DNA from: Acinetobacter phage Acba_11
Reading direction: 5' to 3' (one strand)
Length of the DNA: 64,000 nt
Sequence record: OQ101254.1
In this document: positions 1 through 64,000 of the stretch, one piece after another
Position numbering within the stretch: the stretch's first letter is position 1
How the letters are laid out: every line of letters begins with the position of its first letter
Program-made: the position numbers and the translations under genes
Notes under the pieces: generated by a model
Database searches by the model: none
Seen by the model: only the letters and a program-made list of their open reading frames with translations
What the model was told of the DNA's origin: nothing

Positions 1-97
1 ACCTTATATCAGATGTTCAAAATTATGAACAAGAAGTTTGACAAATGCTTGAACATGTTGTTCAATAAGTTGAATTAATATGTTCAGGAATTTGAAT
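1..97. promoter_or_regulatory. Early operator/promoter region (OR-like) upstream of cro-like gene
   Basis: At least three inverted-repeat pairs with TGTTCA/TGAACA half-sites (about 13-32, 48-66, 72-88) and a TTGACA -35 hexamer near 38-43. The repressor gene is presumably upstream of the window. Confidence 0.4.
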
Positions 98-286
98 ATG
101 AATGTAGAGCATTTGAGGGAGTTCTACGGTGTAGAAAATAACTCTCAACTAGCCAAGAAAATCAAAAAAGCACGCTCAGGTATTACCAAATGGGAGCGAG
201 AAGGCATACCACCAAGAACGCAAGCTGCCTTTGAAGTATTAACAAATGGAAAGCTAAAGGCTGACCGTCAAGCATTAACTGCCTAG
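98..286 (+). CDS. Cro/YdaS-like helix-turn-helix regulator (ORF open from 80; ATG 98 has the better RBS)
   Basis: HTH pattern NSQLAKKIKKARSGITKWEREGIPP. First gene of the rightward early operon, directly downstream of the operator repeats. Confidence 0.55.
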   Translation: MNVEHLREFYGVENNSQLAKKIKKARSGITKWEREGIPPRTQAAFEVLTNGKLKADRQALTA

Positions 287-294
287 GAAAAACC

Positions 295-570
295 ATGACT
301 AAACGTAAACCTAAGAAGGATGCGTCAATCACCATCCATATGCCTACAGACCACAAAGAACAGTTGGCTTCATTGGCTGAAATGCTAAGAGCAGGACAGG
401 GTGCAAGTGAGTATGTGTACGAAACTTTAATCAAGCCTCATCTCCAACAATTGAAAGCTGAGACAAAGATTAAACAAAAGATTTTCGGCTTAACAGAGAA
501 CGATAAAAACCATGAGCTGCATTCAGATTTATCCGTGCGCTCAGAAACAGCAGACATTAAAAAAGCCTGA
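295..570 (+). CDS. Hypothetical early protein, possible ribbon-helix-helix regulator
   Basis: The ITIHMPTDHKEQLASLAEMLRAGQG segment is compatible with an RHH beta-strand plus helix. Position analogous to cII. Confidence 0.3.
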   Translation: MTKRKPKKDASITIHMPTDHKEQLASLAEMLRAGQGASEYVYETLIKPHLQQLKAETKIKQKIFGLTENDKNHELHSDLSVRSETADIKKA

Positions 571-601
571 TCTCGTAAATCAGGCTTAGTGTTCAAACAA
601 G

Positions 602-793
602 GTGGACCAAATGAACTATCAAATATTAGCAGACATTGAACTAAATCGGAAGATTAGTTTATTTCAAAAAGCGGTTGAGGCTTATGCAATAGAACGCAGT
701 TTAAAAAACTCGGTTGCTGTAGCTGAGGCTAAAAGTAACTTGGAGCGTCATTACTATGAATCCTACAGCTTTGCGGTTCATAAGGGAGTATGA
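602..793 (+). CDS. Hypothetical protein
   Basis: ORF in the early operon. Confidence 0.3.
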   Translation: MDQMNYQILADIELNRKISLFQKAVEAYAIERSLKNSVAVAEAKSNLERHYYESYSFAVHKGV

Positions 794-925
794 GCATGAA
801 GTTTATGAAGGTGCGAAATATGCACGCCAGTATGGTGATCTTCAAAGGCTTTACGATGCTTCAAGTGATGAATTCTTCATTGAAGAAATCAACGATGCTT
901 ATGAAGAGTTTAAGAGGAGCTTGGT

Positions 926-1669
926 ATGACTAGTTTTATTTCTAATGCATTCCAGATTCCTAATGACCTAATAGATAACGGACATATGGCTAAGATGAAG
1001 GGTGCAGCTTTGCCTTGTTATCTTCTCATTGTTCGTAAAACGCGTGGCTGGAATAAACAAGCAGATAGCATCAGCCTATCTCAGTTTGTAAAAGCAACTG
1101 GATACAACAAGGATACTGTACAAAAAGGCCTATTAATTTTGGAAGAGATGGGTGTAATTATCCGCCTTGAAACTGACAAACAAATTAATGAATGGTCTCT
1201 AACTGACCAGATAATTACCACTGAAAACCATACTAAAAATTCGCCTAGCGAAAATTTAGCTATGCTAAAAAATAGTACGGAACCATACGAAAATTTAGTA
1301 TCAAACCATACTAAAAATTCGCCACACAATAACAATAATAAAAACAAAGAAAAACAAGGGGTGGGTTACTCAGAAAACTTTGAGAAGTTCTGGTCTGCAT
1401 ATCCAACTTGTAAACGTAAATCAGACAAGTCTGGCACTTATAAAACTTTCACAAAGCATGAAGGAAGTTTTGCGATTGAAACACTTCTTTCAATTCTTGA
1501 AAAACAAAAATCTGATGTCTCTTGGACAAAGCAGGATGGTGAGTTCATTCCATCACCTAGCACTTGGTTAAACCAAAAACAATGGGAAAACGAGTATTGG
1601 TTTCAGGTCAACAGCTCTGTGGTAGCTCCTGATTTCTCTAATGCCCAATTGCAATATGGAGACTGGTAA
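926..1669 (+). CDS. Replication initiation protein, lambda O-like (N-terminal DNA-binding domain)
   Basis: N-terminal AALPCYLLIVRKTRGWNKQADSISLSQF...GLLILEEMGVI resembles the replisome-organiser N-domain. Internal iterons and an A-rich tract. Stop overlaps the dnaB start (TAATG). Confidence 0.6.
   Translation: MTSFISNAFQIPNDLIDNGHMAKMKGAALPCYLLIVRKTRGWNKQADSISLSQFVKATGYNKDTVQKGLLILEEMGVIIRLETDKQINEWSLTDQIITTENHTKNSPSENLAMLKNSTEPYENLVSNHTKNSPHNNNNKNKEKQGVGYSENFEKFWSAYPTCKRKSDKSGTYKTFTKHEGSFAIETLLSILEKQKSDVSWTKQDGEFIPSPSTWLNQKQWENEYWFQVNSSVVAPDFSNAQLQYGDW
1226..1323. repeat. Origin-like iterons inside the O-like gene, followed by an A/T-rich tract
   Basis: AACCATACTAAAAATTCGCC at about 1226-1245 and 1304-1323 (78 bp apart). 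Variant AACCATACGAAAATTT at about 1281-1296. CGAAAATTTAG repeated. A-rich tract 1324-1360. Confidence 0.5.
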
Positions 1670-2994
1670 TGAGTACAAACATTCAAAATATGACAATTGA
1701 GCAGAGTGTGCTAGTCGCATTGATGACAGTGAGCCATTCCCTAGAGGTTGTCGCAAATGATCTTACCGAAGAACATTTTTACGCTGGTCGTCACAAGATT
1801 ATTTACAAGGCAATTGTTGAGCTTGCTAATGCTGATAAGCCATATGACTCAGTATTTGTCTGCAAGCATCTACAAGAGCGAAATCTTCTCAATGACATTG
1901 GTGGAGAAGAGTATTTAATTGAACTTAACAGTGCAGTTGGTAGCGTACACCACCTGGAATATTTTGTTGCTGAGTTGAATAAACTTAAGCAGCATCGTGA
2001 AGTTGAAAATATTGGTCTCTCGATTGCAGAGTGCGCTAAAGATTTGACCATTACTGATGTTTACTTAGCTGCTGAGAATTTATTTAGTTCGTCTAGTAAT
2101 TCAATTGAGCAAAAGCAAACAGGCTTTGATTTTAACCAAGCTTTAGAAAAGACACTTGAGCGATTTGAGAAAAAGATTGCCCAGAAGGAACAAAAGGGCT
2201 TCATAGGTGTCCAGTTCAATATTCCTCATCTTGATAACCTTCTTGGCACAATCGAGAAAGGACATTTTTGCGTAATTGGTGGTCGTCCGGGTAGTGGCAA
2301 GTCAACACTCGCGCAGATGTGTGCAATGCAAACTGCTAAGCGCTACAACATTCCTGTTTTATTTATCTCTGCTGAGATGGATACGCCAACCCTAACCAAC
2401 CGCATGATCTCAGCATTAGGGCATATCCCATATAACAATCTGCACAATGGGGAAATTTATGACGGGATGTTTGAAAAGCTTACTGCCACGATAGCTCAGT
2501 TCCGCAACCTTCCAATTTTTATTGAAGAGAAGCAGAAGCCAACAATTTCTGAAATCCAAAGCTATGCGCGTAAAGCAAAACGCAAATACAAGGCTCTAGG
2601 CTGCATCATTGTGGACTACTTGGGCTTAATTCGTGACCCATCTAAAAAAGACCGTGTTCAGGAAGTTGCATCAATTAGCCGTGATTTAAAAGCCATGGCT
2701 AAAGAGTTTGATTGTCCAGTAATTGCATTGGCTCAACTTAACCGTGGAGCAGAAGGACACAAGCCAGTAGCAAGTGATCTTAAGGATTCTGGACAGATTG
2801 AACAGGATGCAGACCAAATCATCATGGTTCATCCAATCCTCGAAAAAGAGACTAATGCGCCAACTGGTGTAACCGAGTTAATTATTGCCAAAAACCGTCA
2901 TGGCAAGCGTGGATCTGTGAATGTTCAAGACCGTTTAGATATTTGCCGTTTCGTTGGGATGTCATTCCCAGTGGAAGAGAGAGGTGCGGCGTGA
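1669..2994 (+). CDS. dnaB: Replicative DNA helicase, DnaB family
   Basis: Walker A GGRPGSGKST, Walker B IIVDYLGLI, DnaB N- and C-domains. 441 aa. Confidence 0.9.
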   Translation: MSTNIQNMTIEQSVLVALMTVSHSLEVVANDLTEEHFYAGRHKIIYKAIVELANADKPYDSVFVCKHLQERNLLNDIGGEEYLIELNSAVGSVHHLEYFVAELNKLKQHREVENIGLSIAECAKDLTITDVYLAAENLFSSSSNSIEQKQTGFDFNQALEKTLERFEKKIAQKEQKGFIGVQFNIPHLDNLLGTIEKGHFCVIGGRPGSGKSTLAQMCAMQTAKRYNIPVLFISAEMDTPTLTNRMISALGHIPYNNLHNGEIYDGMFEKLTATIAQFRNLPIFIEEKQKPTISEIQSYARKAKRKYKALGCIIVDYLGLIRDPSKKDRVQEVASISRDLKAMAKEFDCPVIALAQLNRGAEGHKPVASDLKDSGQIEQDADQIIMVHPILEKETNAPTGVTELIIAKNRHGKRGSVNVQDRLDICRFVGMSFPVEERGAA

Positions 2995-3242
2995 ATCCAA
3001 AACAAAGAGTAATCGCGTTCCAAAACATTTTTGACATTTTGTTGTTCGCAACGCATGCGACTGAGCCTTTCACAATGAAGGATTTACGTGACTATGTGTT
3101 AGATGCACCTAACAACACTATTCAATGCTATGTCCAAGAGCTAATCAAAAGTGGGTACCTAGAAAAAGATTCATATGCAACCTACAAGGCTACGCAATAC
3201 GCAAAAGACATCCTGAATGTTAAAGGGGAGCTGAAAGCATGA
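2991..3242 (+). CDS. Hypothetical protein (start uncertain: GTG 2991 overlapping the dnaB stop, or ATG 3075)
   Basis: ORF 2943..3242. The C-terminal part looks like a small winged-helix-type protein. Confidence 0.35.
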   Translation: MNPKQRVIAFQNIFDILLFATHATEPFTMKDLRDYVLDAPNNTIQCYVQELIKSGYLEKDSYATYKATQYAKDILNVKGELKA

Positions 3243-3415
3243 ACGAATTTGTAGATTACACCTCAATGATGAAGCTGCGCAGAGCGTACAACCTCGGTAC
3301 TCGCAATAAAGAAACAAGAGCAGCAGCGAACCTCTACGAGAAATTAAGAAAGCTGAAAATGCTAGACCAGCTTAAGCAGGAAGCCATTACTAAACGTTAC
3401 AAGGAGGCGGTATGA
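3239..3415 (+). CDS. Hypothetical 58-aa protein (below the ORF-track length cut-off)
   Basis: ATG overlaps the previous stop (ATGA) and its stop overlaps the next start (ATGA). Fills an otherwise empty gap in a tightly packed operon. Confidence 0.3.
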   Translation: MNEFVDYTSMMKLRRAYNLGTRNKETRAAANLYEKLRKLKMLDQLKQEAITKRYKEAV

Positions 3416-3744
3416 GTGGGTTATTTAATGTTTATAGCGCTTCGCGAACAGGGCATTTAATTGAAGGTTTAACGCCATTCGAAGTGTTAAGAGATATGGA
3501 TAAGAAGGGGGAATTAGTCGTTGGGGGGATATTTTACAGCAGGGGGCAAGTAAGAAAAGAGGGCATTGATAAATGTGCTGATCTAGTACTTATGCAAACT
3601 GATACTCCAAAAATGGAGTTTGATTGGAGTTCCAAGTACCTAAAGGTGTTCTTTTTTCAGCTTGAGAGTTCCAGGCCAATAGTTATTACACAGGATCTCT
3701 TAGATGCCTATGCCATCGTTAAACGTGACGGAGAACAACAATGA
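3412..3744 (+). CDS. Hypothetical protein
   Basis: Translationally coupled ORF. Confidence 0.45.
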   Translation: MSGLFNVYSASRTGHLIEGLTPFEVLRDMDKKGELVVGGIFYSRGQVRKEGIDKCADLVLMQTDTPKMEFDWSSKYLKVFFFQLESSRPIVITQDLLDAYAIVKRDGEQQ

Positions 3745-4115
3745 AACCAGAACATTTTATTCGTGAGCAAGGATTGGATAAGGCGCGAGAGGTTGTTGCT
3801 GCTTCTGCCAATGCTTTAGTGCAATGCAGTGATGGCACAACGTTTCATGTGAATGATCTAAAGCGTCTAGTGGAGTCAGCAGACCTTATTGAATCACTTG
3901 GGGGCTATGAAGCTGCTGTTAATGAGTTGTACCACCAGAAAGATCAACATGCGTGGGAACACAAATTAGGTCATGGAGAGGTTTTCGCTCATCCATGTTG
4001 GGAGTGGGATGACGTGATGCGTTTGGATCAAGCAATTAAGGATGATGAAGCAATTTATGCATTAGGCATCGAAAGCAAAGACCACGAATCAATATACGGA
4101 GGCGGGGATGAGTAA
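3741..4115 (+). CDS. Hypothetical protein
   Basis: ATGA overlap with the upstream gene. Confidence 0.45.
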   Translation: MKPEHFIREQGLDKAREVVAASANALVQCSDGTTFHVNDLKRLVESADLIESLGGYEAAVNELYHQKDQHAWEHKLGHGEVFAHPCWEWDDVMRLDQAIKDDEAIYALGIESKDHESIYGGGDE

Positions 4116-4253
4116 TAAAAAAGACACTCCAGATGGCGCTACACACTTCTTTACTTCGTTGGGTGGTCAAACAAGATTCTTCAAAATAGAAAGCGGCAAT
4201 CTAATGTGTTGGTACGAAGAACTAGGCGCTTGGAAACATCCGGCAGCTTCTAA

Positions 4254-4538
4254 TTGGCTTATGAAAAATATAAAGGTGATTCCGTGAGTAGTAGAAAAAT
4301 TAGATCAGAACTCAAGAAGAAAGGGATTCCCGCAGAAGTTCATTGGGAATACATGTCTGATTGTTATGGTGGTGGTGGTGCTTACTTTATTGACATAGAC
4401 GCCGATACTGAAAACAAACTCTTAGATGCGGACCCTGATTGTGAGCCACAACTCGATGTTGGGTATGCAGAGAGCCTTGAAGAAGCTTTGGAGTTTATTG
4501 ATCAATTGCCAAGTTTAAAAGGAGCCAGCCATGCGTGA
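4254..4538 (+). CDS. Hypothetical protein
   Basis: ORF; ATGA-type coupling to the next gene. Confidence 0.4.
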   Translation: MAYEKYKGDSVSSRKIRSELKKKGIPAEVHWEYMSDCYGGGGAYFIDIDADTENKLLDADPDCEPQLDVGYAESLEEALEFIDQLPSLKGASHA

Positions 4539-4863
4539 TTTTAAAGAGTTTGAACGTGGTGACTGGGTTGTCTTTGATACTTCAAAGCCATATTGCCGTT
4601 TACTGCCACCTTGCTTAATGAAATTTATTCAGATTGAAGACGGTGATGCTGTAGTTGAATCACAAGGCCGATGGAGCTTAGTAAGCCTGGCTGCGTTAAA
4701 ACCTGCGTCAGAAGATGACATTGAAGCAGGCCACCGCATTGATAAACCCTCGAATTCAAGGGAATTAGAAATCCTAGACAAGCCAGAAAACCACATTTCG
4801 CCTAACTGCAAAGTAACTGAGGCGCACATTAACGAGGCTGACAAGCTCAATAGATTGGGGTGA
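4531..4863 (+). CDS. Hypothetical protein
   Basis: ORF in operon. Confidence 0.4.
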   Translation: MRDFKEFERGDWVVFDTSKPYCRLLPPCLMKFIQIEDGDAVVESQGRWSLVSLAALKPASEDDIEAGHRIDKPSNSRELEILDKPENHISPNCKVTEAHINEADKLNRLG

Positions 4864-4866
4864 AGA

Positions 4867-5277
4867 ATGGATAAGTGTAGAGAAGAGTTTGAAAAGCAAA
4901 GGTACTGGATAGGGCTATTTAGAGCAGATGTCGACTTTGATGTGACTCTTGGGGAATTTGGAAGATATGTTTCAAATGGTTCAAGAAGAGTTGATGCAAT
5001 GTGCTTGGAGTCATTTAACGAAAAATGGGAAGCATGGGCCAATGCATGGCAGTCACAGCAAGCGAAAGTGGAGGAGCTGCAAACCCTATATACCCAACAA
5101 GGAATAAACATGTTGAAGATGCAAAAGCGGGTGGATGCAGTAATTATCGAAATTGAAAATATGTATTTATCAGGTGCCATTGGTTTTGACACGGTTAAGA
5201 AGTTAGAGCAAGCGCTCAAGGGGGATCAATACGATGAACATCGCAAGAAAGCAGAAGAGGCCATCTCAGAGAAATGA
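4867..5277 (+). CDS. Hypothetical protein (coiled-coil rich)
   Basis: ORF in operon. Confidence 0.4.
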   Translation: MDKCREEFEKQRYWIGLFRADVDFDVTLGEFGRYVSNGSRRVDAMCLESFNEKWEAWANAWQSQQAKVEELQTLYTQQGINMLKMQKRVDAVIIEIENMYLSGAIGFDTVKKLEQALKGDQYDEHRKKAEEAISEK

Positions 5278-5510
5278 CTAGACCGCAAAACGACACTTTG
5301 GAAAACATGAATCCAGCGTGTGTTCCTTGTAATACAAACAAGTCGTCTATGCCCTTGGAAGGGTGGCGGAGGATGCTCACACATTATCGTGATGTTCAGT
5401 TGTTACGAGATAGCACACATGCTCGTCATTTACTACGTTTTGGGCTGATTGAAATCAAATCTGAGCCTGTGAAGTTTTTCTTTGAGAGTTATAAAGAGGG
5501 CCAGTCATGA
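5274..5510 (+). CDS. Hypothetical protein with HNH-like C-terminal motif fragment
   Basis: LENMNPACVPCNTNKS resembles the NLxxLCxxCNxxK tail of HNH nucleases. The N-terminal His-Me part is absent. Confidence 0.3.
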   Translation: MTRPQNDTLENMNPACVPCNTNKSSMPLEGWRRMLTHYRDVQLLRDSTHARHLLRFGLIEIKSEPVKFFFESYKEGQS

Positions 5511-5689
5511 ATAAACCATTAGAAACTTTTGATATAGACGCAGCAAAGGCTCGCTACGAAAAATTACGAGGCCGATATAACCGGAGTGGGCTATCTAATA
5601 CTGATTACAACGAGCTACTTCAATTAGAAAAGGCAATCGAGCAAGCAAAGAAAGTTAATGAAGGAGCGCCGATTGATGAGCGAAAATAA
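5507..5689 (+). CDS. Hypothetical protein
   Basis: ORF in operon. Confidence 0.35.
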   Translation: MNKPLETFDIDAAKARYEKLRGRYNRSGLSNTDYNELLQLEKAIEQAKKVNEGAPIDERK

Positions 5690-6077
5690 GTTATCACCAA
5701 GACAGTTGGTACTCATTCGACGGGCAGCTGAAGATGCTATACATGCTTGCAATAGACATTACGGCCCATTTGTTGACTATGTTGCTCACCCATTAAATAT
5801 CATTTCATTGGTTGATATGGCGCAAGAAAGCCTACACCAGCAAGAGCTAATAAAACAAAAGGATACAGTAATAAAATTTGCTAACAGTATGGCGAATTTA
5901 GATCAACAGAAGTTCAAGGAATTACAAGAACGGATAAATCTTGCCCTGCAACAAATACAAGGCAATTTGCAATATGTTGAGCAGGATAAGAGAGAAAACT
6001 TTGAATTTCTGCAAATGGCTATGATTCGAGCATTTAAAGAATTAGAGAAAGTGCTCAATGGTGGTGAGCCTAAATGA
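5676..6077 (+). CDS. Hypothetical coiled-coil protein (ATG 5676 with AGGAG RBS; ORF open from 5658)
   Basis: RBS GAAGGAG upstream of ATG 5676. Confidence 0.4.
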   Translation: MSENKLSPRQLVLIRRAAEDAIHACNRHYGPFVDYVAHPLNIISLVDMAQESLHQQELIKQKDTVIKFANSMANLDQQKFKELQERINLALQQIQGNLQYVEQDKRENFEFLQMAMIRAFKELEKVLNGGEPK

Positions 6078-6481
6078 CATCGATGAGTTTAGCGGATTAT
6101 CACTCTAAATTTCCAAACGGCCATAAAGCTAAAAAGGGCCGTAATAAATTTAATGCTTCAAAAGTCACATTAGATGGGATGACTTTCGACAGCAAAAAAG
6201 AACTCAAGCGATATATCGAACTTAAAGCCATGCAGCAACGCGGTGAAATCTTTGGATTAGAGCACCATGCAAAATTTGAATTGGCTCCTAAAACTAAGAT
6301 AGAGGGGGAAAAGAGAACAAAGCCGGCACTTAGATATTTTGCTGATTTTACTTACTACCTCATCAATGGCGAGTACATCGTTGAGGACGTTAAGTCTATT
6401 GCTACTAGGAAATTACCTAGTTATCGCAATAAGAAACATTTAATGAAAACTGTACACGGTATTGATATTAGAGAGGTTTGA
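6074..6481 (+). CDS. DUF1064-family phage protein
   Basis: GMTFDSKKELKRYIELKAMQQRGEI...FELAPKTK...YFADFTYY..GEYIVEDVK matches the DUF1064 pattern common in phage early regions. Confidence 0.55.
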   Translation: MTSMSLADYHSKFPNGHKAKKGRNKFNASKVTLDGMTFDSKKELKRYIELKAMQQRGEIFGLEHHAKFELAPKTKIEGEKRTKPALRYFADFTYYLINGEYIVEDVKSIATRKLPSYRNKKHLMKTVHGIDIREV

Positions 6482-6490
6482 GAAAAGTTT

Positions 6491-6775
6491 ATGAGCGACA
6501 TTGAAACGGTAGGCTGGACGGCAGATAAGCGGTTTTTCATATTAAAAATTAATATGGAAACGAGTTTGACTACAGATGATTGTGAGGTTTTAGCAGGATT
6601 GTTTGTTGAAAAATATAGTCTGGAATTTTCAGGCTGCCAGTTTCATGGAAAGCTCGCAGTGATATGTGGAGATAAAGTTTACGTGAATCCTTGGGCGCTT
6701 GATCAAGAAGCAAGTGTAGATGAACCAGTTGAGGAACTGTCATTTAGTGAGTTCCAAACGTTATTGAATAATTAA
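6491..6775 (+). CDS. Hypothetical protein
   Basis: ORF in operon. Confidence 0.4.
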   Translation: MSDIETVGWTADKRFFILKINMETSLTTDDCEVLAGLFVEKYSLEFSGCQFHGKLAVICGDKVYVNPWALDQEASVDEPVEELSFSEFQTLLNN

Positions 6776-6796
6776 GGTATAGGGGGTGCTTATCTT

Positions 6797-7360
6797 ATGA
6801 CTACAGTTGTAATGGATTGGTCAAGATTTTCTATTTTTGAATGGTTCGTTTGTGGCTTAAACCCGAAATCACCTTCATTTGGTGCTGCGAACGTTAGATG
6901 TACTGATGGGAGGTCAATAGACTTTCATGACAAATTAGGGGTGGTAGCTGCAATGGGTGATCAACTAACAAAATCAGTTGCAATGGTCATTATGACCGAA
7001 GGAAAGTCCCAACGGGATTATGAATATGTTCGCAATCATTTAGCTAAAATAATGATTGATGGAGCAGAGAAAGATAAAAGAAGAGAGCCTAAGGGGATAG
7101 CTATTTACCACTTAGCTTGGTTAATTGCTCGTATTGTTATTGATTTTGCTTTAGATCCCGAATTAGAAAACGCACATAAGGATCCTGGTCGACTTGTTTA
7201 TGCCGGCATTAGAAGTTTCCAAATGGATCCGGAGGTATACCGCAAAACATGGAAACGATACGAAGATATGATGATTGCCGCGCTTAATGAAGAAATTTTA
7301 AAAGCTACTGTAATCGCTGAACGCTATAAGAAAGAAACCTTAAATGAAGCAAGAAATTAG
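6797..7360 (+). CDS. Hypothetical protein; positional candidate for a late-gene regulator/antiterminator
   Basis: Last gene of the early operon. Stop at 7360 immediately abuts the conserved late-promoter-like element at 7361. Confidence 0.4.
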   Translation: MTTVVMDWSRFSIFEWFVCGLNPKSPSFGAANVRCTDGRSIDFHDKLGVVAAMGDQLTKSVAMVIMTEGKSQRDYEYVRNHLAKIMIDGAEKDKRREPKGIAIYHLAWLIARIVIDFALDPELENAHKDPGRLVYAGIRSFQMDPEVYRKTWKRYEDMMIAALNEEILKATVIAERYKKETLNEARN

Positions 7361-7470
7361 TTTCCACTTTTGTGCTATTTGAGGTATAGTTTTATTAAAT
7401 TGGTCGAAGTATAAATTAGACCAAATTGCATTTAAAAGCTCATCTAAACAGGTGGGCTTTTTTATGGCCT
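7361..7470 (+). promoter_or_regulatory. Late-promoter-like element with downstream conserved box and weak terminator (copy 1 of 2; see 42261-42353)
   Basis: TTCCAC (7362-7367), 17-nt spacer, TATAGT (7385-7390). Then TTTATTAAATTGGTC, a 9-bp inverted repeat AAATTGGTC/GACCAAATT (about 7397-7427), TTAAAAGCTC and a T-run. The same architecture recurs after the tape-measure gene. Confidence 0.45.
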
Positions 7471-7479
7471 CATTAAAAG

Positions 7480-7509
7480 CTCGGGTCCTTAAGGATACCG
7501 AGTTTTTTT
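7480..7509 (+). terminator. Intrinsic terminator
   Basis: CTCGGGTCC-TTAA-GGATACCGAG hairpin followed by TTTTTTT. Paralogous to the 7780-7809 hairpin. Confidence 0.6.
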
Positions 7510-7540
7510 ATTTTTAGTCTTAATTCTAGGAATAAACAGC

Positions 7541-7771
7541 ATGACTATGACAAACGCTGAATTAGAGAATGAAATCAAAGCTCTAAAAACTCAAATTACA
7601 TCTCTTCAAGGAACTGTTAGCAATAAAGCTGATGCTACAGCAGTAAGTGCTTTGAATGCCCGAGTTACTAGTGTGGAAGGTGTAAATACAAGCCAAGGTA
7701 ATTCAATCACTACTTTGAATAATGGCTTAAATGCAGTTTCGACACGTGTTACTGCATTAGAAAATAAATAA
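7541..7771 (+). CDS. 76-aa protein composed of tail-fibre repeat units (homologous to the internal repeats of the 3489-aa J-like protein)
   Basis: KADATAVSALNARVTSVEGVNTSQGNSITTLNNGLNAVSTRV compared with J repeats such as KADATALNALTNRVSTAEGTITSQGNSITSL. Bracketed by paralogous terminators. Confidence 0.5.
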   Translation: MTMTNAELENEIKALKTQITSLQGTVSNKADATAVSALNARVTSVEGVNTSQGNSITTLNNGLNAVSTRVTALENK

Positions 7772-7779
7772 ATAAAAAA

Positions 7780-7809
7780 CTCGGTCCCAAATGGAGACCG
7801 AGTTTTTTT
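7780..7809 (+). terminator. Intrinsic terminator
   Basis: CTCGGTCC-CAAATG-GAGACCGAG hairpin followed by TTTTTTT. Confidence 0.7.
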
Positions 7810-7810
7810 A

Positions 7811-7956
7811 TATCGAGTAAAACCGGGGACGAAGTACTGCGGTAACAGCACTTCGACCTCCTGACAGATGTAGCCTGCCAAAAGCCAAGCCCAGCTATCG
7901 TGCACACGATTTGCGAAGGCTATCAAAAATATAAGCTTTTGCACAGGAAAATTTTT
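7811..7956 (+). promoter_or_regulatory. GC-rich leader upstream of dam containing an imperfect 10-bp hairpin (about 7830-7855) and a CCTCC box
   Basis: Local GC is far above the window average. CGAAGTACTG-CGGTAA-CAGCACTTCG stem-loop. No tRNA cloverleaf could be drawn. Confidence 0.3.
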
Positions 7957-8727
7957 ATGAAATCAAAACCAATAATTCCATGGCAAGGTGGTAAAACCCG
8001 TTTGGCTAAGGATTTGTTGTGTAAGTTCCCAGAACATTCATGTTATGTGGAATTATTTTGTGGTGGAGCAGCATTATTCTTCTTAAGAGAAGGACCAGCA
8101 AGAACTGAAGTAATAAATGATCTGAATGACGAGTTGGTAAATCTGTACCGGGTAGTGCAGAACCATTTAGAAGAATTTGTGCGTCAATTCAAATGGTGCA
8201 TTTCAAGTCGCCAGATTTTTGAATGGGAAAAACTAAAAGTACCAGACACACTAACGGATATTCAGCGAGCTGCAAGATTTTATTACCTTCAGCAACATGC
8301 GTTTGGTGGTAAGGTTTCTGGGCAGACATTTGGATATGCAACAACAGGCCGCTCTTTAAATCTCTTGCGGATAGAGGAAAGTTTAAGTGCAGCACATTTG
8401 CGTTTGAATGGAGTCTATATTGAAAACCTGTCCTGGGATATTTGCTTTGATAAGTATGACCGGGAACATACATTTTTTTATGCTGATCCGCCGTATCTAG
8501 ATACAGCAGGTTATGGAGTAGATTTTCCATTAGATCAGTATGAACTTCTTTCTGAAAAGATGAAGACTTGCAAAGGGAAGGTAATGCTATCAATTAATGA
8601 TCATGAAAAGATTCGTGAAATCTTTAAAGGTTTTAATTTTGCATGTACTTCAATTAATTATTCTGTTGGTCGTGATTTGGCTGCTAAGAGTAAGAAAAGT
8701 AATGAGCTGATAATTATGAATTATTGA
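7957..8727 (+). CDS. dam: DNA adenine methyltransferase, Dam family (ATG 7957; ORF open from 7900)
   Basis: N-terminal IIPWQGGKTRLAKDL (Dam PFLKWAGGK-like) and catalytic DPPY in FFYADPPYLDTAGYG. Confidence 0.8.
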   Translation: MKSKPIIPWQGGKTRLAKDLLCKFPEHSCYVELFCGGAALFFLREGPARTEVINDLNDELVNLYRVVQNHLEEFVRQFKWCISSRQIFEWEKLKVPDTLTDIQRAARFYYLQQHAFGGKVSGQTFGYATTGRSLNLLRIEESLSAAHLRLNGVYIENLSWDICFDKYDREHTFFYADPPYLDTAGYGVDFPLDQYELLSEKMKTCKGKVMLSINDHEKIREIFKGFNFACTSINYSVGRDLAAKSKKSNELIIMNY

Positions 8728-8775
8728 TCTCATAATTTGGTTTAAAAGTTTGCCGTAATAATTGCGGCGCAAACG

Positions 8776-8816
8776 GCCCCTCTAAAAAATGGTTATTGGA
8801 GGGGCTTTTTCTTTTT
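8776..8816 (+). terminator. Intrinsic terminator after dam
   Basis: GGCCCCTC...GAGGGGC stem with a TTTTTCTTTTT tail. Confidence 0.5.
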
Positions 8817-8834
8817 GGAGAAATAAAAGTGCGT

Positions 8835-9032
8835 ATGAGCCGATTATTACTAGCCACAACTGCTGGATTAATGGCCTTAAATACAAAACTAAGTGTTTTA
8901 AGCGCCTTGGTTGCATCATGTGGACACGCATCACCTTTGAGCTGTAAGGCAAATACAGTAAAGAGTAAACCTAACAAACTAAGTCAAAAGAAAAAACGCC
9001 TTATTGCTCGTCGTCTTAATAAACATAAGTGA
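8835..9032 (+). CDS. Hypothetical small protein (hydrophobic N-terminus, basic C-terminus)
   Basis: ATG 8835 within ORF 8796..9032. Confidence 0.25.
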   Translation: MSRLLLATTAGLMALNTKLSVLSALVASCGHASPLSCKANTVKSKPNKLSQKKKRLIARRLNKHK

Positions 9033-9041
9033 GCTGGATAA

Positions 9042-9215
9042 ATGGACAAAAACGAAGCTAAAAAAAATCTGGATAAATATTCACAGGAACTTGAGCGTTA
9101 TCAAAATCTCTCCAGATCGGGTCTTAGCCGTGATGAAATGTTAGTTATCGATAGAATAATTCTTAGATTAAAAAAGCAAGTTAATAATTTACGGACGGCC
9201 TTATATGGACAGTAA
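9042..9215 (+). CDS. Hypothetical 57-aa protein (below the ORF-track cut-off)
   Basis: Stop overlaps the start region of the 9205 gene. Fills a gap. Confidence 0.25.
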   Translation: MDKNEAKKNLDKYSQELERYQNLSRSGLSRDEMLVIDRIILRLKKQVNNLRTALYGQ

Positions 9216-9672
9216 CGATTATTTTTGGCTTACAAGAAAAAAAGAACCAAGAACAAAACCAAAAAGCCGCCCATTACCCAAAGCAACTCAAAAATACCTA
9301 GAAGCTGAAGAAGAATTTATTCATGCATTAGATGTGCTTGAAATCAAATATGAAAAGAAATTTAAGTTTAAATCTACAAAACATTGGCGATTTGATTTTC
9401 ATTTAATTGAACATCGTATTCTGGTCGAAATTGCGGGTGGTCCATGGTCAGGTGGTCGAAAAGGTAAGCTCAAAGATAAAGCTTGGAGTATGGATCGATA
9501 CGATGATGCTGAAGCAATGGGATATACGGTTGTTCGGTTAGAGGCAGCACCAAGTTTTAAAATTAATGAATCTGGCCCGTTACAGATACAAGCTCATTTT
9601 GCTAGTCAGTGGCTTAAAAACTTAAAGAGGCAAATATTTAATGGATCAGATCAGACCGTTTCCACCAACTGA
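9205..9672 (+). CDS. Endonuclease-fold protein (Vsr/DUF559-like), first gene of packaging module A
   Basis: HWRFDFHLIEHRILVEIAGGPWSGG resembles the Vsr-type pDF...IFVDG.FWHG core. Paralog at 21665. Confidence 0.45.
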   Translation: MDSNDYFWLTRKKEPRTKPKSRPLPKATQKYLEAEEEFIHALDVLEIKYEKKFKFKSTKHWRFDFHLIEHRILVEIAGGPWSGGRKGKLKDKAWSMDRYDDAEAMGYTVVRLEAAPSFKINESGPLQIQAHFASQWLKNLKRQIFNGSDQTVSTN

Positions 9673-10282
9673 TTTTATTGATCAAGCTGAAGAAGAGGAA
9701 GCAATTCGTTTAATACCGGCTCCAGACCTAAAAAAATGGGTTGTGGCTAATTACTTAACGATTGGTGGGCCTCTTTATAATCCAGATCATGATCATATTG
9801 CTGAGTTACTTCATGATAATGAAGAGTTCTTGGCATTTGCTTGGGCCTCTTCTGCATATAAAAGCAAGCAGGCGATGGTGCTGGGGCAGTGTGAAAAAGT
9901 AATGTTTAACGTCGGTGGCTGGCGTAAAGCTAGACAAGAGCAACAGATGCGTGACTGGTTCGGTTTTGTGCCAACATACTTAATAACTGTCGACGCTTCT
10001 TTCTGTGAGCGTGCAAACGATACAGAGTTCTGTTATTTGCTTGAACATGAGCTTTACCACATTGGAGTGATGAGAGACGAGGACGGAGAAATTGTTTATA
10101 GCGATAGTTCTGGTCTGCCTAAGCACTATCTTGCTGGTCATGACGTTGAAGAGTTTATTGGCGTAGTTAAACGGTGGGGACCAAGTAAGAATGTTAAGCG
10201 ACTTATTGAGGTCGCAAAAAATCCGCCGTTTGTTTCTGATTTAGATATTGCGAGATGCTGCGGGAACTGTGTAATCAATTGA
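9641..10282 (+). CDS. HExxH metallopeptidase-like protein with C-terminal CCGNC motif (module A)
   Basis: LLEHELYHIGVM zinc-binding motif. Near-identical paralog at 22062. Confidence 0.45.
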   Translation: MDQIRPFPPTDFIDQAEEEEAIRLIPAPDLKKWVVANYLTIGGPLYNPDHDHIAELLHDNEEFLAFAWASSAYKSKQAMVLGQCEKVMFNVGGWRKARQEQQMRDWFGFVPTYLITVDASFCERANDTEFCYLLEHELYHIGVMRDEDGEIVYSDSSGLPKHYLAGHDVEEFIGVVKRWGPSKNVKRLIEVAKNPPFVSDLDIARCCGNCVIN

Positions 10283-10303
10283 GCCTTATGGCTCTTTTTT
10301 TTG
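10281..10303 (+). terminator. Hairpin plus T9 run between the HExxH gene and terS (module A)
   Basis: GAGCC-TTAT-GGCTC followed by TTTTTTTTT. Homologous element at 22700-22725. Confidence 0.5.
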
Positions 10304-10340
10304 TCCTGTTTGCTGTACGTAGCTGTACGAAGGGGAATTT

Positions 10341-10811
10341 ATGGCAGCACTAAAAGAGCCTGTGAAAATATTTATTGTTCAAGCTCTTGCATGCCGTGAT
10401 ACCCCTCAAGAAGTGGTTGAACAGGTCAAGCAAGAGTTTGGAGTTGATATTAGTCGTAGCCAATGCGAATGCTATGACCCAACAAAATATTCGGGCAGAA
10501 ACTTAAGCAAGAAGTTTGTTGAGCTTTTTGAATTAACCAGAGAGAAGTTTGATAAAGGCTTAATTGATATTCCTATTGCTAATAAGTACTACCGACTGAA
10601 GCAATACCAAAGACAGCTTGAGAAGACTAGAAACGTCAAAACAGCCTTAAAAATTCTTGAGCAAGCCGCTAAAGACATTGGTGGTCAATTTACTAATCGT
10701 CAAGAAATTACAGGCAAAGACGGCGGACCAGTTCAAACAGTTAATTCTGAAATTCCAGTTCCAATGGAAGATTACTTAAAAGCGCGGAGGGAAGTCTTAG
10801 ATGAGTACTGA
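10341..10811 (+). CDS. terS: Putative terminase small subunit (DUF2280-like), module A
   Basis: 156 aa, directly upstream of and overlapping terL. The C-terminal 90 aa are identical to copy B; the N-terminal part has diverged. Confidence 0.5.
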   Translation: MAALKEPVKIFIVQALACRDTPQEVVEQVKQEFGVDISRSQCECYDPTKYSGRNLSKKFVELFELTREKFDKGLIDIPIANKYYRLKQYQRQLEKTRNVKTALKILEQAAKDIGGQFTNRQEITGKDGGPVQTVNSEIPVPMEDYLKARREVLDEY

Positions 10812-12228
10812 TGCGGCTCGGGATAAAGCCATCCAGATCGAGGCGCAAGAAGATTTATATTTCTTTACAAGGTACATGTTTAAGGAGCGCCGAGGCTACA
10901 AATGGATGCAAAATTGGCACCACTTAGAAATCTGCGAAGCATTAATGAAAGTTTATCGCGGTGAGACTAAGCGGTTAATTATTAACGTACCACCTCGATA
11001 TTCAAAAACTGAAATTGCTGTAATTAATTTTATGGCTTGGTGTTTTGGAAAGAAACCTGACTGTGAGTTTATTCATATCAGTTACTCGGCAATGCTTGCC
11101 GCAAATAATGCATTTCAGACTCGTAATATGGTTCAAGAAAAGGCTTATAAAAAGGTCTTTCCTGATCTTAAATTACGTGAGGATAGTAAAGCTAAGGATT
11201 TCTGGCGCACAGATGCAGGCGGAGTCTGCTATGCGACTGGTACTGGCGGTACCATTACAGGTTTTGGTGCAGGCAAAATGCGTGAAGGCTTTGGTGGTTG
11301 CATCATCATTGATGACCCGCATAAGGCCGATGAAGCCAAATCAAAAACTATCCGTGAAGGTGTAATTGACTGGTTCCAAAATACTCTCGAGTCTCGTACT
11401 AACTCACCAGAAACGCCAATTATTGTCATTATGCAGCGTCTTCATGAAGATGATTTGGCTGGATGGCTGCTAGGTGATAGAAAAGACGGCGTTCCTGTAG
11501 CTGGTGGTAACGGTGAAGTGTGGGAGCATCTATGTCTTTCGGCTATTCAAGAAGACGGATCTGCATTGTGGCCAGCAAAACACAATATTCAAAAGTTGAA
11601 GCAAATGGAGCAAGCTGCGCCGTATGTTTTTGCCGGGCAATATCGTCAAATGCCATCACCGCCAGCAGGTGGTTTTTTTAAGCCTGACAATATTGAAATT
11701 GTGGATGCTTTACCTGCTGATGTAGTGAAGCAAGTAAGGGCTTGGGACTTTGGTGCTACTGAGAATGAAGGCGACTTTACAGCAGGTGTTAGAGAAGCTC
11801 TTGGCGCAGATGGTTTTACTTACATTGTCGATGTTACAAGAGGACAGCTTGGTCCAGACAATGTTAATAAGCGCTTAAAACAAGTCACAGAGTTAGATGG
11901 GATGGGCGTAACGGTAAGGATTCCTCAAGATCCTGGTCAAGCTGGTAAATCACAAGCTAGTGCATTCGTAAAACTTCTTGCAGGATATGACGTCAAAGCC
12001 AAACCAGTTTCGGGAGACAAACTCACACGTGCACAACCTTTTGCGGCGCAAGTTAACGTGGGTAACGTGAGAATGCTTAGAGGTGATTGGAATAAAGACT
12101 TTATTGAAGAGCTTCGCAATTTTCCAAATGGAACGCATGACGACCAAGTTGATGCTGGTTCAGATGCATTTAATGAATTGAATGGAGGTTTTGAGGCCTT
12201 CTTTGCTGATATGGGATTTGCTCGATGA
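10801..12228 (+). CDS. terL: Terminase large subunit, module A
   Basis: 475 aa. ATPase-like PPRYSKTE and IIIDDPH motifs. C-terminal nuclease-domain HDDQVDA. Followed by a portal gene with ATGA overlap. Confidence 0.85.
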   Translation: MSTDAARDKAIQIEAQEDLYFFTRYMFKERRGYKWMQNWHHLEICEALMKVYRGETKRLIINVPPRYSKTEIAVINFMAWCFGKKPDCEFIHISYSAMLAANNAFQTRNMVQEKAYKKVFPDLKLREDSKAKDFWRTDAGGVCYATGTGGTITGFGAGKMREGFGGCIIIDDPHKADEAKSKTIREGVIDWFQNTLESRTNSPETPIIVIMQRLHEDDLAGWLLGDRKDGVPVAGGNGEVWEHLCLSAIQEDGSALWPAKHNIQKLKQMEQAAPYVFAGQYRQMPSPPAGGFFKPDNIEIVDALPADVVKQVRAWDFGATENEGDFTAGVREALGADGFTYIVDVTRGQLGPDNVNKRLKQVTELDGMGVTVRIPQDPGQAGKSQASAFVKLLAGYDVKAKPVSGDKLTRAQPFAAQVNVGNVRMLRGDWNKDFIEELRNFPNGTHDDQVDAGSDAFNELNGGFEAFFADMGFAR

Positions 12229-13676
12229 GTGACGTAACTTTTAAACATCCTGAATATGTTAAAAACTTGCCATATTGGCAGAAGCTAGATGATGTGTGTG
12301 AAGGCGAGGATGCTGTAAAGGCTAAAGGAGAAAAGTATCTTCCGAAACCCAATGCTCATGATCAATCACCTGCAAATAAAAGTGCTTATGAGGCTTATCG
12401 TACTCGGGCAGTCTTTTATGAAGTAACGGGGACTACATCTAATAGTTTAGTTGGTGCAGCTTTTGCAACCGATCCAAGTTTTAAATTTCCTCCAGAACTA
12501 GCTCACTTAGAACGCAATGCTAACGGCGCGGGATTAAGTGCTTATCAATTGGCACAGAACGGGATCCGACATTTATTAAAGCATTATCGTTGTGCTTTAT
12601 ATGTTGACTATCCTGCAGTTACACCGGCTCGAAATCTTGCGGAGTTTAAACAGCAAAAAGCCTACCCGATGATTCACTTATTGAATGCCATTGATGTGAT
12701 CAATTGGGATTCAATGATGATTGATAACCAGAAAAAGCTTTGCTTGGTGGTCATCCGTGAATTTACTTCAGAACGAGGCGCTGATGGCTTTAGCAAATCT
12801 GAGGTAGAGCAATACAGAGTACTTCGTTTAGAGCCTGATAATGAAGGAAACTTCATCTATACAGTTCAAGTTTACACAAAAGGCGACAAGGGTACATGGA
12901 AGGGCGAAGATAAGAAGTATCCCACTGATAATAACGGGGATTTCTGGTCTTATATTCCATTCACTTTTGTGGGGGCTATTGATAACTCTGAAGAGATTAA
13001 AAAGCCTCCATTGCTCCCATTGGCTAATCTTAATTTAGCTCATTATAGAGATAGTGCGGACTTTCAAGAGTCCGTTTTTTATATGGGCCAACCACAGTTT
13101 TATGCTAAGGGAGTTAATTGGGCTTGGTATGACGAGGCTAAAAAGCGTGGCATTTATATCGGTGCGAAAGTTCTATTACCTTTACCTGAAAACGGTGATT
13201 TGGGGATTGTACAAGCAGATCCAAACACATTAGCACGGGAAGCTATGAAGGATAAGTGGGAGCAAATGAAGGAGCTTGGTGCTCGACTTATTGAAAAAGG
13301 TTCCGCAGCTAAAAAGACTGCTACTGAATCTAACAGTGATGATGCCGTGCAGCATTCCGTTCTTTCACTTTGTGTTGTGAATATGAATGAAGCTTTGTCT
13401 ATGGCTTTACGTTGGGCTGCTAAATTTGTAGTACCTAATGTTGATGTTCTGACTAAAGATGAACTGATGTTCGAAATTAGTCAGGAATTTAACAAGCAAG
13501 GTTATTTAGCTGAGTTGGCTCGTCAATTGTTTGAAGCAGCTTTACAAGGTAGATCTTCATTCAAATCTTGGTGGGAATACAACCAAACAGGAATGTTTCC
13601 TAAACAAAAATATGAAGAAGAAATCCTAAATGTTGAAGCTGAACAGGATGGGACTTTGAATCAAGGAGTGAATTGA
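12225..13676 (+). CDS. Portal protein, module A
   Basis: 483 aa, between terL and the head-morphogenesis gene. Start overlaps the terL stop. Confidence 0.75.
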   Translation: MSDVTFKHPEYVKNLPYWQKLDDVCEGEDAVKAKGEKYLPKPNAHDQSPANKSAYEAYRTRAVFYEVTGTTSNSLVGAAFATDPSFKFPPELAHLERNANGAGLSAYQLAQNGIRHLLKHYRCALYVDYPAVTPARNLAEFKQQKAYPMIHLLNAIDVINWDSMMIDNQKKLCLVVIREFTSERGADGFSKSEVEQYRVLRLEPDNEGNFIYTVQVYTKGDKGTWKGEDKKYPTDNNGDFWSYIPFTFVGAIDNSEEIKKPPLLPLANLNLAHYRDSADFQESVFYMGQPQFYAKGVNWAWYDEAKKRGIYIGAKVLLPLPENGDLGIVQADPNTLAREAMKDKWEQMKELGARLIEKGSAAKKTATESNSDDAVQHSVLSLCVVNMNEALSMALRWAAKFVVPNVDVLTKDELMFEISQEFNKQGYLAELARQLFEAALQGRSSFKSWWEYNQTGMFPKQKYEEEILNVEAEQDGTLNQGVN

Positions 13677-13677
13677 T

Positions 13678-14781
13678 ATGGCGGCAACTATCAAAGAACT
13701 CTTAGAGGCACTAACTCAACACCAAGCATATCTTTTTCGCGCTTCATCAAAAACAGTTAATGAATTATTAGGTTTATTTAATGATGATACAAAAGCAATG
13801 CTTTCAAAGCTGCGTGATCTATTAGAGGAACTTAATGATTCAGAGAAAATTGCTTTAGCTGGTGGGAAGTATACAACGTCAAACCTCAGAGAGATTAAAG
13901 ATTTGATTGACCAATGGTTTGCTAGTGTAAATACAAGCTTACCTGAAGCTTTCACCGTCTCTGCTACCGCTTTAGCGGTTTATGAAGCTAATTACATAGC
14001 CAAGCTATACGGAGCGAAAAATAAAACTCTTAGCGGTGACAAGTTCTATTCTGCTGCTAAAAAGGTACCATTGGCTGGTGGTGCCCTAGTTGATGATCTT
14101 TTATCAAGAATTACTGAAGCTGCCCGTCAAAAAGTTGAATATGCAATCAGAGATGGTATTAACACTGGCAAAACTAATAGTGAGATTATTCAGCGTATCC
14201 GTGGTACCAAGAAGCTAAATTATGAAGACGGATTACTCAACAGCACAAAATCAGACATTGAGCGCACTGTAAGAACGGTTCGGAGCCATGTAGCTAACCA
14301 GGCATATTTAAAAAGTTTTGATCAAATTGGCTTCAAATATGTGCGATTTGTGAGTGTTCTTGATGGAAGAACTTCAAAACTTTGTGCATCCCTTGATGGA
14401 AGCTTTTGGGAAATAAATGACCCAGCAAAGCGCGTTCCTCCATTACATCCAAATTGTCGAAGCATTCTGGTACCAGTTGAGAAAGACGGTTCTTTAGCTG
14501 GTCAGCGTCCTTTTGTGATGGATGAGAGAAGAGTGAAAGACATCCCCAAAGAAGAGCGTGATCAGTTGATTGGGCAAATGGATGCAAACATAACATTTAA
14601 AGAGTTCTTCAAAAAGACAGATGACTTCTTTCAAAAAGAATGGTTGGGACCAAAGCGTTACAAACTCTTCAAAGAGGGAAAATTTGATTTTGAAAAGTTC
14701 TTCGATCCGGATGGACGTCTTTATACACTCGACCAACTTCGCATGTTGGACGAACAATTGTTCAAGAGGTTGGGAATATGA
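13678..14781 (+). CDS. Head morphogenesis protein (Mu gpF / SPP1 gp7 family), module A
   Basis: 367 aa with the HPNCRS motif typical of Mu F-like proteins. Confidence 0.75.
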   Translation: MAATIKELLEALTQHQAYLFRASSKTVNELLGLFNDDTKAMLSKLRDLLEELNDSEKIALAGGKYTTSNLREIKDLIDQWFASVNTSLPEAFTVSATALAVYEANYIAKLYGAKNKTLSGDKFYSAAKKVPLAGGALVDDLLSRITEAARQKVEYAIRDGINTGKTNSEIIQRIRGTKKLNYEDGLLNSTKSDIERTVRTVRSHVANQAYLKSFDQIGFKYVRFVSVLDGRTSKLCASLDGSFWEINDPAKRVPPLHPNCRSILVPVEKDGSLAGQRPFVMDERRVKDIPKEERDQLIGQMDANITFKEFFKKTDDFFQKEWLGPKRYKLFKEGKFDFEKFFDPDGRLYTLDQLRMLDEQLFKRLGI

Positions 14782-15039
14782 ATTTTACTTTAAGTGGTGA
14801 GGGGAAAATTCAACTATCTACTCGAGCAAAATACAGATTGCGTAGATGGCTTAGAAAACTTGAAAAGAGGTCGAAGTTATGAAGCAAATAACTATGACTC
14901 AAGCACAATACATCCTAAGTACAAATCTTATTGTTGTGCCTTTTGTAAGGAAGTTGATTCCAAGATATATGGCTATTTTAGGATACAACTTCAAACAGCC
15001 CACAGCACAGATTCCGCATTAAACCTAATTCAAACCATA

Positions 15040-15061
15040 GCACCTTCGGGTGCTTTTTTTA
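15040..15061 (+). terminator. Intrinsic terminator (GCACC-TTCG-GGTGC plus T7), conserved in both modules
   Basis: Same hairpin at about 28172-28192 in module B. Confidence 0.6.
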
Positions 15062-15073
15062 TATGAGGTCATC

Positions 15074-15586
15074 ATGACAAAGCAACCGCAAACACTTCAA
15101 GAGCTAGTTCAAAATGTTGAATATTTCAATGTGGACCAAGCATCACCAGATGCACTACCTAAACGCATTATATGCATCCTAAAACTTCACTCTGGAGTGC
15201 AAGTAAACGGCGAGTATTTGATTCCTGAAGGTTCACCTGTTGGTGATTACAATCCGTTTGCACTTACATCTGCCATTGAAAATTTAAAAAAGCTCGGATT
15301 TGAAATTATTGAACCACCTTCTGAACCACAAGTAATCGAAGGTGAGGCAGTTGAGGTTGGCCAGAATTTAGATGACCCATCACTTAAAGCGGTTGAAGCA
15401 CCAAAAATTAAAAGTCTGGAATCCCATGTAACTGTTACGGGCGCAGGGGTTAATACTTATGATGTTCGTCATGCAAATCTGCATTCAATTGAAGCATTGA
15501 CCTCACTTTTGAAGGTTACGAAGTTAAATACTGATGTGTCGAATGCTGCAAACTCTAAGCTTGTTGAACTTATTAATGGACTCTAA
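15074..15586 (+). CDS. Hypothetical protein (moron slot, module A only)
   Basis: ATG 15074 with GAGG RBS. No counterpart in module B. Confidence 0.45.
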   Translation: MTKQPQTLQELVQNVEYFNVDQASPDALPKRIICILKLHSGVQVNGEYLIPEGSPVGDYNPFALTSAIENLKKLGFEIIEPPSEPQVIEGEAVEVGQNLDDPSLKAVEAPKIKSLESHVTVTGAGVNTYDVRHANLHSIEALTSLLKVTKLNTDVSNAANSKLVELINGL

Positions 15587-15654
15587 GTTTCAGGCGTCTT
15601 GAGCATATTTTAATTTTAACCAGCACACTAAGGTGCTTTTTTTGTGAGAAAGAA

Positions 15655-15969
15655 ATGACCAAAGAAGTAACAGAGCAAGAGTTAGCGGAAAAGTCTGTGG
15701 CACCCCGAGTAACTAAAGCGCAAATTGATGCGATGATGGACCGCGTTACATATACAGTGGAGCAGCGCCCTGGAGGTACAACATCTACTTTTGTACATGC
15801 ATTTTTAGATGGAAAATTTTTTCTAGCAACGGGTTTTAGCGCATGTGTGAATGCAGAAAACTTTGATGCTGAAATGGGTGAGCGTATAGCTCGAAGCAAC
15901 GCAGAAAAGTCAGCCGAAAATAAACTTTGGGAACTCGAAGGCTATCGTTTATTTGCCACAAACTTCTAA
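15655..15969 (+). CDS. Gp49-like phage protein (N4 gp49 / Sf6 gp66 family), module A only
   Basis: ATGFSACVNAENFDAEMGERIARSNAEKSAENKLWELEGY matches the CV.P.NFD..G...A...A..K.WELEGY signature. Confidence 0.6.
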   Translation: MTKEVTEQELAEKSVAPRVTKAQIDAMMDRVTYTVEQRPGGTTSTFVHAFLDGKFFLATGFSACVNAENFDAEMGERIARSNAEKSAENKLWELEGYRLFATNF

Positions 15970-16010
15970 GTTTTTAATCGAAATAAAGCGTCCTTAGGGG
16001 CGCTTTTTTA

Positions 16011-16082
16011 ATGTCTGCCGGAAGCGGATGCGGACGGTGAATCCGGGCGGATGCCCACTTGTGTATATAGGTTGGATGACCA
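16011..16082 (+). promoter_or_regulatory. Conserved GC-rich element upstream of the scaffold gene (module A copy)
   Basis: TGCCGGAAGCGGATGCGGACGGTGAATCCGGGCGGATGCCCA, then TGTATATAGG, then ATG. Direct repeat GCGGATGC x2, 5-bp inverted repeat CGGAT/ATCCG. Conserved at about 28440-28508 despite diverged flanks. Confidence 0.4.
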
Positions 16083-16850
16083 ATGAAACTTAAAACAGTA
16101 ACGATCGACGGTAAAGTTTATGCGGAAGTAGACGGCGATAAGCCGATCTATATTCATGATGACGGCAAAGAAATGCCACATGATGCACCTCATTCGGTAG
16201 CAACAATTGCACGCTTAAACAATGAAGTTAAAACACATCGTGAAGCCAAAGAAGCAGCTGAAAAAGCATTAAAAGCTTTTGAAGGAATCGAAGACCCTGC
16301 GGCAGCTAAAAAGGCCTTACAAACAATCCAAAATCTCGATGATAAAAAGCTGGTGGATGCCGGTGAAGTTGAGAAAGTTAAAGCTGAAGCTATCAAAGCA
16401 GTTGAAGAAAAATATGCCCCGATTGTTGAGCAACGTGATGCTCTTGAGGCCTCATTGCATAAAGAGCTAATCGGCGGTGGTTTTGCTCGTTCTAAGTACA
16501 TTCAAGACAACATTGCAGTACCTGTGGATATGGTGCAAGCGACCTTTGGTCATCACTTCAAAATCGAAGAGGGCAAGGTGGTTGCATATGACCAGAACGG
16601 CGAAAAGATTTATTCACGTGTACGCCCAGGTGAACTTGCAAATGTTGATGAAGCTTTAGAGTCATTGGTTGGTGGATACCAGCATAAAGACTTAATTCTT
16701 AAAGGTGGTAAAGGGACTGGTGGAGGTTTCCAAAGCGGGGGCAAAGGTGGAGCACCTACTGGAATGAAACGCAGTGAAATGTCTGTTTCTCAGAAAGCAG
16801 ATTACATCAAAGAACATGGCAATGATGCCTTCCTAAAACTACCGAACTAA
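16083..16850 (+). CDS. Capsid scaffolding protein, module A
   Basis: 255 aa, helix-rich, Gly-rich C-terminal tail, immediately upstream of the major capsid gene. Confidence 0.6.
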   Translation: MKLKTVTIDGKVYAEVDGDKPIYIHDDGKEMPHDAPHSVATIARLNNEVKTHREAKEAAEKALKAFEGIEDPAAAKKALQTIQNLDDKKLVDAGEVEKVKAEAIKAVEEKYAPIVEQRDALEASLHKELIGGGFARSKYIQDNIAVPVDMVQATFGHHFKIEEGKVVAYDQNGEKIYSRVRPGELANVDEALESLVGGYQHKDLILKGGKGTGGGFQSGGKGGAPTGMKRSEMSVSQKADYIKEHGNDAFLKLPN

Positions 16851-16877
16851 TCATTAAATATTTGGAGATAAGTAGTT

Positions 16878-17834
16878 ATGACTACGACAGTTAATTCAGA
16901 CATGATCATCTATAATCAATTTGCTCAAACTGCTTATTTAGAGCGTTTGCAAGATAATTTGAATGTATTTAACCAAGCCTCTAATGGTGCAATTGTTTAT
17001 CGCAATGAGATCATTGAAGGTGATTTCAATAAAGAAGCATTCTACAAAGTGGGCGGTAGCATCAAACATCGTGATGTGAATTCAACCGCCAAAGTAGTTC
17101 CAGAGAAAATTGGTTCTGGTGAGTCTGTAGGCGTAAAAGTCCCATATAAATATGGTCCTTATGCATCAACTGAAGAGGCATTTAAGCGCCGTGCTCGTAC
17201 ACCAGAAGAATTTGCTATGGTTGTTGGTTACGATCTTGCAGATGCATTGGTTGCAGGCCGATTAGAGTACAGTTTAGCTTCTTTAAAAGCTGCTATTTCT
17301 AGCAATCCAGACATGGTTGCAAAAGGTAGTATCGTTGTTGATGGCCGCAAAGCATTGACTCGTGGTATGCGAAAGTTTGGTGATAAGTTTGGCCGCATTG
17401 GCTTATGGGTGATGAACTCAGATACATATTTCGATATTGTCGATGATGCAATCACTAAGCAAATTTATGGTGAATCTGAAATCGTTATCTACGGTGGTTT
17501 ACCGGGAACCTTAGGAAAGCCGGTCTTGGTGACGGACGCTGTAGGTGATAACGATGCTTTTGGTTTGCAGTATGGCGCTGTCACTGTAACTGAATCACAA
17601 GTACCGGGCTTCCGAGCTTATGACATGAATGATGAAGAAAACTTAGCAATCGGTATGCGTGCTGAAGGTGCATTTAACTTAGATATTCTTGGTTATAGTT
17701 GGGATACATCGAAAGGTGAAAATCCTGACCTTACATTACTTGGTTCAAGCGCTAACTGGATCAAATATGCAACCAGCAACAAAATGACAGCAGGTACCTT
17801 ACTTGATTTATCGGGTACAGCGACAACTGGTTAA
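16878..17834 (+). CDS. Major capsid protein, module A
   Basis: 318 aa, follows the scaffold gene, strong RBS GGAGATAAG. Paralog at 29304. Confidence 0.75.
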   Translation: MTTTVNSDMIIYNQFAQTAYLERLQDNLNVFNQASNGAIVYRNEIIEGDFNKEAFYKVGGSIKHRDVNSTAKVVPEKIGSGESVGVKVPYKYGPYASTEEAFKRRARTPEEFAMVVGYDLADALVAGRLEYSLASLKAAISSNPDMVAKGSIVVDGRKALTRGMRKFGDKFGRIGLWVMNSDTYFDIVDDAITKQIYGESEIVIYGGLPGTLGKPVLVTDAVGDNDAFGLQYGAVTVTESQVPGFRAYDMNDEENLAIGMRAEGAFNLDILGYSWDTSKGENPDLTLLGSSANWIKYATSNKMTAGTLLDLSGTATTG

Positions 17835-17854
17835 AACCTAAAAATTAAAACCTA

Positions 17855-17879
17855 AGGGGGCTAATAAGCCCTCTTTTTT
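17855..17879 (+). terminator. Intrinsic terminator after the major capsid gene
   Basis: AGGGGGC-TAATAA-GCCCTCT followed by TTTTTT. Confidence 0.6.
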
Positions 17880-17899
17880 ATTATTAAGAGAAAAGCGCC

Positions 17900-18565
17900 A
17901 TGAAGATTATCTATACACGCATTGCAGCAGCGGCTGCATTAGAGACAGGCATTATTGCTAACCCTGACTATTATGAAAACCCAAATTTGAAAGCAAAAGA
18001 GGTAATTATTTACGGTAATTATCCAAAGATTCAAAAGGATTATGAATCTTTGGAAGTTCCAGTTGAAGTTCGTAAGTTGGAAGTGCCACAAAAAACGACT
18101 TTGGCCACAGTAAATGTCGCAGTGGGAATTACCCCTGAACTTCAAGCTGTGATGGATGATGCAAAAGCTGAATGTGAAAAGGTAGTTGAAGAAAACACTC
18201 AGCTTAAGCAGAAAATTGCCATCTTAGAGCAGGCCGGTGGTAACCAGTCAGAGTTGTTATCTGAAAATTCACGATTAAAAGATGCAGCAGTTTTAGCAGA
18301 TAAAGCTCTCAAAGATGCTGAAGCTCAAGTGGTCGGTATAAAAACTGAATTTGAAGCTTTTAAAAATGATATTCCTGCAATGCAGGCACGTATTGCTGAA
18401 TTGGAAGCTGGAAAAGCGGCAGAAAACCCAGCTACAGAAACGGCAGCTAATGATTTTGAAAACTGGTCAAATGATCAATTAAAAGAGTATTTGGCTAGTA
18501 AAAACATTGGTTACAAGCCGTCTGCAACAAAAGCAGAACTTCTTAAATTAATCCCGAAGGAATAA
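17900..18565 (+). CDS. Head-associated coiled-coil protein with C-terminal HeH (Rho-N/SAP-like) motif, module A
   Basis: Central coiled coil. C-terminal LKEYLASKNIGYKPSATKAELLKLI. Confidence 0.4.
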   Translation: MKIIYTRIAAAAALETGIIANPDYYENPNLKAKEVIIYGNYPKIQKDYESLEVPVEVRKLEVPQKTTLATVNVAVGITPELQAVMDDAKAECEKVVEENTQLKQKIAILEQAGGNQSELLSENSRLKDAAVLADKALKDAEAQVVGIKTEFEAFKNDIPAMQARIAELEAGKAAENPATETAANDFENWSNDQLKEYLASKNIGYKPSATKAELLKLIPKE

Positions 18566-18569
18566 TGCA

Positions 18570-18959
18570 ATGAGCTTTATTACTGTAGATGACGCAAATT
18601 CAATTTTGGGCAGCGATTTTGCACCAGACAGTGATAAGGCTCGTCTGGTGAAGCTGGCAAATGTGTGGATGAAAAACAGAATTGGTTTTGTACCAGATCC
18701 AATTGATCCACTTCTTAAGGACGCGGCTTGTGAAATTATCAAAGGAATTCTGGCCAAAGTAATTTATAACGGCAAAGAGCAGCAGTTGAAGCGTAAGAAA
18801 GTTAAGGCTGATTCTGTTGAGTCAGAAAAAGAATTTCAAGACGGATCTGAAGCAATCTCTAGCTTTGAACAGATAGCAATTGATTTTATTGATTCACTTG
18901 ATTTGAAAGATCCAAATGCAAGTTTTAATGGCTTTGGCATACCACTTTACAGGGCATGA
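18570..18959 (+). CDS. Head-tail connector/adaptor protein candidate, module A
   Basis: Position after the capsid genes. Conserved in module B. Confidence 0.45.
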   Translation: MSFITVDDANSILGSDFAPDSDKARLVKLANVWMKNRIGFVPDPIDPLLKDAACEIIKGILAKVIYNGKEQQLKRKKVKADSVESEKEFQDGSEAISSFEQIAIDFIDSLDLKDPNASFNGFGIPLYRA

Positions 18960-19329
18960 TATGGGCTTACGTGACGAAATTCAGGCAGACATTGCTGAAG
19001 CATTTAATGATGATTTAGCAGATGCCATTCATACCTTTACATGTGAGCGGATCTCTAAAACGAATTGGGATCCTAAAACTGAAACTTATGTTGAAGTTAA
19101 AGAAAACTATTCTGGCCGTGGCGTTCTGTTTGGCTCATACAGTCAATATGAGATCCAAACACTTGGAGTACTGGCCACGGATAAAAAGGCAACCGTGCTT
19201 CAAAATGAAGTAACTATGACTCCAAAAATTGAAGATGAATGGTTAACTGCCTTAGGCTCATTCCGGGTAATTAATATTCAACAGGATCCAGCTAATACTA
19301 TTTGGAAATGTCAGCTTCGAAAAGTGTAG
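18916..19329 (+). CDS. Head completion protein candidate, module A
   Basis: Position. Paralog at 31341. Confidence 0.4.
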   Translation: MQVLMALAYHFTGHDMGLRDEIQADIAEAFNDDLADAIHTFTCERISKTNWDPKTETYVEVKENYSGRGVLFGSYSQYEIQTLGVLATDKKATVLQNEVTMTPKIEDEWLTALGSFRVINIQQDPANTIWKCQLRKV

Positions 19330-19337
19330 GGGCTAAA

Positions 19338-19742
19338 ATGGTTAATCCTGATTATGTTCCTGAATGGTATATCTCGCCTTTTCAACATGTGCAGTACACG
19401 CTTGCTCGAAATCAACTACACATGGATTTGTTATTTGAAGATATGGATAAGGCCGATCAATTTTTGGATATGGGAGCGGATGCGCAAGTTAGTACTTTTT
19501 CTGATGGTGCATATGCAATCGTCCAAATTGGTGATACGGCGGATAAAGACCGAATTCAAGTTTATGGATTGCTTTTACATGAAGCTGTTCATGTCTGGCA
19601 AAAGATTAAAAAGCTCATGGGTGAACGAGAACCGAGCTCTGAGTTTGAAGCTTATTCAATTCAGGCGATCGCTCAAGACCTTTTTAAAATGTATGAAGAA
19701 AGCGAGGTGAATGATGGGATGGAAGGGGAAAAAGCCAACTGA
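19338..19742 (+). CDS. Head-tail joining protein candidate, module A (ATG 19338)
   Basis: RBS AGGGGC. Paralog at 31763. Confidence 0.4.
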   Translation: MVNPDYVPEWYISPFQHVQYTLARNQLHMDLLFEDMDKADQFLDMGADAQVSTFSDGAYAIVQIGDTADKDRIQVYGLLLHEAVHVWQKIKKLMGEREPSSEFEAYSIQAIAQDLFKMYEESEVNDGMEGEKAN

Positions 19743-20082
19743 ATTTAGTTTTGATGTGTCTAAAGCAGCAGAAGACCAGGTGAAGCATATTGTTATGGAT
19801 ACTGTGCAATCCTTAGTTAATTTAAGTCCTGTTGATACTGGAGCATACCGTGCTTCACATATTGTTTCGGTTGGATCTGCTGATTTCGGCGTGCGTGAAC
19901 CTGAAACAAACCCTATTAACGACGCAGCGATTCAGGCAATGAAGATTAAGTTAGGTAATTTGGTTTATATCCAGAACAATAAAGCTTATGGACCGCGCTT
20001 AGAAAACGGCTGGTCTGATCAAGCACCACAAGGTATTTATGGCCTCACGTTTAACTTTATTTCTCAAAAGTACGGTGGCTAA
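19711..20082 (+). CDS. Head-tail joining/tail completion protein candidate, module A
   Basis: RBS GAGGTG. Paralog at 32139. Confidence 0.4.
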   Translation: MMGWKGKKPTEFSFDVSKAAEDQVKHIVMDTVQSLVNLSPVDTGAYRASHIVSVGSADFGVREPETNPINDAAIQAMKIKLGNLVYIQNNKAYGPRLENGWSDQAPQGIYGLTFNFISQKYGG

Positions 20083-20083
20083 A

Positions 20084-20482
20084 ATGGCAATGACTTTAGA
20101 GCAGACAAGGCAAGCTATTATTGATCGCATGCAAAGCTTTACGGGTATTGCTCAAGAACGGATTCAGTATCCAAATGCACCTGACTTTACTGTTCCAACA
20201 AAAGGTGTATGGTGCCGTTTAACGATTGCAGGTGGCCCGAGTTTTACCTCAGGCATTGCAGATAAGCCATGTACACGCCGTACCGGTAATATCATGATCC
20301 AATGCTTTGACCGATTACATACTGGAGAGAAGGCCGTAACGGTTCTAAGCGATGCATTGCTGGCTCATTTTGAATATTTCACAATCGAACACTTAGAATG
20401 TTTGAATGGCCAATCTATTTATGCGGGTAAAGATGCTGATTTCATTCAGTATAATGTGAGCATTGGGTACAAGGTGAATTGA
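20084..20482 (+). CDS. Tail completion protein candidate, module A (ATG 20084)
   Basis: RBS GGTGG. Paralog at 32509. Confidence 0.4.
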   Translation: MAMTLEQTRQAIIDRMQSFTGIAQERIQYPNAPDFTVPTKGVWCRLTIAGGPSFTSGIADKPCTRRTGNIMIQCFDRLHTGEKAVTVLSDALLAHFEYFTIEHLECLNGQSIYAGKDADFIQYNVSIGYKVN

Positions 20483-20483
20483 T

Positions 20484-20702
20484 ATGTCATGTATGCTGAC
20501 TTTAGAAGAAATCGAAATTAAACGGCAAGAACTGGAACGGCATCTTGAAGATGTTATGTCTGTTGAGTTGAGCAAATGGCAATCTGAAAACAAGCTATGT
20601 GTTTCTGATGTGAATATACGCTTGGCTAATGTTGTTAGTCTCGGAGGGCCTAAACATAACGTTGTTACTGGAGTAAGTGTCGATTTAGATAATGAGCTTT
20701 GA
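20484..20702 (+). CDS. Hypothetical 72-aa protein ending module A
   Basis: ATGA coupling to the upstream gene. Paralog at 32909. Confidence 0.4.
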   Translation: MSCMLTLEEIEIKRQELERHLEDVMSVELSKWQSENKLCVSDVNIRLANVVSLGGPKHNVVTGVSVDLDNEL

Positions 20703-20846
20703 GTTCAAGAAAAAGCTACTGCAAGGCGATTATTTTTAATGACCTCAGCATATTATCATTTGTGATTACATTCTGTTACAGATAATCTTTCATTTAATGA
20801 GTTAGATGAATTGAAAAGACAGTTCTTTGATGAAAAATAGAATAAA

Positions 20847-20868
20847 GCCACCCTCGGGTGGTTTTTTA
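20847..20868 (+). terminator. Terminator-like hairpin (CCACC-CTCG-GGTGG plus T6) followed by ATTGCG
   Basis: Homologous to the 33180-33203 hairpin that ends module B. Confidence 0.55.
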
Positions 20869-20881
20869 TTGCGAGGTCAAA

Positions 20882-21373
20882 ATGGAATTCAGACAAGTTG
20901 TTAAGAACCATTGCGACATTGCGCCAGTCACTAACTTTCTTAATGTGAATCATGGTAAGGCAGCGAGTGAAGGGAAGCCGTTAGTTGTATTGATTGCACC
21001 TCAAGAGAAAGACCGGACGAAAGCTCAAAACCGTTTGTACTGGATGTGGCTAAATCAGTGGGCTAAGAAGCAGGGAACGGATAAAGACTATGAACATCTG
21101 TTCTTTAAGAAGAACTTCTTATCCAAAATCTATGATCGTGATGACGTTGGCCAATACAAGAAAACATTCAAGGCTGTTAGAGAGTTGAAGGATTCTAAGC
21201 ATCCTCTTTATCAAGATGTAGCAAACGGCCTATGCGAGCTAATGAGCACTACAGACGCAAGTACAGCTCAATTCACAGAATACCTAAACGACATTCACGC
21301 ATTCTGCAATAAAAACGGGTGTTATTTGGAAACGCCTGATGATTTAAAATGGTGTTATAGTGATCCTTTATAA
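20882..21373 (+). CDS. ninB: NinB-like recombination protein (lambda NinB/Orf family)
   Basis: VVLIAPQEKDRTKAQNRLYWMWL vs lambda IVVTIQERNRSLDQNRKLWACL; C-terminal AQFTEYLNDIHAF vs EFAELLELIQAF. Confidence 0.55.
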   Translation: MEFRQVVKNHCDIAPVTNFLNVNHGKAASEGKPLVVLIAPQEKDRTKAQNRLYWMWLNQWAKKQGTDKDYEHLFFKKNFLSKIYDRDDVGQYKKTFKAVRELKDSKHPLYQDVANGLCELMSTTDASTAQFTEYLNDIHAFCNKNGCYLETPDDLKWCYSDPL

Positions 21374-21390
21374 TAAATAAGGGTCTATAA

Positions 21391-21624
21391 ATGTCAGAAA
21401 AGCGTGAATTTTCGGTAAAAGCTAAAGCAGAAGATGGCACTACAAACGGTTATGTAGTTGAGTTTGATATTTTTGATACACTAAACTTGGATGATGGGGA
21501 ATTTAAAAGCAAATCCTTCATTCCAAATGTAGTCATAATTGATCAAAATCGGATCCCAGTTTATTCAAAGAAATTTAGAGATCCGAGAGACGATAAAGAA
21601 TATACGATTCAAGGTAATTTTTAG
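21391..21624 (+). CDS. Hypothetical protein
   Basis: ORF with terminator at 21630-21650. Confidence 0.35.
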   Translation: MSEKREFSVKAKAEDGTTNGYVVEFDIFDTLNLDDGEFKSKSFIPNVVIIDQNRIPVYSKKFRDPRDDKEYTIQGNF

Positions 21625-21664
21625 TAGAACCGCCCAAGTGGCGGTTTTTTAATGGGCGAGAATA

Positions 21665-22099
21665 ATGGATTCTACAGAATACTTTTGGCTTACTCGGAAA
21701 AAAGAACCTAAAACTAAACCTAAAAGCCGGCCACTGCCAAAGCCTACACAAAAATATCTCGAGGCTGAGGCAACACTTAAGGAAGAGCTTGAGGATTTGT
21801 CGATTGGATTTGAACAGAAGTTTCAGCCGATCCATACCAAACACTGGCGCTTTGATTTTCATATTGTGAAATTGCGTTTGCTCATTGAAATTGAGGGTGG
21901 GCCCTGGTCTGGTGGACGTGGTGGAAAGCTGGCAAATAAAGCATGGAGTCTTGATCAATATGATCAAGCTGAAGAGATGGGTTATAAAATAGAGCGCTTT
22001 CATCCAGATTCTATTTTGTCGGGATATGTCATCAACTGGATAAAAAGTGAATTAGCGAGAATTGAAGATGGAGCAGATCAGACCATTTCCACCGACTGA
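21665..22099 (+). CDS. Endonuclease-fold protein (Vsr/DUF559-like), module B
   Basis: HWRFDFHIVKLRLLIEIEGGPWSGG. About 60 percent identical to the 9205 product. Confidence 0.45.
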   Translation: MDSTEYFWLTRKKEPKTKPKSRPLPKPTQKYLEAEATLKEELEDLSIGFEQKFQPIHTKHWRFDFHIVKLRLLIEIEGGPWSGGRGGKLANKAWSLDQYDQAEEMGYKIERFHPDSILSGYVINWIKSELARIEDGADQTISTD

Positions 22100-22709
22100 T
22101 TTTATTGATCAAGCTGAAGAAGAGGAAGCAATTAGACTAACACCAGCACCGGACTTAAAAAAATGGGTTGTGGCTAATTACTTAACTATTGGGGGTCCTA
22201 TTTATAATCCAGATCATGATCATATTGCTGAGCTGCTTCATGATAATGACGAGTTTTTAGCATTCGCGTGGGCCTCTTCTGCATATAAAAGCAAGCAAGC
22301 TATGGTGTTAGGCCAGTGCGAAAAAGTCATGTTCAATGTTGGTGGCTGGCGTAAAGCTCGACAAGAGCAACAGATGCGTGATTGGTTTGGTTTTGTACCT
22401 ACTTATTTAATAACTGTCGACGCTTCTTTCTGTGAGCGTGCAAACGATACAGAGTTCTGTTACTTACTTGAACATGAGCTTTACCACATTGGAGTGATGA
22501 GAGACGAGGACGGAGAAATTGTTTATAGCGATAGTTCTGGTCTTCCTAAGCACTATCTTGCTGGTCATGACGTTGAAGAGTTTATTGGCGTAGTTAAACG
22601 TTATGGACCAAGCAAAAATGTTAAGCGACTTATTGAAGTCGCAAAAAATCCGCCGTTTGTTTCGAATCTTGATATTTCAAAATGCTGCGGCAACTGTGTA
22701 ATCAATTGA
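22062..22709 (+). CDS. HExxH metallopeptidase-like protein, module B
   Basis: LLEHELYHIGVM. Over 95 percent identical to the 9641 product. Confidence 0.45.
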   Translation: MKMEQIRPFPPTDFIDQAEEEEAIRLTPAPDLKKWVVANYLTIGGPIYNPDHDHIAELLHDNDEFLAFAWASSAYKSKQAMVLGQCEKVMFNVGGWRKARQEQQMRDWFGFVPTYLITVDASFCERANDTEFCYLLEHELYHIGVMRDEDGEIVYSDSSGLPKHYLAGHDVEEFIGVVKRYGPSKNVKRLIEVAKNPPFVSNLDISKCCGNCVIN

Positions 22710-22767
22710 GCCTAATGGCTCTTTTTTTTGCCCATTTTGTTATACGTAGTTATACGATGAGGAAGTT

Positions 22768-23238
22768 ATGGCGACACTAAAAGAGCCTGTGAAAATCTTT
22801 ATAGTTCAGTCTCTTGCTTGTCGTGATACACCTCAAGAAGTGGCTGAACTCGTAAAACAAGAGTTTGGCGTTGATATAGATCGTGTTCAAGTTGCAACTT
22901 ATGACCCTACAAAGGTTGCTGGTAAGAACTTAAGCAAAAAGTATGTCGAACTATTTGAAAAAACCAGAGATGAGTTTGATAAAGGCTTAATTGATATTCC
23001 AATTGCTAATAAGTACTACCGATTGAAGCAATACCAAAGACAACTTGAGAAGACTAGAAACGTCAAAACAGCCTTAAAAATTCTTGAGCAAGCCGCTAAA
23101 GACATTGGTGGTCAATTTACTAATCGCCAAGAAATTACAGGCAAAGACGGCGGACCAGTCCAAACAGTTAATTCAGAAATTCCAGTTCCAATGGAAGATT
23201 ACTTAAAAGCGCGGAGGGAAGTCTTAGATGAGTACTGA
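22768..23238 (+). CDS. terS: Putative terminase small subunit, module B
   Basis: Paralog of 10341..10811. N-terminal third diverged, C-terminal two thirds near-identical. Confidence 0.5.
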   Translation: MATLKEPVKIFIVQSLACRDTPQEVAELVKQEFGVDIDRVQVATYDPTKVAGKNLSKKYVELFEKTRDEFDKGLIDIPIANKYYRLKQYQRQLEKTRNVKTALKILEQAAKDIGGQFTNRQEITGKDGGPVQTVNSEIPVPMEDYLKARREVLDEY

Positions 23239-24655
23239 TGCGGCTCGGGATAAAGCCATCCGGATCGAGGCGCAAGAAGATTTATATTTCTTCACAAGGT
23301 ACATGTTTAAGGAGCGCCGTGGTTATAAATGGATGCAAAATTGGCACCACTTAGAAATCTGCGAAGCTTTAATGAAAGTTTATCGCGGAGAGATAAAGCG
23401 GTTAATTATTAACGTTCCACCACGATATTCTAAAACTGAAATTGCTGTAATTAATTTCATGGCTTGGTGTTTTGGTAAGAATCCAGACTGTGAGTTTATT
23501 CATATCAGTTACTCGGCAATGCTTGCCGCAAATAATGCCTTCCAAATACGAACTCTTGTACAAGAAGAGGCGTATAGAAAAGTCTTTCCTGAGCTTACAT
23601 TGCGTGATGATAGTAAGGCTAAAGACTTCTGGAGAACTTCTCAAGGCGGTGTCTGCTATGCGACAGGTACAGGCGGTACGATTACTGGTTTTGGTGCAGG
23701 AAAACTTCGTAAAGGCTTTGGTGGCTGCATTATTATTGATGACCCACATAAAGCACATGAAGCTTCATCAAAAACTATTCGAGAAGGGGTAATTGATTGG
23801 TTTCAGAACACACTCGAATCGCGTACTAACTCGCCAGATACGCCGATCATTGTGATTATGCAGCGACTTCATGAAGATGATTTAGCTGGATGGTTGCTAG
23901 GTGATAGAAAAGACGGCGTTCCTGTAGCTGGTGGTAACGGTGAAGTGTGGGAGCATCTATGTCTTTCAGCTATTCAGGAAGACGGATCCGCACTGTGGCC
24001 AGCAAAACACAATATCCAAAAATTGAGGCTAATGGAGCAAGCAGCACCATATGTATTTGCCGGGCAGTACCGACAAATGCCATCACCGCCAGCAGGCGGT
24101 TTTTTTAAGCCCGACAATATTCAAATTGTTGATGCTTTGCCTGCGGATGTAGTGAAACAAGTTAGGGCTTGGGATTTTGGGGCTACCGAAAATGAGGGCG
24201 ACTTTACAGTAGGTGTGCGAGAAGCTCTAGGCGCAGATGGTTTTACTTACATTGTCGATGTAACTAGAGGACAGCTTGGACCTGACAATGTGAATAAGCG
24301 CTTAGAACAAACAGCAAAAATAGATGGGAAAAACGTTTCTGTGCGTCTACCACAAGATCCCGGTCAAGCTGGTAAATCACAAGCTAGTTCATTTGTGAAG
24401 CTTCTTGCGGGTTATAGCGTGATAGCTAAGCCAATTTCAGGTGACAAGCTTACACGTGCACAACCATTTGCGGCCCAAGTTAACGTAGGAAATGTACGAA
24501 TGCTCAAAGGTGAATGGAATAAGGATTTTATTGATGAGCTTCGTCATTTTCCTAATGGCACACATGACGACCAAGTGGATGCAGCTTCAGATGCGTTTAA
24601 TGAATTACATGAAGGTTTTGAAGCCTTCTTTGCTGATATGGGATTTGCTCGATGA
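23228..24655 (+). CDS. terL: Terminase large subunit, module B
   Basis: 475 aa, about 90 percent identical by eye to the 10801 product. All motifs intact. Confidence 0.85.
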   Translation: MSTDAARDKAIRIEAQEDLYFFTRYMFKERRGYKWMQNWHHLEICEALMKVYRGEIKRLIINVPPRYSKTEIAVINFMAWCFGKNPDCEFIHISYSAMLAANNAFQIRTLVQEEAYRKVFPELTLRDDSKAKDFWRTSQGGVCYATGTGGTITGFGAGKLRKGFGGCIIIDDPHKAHEASSKTIREGVIDWFQNTLESRTNSPDTPIIVIMQRLHEDDLAGWLLGDRKDGVPVAGGNGEVWEHLCLSAIQEDGSALWPAKHNIQKLRLMEQAAPYVFAGQYRQMPSPPAGGFFKPDNIQIVDALPADVVKQVRAWDFGATENEGDFTVGVREALGADGFTYIVDVTRGQLGPDNVNKRLEQTAKIDGKNVSVRLPQDPGQAGKSQASSFVKLLAGYSVIAKPISGDKLTRAQPFAAQVNVGNVRMLKGEWNKDFIDELRHFPNGTHDDQVDAASDAFNELHEGFEAFFADMGFAR

Positions 24656-26103
24656 GTGATGTAACTTTTCAACATGCTGAATATGTTAAGAACTTGCCAT
24701 ACTGGCAAAAACTTGATGATGTTTGTGAAGGTGAAGATGCAGTTAAGGCTAAAGGTGAAAAATATTTGCCGATGCCAAATGCACATGATAAATCACCTGC
24801 AAATAAAAGCGCTTATGAGGCTTATCTTACCCGTGCAGTCTTTTATGAAGTAACAGGGACTACATTAAATAGTTTAGTTGGTGCAGCTTTTGCAACCGAT
24901 CCAAGTTTTAAATTTCCTCCGGAACTTGCTCATTTAGAACGTAATGCAAATGGTGCTGGTTTAAGTACTTATCAATTGGCTCAAAATGGAATTCGCCATT
25001 TATTGAAGCATTATCGTTGTGCTTTATATGTAGATTATCCTGATGTGCCGCCAGCTCGTAATCTAGCGGAATTTAAAGCACAAAAAGCCTATCCGATGAT
25101 TCATTTACTAAATGCCCTTGATGTAGTGAATTGGGATTCAGTAATGATCGATAACCAGAAAAAGCTTTGCTTAGTGGTTATACGTGAATTTAAGTCTGAG
25201 CGCGGTGCTGATGGATTTAGTAAAACCGAACAAGAGCAATATCGTGTACTTCGTTTAGAGCAAGAGGGAAATGGGGAATATATTTATTCCGTTCAGGTGT
25301 ACACAAAGGGTGAAAAGGGTAACTGGGTTGGCGGAGAGAAGAAGTTTCCAACAGATTACAACGGGAATTTCTGGACCTATATACCTTTTACATTTGTAGG
25401 TGCAATTGATAATTCAGAAGAGATTAAAAAGCCACCATTACTTCCTTTGGCTAATCTCAATTTAGCCCATTACAGAGACAGTGCGGACTTTCAAGAGTCC
25501 GTTTTTTATATGGGGCAACCTCAATATTATGCGAAGGGTGTTAATTGGGAGTGGTATGACCAAGCCAAGAAACGTGGCATCTACATTGGAGCGAAAGTAC
25601 TTTTGCCTTTACCTGAAAATGGTGGTTTAGGAATTGTACAAGCCGACCCTAATACTCTTGCCCGGGAAGCGATGAAAGATAAGTGGGAAAAAATGAAGGA
25701 GATGGGGGCGCGTTTAATTGAGAAGGGCTCGGGAAGTAAAAAGACCGCTACCGAAGCGAATAGTGATGACGCCGTTCAGCATTCAGTTCTTTCGCTCTGT
25801 GTCGTTAATATGAATGAAGCCTTGTCAGCAGCATTACGATGGGCTGCTAAGTTTGTAACGCCTAATGTGGATGTTCTAACTAAAGATGATTTGATGTTCG
25901 AAATCAGTCAAGAATTTAACAAACAGGGTTATTTAGCTGAGTTAGCTCGACAGTTATTTGAAGCAGCTCTACAAGGCCGATCTTCATTTAAATCATGGTG
26001 GGAATACAACCAAACAGGTATGTTCCCTAAACAAAAATATGAAGAAGAGCTTCAGAATGTTGAAGCAGAGCAAGATGGGACTTTAAATCAAAAGGTAGAG
26101 TGA
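24652..26103 (+). CDS. Portal protein, module B
   Basis: 483 aa paralog of 12225..13676. Confidence 0.75.
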   Translation: MSDVTFQHAEYVKNLPYWQKLDDVCEGEDAVKAKGEKYLPMPNAHDKSPANKSAYEAYLTRAVFYEVTGTTLNSLVGAAFATDPSFKFPPELAHLERNANGAGLSTYQLAQNGIRHLLKHYRCALYVDYPDVPPARNLAEFKAQKAYPMIHLLNALDVVNWDSVMIDNQKKLCLVVIREFKSERGADGFSKTEQEQYRVLRLEQEGNGEYIYSVQVYTKGEKGNWVGGEKKFPTDYNGNFWTYIPFTFVGAIDNSEEIKKPPLLPLANLNLAHYRDSADFQESVFYMGQPQYYAKGVNWEWYDQAKKRGIYIGAKVLLPLPENGGLGIVQADPNTLAREAMKDKWEKMKEMGARLIEKGSGSKKTATEANSDDAVQHSVLSLCVVNMNEALSAALRWAAKFVTPNVDVLTKDDLMFEISQEFNKQGYLAELARQLFEAALQGRSSFKSWWEYNQTGMFPKQKYEEELQNVEAEQDGTLNQKVE

Positions 26104-26104
26104 G

Positions 26105-27208
26105 ATGGCAACAGATATCAAAAAACTATTTGAAGTACTCACTCAGCACCAGGCCTATCTTTATCGTGCTTCATCAAAAACGGTAAATGAGTTATTGGCT
26201 TTATTCAATGATGATACGAGCAAGATGCTATCTAAGCTTCGGGATTTATTGGATGAGCTTAATGAGTCGGAGAAAGTTGCTTTAGCTGGTGGTAAATATA
26301 CAACTTCAAATTTAAGGGAAATTAGGGATTTGATTGCCCAATGGTTTGCCAGTGTTAATTTAGCATTACCTGAAGCTTTTGCCGTTTCTGCTACGGCGCT
26401 GGCTGTTTATGAGGCCAATTACGTATCTAAGCTCTATGGAGCAAAAATTAATAAGTCTGATGGGGAAAAACTATTCTTATCCGCTAAAAAAGTTCCGTTG
26501 GCAGGTGGCGCTCTTGTCGATGATCTGCTTTCAAGAATTGCTGAAAGTGCCCGTCAAAAGGTTGAGTATGCAATTCGAGATGGTATTAATTCAGGCAAAA
26601 CTAACCAAGAAATTGTTCAGCGTATTCGTGGTACCAAACGGCTTAACTATGAAGATGGGATCTTAAATGGTACCAAAACTGATATTGAGCGAACGGTAAG
26701 AACTGTGCGAAGTCATGTAGCTAATCAAGCCTATCTAAATAGCTTCAACCAAATTGGCTTTGAATATGTCCGATTTGTGAGTGTTCTTGATGGACGAACT
26801 TCTAAGCTTTGCGCTTCATTAGATGGTTCAGTGTGGGAAATAAATGATCCGGCAAAGCGAGTGCCGCCGTTACATCCTAACTGTCGCAGTATCTTGGTTC
26901 CGGTCGAGAAGGACGGTCAACTTGTTGGCGAACGGCCATTTGTAATGGACGAACGTAGAGTTAAAGACATCCCCAAAGAAGAGCGAAGCCAGTTAATAGG
27001 ACAGTTAGATGCAAACACCACATTCAAAGAGTTCTTTAAGAAAACAGATGATTTCTTTCAAAGGGAGTGGCTAGGGCCAAAGCGCTTTAAGCTCTATAAA
27101 GATGGGAAATTTGATTTTGATAAGTTCTTTGATCCTGAAGGCCGTTTCTATAGCTTAGATGATTTGAGAAAGTTGGATGAAAAAGCTTTTAAAAAGTTGG
27201 GTCTGTAA
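26105..27208 (+). CDS. Head morphogenesis protein (Mu gpF / SPP1 gp7 family), module B
   Basis: 367 aa, HPNCRS motif. Confidence 0.75.
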   Translation: MATDIKKLFEVLTQHQAYLYRASSKTVNELLALFNDDTSKMLSKLRDLLDELNESEKVALAGGKYTTSNLREIRDLIAQWFASVNLALPEAFAVSATALAVYEANYVSKLYGAKINKSDGEKLFLSAKKVPLAGGALVDDLLSRIAESARQKVEYAIRDGINSGKTNQEIVQRIRGTKRLNYEDGILNGTKTDIERTVRTVRSHVANQAYLNSFNQIGFEYVRFVSVLDGRTSKLCASLDGSVWEINDPAKRVPPLHPNCRSILVPVEKDGQLVGERPFVMDERRVKDIPKEERSQLIGQLDANTTFKEFFKKTDDFFQREWLGPKRFKLYKDGKFDFDKFFDPEGRFYSLDDLRKLDEKAFKKLGL

Positions 27209-27252
27209 TTTTTCTTATGTTATATTTTTTAAAACATCAGAATTTATACAAT

Positions 27253-27645
27253 ATGAAAACAATAGCTTTTGTATGTCTAACCCTAATTTCCATCACTTGT
27301 TTAGCTGAACCAAGTCAAAAATATCTTAAAGAATATGATCGATTGTCTGAAGCTTTGGAGTCAGCAATGGCAAATGCATATTCTTTTGATCCTGCAACTG
27401 GTCAAGTAAAACAGGCTACTCAAGGTTTAGAAGCTAAAAATAATTTATGTAGAGCTGCCCAGGCGAAACTAAACCTCACCACGTTTTTAAAAGACAATTT
27501 AGAGGAATCTAAAGAGCTTTATAAATCTATTGATGGTGCAGAGACTCTAGATAAAAATTATCTTAGTGGAAAACAGCAGGAACAACAAAATCTCGTTTCA
27601 AATTTGAAAAAAGACCTTGTTGGAACTGGATTTAACTGTGAGTAA
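27253..27645 (+). CDS. Secreted/periplasmic protein with signal peptide (moron, module B only)
   Basis: MKTIAFVCLTLISITCLAEPSQ signal peptide, two Cys in the mature part, AT-rich flanks. No counterpart in module A. Confidence 0.5.
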   Translation: MKTIAFVCLTLISITCLAEPSQKYLKEYDRLSEALESAMANAYSFDPATGQVKQATQGLEAKNNLCRAAQAKLNLTTFLKDNLEESKELYKSIDGAETLDKNYLSGKQQEQQNLVSNLKKDLVGTGFNCE

Positions 27646-27743
27646 TTATTGCCGATTACAGGTAATTCTAAACTCACTTAAGACACAATTTTCACCTATA
27701 TAAGCGCCCAAATGGCGCTTTTGTCATTTATGGAGTTTGGCTT

Positions 27744-27986
27744 ATGAGTGAATCAAAAGTTAGACATTTGGTACTTAAAAGAGTTTCAGATAAATCTTCT
27801 CATCTTGCTCTTTGTGACGAGGAAACAGGTATTCCATTAGCTGGATTAACCGCTGTAAAAATGAATTGTAGTGTTTTTGAGGGTCCAGCGACTATCACGG
27901 CAACATTTGATGTAGGTGGTCCTCAAGGCATCCGCTTAGTTGGTGATGAACCTAGACAAAAGGTTTGGAGTGCAAAGGAAACGTAG
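27744..27986 (+). CDS. Hypothetical protein (module B only)
   Basis: ORF preceded by hairpin at about 27700-27722. Confidence 0.35.
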   Translation: MSESKVRHLVLKRVSDKSSHLALCDEETGIPLAGLTAVKMNCSVFEGPATITATFDVGGPQGIRLVGDEPRQKVWSAKET

Positions 27987-28203
27987 CGAAAGGCACTACA
28001 AATGCCTGAAAAGCAAATCAATATGTCAGATGCTCAATATATTCTGAGCACAAAATGAATTCTGGTGCCATTTCTTCAAATTAAGGTTTCAAGCCATGGC
28101 AATTTATGGTTTTACTTTTGAAAGATTAAAATCAATCGCACTCATCAAATAGAACTTAATTTTTAACCATAGCACCTTCGGGTGCTTTTTTTGCGAGAAG
28201 AAA

Positions 28204-28395
28204 ATGCCAAGCCCTATTATCCAATATTTCCAATATGAACATTTACCTGAACATTTGCAGCAAGTTAGTAAGCCAATTGGTGATTTAGCTCGGCAAATGG
28301 ATGAGCAACTTCCTGACGGGCCTGAAAAATCCACAGGATTAAGAAAGCTACTTGAAGCAAAAGATGCATTTGTACGCCAAGCTTTAAGTAAATAA
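28204..28395 (+). CDS. Hypothetical 63-aa protein (module B only)
   Basis: ORF between two terminators (28172-28192 and 28413-28434). Confidence 0.35.
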   Translation: MPSPIIQYFQYEHLPEHLQQVSKPIGDLARQMDEQLPDGPEKSTGLRKLLEAKDAFVRQALSK

Positions 28396-28439
28396 TCATT
28401 TATAGAAATGAAGCGTCCTAAAGGGCGCTTTTTTATTGC

Positions 28440-28508
28440 CTGCCGAAAGCGGATGCTAACGGCGAATCCGGGCGGATGCCCATTTTGTATATATAGGTTG
28501 GATGACCA
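28440..28508 (+). promoter_or_regulatory. Conserved GC-rich element upstream of the scaffold gene (module B copy)
   Basis: TGCCGAAAGCGGATGCTAACGGCGAATCCGGGCGGATGCCCA, then TTTTGTATATATAGG, then ATG. GCGGATGC x2. Confidence 0.4.
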
Positions 28509-29276
28509 ATGAAACTTAAAACAGTAACAATCGACGGTAAAGTTTATGCGGAAGTAGACGGTGATAAGCCGATCTATATTCATGATGACGGCAAAGAAAT
28601 GCCACATGATGCACCACACTCGGTAGCAACAATTGCACGCTTAAACAATGAAGCTAAAACACATCGTGAAGCCAAAGAAGCAGCCGAAAAAGCATTAAAA
28701 GCTTTTGAAGGAATTGAAGACCCAGCGGCAGCTAAAAAGGCATTACAAACAATCCAAAATCTCGATGATAAAAAGCTGGTGGATGCCGGTGAAGTTGAGA
28801 AAGTTAAAGCTGAAGCTATCAAAGCAGTTGAGGAAAAATATGCCCCGATTGTTGCGCAACGTGATGCTCTAGAAGCCTCTTTACATAAAGAACTTATCGG
28901 CGGTGGTTTTGCTCGTTCTAAGTACATTCAAGACAACATTGCAGTACCTGTGGACATGGTTCAGGCAACCTTTGGTCATCACTTCAAAATCGAAGAAGGC
29001 AAGGTGGTTGCATATGATCCGAACGGCGAAAAGATTTATTCACGTGTCCGCCCGGGTGAACTTGCAAATGTTGATGAAGCTTTAGAGTCATTGGTTGGTG
29101 GATACCAGCATAAAGACTTAATTCTTAAAGGTGGTAAAGGAACTGGTGGCGGTTTTCAAGGTGGGGGCAAAGGTGGAGCGCCTGCAGGAATGAAACGCAG
29201 TGAAATGTCTGTTTCTCAGAAAGCTGACTACATCAAAGAACATTGCAATGATGCCTTCCTAAAACTGCCGAACTAA
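28509..29276 (+). CDS. Capsid scaffolding protein, module B
   Basis: Paralog of 16083..16850. Confidence 0.6.
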   Translation: MKLKTVTIDGKVYAEVDGDKPIYIHDDGKEMPHDAPHSVATIARLNNEAKTHREAKEAAEKALKAFEGIEDPAAAKKALQTIQNLDDKKLVDAGEVEKVKAEAIKAVEEKYAPIVAQRDALEASLHKELIGGGFARSKYIQDNIAVPVDMVQATFGHHFKIEEGKVVAYDPNGEKIYSRVRPGELANVDEALESLVGGYQHKDLILKGGKGTGGGFQGGGKGGAPAGMKRSEMSVSQKADYIKEHCNDAFLKLPN

Positions 29277-29303
29277 TCATTAAAAATTTGGAGATAAGTA
29301 GTT

Positions 29304-30260
29304 ATGACTACAACAGTTAATTCAGACATGATCATCTACAACCAATTGGCTCAAACTGCTTATTTAGAGCGTTTGCAAGACAATTTGAACGTATTTAACC
29401 AGGCCTCTAATGGTGCAATTGTATATCGCAATGAGATTATTGAAGGTGATTTCAATAAAGAGGCATTTTACAAAGTGGGCGGTAGCATCAAGCATCGTGA
29501 TGTGAATTCAACCGCCAAAGTAGTGCCTGAGAAGATTGGGTCTGGTGAATCTGTAGGCGTAAAAGTCCCATATAAATATGGTCCTTATGCTTCAACCGAA
29601 GAGGCATTCAAACGCCGTGCACGCACACCTGAAGAGTTTGCCATGATTCTTGGTTATGATTTAGCAGATGCATTAGTTGCAGGACGTTTACAGTACAGTT
29701 TAGCCTCCTTAAAAGCAGCTATTTCTAGCAACCCGGATATGGTTGCCAAAGGCAGTATTGCTGTAGATGGGCGTAAAGCATTAACACGTGGTATGCGTAA
29801 GTTTGGCGATAAGTTTGGACGTATTAGTTTATGGGTAATGAACTCAGATACTTATTTCGATATTGTCGATGATGCAATCACTAATCAAATTTATGGCGAA
29901 TCTGAAATCGTTATCTATGGTGGTTTACCGGGTACCTTAGGTAAGCCGGTATTGGTTACAGATGCCGTAGGTGATGATGATGCATTTGGTTTGCAAATGG
30001 GTGCAGTTACTGTTACAGAATCACAAGTACCAGGCTTCCGCGCGTATGACATCAATGATGAAGAAAACTTGGCAATCGGTATGCGTGCTGAGGGTACATT
30101 TAACCTAGATATTCTTGGTTATAGCTGGGATACATCAAAAGGTGAAAACCCTGACCTTACTTTACTTGGTTCAAGTGCCAACTGGAAAAAACATGCTACT
30201 AGCAACAAAATGACAGCAGGCACATTGCTTGATCTATCTGGCACAACAACAACTGGTTAA
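29304..30260 (+). CDS. Major capsid protein, module B
   Basis: 318-aa paralog of 16878..17834, about 95 percent identical. Confidence 0.75.
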   Translation: MTTTVNSDMIIYNQLAQTAYLERLQDNLNVFNQASNGAIVYRNEIIEGDFNKEAFYKVGGSIKHRDVNSTAKVVPEKIGSGESVGVKVPYKYGPYASTEEAFKRRARTPEEFAMILGYDLADALVAGRLQYSLASLKAAISSNPDMVAKGSIAVDGRKALTRGMRKFGDKFGRISLWVMNSDTYFDIVDDAITNQIYGESEIVIYGGLPGTLGKPVLVTDAVGDDDAFGLQMGAVTVTESQVPGFRAYDINDEENLAIGMRAEGTFNLDILGYSWDTSKGENPDLTLLGSSANWKKHATSNKMTAGTLLDLSGTTTTG

Positions 30261-30324
30261 CTCATAAACATCTCACTATAAGAGGGCTATTAAGCCCTCT
30301 TTTTACATTTAAGAGAAATGCATC

Positions 30325-30990
30325 ATGAAGCTAATTTATACACGTATTGCTGCTGCAGCTGCGTTAGAGGTTGGAACTATTGCCAATCCTGATTATTACG
30401 AACATCCGAATCGAAGTGCTGAAGAAGTAATTATTTACGGTGATTACCCGAAAATCCAAAATGATTACCAAGCTCTGGATATTCCTGTTGAAGTTCGCAA
30501 ATTGGAAGAGCCTGCAAAAACGACATTGGCCACTGTAAATGTAGCGGTTGGAATTACTCCAGAGCTGCAAGAAGTTATTGATAAAACTAAAGCTGAGTGT
30601 GAAAAGGTTGTTGAGGAAAACGGGCAACTTAAACAGAAAATCGAAATCTTGGAACAAGCTAGTGGTGATAGTTCGGAGTTAATTTCTGAAAACTCACGTT
30701 TAAAAGATGCTGTACTCCAAGCTGACAATGCTACTAAAGCGGCTGAAGAAAAGGTAGTAAGCATTCAAGCAGAGTTTGATGCTTTTAAAAATGATGTTGC
30801 TGCTATGCAAGCGCGTATTGCTGAATTGGAAGCTGGAAAAGCGGCAGAAAATTCAGCAACAGAAACGGCAGCTAATGATTTTGAAAACTGGTCAAATGAT
30901 CAATTAAAAGAGTATTTGGCTAGTAAAAACATTGGTTACAAACCGTCTGCAACAAAAGCAGAACTCCTTAAATTAATCCCGAAGGAATAA
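30325..30990 (+). CDS. Head-associated coiled-coil protein with C-terminal HeH motif, module B
   Basis: Paralog of 17900..18565. C-terminal 60 aa identical. Confidence 0.4.
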   Translation: MKLIYTRIAAAAALEVGTIANPDYYEHPNRSAEEVIIYGDYPKIQNDYQALDIPVEVRKLEEPAKTTLATVNVAVGITPELQEVIDKTKAECEKVVEENGQLKQKIEILEQASGDSSELISENSRLKDAVLQADNATKAAEEKVVSIQAEFDAFKNDVAAMQARIAELEAGKAAENSATETAANDFENWSNDQLKEYLASKNIGYKPSATKAELLKLIPKE

Positions 30991-30994
30991 TGCA

Positions 30995-31384
30995 ATGAGC
31001 TTTATTACTGTAGATGACGCAAATTCAATTTTGGGCAGCGATTTTGCACCAGACAGTGATAAAGCTCGTCTGGTAAAGCTGGCTAATGTTTGGATGAAAA
31101 AACGGATTGGTTTTGTACCAGATCCTATTGATCCACTTCTTAAAGACGCGGCTTGTGAAATTATCAAAGGAATTCTGGCCAAAGTAATTTATAACGGCAA
31201 AGACCAGCAGTTGAAACGTAAGAAAGTTAAAGCTGATTCTGTTGAGTCAGAAAAAGAATATCAGGACGGATCTGAAGCAATCTCTAGCTTTGAACAGATA
31301 GCAATTGATTTTATTGATTCACTTGAATTGAAAGATCCAAATGCAAGTTTTAATGGCTTTGGCATACCACTTTACAGGGCATGA
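30995..31384 (+). CDS. Head-tail connector/adaptor candidate, module B
   Basis: Paralog of 18570..18959. Confidence 0.45.
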   Translation: MSFITVDDANSILGSDFAPDSDKARLVKLANVWMKKRIGFVPDPIDPLLKDAACEIIKGILAKVIYNGKDQQLKRKKVKADSVESEKEYQDGSEAISSFEQIAIDFIDSLELKDPNASFNGFGIPLYRA

Positions 31385-31754
31385 TATGGGCTTACGTGAC
31401 GAAATTCAGGCAGATATTGCTGAAGCATTTAATGAGGATCTGGCGGATGCGGTCCAAACATTTACATGTGACAGGGTTGTTAGTACCAACTGGAACCCTA
31501 AAACAAACACCTCTGAAAATGTCATTGAGCATTATGAGGGGCGTGGCGTTCTGTTTGGCTCATACAATCAATATGAAATACAAACTCTCGGAGTACTGGC
31601 CACAGATAAAAAGGCAACTGTGCTGCAGAATGAAGTTACCAAAGAGCCGATGATTGATGACGAATGGAGTACGGCGCAAGGTACATATCGCATCATGCAT
31701 ATCAAACAAGATCCAATCAGTGCAAGCTGGAAATGTCAGCTTCGAAAAGTGTAG
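31341..31754 (+). CDS. Head completion protein candidate, module B
   Basis: Paralog of 18916..19329. Confidence 0.4.
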   Translation: MQVLMALAYHFTGHDMGLRDEIQADIAEAFNEDLADAVQTFTCDRVVSTNWNPKTNTSENVIEHYEGRGVLFGSYNQYEIQTLGVLATDKKATVLQNEVTKEPMIDDEWSTAQGTYRIMHIKQDPISASWKCQLRKV

Positions 31755-31762
31755 GGGCTAAA

Positions 31763-32167
31763 ATGGTTAATACCGAATATGTTCCAGAGTGGTACATCAC
31801 ACCTTTTCAGCATGTGCAATACACGCTTGCTAGAAATCAGCTTCACATGGATTTGTTATTTGAAGATATGGATGAAGCTGATCAATTTTTGGATATGGGA
31901 GCGGATGCACAGGTTAGTACTTTTTCTGATGGTGCATATGCAATCGTCCAAATTGGTGATACGGCGGATAAAGACAAAATTCAAGTATATGGATTGCTTT
32001 TACATGAAGCGGTTCACGTTTGGCAAATAGTAAAGAAGCGAATGGGTGAAAGTGAACCAAGTGTTGAGTTTGAAGCATATTCAATTCAAGCGATCGCTCA
32101 AGACCTATTTGAAATGTACGAAGCAAGCGAGGTGAGCAATGGGATGGAAGGGGAAAAAGCCGACTAG
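31763..32167 (+). CDS. Head-tail joining protein candidate, module B (ATG 31763; ORF open from 31664)
   Basis: Same length as the 19338..19742 product. Confidence 0.4.
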   Translation: MVNTEYVPEWYITPFQHVQYTLARNQLHMDLLFEDMDEADQFLDMGADAQVSTFSDGAYAIVQIGDTADKDKIQVYGLLLHEAVHVWQIVKKRMGESEPSVEFEAYSIQAIAQDLFEMYEASEVSNGMEGEKAD

Positions 32168-32507
32168 CTTTAGTGTTGATGTGGTGAAAAATGCTGAAGA
32201 ACAAGTAAAGAAAATCACGATGGATACCGTGCAATCACTTGTAGTTTCGAGTCCAGTTGATACAGGTGCTTACAGAGCTTCTCATATCGTATCTATTGGA
32301 ACTGCTGATTATGGTGTTCGTGAACCATCAACTAATCCAGTTCAAGATGCAGCAGTTCAAGCAGTCAAGTTTAAGCTTGGAAATCTGATCTTTATTCAAA
32401 ACAACAAAGCCTATGGTCCGCGATTAGAAAACGGTTGGTCTGATCAAGCACCTCTTGGTATTTACAGCACTACTTTCACTTACATTACTCAAAAATATGG
32501 TGGCTAA
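32139..32507 (+). CDS. Head-tail joining/tail completion candidate, module B
   Basis: Paralog of 19711..20082. Confidence 0.4.
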   Translation: MGWKGKKPTSFSVDVVKNAEEQVKKITMDTVQSLVVSSPVDTGAYRASHIVSIGTADYGVREPSTNPVQDAAVQAVKFKLGNLIFIQNNKAYGPRLENGWSDQAPLGIYSTTFTYITQKYGG

Positions 32508-32508
32508 G

Positions 32509-32907
32509 ATGCCAATGACATTAGAGCAAGCTAGACAAGCAATAGTCGACCGTATGATGGCCTTTACAGGAATTTCTCAAGAAAGAATCCATTATCCAAA
32601 TGCACCAGGCTTCTTAGCACCAGCAAAGGGCTTATGGTGCCGCTTAACCATTAAATGGGGTCCAAGTTTCATTGCTGGGTTAGCCGATACACCCTGTACT
32701 CGACGTACTGGGAATATCTTGATTCAATGCTTTGCAAGACCAGACACGGGAGACCAGGCAATAACCATTCTAAGTGTTGCATTACTTTCACATTTTGAAT
32801 ATTTCAGGATTGGGCATTTAGAATGCTTTCAAGGTCAAACGATAGATGCGGGTAAAGATGCTGACTTTCTGCAGTACAATGTGACGATTGGATTTACGGT
32901 GAATTGA
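32509..32907 (+). CDS. Tail completion protein candidate, module B (ATG 32509)
   Basis: Paralog of 20084..20482. Confidence 0.4.
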   Translation: MPMTLEQARQAIVDRMMAFTGISQERIHYPNAPGFLAPAKGLWCRLTIKWGPSFIAGLADTPCTRRTGNILIQCFARPDTGDQAITILSVALLSHFEYFRIGHLECFQGQTIDAGKDADFLQYNVTIGFTVN

Positions 32908-32908
32908 T

Positions 32909-33121
32909 ATGTCTTACATGCTGACGCTAGAAGAAAGTGAAATTAAAAAACAAGAGCTTGAACGACACTTGGCAGATGTAATGGCTAAGGAGCTAAGTAA
33001 ATGGCAGTTGTCTAATAAATTATGTATTTCTGATGTAAAAATTCGCCTCGCTAATGTTAATAGCATAAATGGACCAAATTTAAATATTGTTACTGGAGTA
33101 AGTGTTGATTTGGATGATTGA
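32909..33121 (+). CDS. Hypothetical 70-aa protein ending module B
   Basis: Paralog of 20484..20702. Confidence 0.4.
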   Translation: MSYMLTLEESEIKKQELERHLADVMAKELSKWQLSNKLCISDVKIRLANVNSINGPNLNIVTGVSVDLDD

Positions 33122-33141
33122 TATTAAGTTTTAAAGAAGTT

Positions 33142-33203
33142 ACCGCCTGAGGGCGGTTTTTTTACGTCCCTAATTTTATAGCCACCTTCGGGTGGCTTTT
33201 TTT
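33142..33203 (+). terminator. Tandem intrinsic terminators before the major tail gene
   Basis: ACCGCC-TGAG-GGCGGT plus T7 (about 33142-33164) and AGCCACC-TTCG-GGTGGCT plus T7 (about 33180-33203). Confidence 0.6.
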
Positions 33204-33228
33204 ATGCCTAACGTCGGAGTATATAGAT

Positions 33229-34158
33229 ATGTCGAGTGGTGCACGTCAGATAACACAAATCGCGAAGGAAACCACTGTTGGTACCACACCTTCACCCTTC
33301 GCACGTACGACCTTTGAATTTACTGAAAATGGCCTTGATGCGACAGTAACAAAGGAAGACTCTAACTCAATCACAAGTGGCCGTATTGCACGTTCATCAA
33401 TGATTACCGGTGCAGAGTATGCCGGTGAATTAAAATGTGAAGCGAAGTACAGTTCATTAGTTCAAGACTTAATGGCTGCAGCTGCTTTTAATAACTGGTC
33501 GTCAAATGTATTAACTTTTGGTGGCACACTTCGTCAAACATTTTCTGTTTTACGTGGCTTTGAAGATGTTAATGACTACCATGTTTTCCGTGGATGTCAT
33601 GTAAACACTTTTGGAATTGATATTCCTGAAGCTGGCTTAATTACAATGACTTTCGGCCTTATGGCTCTTGGTCGTACAAACTTTTCTTCAGCACCGGCTG
33701 GAACAATTACAGCGGCAGATAACAATCCTAAAATGTCGAATGTCTCTGTAGGTGACATTTTAATTGACGGCGTTTCTCAAGCTGGGATTTCATGCTTGAC
33801 CGCTTTTACATTTAATTGGGATAACACTATGCAGCTACAACGCTGTTTAGGTGGTGGTATTGATGCACGTGCAATCCTAGAAATGCTTGCAACAGGTACA
33901 GGTTCATTTACCGCAGCTTGGTCACGCAATACATCCGATATGTATGAAAAGCAATTCACTAACAAAACGATTTCATTAAAAGTTCCAATCACTGATACAG
34001 ATGGGAATAAATATGAAATTTTTATTCCTAAAGCTGAAATTACTGCCCCATTACCTAGTGGTGGTAATTCAGATCTTTTAAATGCTTCATTCGAATATAA
34101 AGTCGTAGAAGTAGCCCCAACCATCACTCGTACACCAGCAGCAGTTCCTGCGTCTTAA
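33229..34158 (+). CDS. Major tail (tube) protein
   Basis: 309 aa, first gene after the head module and immediately upstream of the G/G-T chaperone pair. No motif-level match to lambda V was confirmed. Confidence 0.6.
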   Translation: MSSGARQITQIAKETTVGTTPSPFARTTFEFTENGLDATVTKEDSNSITSGRIARSSMITGAEYAGELKCEAKYSSLVQDLMAAAAFNNWSSNVLTFGGTLRQTFSVLRGFEDVNDYHVFRGCHVNTFGIDIPEAGLITMTFGLMALGRTNFSSAPAGTITAADNNPKMSNVSVGDILIDGVSQAGISCLTAFTFNWDNTMQLQRCLGGGIDARAILEMLATGTGSFTAAWSRNTSDMYEKQFTNKTISLKVPITDTDGNKYEIFIPKAEITAPLPSGGNSDLLNASFEYKVVEVAPTITRTPAAVPAS

Positions 34159-34202
34159 TCAATCTGATAGCAGCCTTAGGGCTGCTTTTTTTGGAGTTTA
34201 AA

Positions 34203-34736
34203 ATGGCTTTAAAAGTAAGCATTCAGACTAGTAAAACAGTTAGTAAATGGCGTAAGTATATTGATGGTGAAGGGAATGTATTAGCTGAATTTAAAGTACG
34301 TGGTATCTCATATAAACCATATCAAGTGGCCCTTGAGCGTGCAAATAATCAGATTGCATCAAAAGGTTATGATGTAACTAAAGCTAGTAAAGACGACAAG
34401 CTATATCATGAATTGCTTCTTGAAGCTGCGGCCTGCCATTTAATTGAGGACTGGAAAGGCGTAGTTTTTGAAGAAGTAACCGAAAATCAAGAACTGATTG
34501 TGTCTGAACCAGAATATTCGCAGGAAAATGCAATTAAGTTGTTGAATCTAGGCGATCTTGGTGTGGCAATTTGGTTGTTTGTGAGACAAGAGGCGGAAAA
34601 TATCCAAAAAGAAGCTGATGCATATAAGGATGAAGTAGTGGGAAAGTCATTAACCTCTACAACTGGACCAAGTTCAACTCAGAAGAAGAAGCGAGCGACT
34701 ACAACAAGAAACAAACAGCAATTGCAAAAGCCTTAA
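34203..34736 (+). CDS. G: Tail assembly chaperone, lambda gpG-like (ATG 34203 with GGAG RBS)
   Basis: Position between the major tail protein and the tape measure. Contains the GGGAAAG slippery heptamer near its 3' end. Confidence 0.7.
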   Translation: MALKVSIQTSKTVSKWRKYIDGEGNVLAEFKVRGISYKPYQVALERANNQIASKGYDVTKASKDDKLYHELLLEAAACHLIEDWKGVVFEEVTENQELIVSEPEYSQENAIKLLNLGDLGVAIWLFVRQEAENIQKEADAYKDEVVGKSLTSTTGPSSTQKKKRATTTRNKQQLQKP

Positions 34737-34990
34737 ATTTAAAAATAGCTGAAACCATCCAAAAGCCTGAATACTCATTTACAGCCAATGCCATTCTTTC
34801 AGCATATAACGTAATTTCCCGTTCAAGGCGTTATGAGCAAGGCATTCCCTTGGCTTTGGATATTGCAGCTATATCTGCCTATTGTGATCATTATGAGATC
34901 CCAGTCGAAAGAGATATTTTTAACGACTGTATTTTTGCATTGGATAATTTGTTTTTGGATGAGGTGCATAAGAAAGCGAGTAAAAAATAG
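34203..34990 (+). other. GT: Predicted G-T fusion product via programmed -1 ribosomal frameshift at GGGAAAG (34640-34646)
   Basis: Frame 0 reads gtG GGA AAG (VGK). The -1 frame is closed by TGA at 34631-34633 and then open for 114 codons from 34646 to TAG at 34988-34990. No start codon is needed. Identical heptamer to lambda G-T. Confidence 0.65.
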
Positions 34991-35119
34991 AAATCTATAT
35001 TGCATTTGGCAAAAATCAAAGATAAATTGATGTCTCATACTTCTCACTCTTTGAGTAAGGGCCGCCGGTCGAATGTCGGGCTTTTTTTGTTAAGTGGTAA
35101 TTCACCTACAAAGGAAAGC

Positions 35120-35263
35120 ATGATGAAGAACCTTACTCATGCAGAACCCTATTTCATCATGCGTGAAAAAAAGGAACTGCAAAAGAGACTTTTAGATAAG
35201 AACAATGAACTATTGGAATTGATGCAAAGAGTTGAAAAATACTTGATGAGGATAGAAAAATAG
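35120..35263 (+). CDS. Hypothetical 47-aa protein (below the cut-off) in the accessory island
   Basis: ATG after the hairpin at about 35050-35085, RBS AAGGAAAG. Ends before the bidirectional terminator at 35281-35310. Confidence 0.3.
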   Translation: MMKNLTHAEPYFIMREKKELQKRLLDKNNELLELMQRVEKYLMRIEK

Positions 35264-35280
35264 AGAGTTGTCTTTCTACA

Positions 35281-35310
35281 AAAAAGCCCGCCTAATCAGC
35301 GGGTTTATTT
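35281..35310. terminator. Bidirectional intrinsic terminator (AAAAA-GCCCGC-CTAATCA-GCGGGT-TTATTT)
   Basis: Sits between convergent genes 35120..35263 (+) and 35292..35558 (-). Confidence 0.6.
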
Positions 35311-35558
35311 GTTTCTAGCTCTTCAATTCGTGCCATTAGTTTTTCAATTAAAACAGTTGCGCGATCTAAATTCTTATTGCTCATATCTATAAGCTTCATA
35401 ACTTCAGTTGGGATTTTCTCATTTATATCAAGGCTTTCTTCAAGTCTTGCAACTATTTCAGCAGTTAAAGATCTTTCATTGTCTTTAGCCTTCTCTTCTA
35501 ATAATTCTTTGAGCTTGCTAGGCATTCTAAAATTCACTTGAGAATAATCTTTAGCCAT
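35292..35558 (-). CDS. Arc/Mnt-family ribbon-helix-helix repressor (88 aa from ATG at 35558; ORF open to 35582)
   Basis: NFRMPSKLKELLEEKAKDNERSLTAEIVARLEESL matches the Arc/MetJ RHH fold. Confidence 0.65.
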   Translation of the reverse strand: MAKDYSQVNFRMPSKLKELLEEKAKDNERSLTAEIVARLEESLDINEKIPTEVMKLIDMSNKNLDRATVLIEKLMARIEELETNKPAD

Positions 35559-35582
35559 GGACCATATACCGCAAATTGACAA

Positions 35583-35680
35583 TTAACTAATCATATATAG
35601 CAAAAGTGCTTTACACAATGAAGCAAGAGTGCTATAAAGTAAAAATGCTATATAGCAAAGGTGCTTTATTGGAGGTAAAA
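35583..35680. promoter_or_regulatory. Divergent promoter/operator region between the two RHH genes
   Basis: Direct repeats TATAGCAAA(A/G)GTGCTTTA at about 35596-35613 and 35651-35668, with a related inverted copy GTGCTATAAAG at about 35628-35638. Confidence 0.5.
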
Positions 35681-35842
35681 ATGACAAGGCATGATAAGCA
35701 AATGAACGTTCGTATGGCACATGAAACAGTAAGTGAATTAAAGGAGGTAGCAAAGAAAAATCGTCGATCGGTAACGGCTCAGTTAAATCAAATCATAGAA
35801 GACTGGCTAAAAGAACAGAAACAACAGGATGCGAAAGCATGA
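35681..35842 (+). CDS. Arc-like ribbon-helix-helix repressor, 53 aa (ATG 35681, RBS GGAGGT)
   Basis: NVRMAHETVSELKEVAKKNRRSVTAQLNQIIEDWL. Same length as P22 Arc. Confidence 0.65.
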   Translation: MTRHDKQMNVRMAHETVSELKEVAKKNRRSVTAQLNQIIEDWLKEQKQQDAKA

Positions 35843-35921
35843 AATTAACAGACAACAAAAAAGCCCCTGAATCTTGGCGGATGCGGAGCTTGATTGAAGT
35901 CATAACAGTGAGATATGAACT

Positions 35922-36308
35922 ATGTTAAATATACCATTCGAATTTGATAAAGACAAGGTTCTAGATATTACCGATCTACTGCCAACCATTCCTATTGAGA
36001 TTCTTGAGAAAGTAACAGATCAAAACGGTTCTGTTTCGGCAGATGAAGAAAATTTTCTAAAATCTGTAGGCCGTGCTGCGGAAAATGCAAACCTTCCAGT
36101 TTTAAAGGGATTAAGTGCTATTGGTGTGTTGCTTGCCAACGCAAATGAAGAAATACCGTTAGGAACATTTAATGATGTTGGCTGGTTAATACAATCGCTT
36201 AGCGAACAAGTTTTAGCTATAAGCCATATGCAAGGGTTCGCTGACTTACTTCTTGATGCAAGTAATAAGAACAAAATCTCTAAGGGCAATGGAGGGCTAA
36301 TGTCATGA
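35922..36308 (+). CDS. Hypothetical protein upstream of ant
   Basis: ORF with ATGA coupling to the ant-like gene. Confidence 0.4.
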   Translation: MLNIPFEFDKDKVLDITDLLPTIPIEILEKVTDQNGSVSADEENFLKSVGRAAENANLPVLKGLSAIGVLLANANEEIPLGTFNDVGWLIQSLSEQVLAISHMQGFADLLLDASNKNKISKGNGGLMS

Positions 36309-36844
36309 ATATGCTTATTAACCAAGAAACTTTAATTCCAGTTGTTGATAGAGATATTGGCGGAGAGGTTCAGCCTTCTGTTGATGCACGTGAATTGCAT
36401 AAGTGGCTTAAATCTGGGGAAATGTTTGCCACATGGATAAAAAAACGGATTAAGACCTATAAATTTATTGAAAATGAAGACTATATTAGTTTTTTGGTAA
36501 ACCCCAAAAAACCTAATGGTGGGCGTTCTTCAAGAGAATACATATTAACTATTGATATGGCTAAAGAGCTGTCAATGGTTGAAAACAATGAACAAGGTCG
36601 GGTTGCAAGACGTTATTTTATTAACTGTGAAAAAGCATTGCGACAAACAGCATTTGGATTAATGAACCAATTCAACAGAGCTGTATTAGAGTTTGAGAAG
36701 TTTACTGAAATTGCTTCAAATGCTGGAAGAACATTATGTTTGGTTGGTAAGCAGTACAAACCTCAAGCATTAAGTAAGGTTGAGGAGCTGAAGCAAAAGA
36801 TTACGCCTTTGCTCCCATTCGAAGAAGACGAGATGCAAGCTTAA
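36305..36844 (+). CDS. ant: Antirepressor (AntA N-terminal domain plus KilAC-like C-terminal domain)
   Basis: VDARELHKWLKSGEMFATWIKKRIKTYKFIENEDY (AntA) and ARRYFINCEKAL (KilA-C). Confidence 0.7.
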   Translation: MNMLINQETLIPVVDRDIGGEVQPSVDARELHKWLKSGEMFATWIKKRIKTYKFIENEDYISFLVNPKKPNGGRSSREYILTIDMAKELSMVENNEQGRVARRYFINCEKALRQTAFGLMNQFNRAVLEFEKFTEIASNAGRTLCLVGKQYKPQALSKVEELKQKITPLLPFEEDEMQA

Positions 36845-36940
36845 AAGAATTAAGAACCCGCCAAGTGCGGGTTTTCTTCATGTGACATTTAGTAACCAGT
36901 TTGTTAAAGTTAGTACACTTTATAACAAACGGTGAAATTC

Positions 36941-37447
36941 ATGAAAAAGATTATTTTTATTCTAGCTGCACTAGGAATTATTACAAGTCATGGGTGTATT
37001 ACTATTCCTTCTCCAGAAGAAGTCCAAAGAAATGCTTATAAAGGATATTCTGAAGTGGTAGAACTGAATAGTATTCCTAAAGATCAAATATTTGAACTTT
37101 CAAAAATCTGGATTGCTAAATCTTTTAATTCTGCAAACAATGTCATTCAGTATGCGGATAAAAATACTGGAATAATCATAGGGAAAGGTAACTTTTCTCT
37201 TAAATGCCCTGACAATGTAAAAGGTATGAATTGCTTAGCTTATACATCAACTAAAGCAGAATTTACTTTGAAAATAGAGATAAAAGATGGCAAATCCAGA
37301 TTGACCTTTAGTGATGTACACCAAGCTGTAAATAACTACCCATTTTATGACAATATTTCTAAACCTATTATTGATTCCCAGATTAAAGGGATAGTTAAGA
37401 ACTATGGTCTTGATATCATAAATCAAAAGAATGATTCAAATTGGTAG
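36941..37447 (+). CDS. Predicted lipoprotein (candidate superinfection-exclusion/moron protein)
   Basis: MKKIIFILAALGIITSHGC signal peptide with lipobox-like Cys. Flanked by terminators. Confidence 0.5.
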   Translation: MKKIIFILAALGIITSHGCITIPSPEEVQRNAYKGYSEVVELNSIPKDQIFELSKIWIAKSFNSANNVIQYADKNTGIIIGKGNFSLKCPDNVKGMNCLAYTSTKAEFTLKIEIKDGKSRLTFSDVHQAVNNYPFYDNISKPIIDSQIKGIVKNYGLDIINQKNDSNW

Positions 37448-37547
37448 TAATTTGCTAATAAATAAAAGGTTAAATACTCATACTTAATAGTTTTTAAATA
37501 CCAAATAGCCCACTCATCGAGTGGGTTTTTTAATACCCAAAACAAAA

Positions 37548-37576
37548 CCCCAGTAGCGCTAACTACTGGGGTTTTT
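37548..37576 (+). terminator. Strong intrinsic terminator (9-bp stem CCCCAGTAG/CTACTGGGG plus T5)
   Basis: Precedes the 49-aa membrane peptide gene. Another hairpin lies at about 37509-37531. Confidence 0.65.
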
Positions 37577-37617
37577 CATTCCACCCACCGACGAAAGTAA
37601 GAGGAAAGTAAATCTAT

Positions 37618-37767
37618 ATGGAGCATTTTAAACCAATAGTGGAGCTTATGAAAGTGTCTATTGAAAAGTATGGCTTATGGCAGACAATTATTGCCTTTTT
37701 AATTTTGTTTTCCATACCAATTCTAATCTGGAAATTACCTGAAATCATTGCAGCGATTAAAGCCTAA
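37618..37767 (+). CDS. 49-aa hydrophobic single-pass membrane peptide (below the ORF-track cut-off)
   Basis: MEHFKPIVELMKVSIEKYGLWQTIIAFLILFSIPILIWKLPEIIAAIKA. RBS AAGAGGAAA. Insulated by terminators at 37548-37576 and 37768-37796. Confidence 0.45.
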   Translation: MEHFKPIVELMKVSIEKYGLWQTIIAFLILFSIPILIWKLPEIIAAIKA

Positions 37768-37806
37768 AACCGACCTATCAATGGTCGGTTTTTTATTACC
37801 GAAATT

Positions 37807-38166
37807 TTGGAAGCAAATATGACGGATAAATCCAAATGGTTTGTTTTTAAGAAAAATGATCAAGTTTTTGGATGTTTCAGGATTAAGCCTTTTTCCGATC
37901 CTGAATTTGGTAAAGCCTATAAAATGCTTTGTACCAAAAAAAGTATTTTTAGAATGAGTGCCATGCGATCTGCCCAAGAGTTTGCAAAAATTATCGCAAC
38001 TCATCTTATACAGGATTGGGAAAATATTGAACTTTCAAAAACAGGAATAGCTGGAGAAAAGGAAACACGGTATTCGCCTCAATCGGCCTATCAGCTATTG
38101 ATGTATGGAGATCTAGGGGCTGAGATAACTTCATGGATCTTGGAAAAGTCCAAAAGTATTGCCTAG
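37807..38166 (+). CDS. Second tail assembly chaperone paralog (gpG-like) without frameshift site
   Basis: HLIQDWENIEL...YSPQSAYQLLMYGDLGAEI parallels HLIEDWKGVVF...YSQENAIKLLNLGDLGVAI in the 34203 gene. No XXXYYYZ heptamer near its end. Confidence 0.55.
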   Translation: MEANMTDKSKWFVFKKNDQVFGCFRIKPFSDPEFGKAYKMLCTKKSIFRMSAMRSAQEFAKIIATHLIQDWENIELSKTGIAGEKETRYSPQSAYQLLMYGDLGAEITSWILEKSKSIA

Positions 38167-38226
38167 TTAAGACTCGATTTATTGCCGCCGCTTAAGGTGG
38201 TTTTTTATTGCCTGAAGGAAAGTCAA

Positions 38227-41200
38227 ATGGCTCAAGAAGCTCGCTTAGTAATTGTTATTGATTCGGAACGTGCGAAACGCACTGCACAAGACTTATCAGT
38301 TGAATTGGATAGCATCACCAAAAAAGGGGATTTCGCCTCGAAATCTATGGACCGGATGTCTGTAGCAACTCGTGCACTAGCAGGGTATATGGCTGGTTTA
38401 TTAACAGTAGGTTCAGCCATTTCAAAGATGGATACATATACTGGACTACAAAACCGCCTTAAGTTGGTCACTAATAATCAAGTTGAACTAAATAAAGCTA
38501 CGGAAGACACTTTCCGAATTGCTCAAAAAACCTATTCAGCATGGGATTCTGTTCTACAGGTCTACCAGCGTTTTAGTGATAATGCCAAAACTTTAAACCT
38601 CACAATGGATGACACAGCACGTTTAACTGAAACAGTTTCTAAAGCTGTAGCAATTAGTGGTGCAAGTGCAGAAGCTGCTGATGCAGCTTTAGTTCAGTTC
38701 GGGCAGGCCTTGGCTAGTGGAACGTTGCGTGGAGAAGAACTTAATTCTGTAATGGAGCAAACCCCAGCACTAGCAAAGGCTATTGCTAAAGGTATGGGTA
38801 TTACTGTAGGTGAATTACGTTCAGTAGCAGCTGAAGGAAAAATTACTTCACAAGAAATTGTAAAAGCGCTTAGAAATGTAGAATCTGATGTTGATGCTCT
38901 TTTTGCTAAAACAGATATCACAATCGAGCAGTCTCTCACACTCCTAAACAACGAGATCACAAAATTTGTTGGCGAAGCAGGTAAGGGAAGTGGTGCGGCA
39001 CAGGTATTAGCTGGATCAGTTCAAACTCTTGCAAGTAATTTAGATTTAATTGCTGATGGGGCTTTAGTAGTTGGTATTGGATATATCACTCGTGCAATTT
39101 TGATGAAGAGCGCTGCTATTAAAGAGGGAATGGCTTCAACTTTAGCGAGCCGCCAAGCATCTGTATTAAATGCTCAAGCAGAATATGCAGAAGCTACCGC
39201 TGCTTTGAATGCAGCAAAAGCTCATCTCGCGAATGTGCGAGCAACAAATGCAGAAACCCAAGCTAAATTTGGCGCAACAGCGGCAGCAACTCGATACGCA
39301 CAAGCACAGGCAGCAGTAACTGCTGCTACAAATGCACAAACAGCAGCTCAAATTAAGCTAAATACTGCAACTTCAATTGCAGGGAGACTAGCTAAAGGGG
39401 CGTTTGGATTAATTGGTGGGTGGGCTGGAGTTGCAACATTAGGAGTAATGGGATTAGCGGCAGCCTATTCTTATTTTAATAATAAGGCAGAGGGGGCAAA
39501 GCAAAAGCTTGCTGAACAAGCTAAAGTTGCTGAGAAAGCTGATGAGGAGTTAAAAAAATTAACTGGCAATGATAAGGCTAAAGCAGTTAATGATTTAACT
39601 ACTGCTTTTAATGCACAAAATAAAGCATTAGAGAAATCATCGCGTGCTGTAGGGTCTGCATTAATTGATATCGAGAACTATGCACGAGGAAATAGGGAGG
39701 TTGAAAAAATTTCCCAAGAAGCGAGAACTGGAACTATCAGCTATACAGAAGCCATTGAACGTCTAAATAAAATTAAGTTGCCTACAGATCTATATGAAAA
39801 TCTGAAAAAACAGGCTGCGCAGTATGATGACAATGCATCTAAAGCAAGTTTATCAGCTGAGAAACTTAAATTATTAAGAGTTGAAGTGAAACTTGGAGGT
39901 AATGAAGCACAAAATGCGGCAATTCAGCATCAAAAACAAGCGGATGCTTTAGGAAATACTGCTACTGAAGCAGAAAAGGCAACTAAGGCTTTGCAAGATT
40001 ATCAAGCCAAGCAAAAAGATAGCGTTATTGATTCAATCTATAAATCAGGTTGGCTTGATAAAGGTTACACTGTTGCTCAAGCTAATGCCATTTTAGAACT
40101 GCAAAAAGCTAAAGGAATGAGTGCAATTTTGTCTAAAGATGAAATTGATAGCGCACTTAGAAATCTCAAGATCATCGAAGAACAACAGGAGCGAGAAGAT
40201 AAATTAACTGAAGCTAAAAGAAAGCAAACCAAGGAAAGTGAGAAAAAACTTAAAATCACACAAGCTGAATTGGAAGTAGCCAAGCGATCTGCTGCTTTAA
40301 TTGAATCGAGTGGTTTAGGTAAATATGCTGAAAGCAAAGGGATACCATCAAGTGTAATTGCAGGCTTATTGGCTCAAGAATCTAAAGGTATTCGAGAAGC
40401 TAAGAGTCATACTGGTGCAATAGGATATTTTCAAACAACCAGTGGTTATCGTAAACAGAACAATATGTCTGTTGCTGATAGTTATGACTTGGAAAAGTCG
40501 GGCAAAATTGTAATTGATAATATCGCCAAGGTTTATGAAAAAACAGGTGACTTGGCTCAGGCAATACTTTCCCATAATGCAGGTGAGGGTGGAGCAAGAC
40601 AGTTTACTAAAACTGGCAAGGTTAAAGGCAGTGCAGAGCGAAATAAGGAGGTTTCGCAGTATGTAGCTAAGGTTTCAAGGTATTCCGATATCATTGCTGG
40701 TGGTGTTGGCAAAGGCGGTTTATCCGATGGTGATAGCGATAGAGCCTATGGAAAGCAAATCAAGGCACGTTTAGAGTTAGTTAAGCAAGGTCTAAACCTT
40801 CAAGAGCAATATGAGGAGGAGCAAGCGAAGCGAACCAAGGCTCGTAACGAAGAAATTAACCTTGCGCAACAAACGGGTCAAACAGCCTTAATCCCAAAAA
40901 TTAATGAGCGTTATGATGCTGAAGATAAGTTAGCTCAAAAACAATTTGATTTTGAGGTAAATGGTTATAAGTGGACTGAAGAACAAAAGCTTGATTACAC
41001 ATATGAAACCAATTCATTACGTCTGGTTACTGAGGGGAAATTAACAGAAGAACAGCGCAAAATTGCGATTGATTCGTTTAAGTTACAGCAGCAACAAGAA
41101 TTAGGTTTACTAAAACTTGCTCAAGAGCAACGTCTTTTTCAGGCTAAACAAGCTCTACTGACAGAAACCCAAGCCATGCAGGAACGTTACAGACTCGAAC

Positions 41201-42249
41201 GGGAGGAAATTCTTAAGAATACCAAGCTTTCTATAGAAGAGCGGCAAAAGCTAATCGCATTATCTAAAGCCAATCAGGATAAAGAGACACGCGATAAAGT
41301 GAATAATGCTGTTCAAAACTGGGGTGGTATTCAGGCGAGTATCACTGGTAATAGTGGTCAATTCGCTTTAGAACAGGAGCGCTTTCGCCGTTATGATGCT
41401 TCTCAAAAAGTATTTGATAGCCAGCTTGCTGATATTGAAACTCAGGAACAAGATCCAAATGCAAATATGGTAGCTCTAAATGCACAACGTGAACAAATCA
41501 TGAAGGAGCACTTTGAGCGTTTGAAATTGATTGAATCTACTTATCAAAATGATTCAATGAATCTCCAGTTGGGTTATGGAGCTAGTGTCACAGGGGCATT
41601 GGCTGGCATGTTTAAAAATATGCTTGGTGAGTCATCAAGTGCTTATCACGTTCTTTATGAAAGTCAACGTGCATTCGCATTGGCGCAGGCTGGAATGAAC
41701 ATGTGGAAAGCTGCTTCAGATGCTTACGCAAATGAGCCAGGTACTTGGTACCAAAAAGCGGCAGCAGCAGCGATCGCGACAATTAAATCAGGTACATTTG
41801 TATCTCTCATCCAAGCTGCAACCCCGCAAGGATTTGCGGATGGTGGTTATACAGGTAACGGCCTAAAACACACTCCAGCAGGGATTGTGCATAAAGGCGA
41901 AGTCGTATGGTCGCAAGAAGATATCAAACGCTGGGGTGGTGTTAGCGTTGTTGAAAGTATGCGTCAAAGCAATCCAAGTGGTTATGCGAACGGAGGTTAC
42001 GTTTCTAATAATCAGTCTGATGCTATTGCAATACGTAGAGAGTCTAGACAGTTTGAGGCAATCAACTCTAATCAATCTCAATTGAATACGAACGAAAAGC
42101 CAATAAATGTGTATGTCACTGTTAATGCCGATGGCACAAGTAAAACAGAGACAGAAAACGACTCAAAACAATTGGGCCAAATGATTGGTAATGCAGTAAG
42201 AACTATTATTCGCCAGGAACAAAGACAAGGTGGTTTGTTATCTAAGTAA
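38227..42249 (+). CDS. H: Tail tape measure protein with embedded lytic transglycosylase (SLT) domain (ATG 38227; ORF open from 38182)
   Basis: 1341 aa, Ala/Gln-rich coiled coil. SLT motifs LAQESKG...GYFQ...SHNAG around 40330-40600. Position upstream of the M/L/K/I/J homologs. Confidence 0.9.
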   Translation: MAQEARLVIVIDSERAKRTAQDLSVELDSITKKGDFASKSMDRMSVATRALAGYMAGLLTVGSAISKMDTYTGLQNRLKLVTNNQVELNKATEDTFRIAQKTYSAWDSVLQVYQRFSDNAKTLNLTMDDTARLTETVSKAVAISGASAEAADAALVQFGQALASGTLRGEELNSVMEQTPALAKAIAKGMGITVGELRSVAAEGKITSQEIVKALRNVESDVDALFAKTDITIEQSLTLLNNEITKFVGEAGKGSGAAQVLAGSVQTLASNLDLIADGALVVGIGYITRAILMKSAAIKEGMASTLASRQASVLNAQAEYAEATAALNAAKAHLANVRATNAETQAKFGATAAATRYAQAQAAVTAATNAQTAAQIKLNTATSIAGRLAKGAFGLIGGWAGVATLGVMGLAAAYSYFNNKAEGAKQKLAEQAKVAEKADEELKKLTGNDKAKAVNDLTTAFNAQNKALEKSSRAVGSALIDIENYARGNREVEKISQEARTGTISYTEAIERLNKIKLPTDLYENLKKQAAQYDDNASKASLSAEKLKLLRVEVKLGGNEAQNAAIQHQKQADALGNTATEAEKATKALQDYQAKQKDSVIDSIYKSGWLDKGYTVAQANAILELQKAKGMSAILSKDEIDSALRNLKIIEEQQEREDKLTEAKRKQTKESEKKLKITQAELEVAKRSAALIESSGLGKYAESKGIPSSVIAGLLAQESKGIREAKSHTGAIGYFQTTSGYRKQNNMSVADSYDLEKSGKIVIDNIAKVYEKTGDLAQAILSHNAGEGGARQFTKTGKVKGSAERNKEVSQYVAKVSRYSDIIAGGVGKGGLSDGDSDRAYGKQIKARLELVKQGLNLQEQYEEEQAKRTKARNEEINLAQQTGQTALIPKINERYDAEDKLAQKQFDFEVNGYKWTEEQKLDYTYETNSLRLVTEGKLTEEQRKIAIDSFKLQQQQELGLLKLAQEQRLFQAKQALLTETQAMQERYRLEREEILKNTKLSIEERQKLIALSKANQDKETRDKVNNAVQNWGGIQASITGNSGQFALEQERFRRYDASQKVFDSQLADIETQEQDPNANMVALNAQREQIMKEHFERLKLIESTYQNDSMNLQLGYGASVTGALAGMFKNMLGESSSAYHVLYESQRAFALAQAGMNMWKAASDAYANEPGTWYQKAAAAAIATIKSGTFVSLIQAATPQGFADGGYTGNGLKHTPAGIVHKGEVVWSQEDIKRWGGVSVVESMRQSNPSGYANGGYVSNNQSDAIAIRRESRQFEAINSNQSQLNTNEKPINVYVTVNADGTSKTETENDSKQLGQMIGNAVRTIIRQEQRQGGLLSK

Positions 42250-42260
42250 CGCCTGAACTG

Positions 42261-42353
42261 TTTCCACTTTTCCGTTAATTGGGGTATAGTTTAATTAATA
42301 TGGTCATACTTTAGTTATGGTCCTTAAAAGCTCGCTTATTGCGGGCTTTTTTT
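42261..42353 (+). promoter_or_regulatory. Second late-promoter-like element with conserved box and terminator (copy 2 of 2)
   Basis: TTCCAC (42262-42267), 17-nt spacer, TATAGT (42285-42290). Then TTAATTAATATGGTC...TTAAAAGCTC and GCTCGC-TTATT-GCGGGC plus T7. Near-identical core to 7361-7470. Confidence 0.45.
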
Positions 42354-42366
42354 GTGAGAAATAATC

Positions 42367-42708
42367 ATGAGTGACTTAAAATTTACCTTTGAGTGTGATC
42401 TTGAAGGTAATAATCAAACCCAACGTTTTAATACGTTATCAACAAAATTTGGTGACGGATATGAACAAAATACTTCAATTGGTATAAACAATCGATCTGG
42501 TGAATGGACCTATCAGCGCACAGCTAAGAAAGCTGAAATTTTGGAAATTAAAGCATTCTTTGATAAGCACAAGGGTGCTAATTCTTTTCTATGGGATTCG
42601 CCGTTAGATGGTGAAGTGCGCGTTAAAGCAGGGGATTATCAACCTGTTTGCTTGGGTGGAGATACGTGGCGCATTACAACCACATTTACTCAAGTTTTCT
42701 ATCCATAA
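42367..42708 (+). CDS. M: Minor tail protein, lambda gpM homolog
   Basis: FGDGYEQN / ANSFLWDSP vs lambda M FGDGYSQR / WKSFLWTPP. 113 aa. Confidence 0.8.
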   Translation: MSDLKFTFECDLEGNNQTQRFNTLSTKFGDGYEQNTSIGINNRSGEWTYQRTAKKAEILEIKAFFDKHKGANSFLWDSPLDGEVRVKAGDYQPVCLGGDTWRITTTFTQVFYP

Positions 42709-42762
42709 TTTTTTCTCAACGGCTCCTTAAGGAGCTTTTTTATTGCTTATTGGAGCAGAAAC

Positions 42763-43113
42763 ATGGCTATTAAAACTTTAGATCTTGCTGAAGCATATAT
42801 TGTCGGTGAATTACGCACTCAATTATTAGATGCACGTAGTTTCGGGAATAATTTGCCTGCTGGCAGAATTGAAACTTTAGCGATTAATTATGATCGACCT
42901 TCTGATTCAGTGAATATTGCTGTTACACCAGGTGGTGGTTTAAACGGAAGTATGACTTTACTTGATGCTGACATCACAAAGTGGGCAATTCAAACGATCT
43001 TAAACACAGCTTATCTCTATCAGGTAGATGTAAACACTTTAAGCCTTAAATATGACTTGGCTGCTAAAAAAATTACTATTGAATATACTCCAGTTGTTTC
43101 AGGTCAAGCTTAA
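42763..43113 (+). CDS. Hypothetical protein inserted between the M and L homologs
   Basis: ORF preceded by hairpin at 42734-42753. No lambda counterpart at this position. Confidence 0.4.
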   Translation: MAIKTLDLAEAYIVGELRTQLLDARSFGNNLPAGRIETLAINYDRPSDSVNIAVTPGGGLNGSMTLLDADITKWAIQTILNTAYLYQVDVNTLSLKYDLAAKKITIEYTPVVSGQA

Positions 43114-43122
43114 GGAGGTCTC

Positions 43123-43821
43123 ATGACTTTACAAAGTGACTTCCAGAAACTTGAACCAGGTGGATTAATTCACCTGTATGAATTAGATGCCAGCTCGTAT
43201 GGAGTTGGCATTCTTCGATTTCATGGCCATCAGCAAATGGAAAGTATTTTTTGGCAGGGTCAGGAGTTTGAAGCTATTAGTCTGGATGTCTCTGGTTTAG
43301 AAATGAGATCAGATGGTAAGGCTTCGGCTCCCACATTAACAATCGCCAATAACCTGAACGGAATACAAGGTGCAATTTCAGCTTACTGTCTCCAATGTAA
43401 AGATTTCGTTGGAGCTAAACTCAAAGTTATAACCACACTCACCAAGTATCTTGATGCCAAGAACTTTCCTGAAGGCAATCCAACAGCATCAAATGAATCA
43501 AAAGAGCAGATTTGGTATATCGAGCAGAAAACATCTGAAAATGCTCAACAAGTAACTTTTGAGCTTTCAAACCCGATTGATTTTGAGGGGTTGAGAATAC
43601 CAGTTCGTCAAATTACTTCATTGTGCCATTGGTGCACGATGGGGAAATATCGTGGTGAAGAATGTGGTTATACCGGCGCTGCTATGTTTACAGAAAAGGA
43701 TGAGCCAACTGATAACCCTGCATTAGATCGATGTGGAGGAAGGTTGCGCTCTTGCCGATTACGCTTTGGAGAAAACAAGCCCCTTCCTTTTGGAGGATTC
43801 CCAGCATCAAGCTTAGTTTGA
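43123..43821 (+). CDS. L: Minor tail protein, lambda gpL homolog (Fe-S cysteine cluster)
   Basis: FWQGQEFEAISLD, CHWCTMGKYRGEECGYTGA and C-terminal FGGF match lambda L TWQGRQYQPYPIQ, CTWTYRGDECGYSGP and GNFGGF. Confidence 0.9.
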   Translation: MTLQSDFQKLEPGGLIHLYELDASSYGVGILRFHGHQQMESIFWQGQEFEAISLDVSGLEMRSDGKASAPTLTIANNLNGIQGAISAYCLQCKDFVGAKLKVITTLTKYLDAKNFPEGNPTASNESKEQIWYIEQKTSENAQQVTFELSNPIDFEGLRIPVRQITSLCHWCTMGKYRGEECGYTGAAMFTEKDEPTDNPALDRCGGRLRSCRLRFGENKPLPFGGFPASSLV

Positions 43822-43827
43822 GGTCCT

Positions 43828-44583
43828 ATGAAACTAACAGCAAAAATCAAAAAAGCGGTAATGGCCCATGCTGATGAATGCTATCCGCATGAATGCTGTG
43901 GGGTCATTGTAGACAAGGAATATATCCCTTGTCGAAATGTAGCAAACAAATCAGATCAGTTTGAAATACATCCTGAAGACTTAGCTTTTGCAGAAGACCA
44001 GGGCGAGATATTAGCGTATGTGCATTCCCACCCTGACGGAACTACAAGAGCCTCAGAACTAGACTTAATTCAAATTGAGTTACATCAAAAGCCTTGGGTA
44101 ATTTGTTCCTATCCGGATCTAGATTTTCAAATATATGAACCATGTGGTTATCGCGCCCCTTTAGTGGGGCGTAATTATTTTCACGGTTGGCAGGATTGCT
44201 ACGCTCTTATACGCGATTTTTATAGTCGTGAATTAGGAGTCGAACTTATGGATTTCGAGCGTAAAGATGCTTGGTGGGAAGATAAAGATCATCCATCACT
44301 TTATCTTGAGAATTATGAGAAAGCAGGCTTCTATGAAGTAGATACGCCGCAATATGGCGATATGCTTGTTTGTCGTGTTGGGCGTACTGAACATCCCAAT
44401 CATGCGGTTGTTTGGCTTGGGGATAATGGGCAGCTTAAATCGGAACAAACTGAGCAATGCATAGGTTCAAGTCTAATTCTTCATCATCCATATAATCGTA
44501 AATCTGTTCGTGAAATTTATGGCCAACAATGGCAAGAGCGAACAGTAAAGATATTGAGGCATCGAGATGTTAAAAACCATTAA
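43828..44583 (+). CDS. K: Tail assembly protein, lambda gpK homolog (JAMM/MPN plus NlpC/P60)
   Basis: YPHECCGVI; EILAYVHSHPDG..SELD (JAMM motif); HGWQDCYALIRDFY; PNHAVVW. All parallel lambda K. Confidence 0.9.
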   Translation: MKLTAKIKKAVMAHADECYPHECCGVIVDKEYIPCRNVANKSDQFEIHPEDLAFAEDQGEILAYVHSHPDGTTRASELDLIQIELHQKPWVICSYPDLDFQIYEPCGYRAPLVGRNYFHGWQDCYALIRDFYSRELGVELMDFERKDAWWEDKDHPSLYLENYEKAGFYEVDTPQYGDMLVCRVGRTEHPNHAVVWLGDNGQLKSEQTEQCIGSSLILHHPYNRKSVREIYGQQWQERTVKILRHRDVKNH

Positions 44584-45238
44584 ACTGTATGGAGTATTGG
44601 GACAAAAGTTTGGCCGTGAATTTAAACTTGATGTTTTAAATACACGTGAAGCTATGCGTGCAGTAGCAGTACAAGTTGAAGGTTTCGAGCAGTTCATGTT
44701 GAAAGCACATGAGCAGGGACTCCAGTTTGCTGTATTTCTTAAGAGTAAAAATTCAAGCAAAAAGCGTGGAAAGAAAAGCCCATCAATTTATGACCATGAA
44801 TCAAAACGACTGATTACTGGAGACAATATCAGTGAAGACCAGCTTGATATGACTACACAAGCTGAAGTTATTCATGTTGTGCCTAGAGTAGTTGGAGCGG
44901 GCGGGGGTGGTGGCCTTCAAACAATTATCGGGGCTGTTATGGTAGTTGTAGGGGTGGTTGTAGGGGTGTTTGCTGGATGGACTGGTGTTGGTGCAGTTGT
45001 GGCACAAGGGTTAATCGGGTCGGGTATCGGCATGATGCTTGGTGGTGTGGCAATGATGCTTATGCCAAAGGTCGATAATACTCAGGACCAAAACCAAGAT
45101 GGTAATAGGGCAAACCAAGGATTCGGTGGAGCTGTAACTACGGTTGCCCAAGGGAACCCTGTTCCAGTTTTATCTGGCCAACGTGAAGTTGGTGGATTCA
45201 TTGTGAGTGCTGGTCAGTATCCTGAAGACCAGATGTAG
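44567..45238 (+). CDS. I: Tail assembly protein, lambda gpI homolog
   Basis: IHVVPRVVGAGGGG plus a Gly-rich hydrophobic segment and NPVPVLSGQREVGG parallel lambda I IHIVPRVAGAKSGG and NVLPVLYGEMRVGS. Confidence 0.9.
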   Translation: MLKTIKLYGVLGQKFGREFKLDVLNTREAMRAVAVQVEGFEQFMLKAHEQGLQFAVFLKSKNSSKKRGKKSPSIYDHESKRLITGDNISEDQLDMTTQAEVIHVVPRVVGAGGGGGLQTIIGAVMVVVGVVVGVFAGWTGVGAVVAQGLIGSGIGMMLGGVAMMLMPKVDNTQDQNQDGNRANQGFGGAVTTVAQGNPVPVLSGQREVGGFIVSAGQYPEDQM

Positions 45239-45261
45239 AAAATTTGTTGTGATGTTTTTTT

Positions 45262-45285
45262 AAGGCGCTTTAAGCGCCTTTTTTA
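45262..45285 (+). terminator. Hairpin plus T-run followed by ATTGCG immediately upstream of the J-like gene
   Basis: AAGGCGC-TTTAA-GCGCCTT, TTTTTT, ATTGCG. Confidence 0.55.
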
Positions 45286-45304
45286 TTGCGCGAGATTTAA
45301 ACCT

Positions 45305-48300
45305 ATGGCGATTGTAAAAGGCGCGAAAAAGGGCAAAGGTGAGGCAAGAAAACCTGTAGTTGCTCCAGATTCCGCACAATCTAAAACCTATATAAAAATC
45401 TTATATGGTTTAGGTGAAGGCGAAATTGAAGGATTAGCCAATGGCAATCAATCAATATTTCTTGAAGGAACTCCACTACAAGATGCCAATGGGAATCTGA
45501 ATTATTCAAACGTAAAACTAGATTTCCGTAAAGGAACTAATGATCAAGATTACATTGAAGGTTTTCCTTCAGTAGAAAGTGAAACTGCTGTCGATGTCGA
45601 ATTGAAGTCAGGTGCTCCATGGGTACGAGCTTTTAATAATATTGATCTTGATGCCGTTCGTATTCGCTTAAAGTGGGGACCACTTCGCCAGCAGGACTCA
45701 AGCACTGGTGATGTTAGTGGTATAACAATTGAATATGCTATCGATATACAAACTGACGGTGGTGCCTGGACAGAAGTATTAAAAACAAAAATATCCGATA
45801 AGACTTCTGCAAATTATGAACGAGCTCACCGTATTGATTTACCAAAGGCCGATAGTGGTTGGTTAATCCGGGTACGTCGCATTACACCTAATTCAACCTC
45901 TGAGTTTGTAAGCGACAAAATGTATGTTGAGGCATTTACTGAAGTTGTTGATGCAAAATTAAGATACCCAAATACGGCATTATTAGGTCTGCAATATGAT
46001 GCCGAAACTTTTGGAAATGTGGCGAAATTAGCTGTAGATCTGAAAGGTCGATTGCTTTTAGTACCAACCAATTACAACCCGCAAACGCGACAATATACTG
46101 GAATTTGGGATGGTACTTTTAAAAGAGCTTACACAAATAACCCGGCATGGATTTACTACGACCTTTGTACAAATGATCGTTATGGTTTAGGAAATCGCTT
46201 AACCCCATTCATGATTGATAAATGGTCTTTGTACCGTTTAGCTCAATACTGCGATCAAAGCGTTTCCGACGGACTTGGCGGCCAAGAACCTAGATTTACA
46301 TGTAATGTGTACATTCAAAATGCTGAAGATGCTTTCAGTATATTAATGAAATTGGCTGGTGTCTTTCGAGCGATTGCCTTCTGGGATGGTACAAGCATTA
46401 TATGTGATGCCGATATACCACAAGACACATATTTCACCTATACCCGTGCAAATGTGGTTGGTGGTGTTTTCGAATACTCAGGAACACGTGCACGTGATCG
46501 GCATAATGTAGTTAAGGTTGCGTGGGATAATCCTGCAAATCACTATAAAACAGAATACGAATTTGTTCGCGATGAAAATGCTATTGCTGAGTCTGGCCAA
46601 GTACGCATTCTTGAATTAGATGCGTGGGGATGTACTTCTCGTGGCCAGGCTCAACGTGCAGGCCACTGGGCTTTAAAATCCGAGCAAAAGGAGACTCGTA
46701 CAGTTTCGTTTAAAGTCGGTTTAGATGGGCATATTCCACTGCCAGGAAGAGTAATTGAAATTGCGGATGAACTGTTTGCAGGACGTGCTAATGGCGGACG
46801 TGTATCTAAAATTTCTGCTGATCTCAAAAGCATAACCATTGATCGAGATGACGTTATTGCTAAAGCTGGTGATCGTCTGGTTATCAATGGCGAAAATGGC
46901 AAAGCACAAACGCGAATTGTTCAGTCGATCTCTGGTCGGGTTATCACAGTAACACTTCCATTCGATGAGAATTCAATTGCTGTACAAAACGTATGGGTTC
47001 TTGATGCTCAAGATTTAGCGACAATGAAGTTCCGCGTAATTTCAATCTCGCAAGAAGAAAAACACCAATTTAGCATTACAGCGCTTCAGTACAACCCGCA
47101 AAAATTTGATGAAATTGATAACGGGGCATTCTTTGAAGATGCACCTATTTCAATTATTAATCCTTCAATCCAGGAACCGGTTAAAGATGTTTTGATTACG
47201 ACTGAAAGTCGTGTTGATCAGGGTATTAATATCACCACAATGATTGTGTCTTGGATGCAAGCGAAAGGTGCCGTTAAGTATCTGGTTGAGTGGCGAAAAG
47301 ATGATGGATCGTGGATCCGGTTACCGCAAACAGGAAATAATTCAGTCGAGGTACCTGGTGTTTATTCAGGTCAATATCAAGCTCGTGTTACCGCAATTTC
47401 TGCTTTTGAAATCGCATCTTTACCGGTTACATCTTCCTTAACTGAAATTACTGGAAAGCAGGGATTACCGCCGAAAATAGCTTTTATACGTGCCACAGGT
47501 ATTTTGTTTGGAATGAAGCTTGATTGGGGATTCCCTCCAACAGGTGCAAAAGATACAGCTTATACCGAAATTGAAGTTTCACCTGATGGCATCAACAATA
47601 TTGCTCAATTAGGATTGTTTGCATATCCGACTACCACTACCACAATCCAAGGTTTACAACCTAATCTTAGACAGTTTTATCGCGGTCGATTAATTGACCG
47701 GATTGGCAATGTTGGTCCTTGGTCTGAATGGGTCAATGGTACGACCACAGCAGATCCGGAAGCGGTTCTTGATCTTATTTCTGGTCATATTAATGAGAGT
47801 GATCTTGCCCAAGAGCTTCAAGGTAAAATTGAAAATTCAGTCGATGTATCTGAAGCAGCCCAAGCTGCAGCAAATAATGCCCAAGCTGTTGCTAGTAGCG
47901 CCCAAACTGCAGCTAACAATGCCCAGGCTGTGGCCTCTGAAGCTAAGACGGCGGCCTCGAGTGCTCAATCGGCAGCAACCACTGCTCAAACACAAGCTTC
48001 TTCAGCCCAAAAAATAGCAAATGATGCGAGTGTTATAGCGACCAATGCTAAAAATACTGCTGATCAGGCAGCTGAAGATGCGTCTTCAGCAATAACGGCA
48101 GCAGCAGAAGCAAAAACTACTGCTACTAATGCGAATACGACCGCAACGAATGCACAAACAACCGCAAATAATGCTTCTTCGGCAGCATCAAAAGTTGCTT
48201 CAGATTTAACAACCTCAACAAATCAGTTGAATAAGAAAATCGCTGATGAAACTGATGCACGCACAGCGGCAATTTCTAAACTGAATGATGGTCTCACCAC

Positions 48301-51300
48301 AGAAACGTCTCAGCGCAAGTCAGAAGATGCTGCACTGTTAAACAATATTGAGACTTATAAGTCGAGCACCAATGGCACTTTGTCTAGTCTGCAAACGCAA
48401 ATTAATACCAACGCGACAAATACAAGTGCAAATACATCAAAAATTTCTTCGCTTGACTCTCGTTTAACCACAAACGAAGGCAAAACCGCAGATGCGATTA
48501 ATGCAGCGGCAACAGCTCAACAAACTGCCAATACCGCCGTTACTAATGCGGCAGCAGCAGCTTCGGCAGTTACCTCACTAAAATCAGAGTTGAGTACAGG
48601 CAAAGGCATCAACAATATCATTGCGCCTTTTTCTGATCCGCAAGAACTATCACCTTACATTATCGGTGCGTCGAGAACCGTTGCCTTAGTAAAATCACCA
48701 ATGCGTATTAAGGGTAATGCTTATGACGTTACATTTAATGCGGTGGCTGGCAGTATTTATTTTGGTTCCTCGTCACTAGCAACAGTCAATACTGCGGCGG
48801 CAGGTGTTGTCAGTGGCGGAAAGCGTTACATGCTAAGCGCTTATTTAAAGAACCTCGATGCCACTAAACAGGCAGATGTTTACTTTACATTGCATTGGTT
48901 TAAACGTGCAGCAAACGGCACTTTCACGGCTTCTCAAAGTGTTTTATTAAATCAGGCAACTAACAACACACGAGTAACACCTTCAAACGACGGCGGTACA
49001 ATTAGCTGTAAAGCTGTAGCAGCACCACCAGATGCAGTTGCCTTTGCGGTTATCTGTTCTGGCAACGGCGTTTATAACGTCGCTGGTTCACGCATTCTCA
49101 TTGACATGTTAATGCTTGAAGAGGTCGTTGGTGTCGATGTACCTGCTTCAACATGGACAGCAGGACCAACTGATTTAAGTGCTATTAAATCCGCTCTTGA
49201 TGCCAATGCTTCTGCTATTAGCAAAATCGATACCCGTGTAACAAATGCCGAAGGCACCATTACAAGCCAAGGCAATTCAATTACTCAATTGAATAACAGC
49301 GTTACGTCAATCAATGGCGAACTTACGAAGAAAGCTGATGCTACGGCTTTAAATGCCTTAACCAACCGAGTATCGACAGCAGAAGGCACAATTACAAGTC
49401 AAGGCAATTCAATTACGTCTTTACGTAATGATTTAAACGCAACCAATGACAAGGTTTCGTCAAAAGCGGACTCAAGTGCATTAAATTCCTTAGATTCTAA
49501 GGTTACAAGCATTGATGGAAGAGTAACTAGCAATACGAGTGCTGTGACCTCATTGCAAGGTCGTGTTTCAACCGTCGAGGGTGGACTTTCATCGAAAGCA
49601 GATGCCTCGGCATTAAACAATTACTACACCAAAACAGAGGCGGATTCTGCCGCTTCTGGCGCAATCGATAAGTTCAACAGTCAATTGACGATCGGCGGAG
49701 TAAACGCTGTTGCGAACTCAGAGGCTCCACGTACTTCAACGGCAGCGACTAACAAAGAATACTTGCTGTACGAACGCAGCGCCGAATTAAAAACGTTCTA
49801 TGACGAGAACCTTGAGAAGCCAATCACGATTTCGTTTGAAATGAGCGTTCCTGTGGCTGGACCAGTTCAAGTTTATTCGTCAAATGGTTCTGCTCACCAA
49901 TTCGTTACTTCCGTTAACGCGGTTATCGTCAATCAGTTTGCCAAATACTCAGTAACAGTTAGTCCAAAATCGCACACCGCAAGTACAACTGTTTCAACAA
50001 TTGAGTTCTATGGAACGTATGGAACTGGTCGTATCCCGACGATTCGTAAATTACAAATTGAAGCGGGCACAAAGGCTACCGCTTGGAGTCCAAGCCCTCG
50101 TGATACAAAGGCTGCAATTGACGCCAATGCTTCTGCAATTCAAACGACCCAAACAAAAGTTGACAATATCGATGGTCGGCTAACCACTGCTACAGATTCG
50201 ATTACGTCACTAAATTCGCGCATGTCTACAGCCGAAGGGAATATCAACAGCACAAATACTGCGGTTGGTGGACTTTCGACACGCATGGCAACCGCTGAGG
50301 GCAAGATCACCAATCAAAGTGATTCAATTGCATCGCTACAAAATAGCGTCACCTCAATCAATGGAACACTGGCAAACAAAGCCGATTCAAGCGCGGTCAA
50401 TAACTTAACTAGCCGAGTGGAAACAGCCGAGGGCAAGATTTCAAGTCAAAGCGGGCAGATTACTTCGCTTAGCAATAGCCTTGATCTAACAAACAGCAAC
50501 TTGAACGACGTAAATGTTCTGGCGCGACTGTTATCGCTTGGTAAGCCTCTACGCGAGGATCCAACTTTTAAAACTACCTCTTCGGGCGGTTTGTCTGCAT
50601 ACAATTTCCCTGCGGGAACCTCATGGATTAAGCAAGCCAAGTCAACAGACAACCCAACTGGCTCAACCCATGAAATGCTTATTAAGGCAACTCAAGCGTT
50701 GGGTGGTGGTTGGTATCCAACTGCTCCAACGCTCGTGCTTACTGCTAATAAGACATTCTTAATTAACCAAATTATTAAGATGCCAGTAGGCACGAGATTG
50801 CTACCTGTAGGTAACACCACTGGTACGGGTGGTTATATCAGAATCTTGGGTAACGATCTTGGGACTGGCAAATTTGAAACGTACTACTCGGTCGTTCAGG
50901 GTGGATCTGACTTAAGCAGCTCTATTCAGGGTCATTTCCGTGTAATTGCTGGGACCAACCCGCCAGTACCAACCGTTGATAGTCCAGTTTTTGTAATCCT
51001 CGCTTCATACGAAGTGTTTGATGTTACGGCTGTAAATGACACCATTCCAAAAGCGTATAGCGATGCTATTGCAGCCAATGCGAATGCTATTAACACGATC
51101 TCAAACGCCGTCAGCCAGCAAGGCAATACAATTGCTTCTCACAGCAATTCGATTACCCAACTCAACAACAGCATTACTAGCATTAATGGCGCACTTTCGA
51201 ATAAAGCGGACGCGAGTGCATTACAGTCATTGGATTCAAAAGTAACGCTAATCGATGGCAAAGTTACTTCAAATTCATCGGCCTTAACGGCTTTACAAAG

Positions 51301-54300
51301 CAGCTTTGAGGGAATTCCAAATCAAGGCGTGAATCTGCTCGGCCCTGAAATTTCCAACCCAATCGAAAAGCCAAATTGGATTTCAGGCCTTCCATTTGAA
51401 GTTATTCAATCACCAGATACGGTGAATGTGCGTGCGTTCCAATTCACGATGACTGCTAACACCACTAGCGGCACTTACTTCAATATTGGCGGTGGTCAAG
51501 TGCCTCGCCAATGGTTAACTGAAGGCAAATATATCTTTAGTTTTGTTGCTAAAACAGTTGATGGTGCGCCACCCCACCCGATTGACTGGGTAATGTACAA
51601 CGTTAGCACTACTCGCCAACGTTTCAATATTACAGCGACATTAACTCGTTACAGTGCGGTATTCACCGTTCCTGCCGGCGGCGCGGCAGCATGTATGTTG
51701 TTGTACGGAAATCCTGCTGGCAAACCTGCTGGCCAAGTTATCAATATCGAAAGAATGATGCTTGAACGCCAAGTCGGCAACAACACCACGCCTTCGACTT
51801 GGATTGCAGGGTCAGATCCAACTGGAATGATCATTTCCACTCAAGCAAAAGCGACTGACCTGTTCAATACAGCCACGAATCAAAATAATGCAACTGCGGG
51901 ACGTGTTACTAGCCTCGAAAGTCGCATGACAACCACAGAAGGCAATTTAAGCAAAAAGGCTGATGCTTCTGCGCTTCAAAACCTCGACACGAAAGTTACG
52001 AATGTCGATGGCAAGGTAACGTCAAATACCAACGCTATCACCTCGCTCAATTCCGCGTTAAGCAATGCCACATCAAGTATTTCAATGAATGCGGGTAATG
52101 CACAGGGCGATTGGACATTCTTTAATACGTCAGGCGAATACTCAATTGTTGCACAAGCGGACGGACAAGCTGGTCGAGTTATTCAACTGGGTAACAACGC
52201 GGGCAATGACATTGTTTGGATGCATCCAAACAACTTCATTCCGTTTGACGCAACCAAAACATATCGCTTACGAGTGCGTTATCGCCGTCGTGCAGGCAAT
52301 GGCACCATTTATGTCGGTGTCTCGCAGAAAACCCCAGACAAGGCACTATACGTAACAACAGCCAACGCATTATCGGGCGACATGGGATCTTCTAACTATG
52401 TCGTTAATGCCCACGCGCCTGCGATCGATGAATGGCAAGAAATCGTTGCGTATATCAAAGGTCGATCAGCAGGAGCGGCATCAGGTTCAGGCTCAAAAAC
52501 AAGCCCACGTACTGTTTCACAACAAGCAGGCTTCATCACGCCGATGTTTATTGCAAACTATTCGGCGCAAACGGGCATTGTTGAGCTTGATTACCTAATT
52601 CTGGAAGATGCAGAGGCAATTGTTGCCAATGATGCAAATGCATCAGCGATTAGCGCTCTTGATACCAAAGTATCAGAAGTTGATGGACGCTTAACGACAG
52701 CAACAAATTCAATCACTTCGCTTAACTCTCGTATGAGTGCAGCAGAAGGGAATATCTCAGCGGCAAACTCGGCTCTAAGCGGGCTTTCGACAAGAATGAC
52801 GGCTGCTGAAAATGGTTTAACAAATCAAAGCAACGCGATTACTAATTTAAGTAACAGCTTGACGGTTACAACCAATACAGCCAACGCTGCATTGCCAAAG
52901 ATTCAGGGCGGCACTGGCGCAGCTAAGTTATTTAGAGGCGTGCTGGTGTGGCAACAAAACGGCGCAAATCTAACTGGCAATATCGTAATCCAAACGCCAA
53001 TTACGTTCACAAATAAAATGTTCCGACTTTCACTTACTGGCTATAACTACTTGGCCGCTAAGAATGAAATTAATCTGAACATTGGGGGTTATGCATATTC
53101 GGGCACCTCTCTACTTCAACATGGTGTAGTGAATTCGGGCACCATGCCAATTCGAGTTCGCATGGGCGTCCGTAATGGCACAGTAGTCATTATTTTGACG
53201 TCCCAAGCGCCCGGTGCTTATTGGCAGTATCCAAAATTCAACATTGATGCCGAAATCGGCTATACAACTCCGCCAGACGAATGGATGAATGGTTGGTCTG
53301 CAAGCTTCATGGCAGAGGCAGACCTCGCATCTAATGGCATTTCGGCGATCATTGAGCCGTCTTTATTAGACATTTCAACAACGCTTAATGCCACTGCATC
53401 TGCAATTAGCAATCTGACAAATACTGTGTCTCAACAGGGTAATACAATTACTTCACAAAGTAATTCTATTACCACCTTAACCAACAAGATTACTAACAAC
53501 GATTTATCGAATCTTGTTCTTAATCCTGATTTCGTAGACCCGAAAAGCGATTGGACATCTGGCGTAATTGTTGATGCGACTGACGCAGCACCTAACCCGC
53601 CTTCTCCAAAAGCATTAAGACTGAATAACCGCGATAGTTATTACGGTCCTTTTGTCAAATGTAATGTTGGCGACATGTTCTACGTTTCGGCTTGGTTTGC
53701 AACGCCAAATACATCAGTAATCGCTTCTGCTGTACTTGGTTTCAATACTCGAAACAGTGCAGGTACTTATACTTGGTATAGTGTTGCCGTCAAGTCTACA
53801 GATAAAAATGCTTGGGGTATGGTGGAAGGTTATTTCACTGTGCCAAATGGCATGGTTGAAATTCGACCTTGGCTTCAAGTAAGTATTGCTGCGTCAGAGG
53901 CAGCGGGGCAGCAATGGCATGTTACGAACATTCAAGTACGTAACATTACAGGTAATAAGAAATTAGCAACCGACTTGCAAGCAACCTCGTCTGCATTAAG
54001 TACGCTTGATTCCAAAGTTGCAAACATTGACGGCCGTGTAACTTCCGCATCTAACAATATTGTTTCGCTCAACAATAGCGTCACAAACATCAATGCCGCA
54101 CTTTCTCAGAAAGCGGATGCGGCGGCATTGAATTCCCTTTCTAACCGTGTAACCACTGCCGAAGGGAATATCACTAGTCAGGGTAATTCAATTACCTCAT
54201 TGACCAACTCGTTAGCTGTGAGCGGAAAGGCGGGCACAAACCTTCTCATCAAGTCAAATCAAGTCGGTACATATGATGGTGTCTCTTATCCGCATCACAC

Positions 54301-55774
54301 CTACAAACTCGGTGAAGATTGGGAAATTGGGGCTACCTATACTTTAATTTGGTGCGCTGAACATAAACGAGGGACTGGTGATACAAACTCATCACTTGCT
54401 GTATACGCAGGTGGTGGCTCACAACATCTACAAGCCGTAGTAAATACGAATGGTAAGGTTGTCAGCAAAGTTACCTTTGTTAAAAACAGCGCAGTTGCCT
54501 CTGGCCCAATTATCCACTTCTACATGCTCAACCGTCCGACAGCCGACAAGGGTAGCGTTGGTACGGTTTATTGGGCAGTTCTTGTTAAAGGCGATGTACT
54601 CACTACGGACGCGTGGATTCCGAGCCCATATGATTACATCCCTGATAGCAATGCAAACGCTTCTGCTATCGCAAATCTCACTAATACAGTAAGTCAGCAA
54701 GGCAATACTATTACCTCAAATAGCAGCAGCATTACCTCGCTAAACAATAGCATCACCAATATTAACAGCACATTAGCAACAAAAGCAGATAGTTCTGCGC
54801 TTACAAACCTCGCAAGCCGCGTAACCGCAACAGAAGGTGCAATTACATCCCACGGCTCAAGCATTACTTCACTGAATGCATCTGTGAATGGTTTATTAAA
54901 GGATGTTTCAGTATCCGATACGCGGTCAACAAATCAGCCGCCGTCATGGTACTGGTCAAACTATCCATTACGTATCGTTCGCGAGTTCAAACAAGCATCT
55001 GTGCTAGGTTTAACTGGCATGGGCACTTATGTCTCTCTTGAAACATACGTTTATTGGACTGACGCATCTGGTGGCCCAATTATTCAAATTGCACGCGGCA
55101 CAGATTCGAAACTTACTGCTGAACGTCGTAGTGCGAGTACAGCGGCATGGAGTACATGGACACAAGATATAAAAGCAATAAGTGATGGGCTTGCAAATAA
55201 GGCTGAAGCATCCGCACTTTCATCACTTGACTCGAAAGTGTCGGTTATTGATGGGAAAGTTTCTACTCAGGCCTCAAGTATTACTACACTGCAAACTACA
55301 GTTGGTGGTAATACAGCCTCTATTCAATCTCAACAACAATCAATTGATGGCCTGAAAGCAAGAGCAACATTGAAGCTGCAATCCGGCAATTTGGTTGGTG
55401 GCGTTGGCATTGAGAATGACAGCAAAACAGTCGATTTCATCATCCAAGCTAATAAGTTTGCAATTGGTGCGCCTTCAACTGTTTCCGGCTCTGTGACGCC
55501 TAAATATGCATTCGTCTATCAATCAACAGCAACAACTCTGCCGAATGGGACAGTGATTCCTGCTGGCTTGTACTTAGACAGCGCGTCTATTAGCTATATC
55601 AACGCCAACAAAATTTATGCAGATAGTTTAAGTGCTATTAGTGCAAATCTTGGTACCTTTACCTCATTGGCAGATCAATCAAAACCAAATGGTGCTAGGA
55701 CTGTAATTAGTGGTGAGAGGATCGAAGTTTACGACGAAAACAATGTTATGCGTGTACGGATTGGGAGATGGTAA
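45305..55774 (+). CDS. J: Giant tail fibre / host specificity protein, lambda gpJ homolog at the N-terminus with a ~2500-aa repeat-rich distal part (3489 aa)
   Basis: NTALLGLQYDAETFG...PTNYNPQTRQYTGIWDGTFKRAYTNN...YCDQSVSDGLGGQEPRFTCN...DAWGCTSRGQAQRAGHW aligns closely with lambda J residues ~230-620. The distal region consists of dozens of KADxxALxxLxxRVxxxEGxITSQGNSITSL-type repeats. Confidence 0.95.
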   Translation: MAIVKGAKKGKGEARKPVVAPDSAQSKTYIKILYGLGEGEIEGLANGNQSIFLEGTPLQDANGNLNYSNVKLDFRKGTNDQDYIEGFPSVESETAVDVELKSGAPWVRAFNNIDLDAVRIRLKWGPLRQQDSSTGDVSGITIEYAIDIQTDGGAWTEVLKTKISDKTSANYERAHRIDLPKADSGWLIRVRRITPNSTSEFVSDKMYVEAFTEVVDAKLRYPNTALLGLQYDAETFGNVAKLAVDLKGRLLLVPTNYNPQTRQYTGIWDGTFKRAYTNNPAWIYYDLCTNDRYGLGNRLTPFMIDKWSLYRLAQYCDQSVSDGLGGQEPRFTCNVYIQNAEDAFSILMKLAGVFRAIAFWDGTSIICDADIPQDTYFTYTRANVVGGVFEYSGTRARDRHNVVKVAWDNPANHYKTEYEFVRDENAIAESGQVRILELDAWGCTSRGQAQRAGHWALKSEQKETRTVSFKVGLDGHIPLPGRVIEIADELFAGRANGGRVSKISADLKSITIDRDDVIAKAGDRLVINGENGKAQTRIVQSISGRVITVTLPFDENSIAVQNVWVLDAQDLATMKFRVISISQEEKHQFSITALQYNPQKFDEIDNGAFFEDAPISIINPSIQEPVKDVLITTESRVDQGINITTMIVSWMQAKGAVKYLVEWRKDDGSWIRLPQTGNNSVEVPGVYSGQYQARVTAISAFEIASLPVTSSLTEITGKQGLPPKIAFIRATGILFGMKLDWGFPPTGAKDTAYTEIEVSPDGINNIAQLGLFAYPTTTTTIQGLQPNLRQFYRGRLIDRIGNVGPWSEWVNGTTTADPEAVLDLISGHINESDLAQELQGKIENSVDVSEAAQAAANNAQAVASSAQTAANNAQAVASEAKTAASSAQSAATTAQTQASSAQKIANDASVIATNAKNTADQAAEDASSAITAAAEAKTTATNANTTATNAQTTANNASSAASKVASDLTTSTNQLNKKIADETDARTAAISKLNDGLTTETSQRKSEDAALLNNIETYKSSTNGTLSSLQTQINTNATNTSANTSKISSLDSRLTTNEGKTADAINAAATAQQTANTAVTNAAAAASAVTSLKSELSTGKGINNIIAPFSDPQELSPYIIGASRTVALVKSPMRIKGNAYDVTFNAVAGSIYFGSSSLATVNTAAAGVVSGGKRYMLSAYLKNLDATKQADVYFTLHWFKRAANGTFTASQSVLLNQATNNTRVTPSNDGGTISCKAVAAPPDAVAFAVICSGNGVYNVAGSRILIDMLMLEEVVGVDVPASTWTAGPTDLSAIKSALDANASAISKIDTRVTNAEGTITSQGNSITQLNNSVTSINGELTKKADATALNALTNRVSTAEGTITSQGNSITSLRNDLNATNDKVSSKADSSALNSLDSKVTSIDGRVTSNTSAVTSLQGRVSTVEGGLSSKADASALNNYYTKTEADSAASGAIDKFNSQLTIGGVNAVANSEAPRTSTAATNKEYLLYERSAELKTFYDENLEKPITISFEMSVPVAGPVQVYSSNGSAHQFVTSVNAVIVNQFAKYSVTVSPKSHTASTTVSTIEFYGTYGTGRIPTIRKLQIEAGTKATAWSPSPRDTKAAIDANASAIQTTQTKVDNIDGRLTTATDSITSLNSRMSTAEGNINSTNTAVGGLSTRMATAEGKITNQSDSIASLQNSVTSINGTLANKADSSAVNNLTSRVETAEGKISSQSGQITSLSNSLDLTNSNLNDVNVLARLLSLGKPLREDPTFKTTSSGGLSAYNFPAGTSWIKQAKSTDNPTGSTHEMLIKATQALGGGWYPTAPTLVLTANKTFLINQIIKMPVGTRLLPVGNTTGTGGYIRILGNDLGTGKFETYYSVVQGGSDLSSSIQGHFRVIAGTNPPVPTVDSPVFVILASYEVFDVTAVNDTIPKAYSDAIAANANAINTISNAVSQQGNTIASHSNSITQLNNSITSINGALSNKADASALQSLDSKVTLIDGKVTSNSSALTALQSSFEGIPNQGVNLLGPEISNPIEKPNWISGLPFEVIQSPDTVNVRAFQFTMTANTTSGTYFNIGGGQVPRQWLTEGKYIFSFVAKTVDGAPPHPIDWVMYNVSTTRQRFNITATLTRYSAVFTVPAGGAAACMLLYGNPAGKPAGQVINIERMMLERQVGNNTTPSTWIAGSDPTGMIISTQAKATDLFNTATNQNNATAGRVTSLESRMTTTEGNLSKKADASALQNLDTKVTNVDGKVTSNTNAITSLNSALSNATSSISMNAGNAQGDWTFFNTSGEYSIVAQADGQAGRVIQLGNNAGNDIVWMHPNNFIPFDATKTYRLRVRYRRRAGNGTIYVGVSQKTPDKALYVTTANALSGDMGSSNYVVNAHAPAIDEWQEIVAYIKGRSAGAASGSGSKTSPRTVSQQAGFITPMFIANYSAQTGIVELDYLILEDAEAIVANDANASAISALDTKVSEVDGRLTTATNSITSLNSRMSAAEGNISAANSALSGLSTRMTAAENGLTNQSNAITNLSNSLTVTTNTANAALPKIQGGTGAAKLFRGVLVWQQNGANLTGNIVIQTPITFTNKMFRLSLTGYNYLAAKNEINLNIGGYAYSGTSLLQHGVVNSGTMPIRVRMGVRNGTVVIILTSQAPGAYWQYPKFNIDAEIGYTTPPDEWMNGWSASFMAEADLASNGISAIIEPSLLDISTTLNATASAISNLTNTVSQQGNTITSQSNSITTLTNKITNNDLSNLVLNPDFVDPKSDWTSGVIVDATDAAPNPPSPKALRLNNRDSYYGPFVKCNVGDMFYVSAWFATPNTSVIASAVLGFNTRNSAGTYTWYSVAVKSTDKNAWGMVEGYFTVPNGMVEIRPWLQVSIAASEAAGQQWHVTNIQVRNITGNKKLATDLQATSSALSTLDSKVANIDGRVTSASNNIVSLNNSVTNINAALSQKADAAALNSLSNRVTTAEGNITSQGNSITSLTNSLAVSGKAGTNLLIKSNQVGTYDGVSYPHHTYKLGEDWEIGATYTLIWCAEHKRGTGDTNSSLAVYAGGGSQHLQAVVNTNGKVVSKVTFVKNSAVASGPIIHFYMLNRPTADKGSVGTVYWAVLVKGDVLTTDAWIPSPYDYIPDSNANASAIANLTNTVSQQGNTITSNSSSITSLNNSITNINSTLATKADSSALTNLASRVTATEGAITSHGSSITSLNASVNGLLKDVSVSDTRSTNQPPSWYWSNYPLRIVREFKQASVLGLTGMGTYVSLETYVYWTDASGGPIIQIARGTDSKLTAERRSASTAAWSTWTQDIKAISDGLANKAEASALSSLDSKVSVIDGKVSTQASSITTLQTTVGGNTASIQSQQQSIDGLKARATLKLQSGNLVGGVGIENDSKTVDFIIQANKFAIGAPSTVSGSVTPKYAFVYQSTATTLPNGTVIPAGLYLDSASISYINANKIYADSLSAISANLGTFTSLADQSKPNGARTVISGERIEVYDENNVMRVRIGRW

Positions 55775-56098
55775 ATGCCCACAGGAATGATAATAAATTC
55801 TGAATCAGGGGAAGTTGTTTTTGATGGAACTGTGAAGATCCCTAAAATACTAGGGAAGGTTCTAATCGAGAATGGACAAACTTCAGCAGTATTAAACCTT
55901 AACAAGCCACTTGATGGCACGATGTTTTTTATTCCAAAAGGATTAGCAACTACAGTCGATTCAATCTATGCCCCTTTGGGAATTAACTATGAAGTAAGTC
56001 TTAGTTCTAACAAGCAGGTTGTAACGGTTAAATACATCGCGACCAGTGAGCAGCCAAAAGCAGGGACTGATTTTGAAGTTTATATTGGTGAATATTGA
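55775..56098 (+). CDS. Hypothetical protein downstream of the tail fibre gene
   Basis: ATG overlaps the J stop (TAAATG). Possible fibre accessory protein. Confidence 0.45.
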   Translation: MPTGMIINSESGEVVFDGTVKIPKILGKVLIENGQTSAVLNLNKPLDGTMFFIPKGLATTVDSIYAPLGINYEVSLSSNKQVVTVKYIATSEQPKAGTDFEVYIGEY

Positions 56099-56823
56099 TG
56101 GATAACTATTTCTTAGTAAAGAATGACTTCATAAATGCTATTGATGATGACTATTTCAATCTTGCATTTATTAGAAAACAACGTTTTAACTTCACATCTG
56201 AACCTGGGATTACCTATTACTATCGTACTTTTGAAGTAGATATAACAGGGATAGATTTTCCTGTTATTGCAATTAGTTGTGTTTGTCCTTCTGCTTATTT
56301 AAGTATGAAAGCCAATACGCTTTCTATTGTTTGCTCAGCAAGTAATTATGATGGTGTGGCTAATTCAGTTAGCAATTTAAATAATTCATCTAAGTATTTA
56401 GATGTGTTTGTTTTTGGTCGATTGCCTAGAAGCAGTATTCCAGAACATGGTATTGGTGTAGTCTGTTTAGATGCATCAAGTAAAGTAGTTTATTACAGTG
56501 GTGCAGAGTATTTGAAACCCATAAAAATGTTTATTGATCCCAATACTTATCGACCAATGTTTAATTCAAACTACAATACTCAGGTCGAGTATTTGCCGAT
56601 TGGCAAGTCTTATGCATGTATTCCCTTAAATAGAGTAAATACTGTTTATTCGGAGTGGACGCCTGAAGGTCAAGATGTCATAGCAATGTCATCAGTTTGT
56701 GCTATTGAGGGCAATACTATTACTTATACCTCAAATCAGGTGCAAGTCGCACAAGATATTAGTGCTGTTTACAATGGATATTGTAGACATATGTACATGT
56801 TAATCGATGTATCGAACTATTAA
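56095..56823 (+). CDS. Hypothetical protein (Cys-containing, 242 aa) downstream of the tail fibre gene
   Basis: ATGATGG overlap with the upstream gene. Terminator at 56840-56863. Confidence 0.45.
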   Translation: MMDNYFLVKNDFINAIDDDYFNLAFIRKQRFNFTSEPGITYYYRTFEVDITGIDFPVIAISCVCPSAYLSMKANTLSIVCSASNYDGVANSVSNLNNSSKYLDVFVFGRLPRSSIPEHGIGVVCLDASSKVVYYSGAEYLKPIKMFIDPNTYRPMFNSNYNTQVEYLPIGKSYACIPLNRVNTVYSEWTPEGQDVIAMSSVCAIEGNTITYTSNQVQVAQDISAVYNGYCRHMYMLIDVSNY

Positions 56824-56890
56824 TAAACCTTTAATTATCAGCACCCAATTCGGGTGCTTTTTTAATGCCTAAAAATATCTGGAGAAATTT

Positions 56891-57280
56891 ATGGAACCAG
56901 TTTCCACTAGCGGTTTTACAGCACTTTTAAAATTATATGGGATTGCAATCATGGTGACTTTAGCAGTCGGTTTGGTTGCAGCAGTTGTATTAATGACTCG
57001 TATGCCACGCTCACCACAAGAGTGGGCAGTTGGTTTGATCTGTACGGTTGTATCAAGTTTGGCTGGCGGCTCATTCATTATTGTGAAGTGGGGACTTCAT
57101 GAATGGGTTACTGATGTATGGGGGATGATTGCTCTAGGTGGGTTCTTCTTTGTTTGTGGTTTACCCGGTTGGGCTTTAGTCCGTTGGATTTTTAATTTTA
57201 TAGATAAACAGGAAGGTAAAACGATCGTTGAAGTGATCAAAGAGTTTAAGAATGCCAGAAAAGACATTGAAAACAGTTAA
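56891..57280 (+). CDS. Holin (3-4 predicted transmembrane segments)
   Basis: Hydrophobic stretches IAIMVTLAVGLVAAVVLM, VGLICTVVSSLAGGSFIIV and IALGGFFFVCGLPGWALV. Charged C-terminus. Immediately upstream of the endolysin. Confidence 0.65.
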   Translation: MEPVSTSGFTALLKLYGIAIMVTLAVGLVAAVVLMTRMPRSPQEWAVGLICTVVSSLAGGSFIIVKWGLHEWVTDVWGMIALGGFFFVCGLPGWALVRWIFNFIDKQEGKTIVEVIKEFKNARKDIENS

Positions 57281-57322
57281 TACCGCCTTCGGGCGGTTTT
57301 TTTATATCTGAAGGAAACCGAA

Positions 57323-57865
57323 ATGAATATTGAAAAATATCTTGATGAATTAATTAAGCGTGAAGGCGGGTATGTAAATAACCCAGCTGATCGGGGCGGT
57401 GCAACTAAATATGGCATCACACAAGCTGTTGCGCGTGAAAATGGCTGGAATGGCAATATGAAAGATTTGCCGCTTGATGTGGCCAAAGCTATTTACAAGA
57501 AGCAATACTGGACAGCTCCGCGATTTGACCAAGTAAATACAATCAGCTCAGCAGTGGCCGAAGAGCTTCTAGACACTGGTGTGAATTGCGGTACCGGCTT
57601 TGCAAAACCTCTTTTACAACGAGCTTTGAACTTACTAAACAACCAAGGTAAAGCTGGATATGCAGATTTAGAGGTTGATGGTGTTTATGGATCTGAAACT
57701 CTTAGAGCTCTAAAAACATACTTGTCAAAACGTGGGAAAGAAGGTGAGAAGGTTCTGGTGCGAGTGCTCAATATTATGCAAGGGCAACGCTACATTGAAA
57801 TCTGTGAGCGTAATCCAAAGCAGGAACAGTTTTTCTATGGCTGGATTGCTAACCGGATCGGCTAG
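57323..57865 (+). CDS. Endolysin, glycoside hydrolase family 108 with C-terminal peptidoglycan-binding domain
   Basis: N-terminal EGGYVNNPADRGGATKYGITQ (GH108 signature). C-terminal PG_binding_3-like region. Confidence 0.85.
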   Translation: MNIEKYLDELIKREGGYVNNPADRGGATKYGITQAVARENGWNGNMKDLPLDVAKAIYKKQYWTAPRFDQVNTISSAVAEELLDTGVNCGTGFAKPLLQRALNLLNNQGKAGYADLEVDGVYGSETLRALKTYLSKRGKEGEKVLVRVLNIMQGQRYIEICERNPKQEQFFYGWIANRIG

Positions 57866-57866
57866 C

Positions 57867-58004
57867 ATGAAAATCTTTCACAGTAAGCGAACTAAGTTTG
57901 CTTCGATTATTACTGTGCTGTGTATTCTATTATCGGGCTGCACAGCCCATACGATCAAAAATAATATTAGAGTCAGCATTTGCGTACAGTGTGTTGTTAA
58001 TTGA
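57867..58004 (+). CDS. 45-aa lipoprotein (mini o-spanin-like) immediately after the endolysin
   Basis: MKIFHSKRTKFASIITVLCILLSGC: signal peptide with a perfect lipobox LLSGC. Mature part 21 aa with 3 Cys. ATG one nt after the endolysin stop. Confidence 0.45.
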   Translation: MKIFHSKRTKFASIITVLCILLSGCTAHTIKNNIRVSICVQCVVN

Positions 58005-58026
58005 CATTTTGTACCAACTACCTAAG

Positions 58027-58058
58027 GTTGGCCAAAGCAGCTGCAGTATTTGGCCAAC
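58027..58058. repeat. Perfect 10-bp inverted repeat GTTGGCCAAA / TTTGGCCAAC flanking the palindromic GCAGCTGC (candidate attP core or terminator-like structure)
   Basis: Located in the non-coding AT-rich stretch between the lysis genes and int. Confidence 0.4.
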
Positions 58059-58185
58059 TTCTCGATATTAATTTAAGTTATTGAAAAATAGTAACTAGAG
58101 AAAAAATAACATTTATGTTTGATTGGCATTTTGTATCAAAAAATAGAAGAGTAATTAAAATAGCCTTTTTCTTCTGAGAATAATT

Positions 58186-58234
58186 TTGCGCAAAAATATC
58201 AATATTAAGCAAATATGAGCATAAATTTGCGCAA
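58186..58234. promoter_or_regulatory. Two palindromic TTTGCGCAAA-type operator-like sites 41 bp apart
   Basis: TTTTGCGCAAAA (about 58184-58195) and ATTTGCGCAATA (about 58225-58236), upstream of the small gene at 58299. Confidence 0.35.
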
Positions 58235-58298
58235 TACACTTAACTTACTTGAACGATGGATTGATGTATCATTATTAAAATTACTTTGAATTATTGTT

Positions 58299-58493
58299 AT
58301 GTCTTCACAGTTAATCAAAATTCATTATCATGCATATTCTCGCGTTGCAGATCTATTAGCAGATCTAGATAAGAAAGGAGAGGTCACTAAAATTTATGAC
58401 CTCAATGGCAACGAATTAAAAATTAATTTCTTGCGTGACGAAGTTTATTATAAAAAAGTCTGGTGGCATTTTCAGAAGAAGCAAGGCGGTTAA
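58299..58493 (+). CDS. Hypothetical 64-aa protein convergent with int
   Basis: ORF downstream of the operator-like palindromes. Stop overlaps the int stop region. Confidence 0.35.
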   Translation: MSSQLIKIHYHAYSRVADLLADLDKKGEVTKIYDLNGNELKINFLRDEVYYKKVWWHFQKKQGG

Positions 58494-59686
58494 ACCGCCC
58501 AGCTATCCACAATATTAGCCCAGTCCTGTAGCATTTTTCGCCTGCTTTCTAAATATTTGGCATGGTTATATGTGGCCCTAGTTTTATTACCATCTGCATG
58601 CGCTAATTGTTTTTCAATCCATTTGTCATCGTAATCCTTTTCATTTAACAAGGTTGATGCAGTGGCACGAAAGTCATGAGCAGTGACATCAGACAAGCCA
58701 ATGTAATCGAGCATTTTATTCATTGTAGTAGCGGAGAGCATCCCATCTTGATAGATGGCTGGAAAAACATATTCACGATTACCTACAATGTTGCGCTGTT
58801 CTTGAAGAATATTAAAAACTTGGTCAGACATAGGAACGATATGAATACGTTTCTTTTTCATCATCTCTTTTGGGAATGTAATTGTTCTAGCTTCAAAATC
58901 AACATATTCCCATTTCATGCGGCGGATCTCGATAGTCCTGAGCATAGAGTAGAGCATTACAAGGCCAGCATTTTTAACTGTAGTAGATCCACCATAGCTA
59001 TTTAATTTATTTCTAAGTTGCACAGCCTCATATTTTTCCATGGGTCTGGCATGTTCTATTTCGGGACGTTCTACAACGTTTTTAACGGCATAGGTTGGAT
59101 CATAGTCGGCTCTAAGTGTGGCGATTGCATAACGCATTACGCCGCCAATAAAAGTACGATTTTGAATTGCTGACACTTCGCCAGTACCATGGTTTTTTTG
59201 ACGCTTAACTCGTGTAATCGTCTTTTTCATAATAGTCAAAACGTCTGCTGAGGTGACTTCTTTAATATCCTTATCACCAATAACTTTTAAAATATCTTTA
59301 TCTAAGGCGCGTTGAAAAGCTTCTTGATACCTTTCTGAACGATTATTTAATTTTTCTGCTTTATATTCTGCAGCAACATGTTTAAAGAGAACCCTATTGT
59401 CATACTCATCAGATTTAGCCTTTTTTTGGTTTTCTTTTTCTTCAACTGGATTTATACCGCTTGCAACTAAAGATTTAGCTTCATCTCTTTTAGTACGGGC
59501 TTCAGCTAATCCCACAATAGGGTATTCACCTAAGCTCATCATTTGTGTTTTTTTGAGCCATTGAAAACGATAGCGCCAATACTTCTTGCCATTAGGTTTT
59601 ATTTCAACACACAAACCATCGGAATCACCAAGCCTATAAAGCTTTTCTTTCGGTTTTGCACTTCTAATTTTTGAGTCACTTAACAT
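58490..59686 (-). CDS. int: Tyrosine integrase, P4-type (N-terminal arm-binding DUF4102-like domain)
   Basis: N-terminal MLSDSKIRSAKPKEKLYRLGDSDGLCVEIKPNGKKYWRYRF. C-terminal catalytic HDFRATAST...HADGNKTRATYNHAKY. Confidence 0.9.
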   Translation of the reverse strand: MLSDSKIRSAKPKEKLYRLGDSDGLCVEIKPNGKKYWRYRFQWLKKTQMMSLGEYPIVGLAEARTKRDEAKSLVASGINPVEEKENQKKAKSDEYDNRVLFKHVAAEYKAEKLNNRSERYQEAFQRALDKDILKVIGDKDIKEVTSADVLTIMKKTITRVKRQKNHGTGEVSAIQNRTFIGGVMRYAIATLRADYDPTYAVKNVVERPEIEHARPMEKYEAVQLRNKLNSYGGSTTVKNAGLVMLYSMLRTIEIRRMKWEYVDFEARTITFPKEMMKKKRIHIVPMSDQVFNILQEQRNIVGNREYVFPAIYQDGMLSATTMNKMLDYIGLSDVTAHDFRATASTLLNEKDYDDKWIEKQLAHADGNKTRATYNHAKYLESRRKMLQDWANIVDSWAV

Positions 59687-59991
59687 GAAATCTTGAGTAT
59701 CCGGTTATGATTTTTAGGGTCATACTCAAAATGATACTCAAGATTGGTGATTTTGCATAGTTTGCTTAGATTTGCCTAGATTTGTAATTTTAATAAATTT
59801 CAATAATTTGTGATTTTCAAAATTTTGCTAGATTTTTTTAGATTTGTTCAATACTTCTTTTCGATCATTAGAAGCATTTTAGATTCAACTCACTAATATA
59901 TAAAGGGATTTTATTTTGGGGTGATTTTGATACTCAATTTGGTACTCAATATTGAAAAAGTACCTATCTCATTGTATAAAATAAAGCCACC
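59687..59991. promoter_or_regulatory. int-xis intergenic region with arm-site-like repeats (candidate attP arm / int promoter)
   Basis: 11-bp inverted repeat TCTTGAGTATC / GATACTCAAGA (about 59691-59701 and 59733-59743). TACTCAA motif x5. TAGATTT(G) x4 between about 59767 and 59846. Confidence 0.4.
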
Positions 59992-60261
59992 TCAATAGGT
60001 GGCTACTTTACCAGATTCTTTTGTGTCTGTAACGACAGATTGCACGTAGGACAATAACCAAAAACTTTTTCGCCCATCCTTGTATGGCCTTTGGTATCTG
60101 CCTTCACGAATCCGAGCGTCTAGAGTTTCAGGTTCGATATTGAGCATGTGTGCAAATTCTTCACGACCAACTCGGCGTTCTTCTTTTGACTGAGCAATAC
60201 GTTCAGCTACAGCAACAATCTTTTCTAGAATGCTAGCCTCTATTTTAACTATTTGTCCCAT
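59992..60261 (-). CDS. xis: Excisionase / AlpA-family DNA-binding protein
   Basis: EFAHMLNIEPETLDARIREGRYQRPYKDGRKSFW matches the AlpA/Xis winged-helix pattern. Adjacent to int. Confidence 0.6.
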   Translation of the reverse strand: MGQIVKIEASILEKIVAVAERIAQSKEERRVGREEFAHMLNIEPETLDARIREGRYQRPYKDGRKSFWLLSYVQSVVTDTKESGKVATY

Positions 60262-60744
60262 TCACCCCTCCTTACTTTCCGCTTTCATAAAAGTAATCCA
60301 ATGTGTGTTGCTGCGCTTTCCGCTTATGTGGCCAAACAATGGCTTTTGATCTGTTAGCTCTAAAAGTTCACTAACTTTGATCTGTGTTTCATTCCATTTG
60401 AAAATTAAAACACCGCCATTGGTCAACACACGGAAGCACTCTGCAAAACCTTTGCGAATATCTTCGCGCCAATCTTCTGACAACTTCCCATACTTGGCAG
60501 CTAACCAACTTTGTTTACCAGCTTTCACCAGGTGAGGAGGATCAAACACAACTAAAGTGAATTGGCCATCCTTAAAAGGCATGTCGCGAAAGTCCATCAT
60601 TACATCCGGTTCAATCACTAAAGAACGACCATCACATAATGTATGTTCTTCTTTTCTGATATCGCCATACACTACATTTGGATTATTCCGATCAAACCAC
60701 ATCATGCGAGAGCCACAGCATGGATCTAAAATTTGTGCATTCAT
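60262..60744 (-). CDS. Small SAM-dependent DNA methyltransferase (DPPH motif)
   Basis: Motif I-like LDPCCGSR and motif IV VVFDPPHLV. 160 aa. Confidence 0.6.
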   Translation of the reverse strand: MNAQILDPCCGSRMMWFDRNNPNVVYGDIRKEEHTLCDGRSLVIEPDVMMDFRDMPFKDGQFTLVVFDPPHLVKAGKQSWLAAKYGKLSEDWREDIRKGFAECFRVLTNGGVLIFKWNETQIKVSELLELTDQKPLFGHISGKRSNTHWITFMKAESKEG

Positions 60745-61130
60745 CCCTCAGCTCCCGATTCGCTTGCTTCAACCATTGCCTTGTATCCAGTTTTACTAAG
60801 CGCTGACATTGGCGCGACTGAATAACGTTCATATGCTTGGAACATCTTTTCTGTAGGCACCTTTGGCATTAGCACATAACCCTCTGGCACCGCCTGAGCT
60901 TTGGCTTTTTCTAGCTCTGCTCTAAGTCTGTCAATTTCACATGCTGCATGGTGACAAATAACACGTAATTCATCTTCGTTATATTCATCTGCATGCATCA
61001 TCATTAAATGACTGATTTCCGTTCCTTGCTGGCTATCACCATCAAACACCCAAACAGCACCATCATCTTGCTCAAAACGTAGATTAACTTCTCTTTCCTT
61101 ATTCAAATCTGTCATGCTGCTGCTCCTCAC
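60741..61130 (-). CDS. Hypothetical protein
   Basis: Translationally coupled ORF in the leftward early operon. Confidence 0.45.
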   Translation of the reverse strand: MRSSSMTDLNKEREVNLRFEQDDGAVWVFDGDSQQGTEISHLMMMHADEYNEDELRVICHHAACEIDRLRAELEKAKAQAVPEGYVLMPKVPTEKMFQAYERYSVAPMSALSKTGYKAMVEASESGAEG

Positions 61131-62008
61131 GCATTGCCTTGTGTACCAATTAAAGAATGCTTGCGACTACTACAAGCGCTAACGATTTCAGCTTCACAAT
61201 TAGTGCCTTTGAACTGTGAATAGATGATTCCAAGTTCAGCGACATCTGTAGTTGCATTGATACGCTTGATAGCTTCATCAAAAGCTGCTTGAAGCGCTTC
61301 TTCTTGACTACGACCATCGTTAAGCCAAGCAATAAGCTTTTCACCTGTTTCCTTTGTGATTACTTCACCGGCAGGATTAAATAGTTTGGTACGGTCTTTG
61401 GTTGGTAAAACAACATGGCTTTCATGCACTACATCAAGCGCAACTGTTAGTTCATACTCATAGCCATCACGTTGCTCAGCCTTCATACCAAGCTTCATGA
61501 TTTTCTTGTTTTCACCTTGAACTGTCTCAGTTTTAGCGCGAGTAGTTGAGATGATGTGCATATCTGTTTGAAGGATTGCATCAATGAATTTACGGTGACG
61601 CGGTGTAGTTTCAGACCATGCTGACCATGTGTTACCACGGAATTTGTTCGCTGCTGTCTGATCATTAATTTCCAAACATCCACCAGTTCCAATCCATTCA
61701 TGACTAGCACTATCAATGATAAGAACTTCATAGCCCATGTTATGTGCTGCATGGATCGCACCAGCAAAGCGTTCAGGACTATAGGGCGGCTTTAATGGCA
61801 ATGTGTCAAAGGTAAATTCATTTGCATATAAAGATGCAGATTCATTTTCTGTATCAATAACTGCAATCTTTTTGCCAAGACTTGAAGCCAACACAAGGGC
61901 AGAGTAGGTTTTACCCGAACCACTGGCGCCATTAAGATTTAGCTTAAGCTTTGCTTTTTTACGTTCTGCTTTAGTGAAAGAGAACTGTTCTTTACTTTGC
62001 ATGTTCAT
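61127..62008 (-). CDS. RecA-fold ATPase, Sak4-like (candidate single-strand annealing/recombination protein)
   Basis: Walker A NLNGASGSGKTYSALVLA, Walker B VLIIDSASHEW. Size and position typical of phage Sak4. Confidence 0.6.
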   Translation of the reverse strand: MNMQSKEQFSFTKAERKKAKLKLNLNGASGSGKTYSALVLASSLGKKIAVIDTENESASLYANEFTFDTLPLKPPYSPERFAGAIHAAHNMGYEVLIIDSASHEWIGTGGCLEINDQTAANKFRGNTWSAWSETTPRHRKFIDAILQTDMHIISTTRAKTETVQGENKKIMKLGMKAEQRDGYEYELTVALDVVHESHVVLPTKDRTKLFNPAGEVITKETGEKLIAWLNDGRSQEEALQAAFDEAIKRINATTDVAELGIIYSQFKGTNCEAEIVSACSSRKHSLIGTQGNA

Positions 62009-62010
62009 CT

Positions 62011-62331
62011 TTAATCACCTTTATATTTCGAATTTGAATAAATCGGAGACAGTTCACGAGTCGTTTCTTCTTTCTTAACTACGACTTGATTAACTGGTCC
62101 GCATTTGTAATTTGGTTCTTTCTCGCCGATTGGTGTGCAATGCTCTAAAGTTAATGCCCATCTCTTCCAAGACTTTGAAAGTGCATCCCAGTAGAACATC
62201 TGGTCTTTATTTGCTTTCAGTTTCCAATCGCTGCCACCAAAAGTGCTGTAGTGAGTTGCTTCATCTTCTTCACCAACACAGCAACCAAATTGTTCAAGAA
62301 ATTCTGCATTGAAGAAAAAGCCCATACACAC
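62011..62331 (-). CDS. Hypothetical protein
   Basis: ORF in operon. Confidence 0.4.
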   Translation of the reverse strand: MCMGFFFNAEFLEQFGCCVGEEDEATHYSTFGGSDWKLKANKDQMFYWDALSKSWKRWALTLEHCTPIGEKEPNYKCGPVNQVVVKKEETTRELSPIYSNSKYKGD

Positions 62332-62332
62332 C

Positions 62333-62542
62333 TCACGCTTTAATAGTTGCTAAAAGTTTTGCAGTGTGTTGGCGCTCCATTTCTGCAATCTTGCGTTGCC
62401 AGTTGCGGTATTCTTTAGAGTCGATGTCACCACGTTGGAAAGCATATTCAACTGCACCTGCTAGAAGCTCGGGATGTTTGCTTAAGTCTTTCAAAAGCTT
62501 TGATTCAGCAGCATCAAACGAGATATTGGCTAACATATTCAT
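62333..62542 (-). CDS. Hypothetical protein
   Basis: ORF in operon. Confidence 0.4.
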   Translation of the reverse strand: MNMLANISFDAAESKLLKDLSKHPELLAGAVEYAFQRGDIDSKEYRNWQRKIAEMERQHTAKLLATIKA

Positions 62543-63327
62543 GAGTTAGTACCTCTCAGCTTGTCTGCAAATGCATTGCGTTCTTCGCGAGTTTTGAACT
62601 CGTAAGTGACTGCATACACCAATGAATTGTGTTGAGTTTCTTTGTTTGGTTTAGGAAGCTCAGCGTTTACGGTTAGTGTGGTTGGTTTGAGGCGATACTT
62701 AAAACCACTTTCCTTAATGCGCTCTTCATCAATGAAGTTCTTAGCATTAATGTTTGTGATATCTAAGTCTGTCCAATTAGGAAAGTCTTTACTGATCCAT
62801 TGAACAAGGCGTCCACATGCTATATATCGCAACGCCTCCGCACCGCTAATCAAGGCTGGGTCTTGGGTAATTGGTTTTAACTTTGCTAGTGTTTCTGCAT
62901 TTCCACTTAAGTCAGAAATTACCCATTCATTTGCTGATTCAGCATAGAAAAATAAACGGTTATCACTTGTCTGATATAAGTTATAGTGCGTCCCATCACT
63001 TACATTCGCATCCTTCACATCATTCCGATGCAAAACAACAAGGTCTCGAAGCTGAGGAAGGGTGAGTTCTTTAAATACAAGTGGAGAATCAATATGAGTG
63101 CCACTTGAATATGCAATTTCACCTTTCTCTTTAGCTAGAATCCAATGTGCTTTTAGCAAGCAATCTTGTTCATCAAACTTCTTTGGTGTCCATACATAGC
63201 CAAGGTCATTAAGGGCCTTGATAATCTCATTTGTGTGAGTATTAATGATTTTGTAGTTATCCATGAGAGGGCTCCTTGTCTTGCTCACCCTCACTAAGCT
63301 CTTTAAGTCCTTTAAGGGTTTGTTCAA
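62539..63327 (-). CDS. Hypothetical protein (262 aa)
   Basis: ORF in operon. Confidence 0.45.
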   Translation of the reverse strand: MNKPLKDLKSLVRVSKTRSPLMDNYKIINTHTNEIIKALNDLGYVWTPKKFDEQDCLLKAHWILAKEKGEIAYSSGTHIDSPLVFKELTLPQLRDLVVLHRNDVKDANVSDGTHYNLYQTSDNRLFFYAESANEWVISDLSGNAETLAKLKPITQDPALISGAEALRYIACGRLVQWISKDFPNWTDLDITNINAKNFIDEERIKESGFKYRLKPTTLTVNAELPKPNKETQHNSLVYAVTYEFKTREERNAFADKLRGTNS

Positions 63328-63484
63328 CTAAGTGTGAGAAATCAACTTCATAACTAATTCTTGAACCATCTTCAGATTTAAGCTTCAATGAGATGCTTGG
63401 AAGCTCTATGCCTTCATGTTCAACAAGCATCATTAGGGCTTCAATTACCACAACTGAAACGGTTGCAACTGATTTTGTATCCAT
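63257..63484 (-). CDS. Hypothetical acidic protein
   Basis: ORF in operon. Confidence 0.35.
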   Translation of the reverse strand: MDTKSVATVSVVVIEALMMLVEHEGIELPSISLKLKSEDGSRISYEVDFSHLVEQTLKGLKELSEGEQDKEPSHG

Positions 63485-63669
63485 TAGTTAGCTCCTTCCA
63501 CTTGCACACGCACATACATGTTCTGTTTTGCTTTGAGTTCGTTGACGTGTTGCTCGTCGGCACATGAACGAAGAAGACCAACAAACAAGAAGAAAACAAT
63601 CCAAAACAATAAGAAGCCTGATGTGCCATCAATGAAAGCCTGCTTGATTGAATATTTATTCTGAATCAT
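63484..63669 (-). CDS. Small membrane protein, 61 aa (ATG at 63669 with GAGGAG RBS; ORF open to 63705)
   Basis: Hydrophobic segment SGFLLFWIVFFLFVGLL. RBS GAGGAGACTAGCAATG. Confidence 0.4.
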   Translation of the reverse strand: MIQNKYSIKQAFIDGTSGFLLFWIVFFLFVGLLRSCADEQHVNELKAKQNMYVRVQVEGAN

Positions 63670-64000
63670 TGCTAGTCTCCTCAACTGGATGAACGTAGCT
63701 ATCACACATATTCAAAAGCATTGATTTATGCTGATTCCAGAATTCAAGTGCTTCGCTATCCATGCGTGTGATACGTGCATCGTCAAATGACTTCCAATCT
63801 GCAACCGCATGTTCTTGGCAGCCAATACGCATCTTGCCTAAGCCACTGATAATCACATCCCAGCGCAACCCGTAGACAATAAGTGGGGCAGCTTTAGCAC
63901 AGCTAAGGTTGGCACCGCGAAGGTCGGCATCGCGAAGGTTGGCACAGCTAAGGTTGGCACCGCGAAGGTCGGCATCGCGAAGGTTGGCATAGCTAAGGTT
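63656..64000 (-). CDS. Pentapeptide-repeat protein, C-terminal part (gene continues beyond the window end)
   Basis: The reading frame of ORF 63656..63868 stays open upstream through ...NLSYANLRDADLRGANLSCANLRDADLRGANLSCAKAAPLIVYG..., which are canonical A(D/N)LxG/x pentapeptide repeats. The in-track TTG start is probably internal. Confidence 0.55.
   Translation of the reverse strand, partial: NLSYANLRDADLRGANLSCANLRDADLRGANLSCAKAAPLIVYGLRWDVIISGLGKMRIGCQEHAVADWKSFDDARITRMDSEALEFWNQHKSMLLNMCDSYVHPVEETSNDSE

Follow-up and report, generated by a model that had tools for sequence, protein, structure and literature searches.

The window analysed here is the whole 64,000-nt stretch from Acinetobacter phage Acba_11 (OQ101254.1), a temperate Acinetobacter baumannii siphophage that belongs to the AM106 group. 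Its late leader is composed of a promoter-like site with intrinsic terminators close by, followed by the packaging, head, and tail genes, and contains a small gene referred to below as the mini-gene (Table 1). The mini-gene is predicted to be the first ORF of the late transcript, inside a terminator cluster ordered t0, T1, gene, and T2, and the order of promoter-like site, hairpin, t0, T1, gene, and T2 is conserved as a unit across loci. The region 6700-9000 is 99.9% identical to AM106, phi1_092021, Acba_3, Acba_13, Acba_14, and Acba_18.

Table 1. Features of the late leader and of the tail fibre gene in the window.
Feature	Position	Strand	Basis or remark
187-aa protein, probable lambda-Q-like late antiterminator (phrog_5656)	6797..7360	+	AF2 fold match
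Promoter-like site TTTCCA-18-TATAGT, candidate late promoter	7361..7390	+	consensus scan
Leader hairpin TTGGTC...GACCAA	7400..7425	+	RNA fold prediction
t0, first terminator-like hairpin and U-run of the late leader	7434..7463	+	predicted fold -13.2 kcal/mol
T1, upstream copy of the paralogous terminator pair	7480..7509	+	motif and RNA fold
Shine-Dalgarno-like AGGA	7528..7531	+	9 nt 5' of the mini-gene ATG, read from sequence
Mini-gene	7541..7771	+	ATG-started ORF, 76 aa, stop UAA 7769-7771
T2, downstream copy, stronger, bidirectional A-run/U-run hairpin	7772..7809	+	-20.2 kcal/mol
Structured non-coding leader between T2 and the Dam methylase gene	7810..7956	+	conserved across different backbones (L011/L012)
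D12-class N6-adenine DNA methyltransferase (Dam methylase), next late-leader accessory gene	7957..8727	+	PF02086, E 6.7e-28
J-like central tail fibre, 3489 aa	45305..55774	+	paralogous coiled-coil blocks (BLASTP)
Part of the fibre gene most similar to the mini-gene at the DNA level	49328..49441	+	71.1% over 114 nt vs 7622-7735

The 187-aa protein encoded upstream of the leader has no Pfam or NCBIfam family, and phrog_5656 is of unknown function. Its AF2 model (pLDDT 80) has only one whole-length fold match in the PDB, lambda Q in the loading complex (7ubn_Q; probability 0.97, TM 0.50/0.46), but with a weak E of 0.2. Among named sources, the protein was found only in Acinetobacter, and the modelled fold makes it a candidate new sequence family of Q-type antiterminators. 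A gene of 186-188 aa lies directly 5' of the mini-gene cassette in the AM106-like loci and in L011/L012, which have a different backbone and where the upstream gene is tied to the 187-aa protein by gene size and position only. L011/L012 possess an HK97/ClpP-type head module, different from that of the AM106-like phages, yet carry the mini-gene.

The position of the mini-gene downstream of a late promoter element, claimed in the earlier note, was supported in that the gene lies just 3' of a probable, predicted Q-dependent late promoter. The TATAGTTTT core of this promoter-like site is conserved in all Q-module loci, L011 included. The leader hairpin that follows has an equivalent of different sequence in L009 and L011, and t0 is conserved in all loci examined, including that of Acba_16 with its different regulator. 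The late leader with t0 and the upstream hairpin folds strongly (z = -6.3). The two bracketing terminators had been described as paralogous (7480-7509 and 7780-7809), and they are indeed alike: T1 and T2 have CTCGG...ACCGAGTTTTTTTAT in common, both fold as a hairpin followed by a U-run, and CTCGG-N-CCGAGTTTTT occurs in just two copies (T1 and T2) in 64 kb, compared with 0.00 expected from shuffles. Beyond this pair, t0 constitutes a third terminator-like hairpin ahead of T1.

No promoter-like site was found in the 31 nt between T1 and the mini-gene ATG, and both t0 and T1 lie upstream. From the fold match of the regulator and the layout of the leader, we infer that late transcription here is Q-dependent. 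Owing to the two terminators in front, the mini-gene would be expressed only once the antiterminator switches on late transcription. It would thus be silent in lysogens and would be the first late product, made together with and ahead of the virion proteins. Further downstream, the leader of approximately 150 nt at 7810-7956, folded together with T2, has a z-score of -5.8. An Rfam scan of 7000-8300 gave nothing near gathering score and only generic terminator or leader look-alikes, with sub-threshold matches to Thr_leader (28 bits; threshold 55) and Phe_leader (29.6 bits). A known RNA element in this interval was rejected, since all Rfam scores fell well short of gathering.

The 76-aa ORF proposed at 7541-7771 (+) was recovered as described. 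Its ribosome-binding site retains GGA at the same distance in other alleles, and the start codon is also conserved. A search of 5.8 billion proteins recovered a stand-alone family of 74-76 aa, with identity down to 71% and, where named, members belonging to A. baumannii or A. pittii. Length and frame are maintained in alleles at 71-97% identity, and six diverged alleles have 0 indels and 0 stop codons; pairwise dS is 0.21-0.88 and dN/dS 0.14-0.59, mostly 0.2-0.3. Since alleles down to 71% identity keep the frame and dN/dS is mostly 0.2-0.3, the mini-gene is, as judged from its alleles, a real protein-coding gene under purifying selection. Conservation in relatives, whose absence would have spoken against the gene according to the earlier note, is thus present. 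Two antisense ORFs, at 7749-7907 (-; 52 aa) and 7606-7944 (-; 112 aa), overlap the mini-gene and T2, and the 52-aa ORF is carried as a CDS in the phi1_092021 annotation; they are probably spurious calls, because the selection signal sits in the + frame.

Two explanations that assign no role to the protein product were considered against this coding signal. The first is a relic without function, in which a piece of the fibre was captured and has stayed open by chance. Repeated loss, a collapse to 25 aa, and truncation among the loci described below are consistent with it, as is a pattern scan of the reachable GTDB species-representative genomes, in which the mini-gene was not found and Acinetobacter gave distant fibre repeats only. 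However, at least six diverged alleles (dS 0.35-0.88) without stop or frameshift, dN/dS well below 1, and the conservation of core a/d positions, ribosome-binding site, and start codon make a relic very improbable. The second is a leader ORF, of which translation rather than the product matters: a ribosome at the UAA stop (7769-7771) would block the T2 hairpin and lead to translation-coupled late read-through. In most alleles, that of the window included, 2-8 nt separate the stop codon from the T2 stem, and the weak sub-threshold Rfam matches are leader-peptide attenuators. However, the amino acid sequence is under purifying selection (dN/dS ~0.25), which would be needless for a pure spacer ORF; the terminator begins ~55 nt past the stop codon in L182-type loci, and T2 is truncated in L007/L008. 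A Q-modified polymerase would also have no need of such a mechanism, and a leader ORF is therefore decidedly improbable.

The mini-gene has been annotated under different names. Its AM106 counterpart is orf17, annotated as "hypothetical protein; trimeric coiled coil protein", while phi1_092021 names the same ORF "glycerophosphoryl diester phosphodiesterase" (name listed with PQ859669.1 46273-46503). The match to phrog_4896 is limited to positions 227-276 of 291 (50 positions), which form the coiled-coil tail of the profile, and Pfam gave sub-threshold generic coiled-coil matches only. For these two reasons, the phosphodiesterase name looks like a mis-annotation, and a misleading database name is corrected whatever the function of the gene. 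A 69-aa metagenome look-alike of the mini-protein was also seen (L074), and its neighbours gave no informative family matches.

The mini-protein has no aromatic residue, Cys, Pro, or His, and is composed of heptads at 5-28, a KAD beta-layer at 29-31, and heptads at 32-74. The register before KAD reads L8(d), I12(a), L15(d), I19(a), L22(d), V26(a), S27(b), and N28(c); after K29-A30-D31 it restarts at A32(e), with the core V35, L38, V42, V45, N49, Q52, I56, L59, L63, V66, V70, and L73, so that the heptad a/d core, read from the sequence, is continuous on both sides of the KAD insert. Over 10 alleles, L8, I12, L15, L22, V26, L38, V42, Q52, I56, L59, and L73 are invariant core residues, and L63, V66, and V70 are near-invariant; K29, A30, and D31 are also invariant among alleles. 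The AF2 monomer model (pLDDT 91) has helices at 5-29 and 32-74, broken exactly at KAD (residues 30-31).

KAD-type beta-layers are known to follow a rule in which the element comes after position c or g and the downstream register starts from e, and all constructs of this type were trimeric (Hartmann et al., 2016, eLife, PMC4786415). Examples of such alpha/beta coiled coils are OMP100, with IENKADKAD, and the Streptococcus prophage tail-fibre hyaluronidase 2C3F (PMC4786415). The mini-protein has the same K-A-D after position c and the same restart at e as these beta-layer trimers (PMC4786415), and is assigned to them from its register and homologs. Compared with the PDB, the family profile matches essentially trimeric fibres only. 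The best match and nearest solved structure is the core of the P22 tail needle gp26, whose helical core aligns with the mini-protein at E 4.6e-9, and the others are reovirus sigma-1, SadA fragments, matrilin, and fibritin. The sequence agrees with what has been published for trimeric coiled coils interrupted by a single KAD beta-layer, and the mini-protein is predicted to be trimeric; it would probably form a short trimer. Searches against Pfam, PHROG, and NCBIfam gave generic coiled-coil or fibre-repeat matches only and no known chaperone family.

The same repeat is found in the giant tail fibre of the phage. The mini-protein has 51% identity to the 3489-aa fibre over 63 aa (E 3e-15; BLASTP), and 20 HSPs at E<1e-3 merge into 10 blocks of ~880 aa between fibre residues 903 and 3329. 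The fibre has nine KAD/KAE motifs between aa 903 and 3329, with 44-aa spacing where they are adjacent. The earlier note was right that the repeat is shared, but had it making up the distal 2500 aa of the fibre, while only ~880 aa in 10 blocks between globular domains are involved; it also counted two repeat units in the mini-protein, which has the same repeat as one KAD-centred unit plus flanking heptads, equal to ~1.7 periods of 44 aa. Like the stalk units, the mini-protein has the same motif, the heptads-KAD-heptads arrangement, and a core of V/L/I and N/Q; unlike them, it is encoded separately in the late-leader region, 23-37 kb away from the fibre gene, and has a start codon, stop codon, and terminator to itself. 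An HMM profile of the repeat family recovered 1159 representative proteins, nearly all of them 1-5 kaa long and containing as many as 29 repeats; among the best 150 of these 1159, no small stand-alone protein occurs other than the mini-gene cluster.

At the DNA level, a second match to the fibre has 74.6% identity over 67 nt, and none better was found within the window. The best match (Table 1) agrees with the earlier estimate of about 70% DNA identity and with the view that the gene is an old paralog and not a recent copy. From these alignments, the mini-gene is an ancient stand-alone copy of a unit that is present approximately 10 times in the fibre stalk.

It had also been suggested that the mini-gene serves as a donor for recombinational variation of the fibre, and a silent donor cassette recombining with the fibre repeats, or a DGR-like template, is accordingly a further rival explanation. 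It draws on the repeat family common to mini-gene and fibre and on the NANASAI motif of the 90-aa alleles, which also opens the fibre coiled-coil blocks. However, mini-gene alleles reach at best 68-88% DNA identity to any fibre, over just 30-114 nt; exact matches run to no more than 14 nt with the own fibre and 20 nt with any fibre tested, and no allele co-varies with the fibre of its own phage or fits it better than foreign fibres. The 33 mini-gene/fibre mismatches fall on all four bases (8 A, 12 T, 9 G, and 4 C), and 18 of them affect the third base of a codon. A scan of ten ORFs revealed no reverse transcriptase domain. Compared with a DGR template repeat, then, the mini-gene has 71% identity to the fibre and mismatches that are not adenine-specific. 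The donor suggestion fails on these observations and the earlier statement that the gene is no DGR template stands, because there is no allele-fibre co-variation, exact matches do not exceed 20 nt, and the mismatch spectrum is not adenine-specific; both forms were rejected as candidates, and a donor role is extremely improbable. The idea of a fibre-tip mimic was likewise rejected, since the homology falls on the coiled-coil stalk blocks, not on the C-terminal receptor-binding end, and a signal peptide is absent.

The mini-gene and its terminators vary as a unit among related phages. Exactly 300 bp are absent from Acba_23, with flanks 99.6% identical, and its junction has one chimeric terminator composed of the T1 stem-loop and the T2 downstream flank. 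In L170 the junction differs, the left arm and loop coming from T1 and the right arm (GGAGACCGAG) from T2, and at that of L176 a pure T2 is retained. In the natural deletions, T1 recombined as the left partner, and independent T1 x T2 recombinations best explain the three distinct junctions. The mini-gene is also absent from L165, L166, L170, L171, L175-L180, and L188. Other loci have a mini-gene that has collapsed in frame to 25 aa, between two TTAAAACTC repeats (L172-174), an allele lengthened to 90 aa by a 14-aa insert, or a truncated mini-gene fusion (P0011). The L182-type, L007, and L009 loci keep the mini-gene although the DNA on either side of it differs. A comparison of the window with L004 gave ~99% identity in the flanks and ~70% in the mini-gene core, which indicates allele exchange. 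According to these comparisons, the duplicate terminators form a 300-bp direct-repeat cassette that appears to have been lost repeatedly by T1 x T2 recombination, and the mini-gene reads as conserved yet dispensable, that is, accessory. Whatever the function, the locus is a clean natural case of a gene that is bracketed by duplicated terminators and acts as an excisable cassette, with three different deletion junctions recovered. A conserved non-coding element of ~320 nt (…GCTAAAGACTGTTT…GATGCACGAAAG…CATGCAGTTCATCGCGCATGGATGGG…), which may be mobile or a structured RNA, was also observed at L007 10232-10580 and L182 ~3730-4050; it lies downstream of the mini-gene in L007/L008 and upstream in the 90-aa-allele loci.

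Morons and other accessory genes occur downstream of lambdoid Q/PR', for instance, stx in Stx phages. The mini-gene is moron-like as an extra late-leader gene with its own terminator (T2), atypical GC, and presence/absence among near-identical phages; unlike morons, it has no promoter of its own and has two terminators upstream, which makes expression from the prophage unlikely and Q-dependent expression expected. The main rival explanation is drawn from this class: a moron-like accessory late gene whose trimeric coiled-coil product acts off the fibre, for example, as an anti-defence decoy for a host sensor of fibre-like coiled coils or as a modulator of the host or of lysis, with the fibre homology reflecting origin only. 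The site, a hot spot between regulator and terminase, agrees with it, as the adjacent Dam methylase (orf18 in AM106), which is followed by an HNH gene, terminase, portal, and then the head and tail genes, is itself replaced in L007/L008. Similarly, the presence/absence and length polymorphism among near-identical phages, the GC of 35% (40% for the window and 44% for the fibre), the mosaic allele exchange with L004, the presence of the mini-gene in phages with a different head module, and the lack of co-variation with the fibre all favour it. Against it, only generic coiled-coil matches came from Pfam, PHROG, and NCBIfam, the lack of an own promoter and the two upstream terminators argue against expression in lysogens, and every genome in which both genes were readable has a repeat-type fibre. 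An action away from the fibre is considered unlikely on balance.

The distribution of the mini-gene was compared with fibre type. All nine IMG/VR contigs with both genes readable pair the mini-gene with a long repeat-type J fibre, and all six complete phage genomes with the mini-gene also carry a repeat-type long fibre; Acba_23, which lost the cassette cleanly, has an unrelated tail without the repeat. A search with the Acba_23 tail protein did not place mini-gene-negative contigs among the best 80 matches listed. At a first pass, the mini-gene was present in 9/9 repeat-fibre contigs and 0/14 short-J contigs, the latter result being confounded by lineage because short-J phages have a different late regulator. 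Among regulator-module-positive genomes only, those with the gene comprise nine repeat and zero non-repeat fibres, and those without it two and one, respectively, which is not significant; a statistical link of the mini-gene to fibre type was therefore rejected. Regulator-positive prophages with a repeat-type fibre but without the mini-gene are L176/L102 (3593-aa fibre) and L178/L096. The mini-gene is also absent from Acba_4, Acba_15, and Acba_16, whose fibre gene is 100% identical and which form plaques (PMC9866556); this is a weaker point, since the Illumina assemblies may be chimeric. The mini-gene moves with the late-regulatory module, not with the tail module. Both the repeat-fibre prophages that lack the gene and this modular association weaken the suggestion in the earlier note of a trimerisation or chaperone peptide for the fibre.

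Known fibre chaperones provide a comparison for such a role. T4 gp57A is an all-helical protein of 79 aa without aromatics, Cys, or Pro, which forms trimers and hexamers, is needed for fibre trimerisation, and is made late and not found in the virion (PMC3004832). The mini-protein is similar to gp57A in size and composition, but there is no detectable sequence relationship between the two, and no T4-like phage was among the tblastn matches. Furthermore, gp57A is indispensable and shares no paralogy with its clients, whereas the phage can do without the mini-gene, which is paralogous to the fibre stalk. Compared with the fibre chaperones in general (gp57A, lambda Tfa/gp38-type, and Peptidase_S74), the mini-protein has no profile membership, and its natural variants show that fibre trimerisation does not strictly require it.

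The description of the locus, namely, a fibre-stalk-derived coiled-coil gene of the late leader with a predicted trimeric product in a terminator-bracketed, excisable cassette, is very probably correct. A role of the mini-protein in fibre assembly is a real but doubtful possibility, and the whole statement, in which the description is joined to an inferred fibre-assembly helper role, stands slightly nearer to doubt than to belief. As an assembly helper, which is nevertheless the favoured reading, the mini-protein would act in trans during morphogenesis of the repeat-rich fibre, where it could transiently pair with, or cap, nascent coiled-coil segments and so reduce out-of-register association. 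It would then be a non-essential efficiency factor, gp57A-like in action and unrelated to gp57A.

A more specific version of the assembly role holds that the phage makes a separate copy of one unit of its own fibre before the fibre itself, to serve in trans as a "registry" peptide; such a chaperone would descend from its own client and be unrelated to gp57A or Tfa. Transient mixed trimers with the ~10 near-identical stalk segments of the three 3489-aa chains would favour in-register zipping; this version is considered unlikely. A variant that is less likely regards the free unit as a decoy for a host immune sensor of fibre-type coiled coils. Help in assembly, if true, would mean a new and very simple kind of fibre helper that is a piece of the client itself, and would bear on the expression and engineering of the giant receptor-binding fibres of Acinetobacter phages. 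Without a fibre-assembly role, the mini-gene would rank among the ordinary small accessory genes of phages. The finding itself is a modest curiosity rather than a new class of system.

Acba_16, which has an unrelated late regulator, possesses a non-homologous, coiled-coil-looking ORF of 56 aa (MDTIEAKKNLNALCNEIEKLQ…) after a terminator at the equivalent leader position (L015 2217-2387), and small coiled-coil ORFs may recur at the late-leader site. The L009/L010 loci have the mini-gene 2.9 kb from a fibre gene; the DNA between is a patchwork of early-gene fragments, which suggests that the two genes lie close together in a rearranged or tandem prophage remnant and that this is not the native layout.

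The claim that the mini-gene lies far from the fibre gene holds with 37.5 kb in the window, but this distance is inflated by a 12.4-kb duplicated head module and is ~23 kb in AM106. The duplication comprises 9217-20693 and 21677-33118, which are tandem diverged copies (83-85% identity) of the whole packaging and head module, including a small terminase-like gene, terminase, portal, MuF, capsid, and others. All records of related phages contain this module once only. In the window, copy A resembles the AM106/Acba_14 type (~94.5% identity) and copy B the Acba_15/Acba_4 (Vieuvirus) type (~94.9%); the DNA flanking the module is 99.9-100% identical to Acba_14. The alternative is that this may be a real double-module genome; the arrangement is probably a chimeric assembly of two co-propagated phages.

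Follow-up and report, generated by a model that had tools for sequence, protein, structure and literature searches.

Genuine tandem duplications occur in phage genomes, as in lambda, where duplication phages have been selected in deletion backgrounds; such duplications begin as identical copies and remain within the packaging limits. Packaging and capsid genes are also carried by phage satellites, among them the capsid-forming PICIs, which possess sets of their own. The closest described relatives of the Acinetobacter phage Acba_11 belong to the AM106 and YMC11/11/R3177 / Ab1656-2 groups (proposed Shemyakinvirus and Vieuvirus). These phages hold all the genes of the sequence considered here at 95–100% nucleotide identity but, unlike the Acba_11 record, every other member compared has one head module.

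The Acba_11 record (OQ101254) comprises 67,052 bp, and the window that we analysed is its leading 64 kb. Our comparisons indicate, with a probability of roughly 0.85, that the double head module of this record is an artefact of assembly and record closure, in which the head modules of two related, co-sequenced phages were probably stitched together.

Two diverged head modules in the deposited sequence

Two diverged packaging/capsid modules are present in the deposited sequence, and their similarity is far beyond chance. The colinear modules occupy positions 9217–20693 (copy A) and 21677–33118 (copy B) and are 83–85% identical at the nucleotide level outside a central non-homologous stretch. 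In a self-blastn of the window, 9217–14790 aligned with 21677–27216 (82.6% identity, 5.6 kb) and 15974–20693 with 28399–33118 (84.8% identity, 4.7 kb), while the module centre of about 1.2 kb (14790–15973 in copy A, 27216–28399 in copy B) is not homologous and contains in each copy three small ORFs that match in position and share no homology. The sequence-only reading had counted 17 colinear gene pairs; the colinearity stands, but the homologous pairs number 15 (19308–19742 versus 31733–32167 being one of them), the ORFs of the centre being unrelated. The same reading was right that both copies are intact, as all the homologous pairs have ATG starts and no internal stops. Amino acid identity within the pairs is 60–98% and dN/dS is 0.04–0.17, with dS varying from gene to gene between 0.15 and 2.4.

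The gene identities proposed earlier (Dam, TerL, portal, MCP and others) are supported by domain assignments. The identities include the D12 Dam methylase, PhageMetallopep, a DUF2280 TerS-like protein, TerL with Terminase_6 N- and C-terminal domains, a DUF4055 portal, a Mu-F protein, a DUF6651 scaffold, a Gp13-like MCP, an Ish1/HeH coiled-coil protein and a tail-terminator-like protein. The gene described as ninB-like gave a sub-threshold Pfam match alone (E=0.0066) and is called weakly NinB-like here. A tail tube gene (PF18906) was found after copy B only, in agreement with the earlier observation that the tail module follows this copy alone. The features of the region are the following.

7900–8727, + strand: D12-class Dam methylase (Pfam PF02086, E=8.5e-28), the native upstream neighbour of copy A in the Acba_3/14-type early-right region; one piece in megablast with Acba_3
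9205–16736, + strand: copy A left, Acba_3/Acba_14 type, 100% identical to Acba_3 per 300-bp bin; endonuclease, metallopeptidase, TerS-like protein, TerL, portal, Mu-F, three small ORFs and most of the scaffold gene
16737–16885, + strand: copy A switch interval, a run of 149 bp over which Acba_3 and Acba_4 do not differ
16886–20786, + strand: copy A right, Acba_4/Ab1656-2 type, 99.7–100% identical to Acba_4; MCP, coiled-coil protein, connector/completion genes, a 72-aa gene and 84 bp of spacer
20786–20787, no strand: novel blunt junction, Acba_4 position 23726 to Acba_4 position 11298–11301 (approximate), by base-by-base comparison
20787–20840, + strand: what the joint leaves of a 64-aa early gene (Acba4_062 homologue), its 3' end
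20858–21624, + strand: 171-aa (weakly NinB-like) and 77-aa genes, 100% identical to Acba_4/15/16
21665–29162, + strand: copy B left, Acba_4/15/16 type, 99.3–100% identical to Acba_4 per 300-bp bin
29163–29311, + strand: copy B switch interval, homologous to 16737–16885, with 8 SNPs (a third natural allele)
29312–33121, + strand: copy B right, Acba_3/14 type, 100% identical to Acba_3/14
33229–34158, + strand: first gene of the tail module, coding for the tail tube protein (Pfam PF18906, E=4.4e-47); natively adjoins the Acba_3-type right half and is contiguous in Acba_3

The copies are reciprocal mosaics of co-sequenced phages

The per-bin comparison with the single-module siblings from the same study demonstrated that copy A is of Acba_3/14 type and then of Acba_4 type, and that copy B has the reverse order. 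Every segment of both copies is about 100% identical per bin to Acba_3/14 or to Acba_4/15/16, all of them co-sequenced genomes, which is the pattern expected of an artefact. Private SNPs are few: one in the left part of copy A (position 9320) and three in its right part, six scattered ones in the left part of copy B and one in its right part. The right part of copy A is also 99.9% identical to Ab1656-2 over 17709–20786, and the right part of copy B runs unbroken into an Acba_3/14-type tail module. The view that both modules lie within a single phage genome is not supported, because the segments are 100% identical to single modules found in sibling phages that the same pipeline assembled. We reject duplication in situ followed by divergence, since for each half-copy there is another phage with 100% identity; rather than paralogues that arose within one genome, the copies are mosaics of other phages' single modules. 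The independent phages AM106 and Ab1656-2 carry unmixed module combinations.

At the informative sites copy A has Acba_3 alleles through 16736 and Acba_4 alleles starting at 16886, and copy B has Acba_4 alleles through 29162 and Acba_3 alleles starting at 29312. Both switches thus sit within the 149-bp run, which covers the 3' end of the scaffold gene, the intergenic spacer and the start of the MCP gene. This run is the sole exact match of at least 127 bp between the Acba_3 and Acba_4 modules (the runner-up is 96 bp), 127 being the SPAdes overlap length observed in the sibling records. The SNPs of the copy B interval span 29180–29285, and seven of the eight are common to the prophage record MD-2021a. 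The scaffold protein from copy B matches WCF71692.1 exactly, a protein that occurs on a single contig, that of Acba_11, among about 15 billion proteins; this look-up confirmed the provenance of the window. A reciprocal mosaic would be produced equally by a single Campbell-type crossover, which is a point against reading it as an artefact.

The joint at 20786/20787

The only novel junction is the joint at 20786/20787, where the sequence returns from Acba_4 position 23726 to 11297. The joint is blunt, with 0–1 bp of microhomology, and truncates a small gene: the 64-aa early gene that is intact at Acba_4 11161–11355 is represented in the window by its last 54 nt or so. In each of the 10 natural contexts displayed, an intact 64-aa gene lies upstream of the 171-aa gene, which is invariably preceded by early genes, and the order throughout is DUF968, 64 aa, 171 aa, 77 aa and head module; in Acba_4-type phages the 171-aa and 77-aa genes natively stand upstream of copy B. 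SH3 and tail genes come after the last gene of copy A in each of the 10 displayed places.

The adjacency created by the joint was never seen in the natural contexts of its flanking genes. No record spanning the joint was present in the phage collection searched, a 40-mer across it had zero matches in IMG/VR, GTDB genomes and JGI metagenomes, and the look-up of the ORF bridging it returned no record of such a protein. The absence from GTDB is weak evidence because this collection keeps one genome per species. The novel joint was thus not found in independent molecules or assemblies in any collection searched, and a homology-free, gene-cutting joint unique to the Acba_11 record is what an artefact would leave. 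Recurrent breakpoints at Acba_4 11297 or 23726 were not found among the compared siblings; Acba_16 diverges about 95 bp before the Acba_4 breakpoint, at an assembly gap region. The outer boundaries (9000–9400 and 33000–33300), which the sequence-only reading had singled out for checking, are both native and contiguous in Acba_3/14; the joint lies within the third stretch that it named, 20600–21800.

Closure defects in records of the same pipeline

The methods published by the authors of the Acba genomes describe fragmented mixed assemblies, the use of "trusted contigs" and ends "fitted" to reference phages; the authors also state that the scaffold was gapless. Closure or chimera defects affect no fewer than four of the sibling records (Acba_3, Acba_13, Acba_4/14 and Acba_15). 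An exact 127-bp tandem repeat is present in Acba_3 and Acba_13, in Acba_3 exactly at the point where the locus tags wrap. In Acba_4 the DnaB helicase gene is broken by a 587-bp hole at the wrap point, a rotation point, and Acba_15 carries a tandem of two distinct immunity/replication regions, where a blunt joint truncates a helicase. Closure errors are thus a demonstrated product of this pipeline. The 127-bp closure repeat is absent from the Acba_11 window; therefore Acba_11 was not closed by overlap.

With its 67,052 bp Acba_11 is about 12 kb (about 22%) longer than the single-module siblings of 55–57 kb that have the same capsid genes. Its head, measured by TEM as 67.9 × 56.1 nm, is no bigger than theirs, TEM sizes being noisy.

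Discussion

We infer that the Acba_11 lysate was non-clonal: besides a phage of the Acba_14/Acba_3 type it would have contained one or more relatives of the Acba_4 type, probably induced from a prophage or co-enriched. Most of the genome would be the same in both types, with differences in the early-right, head and proximal-tail region. The head modules of the two would meet at one place only in the SPAdes graph, the 149-bp identical run. The scaffold may then have circled the Acba_14-type genome once, after which each end would have exited via the shared node into the unused Acba_4-type arm, giving a linear scaffold composed of an Acba_4-type left half, the whole Acba_14-type genome and an Acba_4-type right half. 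The redundancy of its ends would have been missed as an overlap because they are only about 84% alike. Upon "fitting" of the ends to a reference phage the sequence was presumably rotated as if circular and the scaffold ends butt-joined, which would yield both the blunt joint at 20786/20787 and the apparent tandem pair of reciprocal mosaics.

Some details count against this account. Both switches fall in a run longer than 127 bp, yet the copy B interval bears the eight SNPs of a third allele; therefore the two passes through the "node" were not identical in the Acba_11 sample, and the collapse of two genomes at k=127 falls short for copy B, where a third variant or a step at lower k would be needed. 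The end points at Acba_4 11297 and 23726 may be attributed to coverage gaps, because there is no branch point there among the compared siblings. Simple cross-contamination from the Acba_4 library is unlikely, as the Acba_4-type parts differ from Acba_4 by nine scattered SNPs, in addition to the eight-SNP patch.

The alternative that survives best, which we consider unlikely, is that the 67-kb genome is genuine and belongs to a phage or defective prophage bearing two diverged head modules. In a cell occupied by both phage types, a 12.43-kb Acba_4-type segment (11297–23726) would have been circularised, or first tandemly duplicated by illegitimate recombination, before a single homologous crossover at the 149-bp (or a 26-bp) identity brought it into an Acba_14-type genome. 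A single Campbell-type crossover predicts exactly the mosaic observed, and the longest identical run is preferred by homologous recombination as well; the intactness of both copies, the reported gapless scaffold and the high mosaicism of temperate A. baumannii phages also agree with such an origin. It requires, however, a blunt homology-free circularisation or duplication in addition to the crossover, and would place a genome about 22% longer in a head that was not measured to be larger. The joint is present in no other record, and closure artefacts are demonstrable from the same pipeline. Direct repeats of 11 kb at 83–97% identity are, moreover, expected to recombine away quickly. A genuine 67-kb recombinant of any kind is, in our overall judgement, improbable, and it is slightly less probable still that Acba_11 is a viable temperate phage of about 67 kb, born of recombination between two co-resident phages and stably carrying two complete, diverged, reciprocally mosaic modules, of which only one is linked to the tail genes.

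Much less probable is a packaged terminal-redundancy heterozygote, formed by headful packaging of a recombinant concatemer in a mixed infection, with different parental alleles at its two ends, and reproduced by the assembler. The Terminase_6 N- and C-terminal domains of TerL, an arrangement common in headful packagers, and the redundant, non-identical ends that the linear scaffold would have had are compatible with it. A redundancy of about 12 kb (about 20%) would be required, however, and the terminal redundancy of headful phages is usually several-fold below this value; a permuted population would not retain the ends of one molecule in a short-read assembly, and both ends lie at arbitrary positions, one within a gene.

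The least probable of these explanations is that a capsid-forming satellite (cf-PICI-like) or a foreign packaging/capsid cassette was captured and retained as a second functional module. Like a capsid-forming PICI, copy A has a TerS–TerL–portal–MCP–connector block that is not followed by tail genes. Unlike a PICI, neither copy is accompanied by an integrase, att sites, a regulator or replication genes; the neighbouring genes are early or tail genes native to phages, complete tailed phages have single modules with 100% identity to both halves of each copy, and the left edge of the supposed cassette cuts a gene. The lack of an integrase, att or regulatory module of its own, together with modules native to complete tailed phages, contradicts a satellite origin. 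A fossil of tandem prophages can be dismissed, as the window is in vegetative order (tail–lysis–int–early–left) and contiguous with Acba_3/4, the record derives from virion DNA, and a deletion between tandem prophages cannot yield reciprocal mosaics around a joint linking two points of one parent. Among the three options offered by the sequence-only reading, mis-assembly is accordingly the one that we retain, rather than cassette capture or the prophage fossil.

The mis-assembly reading places Acba_11 near the mixed-strain chimeric or over-extended SPAdes scaffolds: its segments match co-sequenced genomes identically, the switches occur at the 149-bp run, and the joint is homology-free and gene-truncating at the place where a linear scaffold would be closed and rotated. 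Its sibling records show the classic 127-bp duplication left by untrimmed SPAdes end overlaps; the Acba_11 redundancy differs in being 11.5 kb long, only about 84% identical and in having a third allele in one switch interval. A head-to-tail repeat with one novel joint is also seen in genuine tandem duplications, but the Acba_11 copies are orthologues from two lineages, with dS up to 2.4, each matching another phage. The resemblance to an ancient duplication under selection would arise because the second pass took the arm of the other phage.

OQ101254, evidently deposited as a phage genome, is probably chimeric. The double module is most likely of no biological import, because a phage with two head modules probably does not exist here. 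Chimeric records swell genome sizes and gene counts, bring false "duplications", "double immunity regions" and broken essential genes into comparative and taxonomic work, and can misguide the safety assessment of candidate therapeutic phages. If a phage with two head modules were real after all, nature would have provided an unusual experiment in capsid-module redundancy, and the question would become which terminase, portal and capsid proteins make up the Acba_11 virions.

Two diverged head modules in one record

Comparison of the window with itself confirmed that a colinear packaging/capsid module is present twice, as the sequence-only reading had it. Positions 9217-14790 of copy A match 21677-27216 of copy B at 82.6% nucleotide identity and 15974-20693 match 28399-33118 at 84.8%, the two blocks being separated by about 1.2 kb without similarity. 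The 17 gene pairs counted earlier proved to be 15 homologous pairs, accompanied by three small ORFs per copy that match in position and have no homology to each other. All 15 pairs are indeed intact with ATG starts, and most genes have the same ORF length in both copies; amino acid identity is 60-98% and dN/dS 0.04-0.17, while dS is highly uneven among the pairs (0.15-2.4). The proposed gene names were borne out by Pfam, except for NinB, whose match was sub-threshold. The tail module was correctly placed after copy B alone, the only copy followed by a tail tube gene. The Pfam-based layout is:

Upstream of copy A: Dam methylase
9205-20702 (copy A) and 21665-33121 (copy B): phage metallopeptidase, DUF2280 (TerS-like), TerL, DUF4055 portal, Mu-F, DUF6651 scaffold, Gp13-like MCP, Ish1/HeH coiled-coil protein and tail-terminator-like protein, in this order

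By megablast of the window, the nearest group is that of temperate Acinetobacter baumannii siphophages, and the closest records are Acba_1 to Acba_18 (OQ101248-OQ101259, twelve accessions) from one Polish study. According to passages of that study, Acba_11 (OQ101254; 67,052 bp, 96 ORFs) is the largest of the set, its nearest relatives having 55-57 kb.

The two copies form a reciprocal mosaic

When the two copies were aligned with the one head module of each of the siblings Acba_3 and Acba_4, a reciprocal pattern at 100% identity emerged. In copy A the sequence up to about 16.7 kb is that of Acba_3 (and Acba_14) and the remainder, as far as 20786, that of Acba_4; in copy B the Acba_4 sequence comes first, between 20782 and about 29.2 kb, and gives way to the Acba_3/14 type, which continues into the tail genes. 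Site-by-site comparison placed the switches between 16736 and 16886 in copy A and in the homologous interval 29162-29312 in copy B. Over the 149 bp of this interval Acba_3 and Acba_4 do not differ; no other exact match between the two module types reaches 127 bp, the second longest measuring 96 bp. Unmixed combinations occur in phages of other laboratories, AM106 being Acba_3-like and Ab1656-2 Acba_4-like. Beyond the repeat, the rest of the window matches the Acba_14/Acba_3 genome type at 100% identity. The overall structure thus equals an Acba_14-type genome plus a circularly permuted 12.43-kb Acba_4-type segment (Acba_4 11297-23726) placed at one homologous point.

The switch interval of copy B holds 8 SNPs within 105 bp (29180-29285) that fit neither the Acba_3 nor the Acba_4 sequence. 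The natural prophage record MD-2021a, which also has the flanking pattern, contains seven of them; the remaining one, at 29244 (G to T), changes Gly to Cys around codon 246 of the copy B scaffold gene and is private even with respect to MD-2021a. By exact-sequence look-up, the copy B scaffold protein (WCF71692.1) occurs on a single contig in a collection of 15 billion proteins. The patch thus means that a third allele is involved, and a plain collapse of two genomes at k=127 is not a full account of copy B. Among the siblings that were comparable, scaffold endpoints did not coincide with branch points.

The joint at 20786|20787

The boundaries between dam and copy A (9000-9400) and between copy B and the tail tube gene (33000-33300), where spanning checks had been proposed, are native. 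The only novel junction in the window, ...CATTCTGTTACAG|ATAATCTTTCATT..., links Acba_4 position 23726, 26 bp before an SH3-domain tail gene, to about Acba_4 position 11298, with a microhomology of 0-1 bp; a 64-aa early gene loses its 5' part there. No record in the phage collection searched spans it, a 40-mer covering it was not found in IMG/VR, GTDB representative genomes or JGI metagenomes, and the joint-spanning ORF was not on record in the protein look-up. The collection indexes the 72-aa gene at the end of copy A in 12,750 blocks, and SH3, tail-fibre and tail-tube genes come after it in 10 of 10 contexts among the matches listed; likewise among the matches listed, the 171-aa gene after the joint always has DUF968 and the intact 64-aa gene upstream.

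Closure faults in sibling records

An exact 127-bp tandem repeat is present in Acba_3 (OQ101248, 22020-22273) and Acba_13 (OQ101255, 22105-22358). In Acba_3 it lies exactly at the locus-tag wrap (072 to 001), which shows that the contig ends were butt-joined untrimmed and the record then rotated; what remains is the k=127 end overlap of the SPAdes contig. This 127-mer occurs once in the window (34925-35051). The window itself lacks any 127-bp closure repeat; an overlap was therefore not what closed its scaffold.

A stretch of 587 bp (window 2139-2725), within the DnaB-like helicase gene (1669-2994) that is intact in the window, is missing from Acba_4 (5556/5557) and Acba_14 (2106/2107), frameshifting the replicative helicase in both. 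As the gap of Acba_4 falls at its locus-tag wrap (001/077), it probably stems from the joining of contig ends and not from a genuine deletion. Acba_15 (OQ101257, 60.4 kb) carries two different immunity/replication-start regions in tandem (2364-8675), the first CI-cro-DnaD of Acba_13 type (99.95%) and the second repressor-cro-replication of Acba_3 type, with a blunt joint at 5557 that cuts short a helicase gene. This diverged tandem duplication is of one kind with that of the Acba_11 head modules; an assembly artefact of the same class is its probable cause, which would explain the 60.4 kb.

Other features of the window

16083-16850 and 28509-29276: DUF6651 scaffold protein, called 'telomere regulation protein' in sibling annotations (WCF71692.1 is so named)
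17900-18565 and 30325-30990: Ish1/HeH coiled-coil head protein, called 'stress-responsive nuclear envelope protein'
34823-37447: small regulatory island of low GC (0.34-0.36) within the tail module, flanked by the tail chaperone and tape measure genes; by sibling annotations it encodes a 'regulatory protein' on the minus strand, a DNA-binding protein and the antirepressor Ant
45305-55774: one ORF of 3,489 aa in the distal part of the tail region, annotated in the siblings as 'putative main tail protein', with GC 0.44-0.46 against about 0.40 around it and reversed GC skew
63897-63986: early-left region, exact tandem repeat of 45 bp that Acba_3 (51289) and Acba_4 (57004) have as well

In passages of the source paper a linear-plasmid prophage lifestyle was suggested from the 'telomere regulation protein' name. 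The gene's position between Mu-F and MCP and its Pfam match identify it as a head scaffold or decoration gene. The 3,489-aa ORF probably codes for a giant central fibre or a host-specificity protein that differs in origin, and the 45-bp repeat, shared by both siblings, is probably genuine.

Origin of the duplication

We consider that the duplicated head module is not a real feature of the phage, with a probability of about 0.85. The reasons are that both switches lie in the only shared run of at least 127 bp, 127 being the overlap length left in sibling records; that siblings carry closure artefacts; that the window has no closure repeat; and that the Acba_11 capsid, as reported in the study's passages, measures 67.9 x 56.1 nm, no bigger than in the 55-kb relatives, although TEM sizes are noisy. 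The study's procedure argues the same way: its passages describe contigs from 6-14x subsamples fed back as trusted contigs, 'one dominant scaffold' being 'published as partial genomes', and enrichment with dilution spotting, plaque purification going unmentioned in them.

In the most likely course of events, the lysate would have been mixed, an Acba_14-type phage being accompanied by one or more relatives of Acba_4 type. Path extension would have run round the circular major genome, each end exiting via the node common to both phages into the minor phage's arm, which was still unused, and halting where the coverage of that arm ended. The linear scaffold would then have had redundant ends of 11.5 kb, and at only about 84% identity their overlap would have gone unrecognised; rotation of the record to an AM106-like start would have fused them at 20786|20787.

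A single Campbell-type crossover in vivo would produce the same reciprocal mosaic, but a real recombinant phage with two head modules is improbable: it would require homology-free circularisation or duplication, be about 22% oversize and contain unstable direct repeats amounting to 11 kb, and it has no independent sighting. Any further reading is most improbable; the likeness to a real tandem duplication is superficial, the copies here not being paralogues and having no independent joint, as is that to a captured capsid cassette, whose element genes are lacking. The features of a chimeric scaffold from a mixed population, closed by butt-joining, are present here in the identity of the segments to co-sequenced genomes, the unique blunt joint that cuts a gene, and the closure errors of the same pipeline. 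OQ101254 and several sibling records are best handled as chimeric or wrongly closed.

Follow-up and report, generated by a model that had tools for sequence, protein, structure and literature searches.

The window analyzed in this work is a 64,000-nt stretch of DNA from Acinetobacter phage Acba_11 (OQ101254.1), in which a head and packaging module is present twice, in tandem, and the two copies resemble each other very unevenly along their length. This raises the question of how the patchwork arose. The original prediction held that the copies have long resided together, that ongoing gene conversion homogenizes some blocks, and that the parts left to diverge are those recognizing DNA, such that the two modules may differ in packaging specificity.

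Two head modules lie in tandem in the Acba_11 record

The modules, and those of their genes that are compared below, are as follows.

9205..20702, + strand: head/packaging module A (Pfam and PHROG matches; colinear with Acba_3 and AM106)
21665..33121, + strand: head/packaging module B (gene order as in module A; colinear with Acba_15, Acba_4, and Acba_1)
9205..9672, + strand: nuclease-like gene A (phrog_503, 155 aa)
21665..22099, + strand: nuclease-like gene B (phrog_503, 144 aa; weak DUF559 match)
9641..10282, + strand: HExxH metallopeptidase gene A (PF18894)
22068..22709, + strand: HExxH metallopeptidase gene B
10341..10811, + strand: terS A (DUF2280; A-type N-terminal allele)
22768..23238, + strand: terS B (DUF2280; B-type N-terminal allele)
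10801..12228, + strand: terL A (Terminase_6C)
23228..24655, + strand: terL B
14790..15974, + strand: cargo stretch A, the MuF-to-scaffold interval (unrelated to its module B counterpart)
27216..28399, + strand: cargo stretch B (unrelated to its module A counterpart)

Module A starts with the nuclease-like gene, the HExxH metallopeptidase, TerS (DUF2280), TerL, portal (DUF4055), MuF, and cargo, followed by scaffold (DUF6651), major capsid (Gp13-like), HeH/Ish1 protein, adaptors, tail terminator, and a 72-aa gene. The tandem repeat was confirmed by blastn, with 9217-14790 matching 21677-27216 at 82.6% and 15974-20693 matching 28399-33118 at 84.8%. The A-to-B offset is 12425-12427 nt, and the modules, ~12.4 kb each, are 82-85% identical overall, with a cargo stretch of ~1.18 kb in the middle of each copy.

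Identity between the modules is patchy

As had been predicted, identity between the copies is not uniform: 100-nt windows span from ~64% to 99%, with a minimum of 1 and a maximum of 29-32 mismatches per 100 nt. The variance in mismatches is 4.3 times the binomial expectation in the left half and 7.5 times in the right half, a level that was reached by 0 of 2000 permutations. The individual blocks were recovered close to the values given for them. The 3′ part of terS, put at about 98%, is 97.6% identical (10560-10811; 246/252 nt); the first ~120 nt of terL, put at about 96%, are 95.8% identical, against 87.2% for the whole gene; and the HExxH protein, called near-identical, shows 96.2% identity in amino acids and 91.3% in nucleotides. 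The 5′ third of terS (10341-10559, 79.0% in nucleotides) and the upstream nuclease-like protein (59% in amino acids, with an 11-residue indel) are indeed diverged. Further high-identity blocks, absent from that account, are located at 9984-10230, 11434-11583, 16050-17170 (scaffold gene), 18375-19024, and 19425-19574. Along the modules, synonymous differences vary ~10-fold in proportion (pS), from 0.04-0.15 to 0.6-0.9; for this reason, the blocks reflect recombination and not constraint alone.

The claim that the diverged parts are DNA-recognition ends remains tenable for TerS only, whose substitutions fall in the N-terminal part, and not for the nuclease-like gene. Equally diverged blocks are found in genes for which no role in DNA recognition is expected, including the portal (12784-12933), MuF, HeH/Ish1 (17825-18374), and adaptor and tail-terminator genes (19025-19324 and 19725-20700), and this argues against a conversion model in which DNA-recognition parts are the ones that diverge.

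The patchwork already exists between single-module phages

When the sliding A-versus-B identity was set against that of the single-module phages Acba_3 and Acba_15, the former tracked the latter (r = 0.9987 for the left half and 0.9968 for the right half). Module A is ~100% identical to the single-module Acba_3/AM106 type up to 16859 and to the Acba_15 type from 16886, and module B is the reciprocal. In the left halves, module A scored 100% against AM106 (Moscow river) and module B 100% against B1251, R3177 (Korea), and LPAB85 (China). Counted as differing sites, the left part of A has 1 in 7.5 kb relative to Acba_3 and 5 relative to AM106, and its right part has 3 in 3.9 kb relative to Acba_15 and the independent IMG/VR prophages L045 and L049; the left part of B has 11 in 8.4 kb relative to Acba_15/Acba_4, and its right part has 1 in 3.8 kb relative to Acba_3 and AM106. 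With 1-11 differing sites per segment (99.87-99.99% identity), the copies lack the private changes that a long co-residence would have left. In the population, the left half is essentially bi-allelic, and B-type phages from Korea, China, and Poland all show the identity to A that copy B shows. LPAB85 is a natural single-module mosaic built of the same A-type and B-type blocks.

Patchy identity and blocks of low synonymous divergence are what a conversion model would predict, and one 10-nt cluster of 4 SNPs (26779-26788), at which B equals A and not Acba_15, would also fit; that cluster, however, is present in single-module Acba_1 as well. Against 1718 A/B differences, no more than 5 private changes bring a copy closer to its paralogue, and 4 of these 5 are also carried by Acba_1. 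No tract was found in which A is closer to B than the nearest single-copy relatives are to each other. Since the copies match single-copy relatives and only these 5 changes are conversion-like, there is no sign of conversion after joining; the copies have not detectably exchanged sequence. Long co-residence with ongoing conversion is contradicted by the identical patchwork between independent single-module phages and by the ~99.9-100% identity of each copy to single-copy relatives, and we consider it very improbable. Mosaic blocks from recombination thus stand in kind, as the swings in pS indicated, whereas their intragenomic and ongoing nature does not, as the patchwork already separates independent single-module phages. 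The A/B patchwork is very probably inherited allelic mosaicism rather than gene conversion inside the Acba_11 genome: two already mosaic, separate phage lineages were joined very recently, or were joined only in the assembly.

The extra block is bounded by a short crossover interval and contains a homology-free joint

The window is an excised (attP-intact) temperate siphovirus of Acinetobacter baumannii, of the AM106/Acba_3 type, plus a 12,426-bp block from a Vieuvirus-type relative. The block and its landmarks are listed below.

16886..29311, + strand: extra 12,426-bp Vieuvirus-type (Acba_15/R3177-like) block, defined by an informative-site map, segment identities, and panel scans
16860..16885, + strand: crossover interval in copy A, scaffold end/capsid start (AM106/Acba_3-type to the left, Acba_15-type to the right)
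29286..29311, + strand: reciprocal crossover interval in copy B (Vieuvirus-type to the left, AM106/Acba_3-type to the right)
29180..29285, + strand: eight-SNP patch in copy B (not in Acba_3, Acba_15, or copy A)
20781..20782, + strand: novel non-homologous joint, ...TTACAG/ATAATC... (0-4 nt of homology)
20782..20840, + strand: 59-nt 3′ remnant of a 64-aa gene (ACBA15_027 homologue), cut by the joint
20847..20867, + strand: terminator-like GC hairpin and T-run between the modules, which arrived with the Vieuvirus-type early region
20858..21373, + strand: NinB/Orf-like recombination mediator gene in the imported block (phrog_72, E = 1e-39)
21391..21624, + strand: 77-aa ORF in the imported upstream region

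Set in a backbone of the AM106/Acba_3 type, the block extends from the capsid gene of copy A (right part of A), across the new joint and the NinB region, to the scaffold gene end in copy B (left part of B). In copy A, left-type sites end at 16859, allowing for the patch in B, and right-type sites begin at 16886; in copy B, the parental type flips in the opposite sense at the equivalent 26-nt interval (29285/29312). The same position is therefore switched in both copies, as is characteristic of a single reciprocal (Campbell-type) crossover. The eight-SNP patch is common in natural single-module prophages, with 18-20 loci matching it at 149-150 of 150 nt.

The joint links the equivalents of ~26840 in the Acba_15 record, 84 nt past the 72-aa gene, and of 14415, inside the 64-aa gene, which is intact in 10 of 10 natural contexts. 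The joint sequence is absent from the phage records, the three contig collections, and 20 natural gene contexts. Direct repeats, a single joint without homology, and the absence of this joint from relatives are together the marks of an illegitimate tandem duplication. The NinB/Orf-like gene is 100% identical to those of Acba_15, Acba_4, and Acba_1 and has no counterpart upstream of module A; a RecA-like recombination protein is annotated in sibling records, and its homologue lies here at 61127-62008.

We propose that the joined genome would have required two steps. The reciprocal switch of parental type points to one reciprocal homologous crossover in 26 nt of identity at the scaffold/capsid gene boundary (16860-16885, equal to 29286-29311), and one non-homologous join, read from the sequence, would have been made between 20781 and 20782. 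Campbell-type insertion of a circularized fragment, or a large deletion in a heterodimer arising from mixed infection, would be equivalent. The order of events is what we infer, since the parental genomes are not exact database records (3-11 differences per segment). Each copy combines the two lineages, in opposite order, such that comparing A with B replays the comparison of one lineage with the other, whose uneven similarity probably dates from older recombination within the prophage population.

As the additional packaging and head genes form a complete set that lacks tail genes, the insertion of a cf-PICI-like element, a capsid-forming satellite, might also be considered. The gene content of 16886-29311 contradicts this, as no integrase, replication, or regulatory gene is found there except the NinB-like gene; both block ends lie inside phage late genes, and every segment is ~100% identical to head modules of complete phages. 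We regard the likelihood of a satellite as negligible.

The events might likewise be read in the reverse direction, with a two-module genome, or unseen A-only and B-only parents, being ancestral and the Acba_3- and Acba_15-type modules being A × B recombinants. Joining A up to 16859 to B from 29312 by deletion would leave exactly the Acba_3-type module, and the eight-SNP patch then needs no extra parent. However, the Acba_3-type arrangement occurs in AM106, an independent Russian isolate, and the Acba_15-type arrangement in independent IMG/VR prophages; moreover, an Acba_15-type genome is unreachable by simple deletion, for the excised circle would have to be opened precisely at the new joint. 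Neither a pure A nor a pure B module, from end to end, was found in any phage, and the scaffold-B protein in its exact form is known from no other record. This direction is improbable, and gain of a Vieuvirus-type block by an AM106/Acba_3-type backbone is the reading retained here.

Molecule or assembly product

The joined molecule is about equally likely to have been present in phage DNA and to exist only in the assembly. With a probability that we place just short of even, two related phages, one AM106-type and one Vieuvirus-type, were present in the lysate, and the pipeline or manual editing strung their head-module alleles in tandem, in which case there is no two-module molecule. The methods of the source publication report fragmented assemblies with "many repeating sequences" and the reuse of subsampled contigs as trusted contigs; one dominant scaffold was kept, and the records were called partial (PMC9866556). 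This short-read route is non-standard. No genome of the set exceeds that of Acba_11 (67,052 bp, 96 ORFs), whose ~67 kb lie 14 kb above the largest independently isolated relative listed (53.3 kb) and whose capsid in TEM is no larger than those of its siblings. Sibling records also carry curation artifacts or comparable peculiarities: a 127-bp k-mer overlap was left in that of Acba_3, and in that of Acba_15 a pair of alternative immunity blocks stands in tandem between 327-bp repeats of 97% identity. One laboratory sequenced both parental arrangements, on shared hosts. Furthermore, the duplication and the joint are unique to the Acba_11 window in the collections searched, which leaves the joined molecule without independent support; a second head-gene copy was found in none of 64 related phage records, 160 IMG/VR loci, 16 GTDB loci, and three contig collections.

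The switch points themselves argue in the other direction. A de Bruijn misjoin requires a shared k-mer, and k = 127 was taken as the largest k used, from the 127-nt overlap left in the Acba_3 record; yet the homology at the joint is 0-4 nt, the crossover interval spans only 26 nt, and A and B share no exact run longer than 96 nt, such that repeat collapse finds no exact shared stretch of k nt at any of them. A reciprocal switch within one interval is the expectation for a single real crossover, and copy B has SNPs absent from both sibling records. Trusted contigs or manual joining may still have produced a chimera by other routes. Acba_11 resembles the strain-mixture chimeras of short-read assembly in several respects (two close genotypes from the same lysate, a non-standard assembly route, excessive record size, and an arrangement without parallel elsewhere), but such chimeras typically switch at long shared repeats, without homology-free joints, whereas the joint in Acba_11 is homology-free.

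TerS alleles are exchanged as N-terminal cassettes

The terS gene is small and overlaps the start of terL (10801), and the same placement is found in copy B and in all relatives. Its family calls are DUF2280 (Pfam) and "unknown function" (PHROG), and its sequence has no match in the PDB. In the AlphaFold2 model, only residues 1-45 (three helices) reach a pLDDT of 68-86, the whole-protein mean being 55.5, and the best Foldseek matches, to G20c/P74-26 TerS, are not significant (E = 0.5). TerS A and B differ by 16 substitutions, all in residues 3-69, the predicted helix-turn-helix region, leaving 54 of residues 1-70 identical; five of these (38-44) fall, with moderate confidence, in the third helix of the predicted three-helix N-terminal domain. 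Residues 70-156 are identical, and mixed TerS rings would be expected since these C-terminal 87 residues are shared.

The upstream nuclease had been described as Vsr-like, a designation that we could not sustain: a single sub-threshold DUF559 match was obtained with copy B (13.5 bits versus a cutoff of 20.6; E = 0.065), the copy A protein did not match the DUF559 profile, and the gene belongs to PHROG 503, function unknown, with a weak homing-endonuclease match (E = 1.8e-4).

Among 176 related loci, the TerS N-terminal alleles form discrete classes. A-type TerS is partnered by an A-type nuclease at 15 loci and by a B-type nuclease at 14, and B-type TerS by A-type and B-type nucleases at 35 and 56 loci, respectively; at these 176 loci the alleles assort freely and are not inherited jointly as a packaging-recognition unit. 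Given this free assortment and the identical TerS C termini, separate packaging specificities of modules A and B are unproven. The population data also show cassette-like swapping of the N-terminal domain of TerS, with its C-terminal tail retained.

Discussion

Modular mosaicism is a familiar property of temperate tailed phages, from Botstein's modular theory and from the lambdoid phages studied by Hendrix and colleagues. Acba_11 conforms to it: near-identical blocks alternate abruptly with blocks of 65-80% identity, the synonymous divergence of neighbors is ~10-fold apart, and LPAB85 and other natural single-module phages mix the same two allele types. The conversion finding as first worded matters little, as the patchwork is mosaicism of the ordinary phage kind. 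Unlike the usual case, with alleles in separate genomes, the Acba_11 record holds both in tandem, and this is what misled the first reading of the locus.

Tandem duplications by illegitimate recombination were reportedly described in phage lambda by Bellett, Busse, and Baldwin in 1971 and by Emmons and colleagues in the 1970s. Acba_11 resembles them in the direct repeat, the single joint without homology, the expected instability through homologous recombination, and the head-capacity limit; the lambda copies, however, are identical and span a few kilobases, whereas those of Acba_11 derive from two lineages (82-85% identical), take in an entire 12.4-kb head module, and require an extra homologous crossover. 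Martinsohn et al. in 2008 and De Paepe et al. in 2014 are said to have described how phage recombinases mediate relaxed homologous recombination of phages with resident prophages. Here too, diverged relatives would have exchanged at very short identity (26 nt), Acba_11 encodes a NinB/Orf-like mediator, and related prophages co-reside in single A. baumannii genomes. In those exchanges, homology lies on both sides and sequence is replaced, whereas in Acba_11 one side is non-homologous and sequence is added.

If the structure is an artifact, the public record of Acba_11, and perhaps that of Acba_15, carries a chimeric duplication that misleads comparative and therapeutic-phage work. Somewhat less probable than such a chimera is the possibility that Acba_11 truly replicates with two modules and was caught midway through an exchange of modules by "add, then collapse." A phage would add the whole head module of a relative beside its own, by one short-homology crossover and one illegitimate join, and the heteroallelic tandem repeat would then resolve at any conserved block to yield new hybrid head modules. 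In such a molecule, the two gene sets would be expressed together and yield mixed products, because the TerS C termini are identical and the capsid proteins of modules A and B are 95.6% identical, and the repeat would quickly collapse by homologous recombination to one hybrid module. It would be a rare snapshot in which a whole structural module has been added from a relative before resolution into hybrids, as well as a natural setting in which to ask if a pair of TerS N-terminal alleles yields two packaging start sites. The swapping of TerS N-terminal cassettes provides a lead that work on pac specificity can use, and "add, then collapse," if true, would account for the mosaic breakpoints of this phage group lying in high-identity blocks.

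Genome layout and the two head modules

The window corresponds to the excised genome of a temperate Acinetobacter baumannii siphovirus, and all of the matching phage records (64/64) are Acinetobacter phages. Replication genes lie at the left, and the tail genes are located downstream of both head modules, followed by the lysis genes and the integrase:

33229-34158, tail tube
38182-42249, tape measure
45305-55774, 3489-aa tail protein
58490-59686, integrase, after the lysis genes and next to the leftward early genes

Two tandem copies of a module of packaging, head, and head-tail joining genes lie within 9205-33121 (copy A, 9205-20702; copy B, 21665-33121). Each starts with a nuclease-like gene, a HExxH metallopeptidase (PF18894), a DUF2280 protein, TerL, a DUF4055 portal, and MuF, continues with about 1.18 kb of cargo, a DUF6651 scaffold, a Gp13-like major capsid protein, and an HeH/Ish1 protein, and ends with adaptors, a tail terminator, and a 72-aa gene. 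The DUF2280 protein is TerS, assigned by position; terL spans 10801-12228 in A and 23228-24655 in B, and the capsid proteins of the two copies differ at 14 residues. The cargo between MuF and the scaffold gene is equal in length but unrelated in the two copies, comprising phrog_31105 and Phage_gp49_66 in A (14790-15974) and phrog_2564 and phrog_1046 in B (27216-28399); this interval seems to be a cargo-exchange hot spot. Each module also encodes a second HExxH protein, a 144-aa product of the head-tail region (19308-19742 in A, 31733-32167 in B) with its own HEAVH motif, which is annotated in relatives as "putative proteinase" and is identical at 130 of 145 aa between the copies. Strong terminator-like hairpins were found upstream of the late region (7472-7518 and 7772-7818), before each scaffold gene (15974-16060 and 28399-28485), and past module B (33143-33200). 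Promoter and terminator scans of the window stayed at background level, with the hairpin at 20847-20867 as the sole exception.

Alignment of copy A with copy B yielded 82.6% and 84.8% identity in the two halves, and identity in 100-nt windows ranged from about 64% to 99%. Mismatch counts were 4- to 7.5-fold over-dispersed, and the observed variance was reached in none of 2,000 permutations. The patchy, non-uniform identity put forward in the original prediction was thus borne out by alignment, sliding windows, and permutation test. The block figures given there were also accurate, both for DNA (97.6% for the 3' part of terS and 95.8% for the first 120 nt of terL) and for proteins (77% aa identity for TerS residues 1-70 with residues 70-156 identical, 59% for the nuclease-like protein, and 96% for the metallopeptidase), but the list of blocks was selective. 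Near-identical stretches also occur within the scaffold gene and adaptor 1 and at the termini of the metallopeptidase and HeH genes, and the high-identity blocks include 10560-11030, 16050-17170, and 18375-19024. The portal, MuF, HeH, adaptor 2, and tail terminator genes are at least as divergent as the terS 5' third.

Origin of the patchwork

Every related phage in the database carries a single module, and comparison with two single-module siblings, Acba_3 and Acba_15, is decisive for the origin of the patchwork. Copy A matches Acba_3 as far as 16736 and then, starting at 16886, Acba_15; copy B matches Acba_15 as far as 29162 and then, starting at 29312, Acba_3. Since the copies combine the two sibling types in opposite order, the A-versus-B identity profile is that of Acba_3 versus Acba_15 (r = 0.9987 and 0.9968). 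The conclusion is independent of the sibling records of one laboratory: the left part of A and the right part of B are 99.93-99.97% identical to phage AM106 (Moscow river), the head genes of B are 100% identical to those of phages B1251 and R3177, both from Korea, and of LPAB85 from China, and the right part of A is 99.9% identical to two IMG/VR prophages (L045 and L049). In the left half, each B-type phage showed the same window-by-window identity to A as copy B did, and the alleles in the population are essentially bi-allelic. Along the modules, the proportion of synonymous differences swings from 0.04-0.15 up to 0.6-0.9, indicating that constraint alone does not account for the blocks, which stem from old recombination among the prophages of this population. 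LPAB85 itself is a natural single-module mosaic of both allele types. Two A. baumannii genomes were found to carry pairs of co-resident related prophages, one at different loci of CP106988.1 (L030 and L031) and the other in GCA_958317425.1 (L013 and L021), a natural setting for inter-phage recombination.

Gene conversion between co-resident copies had been proposed as the source of the blocks. Depending on the segment, 1-11 sites separate it from the closest single-copy relative. Five of these private changes match the paralogue, one at 24334 and four clustered within 10 nt (26779-26788); any lone SNP has a one-in-three chance of such a match. The cluster is also found in the single-module phage Acba_1. 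Set against a total of 1718 A/B differences, these changes provide no evidence of conversion after joining, and the mechanism is not supported. The modules of two lineages came to lie side by side very recently, through either a rare recombination event or the assembly itself.

Anatomy of the duplication

Eight SNPs in copy B (29180-29285) are found in neither Acba_3 nor Acba_15, nor in copy A, but are common in natural single-module prophages. A Vieuvirus-type parent carrying this patch, together with one reciprocal crossover, would explain both copies. The crossover interval is a 26-nt identical stretch (16860-16885 = 29286-29311), and a joint between 20781 and 20782 (ACAG/ATAATC) closes the imported block of 12,426 bp (16886-29311). 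This joint, at which homology amounts to 0-4 nt, connects the equivalents of Acba_15 positions ~26840 and 14415 and truncates a 64-aa gene. In natural contexts, the 64-aa gene is intact upstream of a NinB-like gene (10/10), and an SH3-domain gene comes after the 72-aa gene in another 10/10. Exact-protein look-ups, which have limited power as they covered 23-24 contexts with the longest contigs, returned normal gene contexts only, with no match on record for the exact scaffold-B protein.

Given the reciprocal switch and the joint, two events are required, a crossover at short homology and an illegitimate join, the order of which we infer. A circularised fragment could have been inserted Campbell-style, or a heterodimer formed in a mixed infection could have undergone a deletion of ~48 kb. 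Derivation in the reverse direction, of the single-module types from a two-module genome, is unlikely, since both single-module arrangements are found independently elsewhere and Acba_15 is not obtainable from the window by simple deletion.

Outside the modules, 3415-5205 and 40246-41092 match neither Acba_3 nor Acba_15, the latter lying inside the tape-measure gene with SNP-dense edges; the backbone thus contains mosaic patches from third parties. Near the lysis genes, about 30 sites in 57166-57335 match Acba_15 and not Acba_3 within a backbone close to both, which is another small exchange. At the window end, a 15-nt tandem repeat array (63879-63998) has several sites that distinguish it from both Acba_3 and Acba_15; it lies inside a large leftward gene annotated in Acba_3 as a restriction-modification protein.

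TerS alleles and DNA recognition

The 16 substitutions between TerS A and TerS B all fall in residues 3-69, and five of them (38-44) map to the third helix of a three-helix N-terminal domain whose prediction is of moderate confidence. The structure model, built with close homologues only (>=91% identity), has a mean pLDDT of 55.5 and is poor outside this domain; a Foldseek search with this weak model gave no significant match, nor did a PDB sequence search with TerS give any. The N-terminal 70 residues sort 176 related loci into discrete classes: B-type (about 110), A-type (about 35), and a third class (about 22) with only 30/70 identity. The C-terminal tail is common even to this distant class. 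Judged from these classes and the shared tail, TerS resembles an exchangeable N-terminal cassette attached to a conserved tail that faces TerL, and different pac recognition by the A and B alleles is plausible.

The proposal of distinct DNA-recognition ends is plausible for TerS, where substitutions are confined to residues 3-69, but not for the nuclease-like gene, whose alleles assort freely with those of TerS across the same 176 loci, so that it is not part of the TerS recognition unit. Its description as Vsr-like rests on a single sub-threshold DUF559 match, the only one for the nuclease-like proteins in a relaxed Pfam search. Because the C-terminal 87 residues are identical, both TerS proteins, if made in one cell, would be expected to assemble into mixed rings rather than to act as separate packaging systems.

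Physical molecule or assembly artefact

Whether the joined two-module molecule is real or an assembly artefact stands at roughly even odds. The 45-nt joint sequence had no match in the genome_contigs, viral_contigs, and metagenome_contigs collections, and no phage record spanned it in the searched phage collection, whose entries do not include Acba_11 (OQ101254). Neither a second head-gene copy nor a capsid gene upstream of terL occurs in 185 related loci, and a search of the literature for other tandem duplications of a head module found nothing relevant. Acba_11 is reported at 67,052 bp with 96 ORFs (PMC9866556); the Acba_3 record is 55,181 bp, and independently isolated relatives among those listed are 45-53 kb. 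The same report describes assemblies in which subsampled contigs were re-entered as trusted contigs and a single dominant scaffold was retained, with the genomes deposited as partial; the capsid of Acba_11 did not exceed those of its siblings in size, and duplication in Acba phages is not mentioned (PMC9866556).

Sibling records have oddities that also favor an artefact. Acba_3 contains an exact 127-bp tandem repeat (22020-22273; single copy in the window at 34925-35051), which looks like an untrimmed k = 127 overlap of a circular SPAdes contig that survived rotation of the record. Acba_15 (OQ101257; loci L005 and L002) carries two alternative immunity/early blocks in tandem at 2364-5883, with the block at 2691-5556 (CI repressor, cro-like gene, ARC, and DnaD) between 327-bp copies identical at 318 of 327 positions, the same pattern of two alleles in tandem as in the head modules of the window. 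A simple graph artefact is, however, difficult to reconcile with a joint lacking any shared k-mer, a crossover interval of 26 nt, and a longest exact A/B run of 96 nt, and the reciprocal type switch is the pattern expected from one real crossover. Among related loci, L114 (NZ_JBFBOG010000005.1, "Leifsonia sp. NPDC077715") bears an actinobacterial label with a TerL 92% identical to that of the window phage, and this assembly is likely contaminated.

Taken together, the interest of the duplication is modest unless reads show the tandem molecule to be real, and the patchwork is ordinary inter-lineage mosaicism shown within one record.
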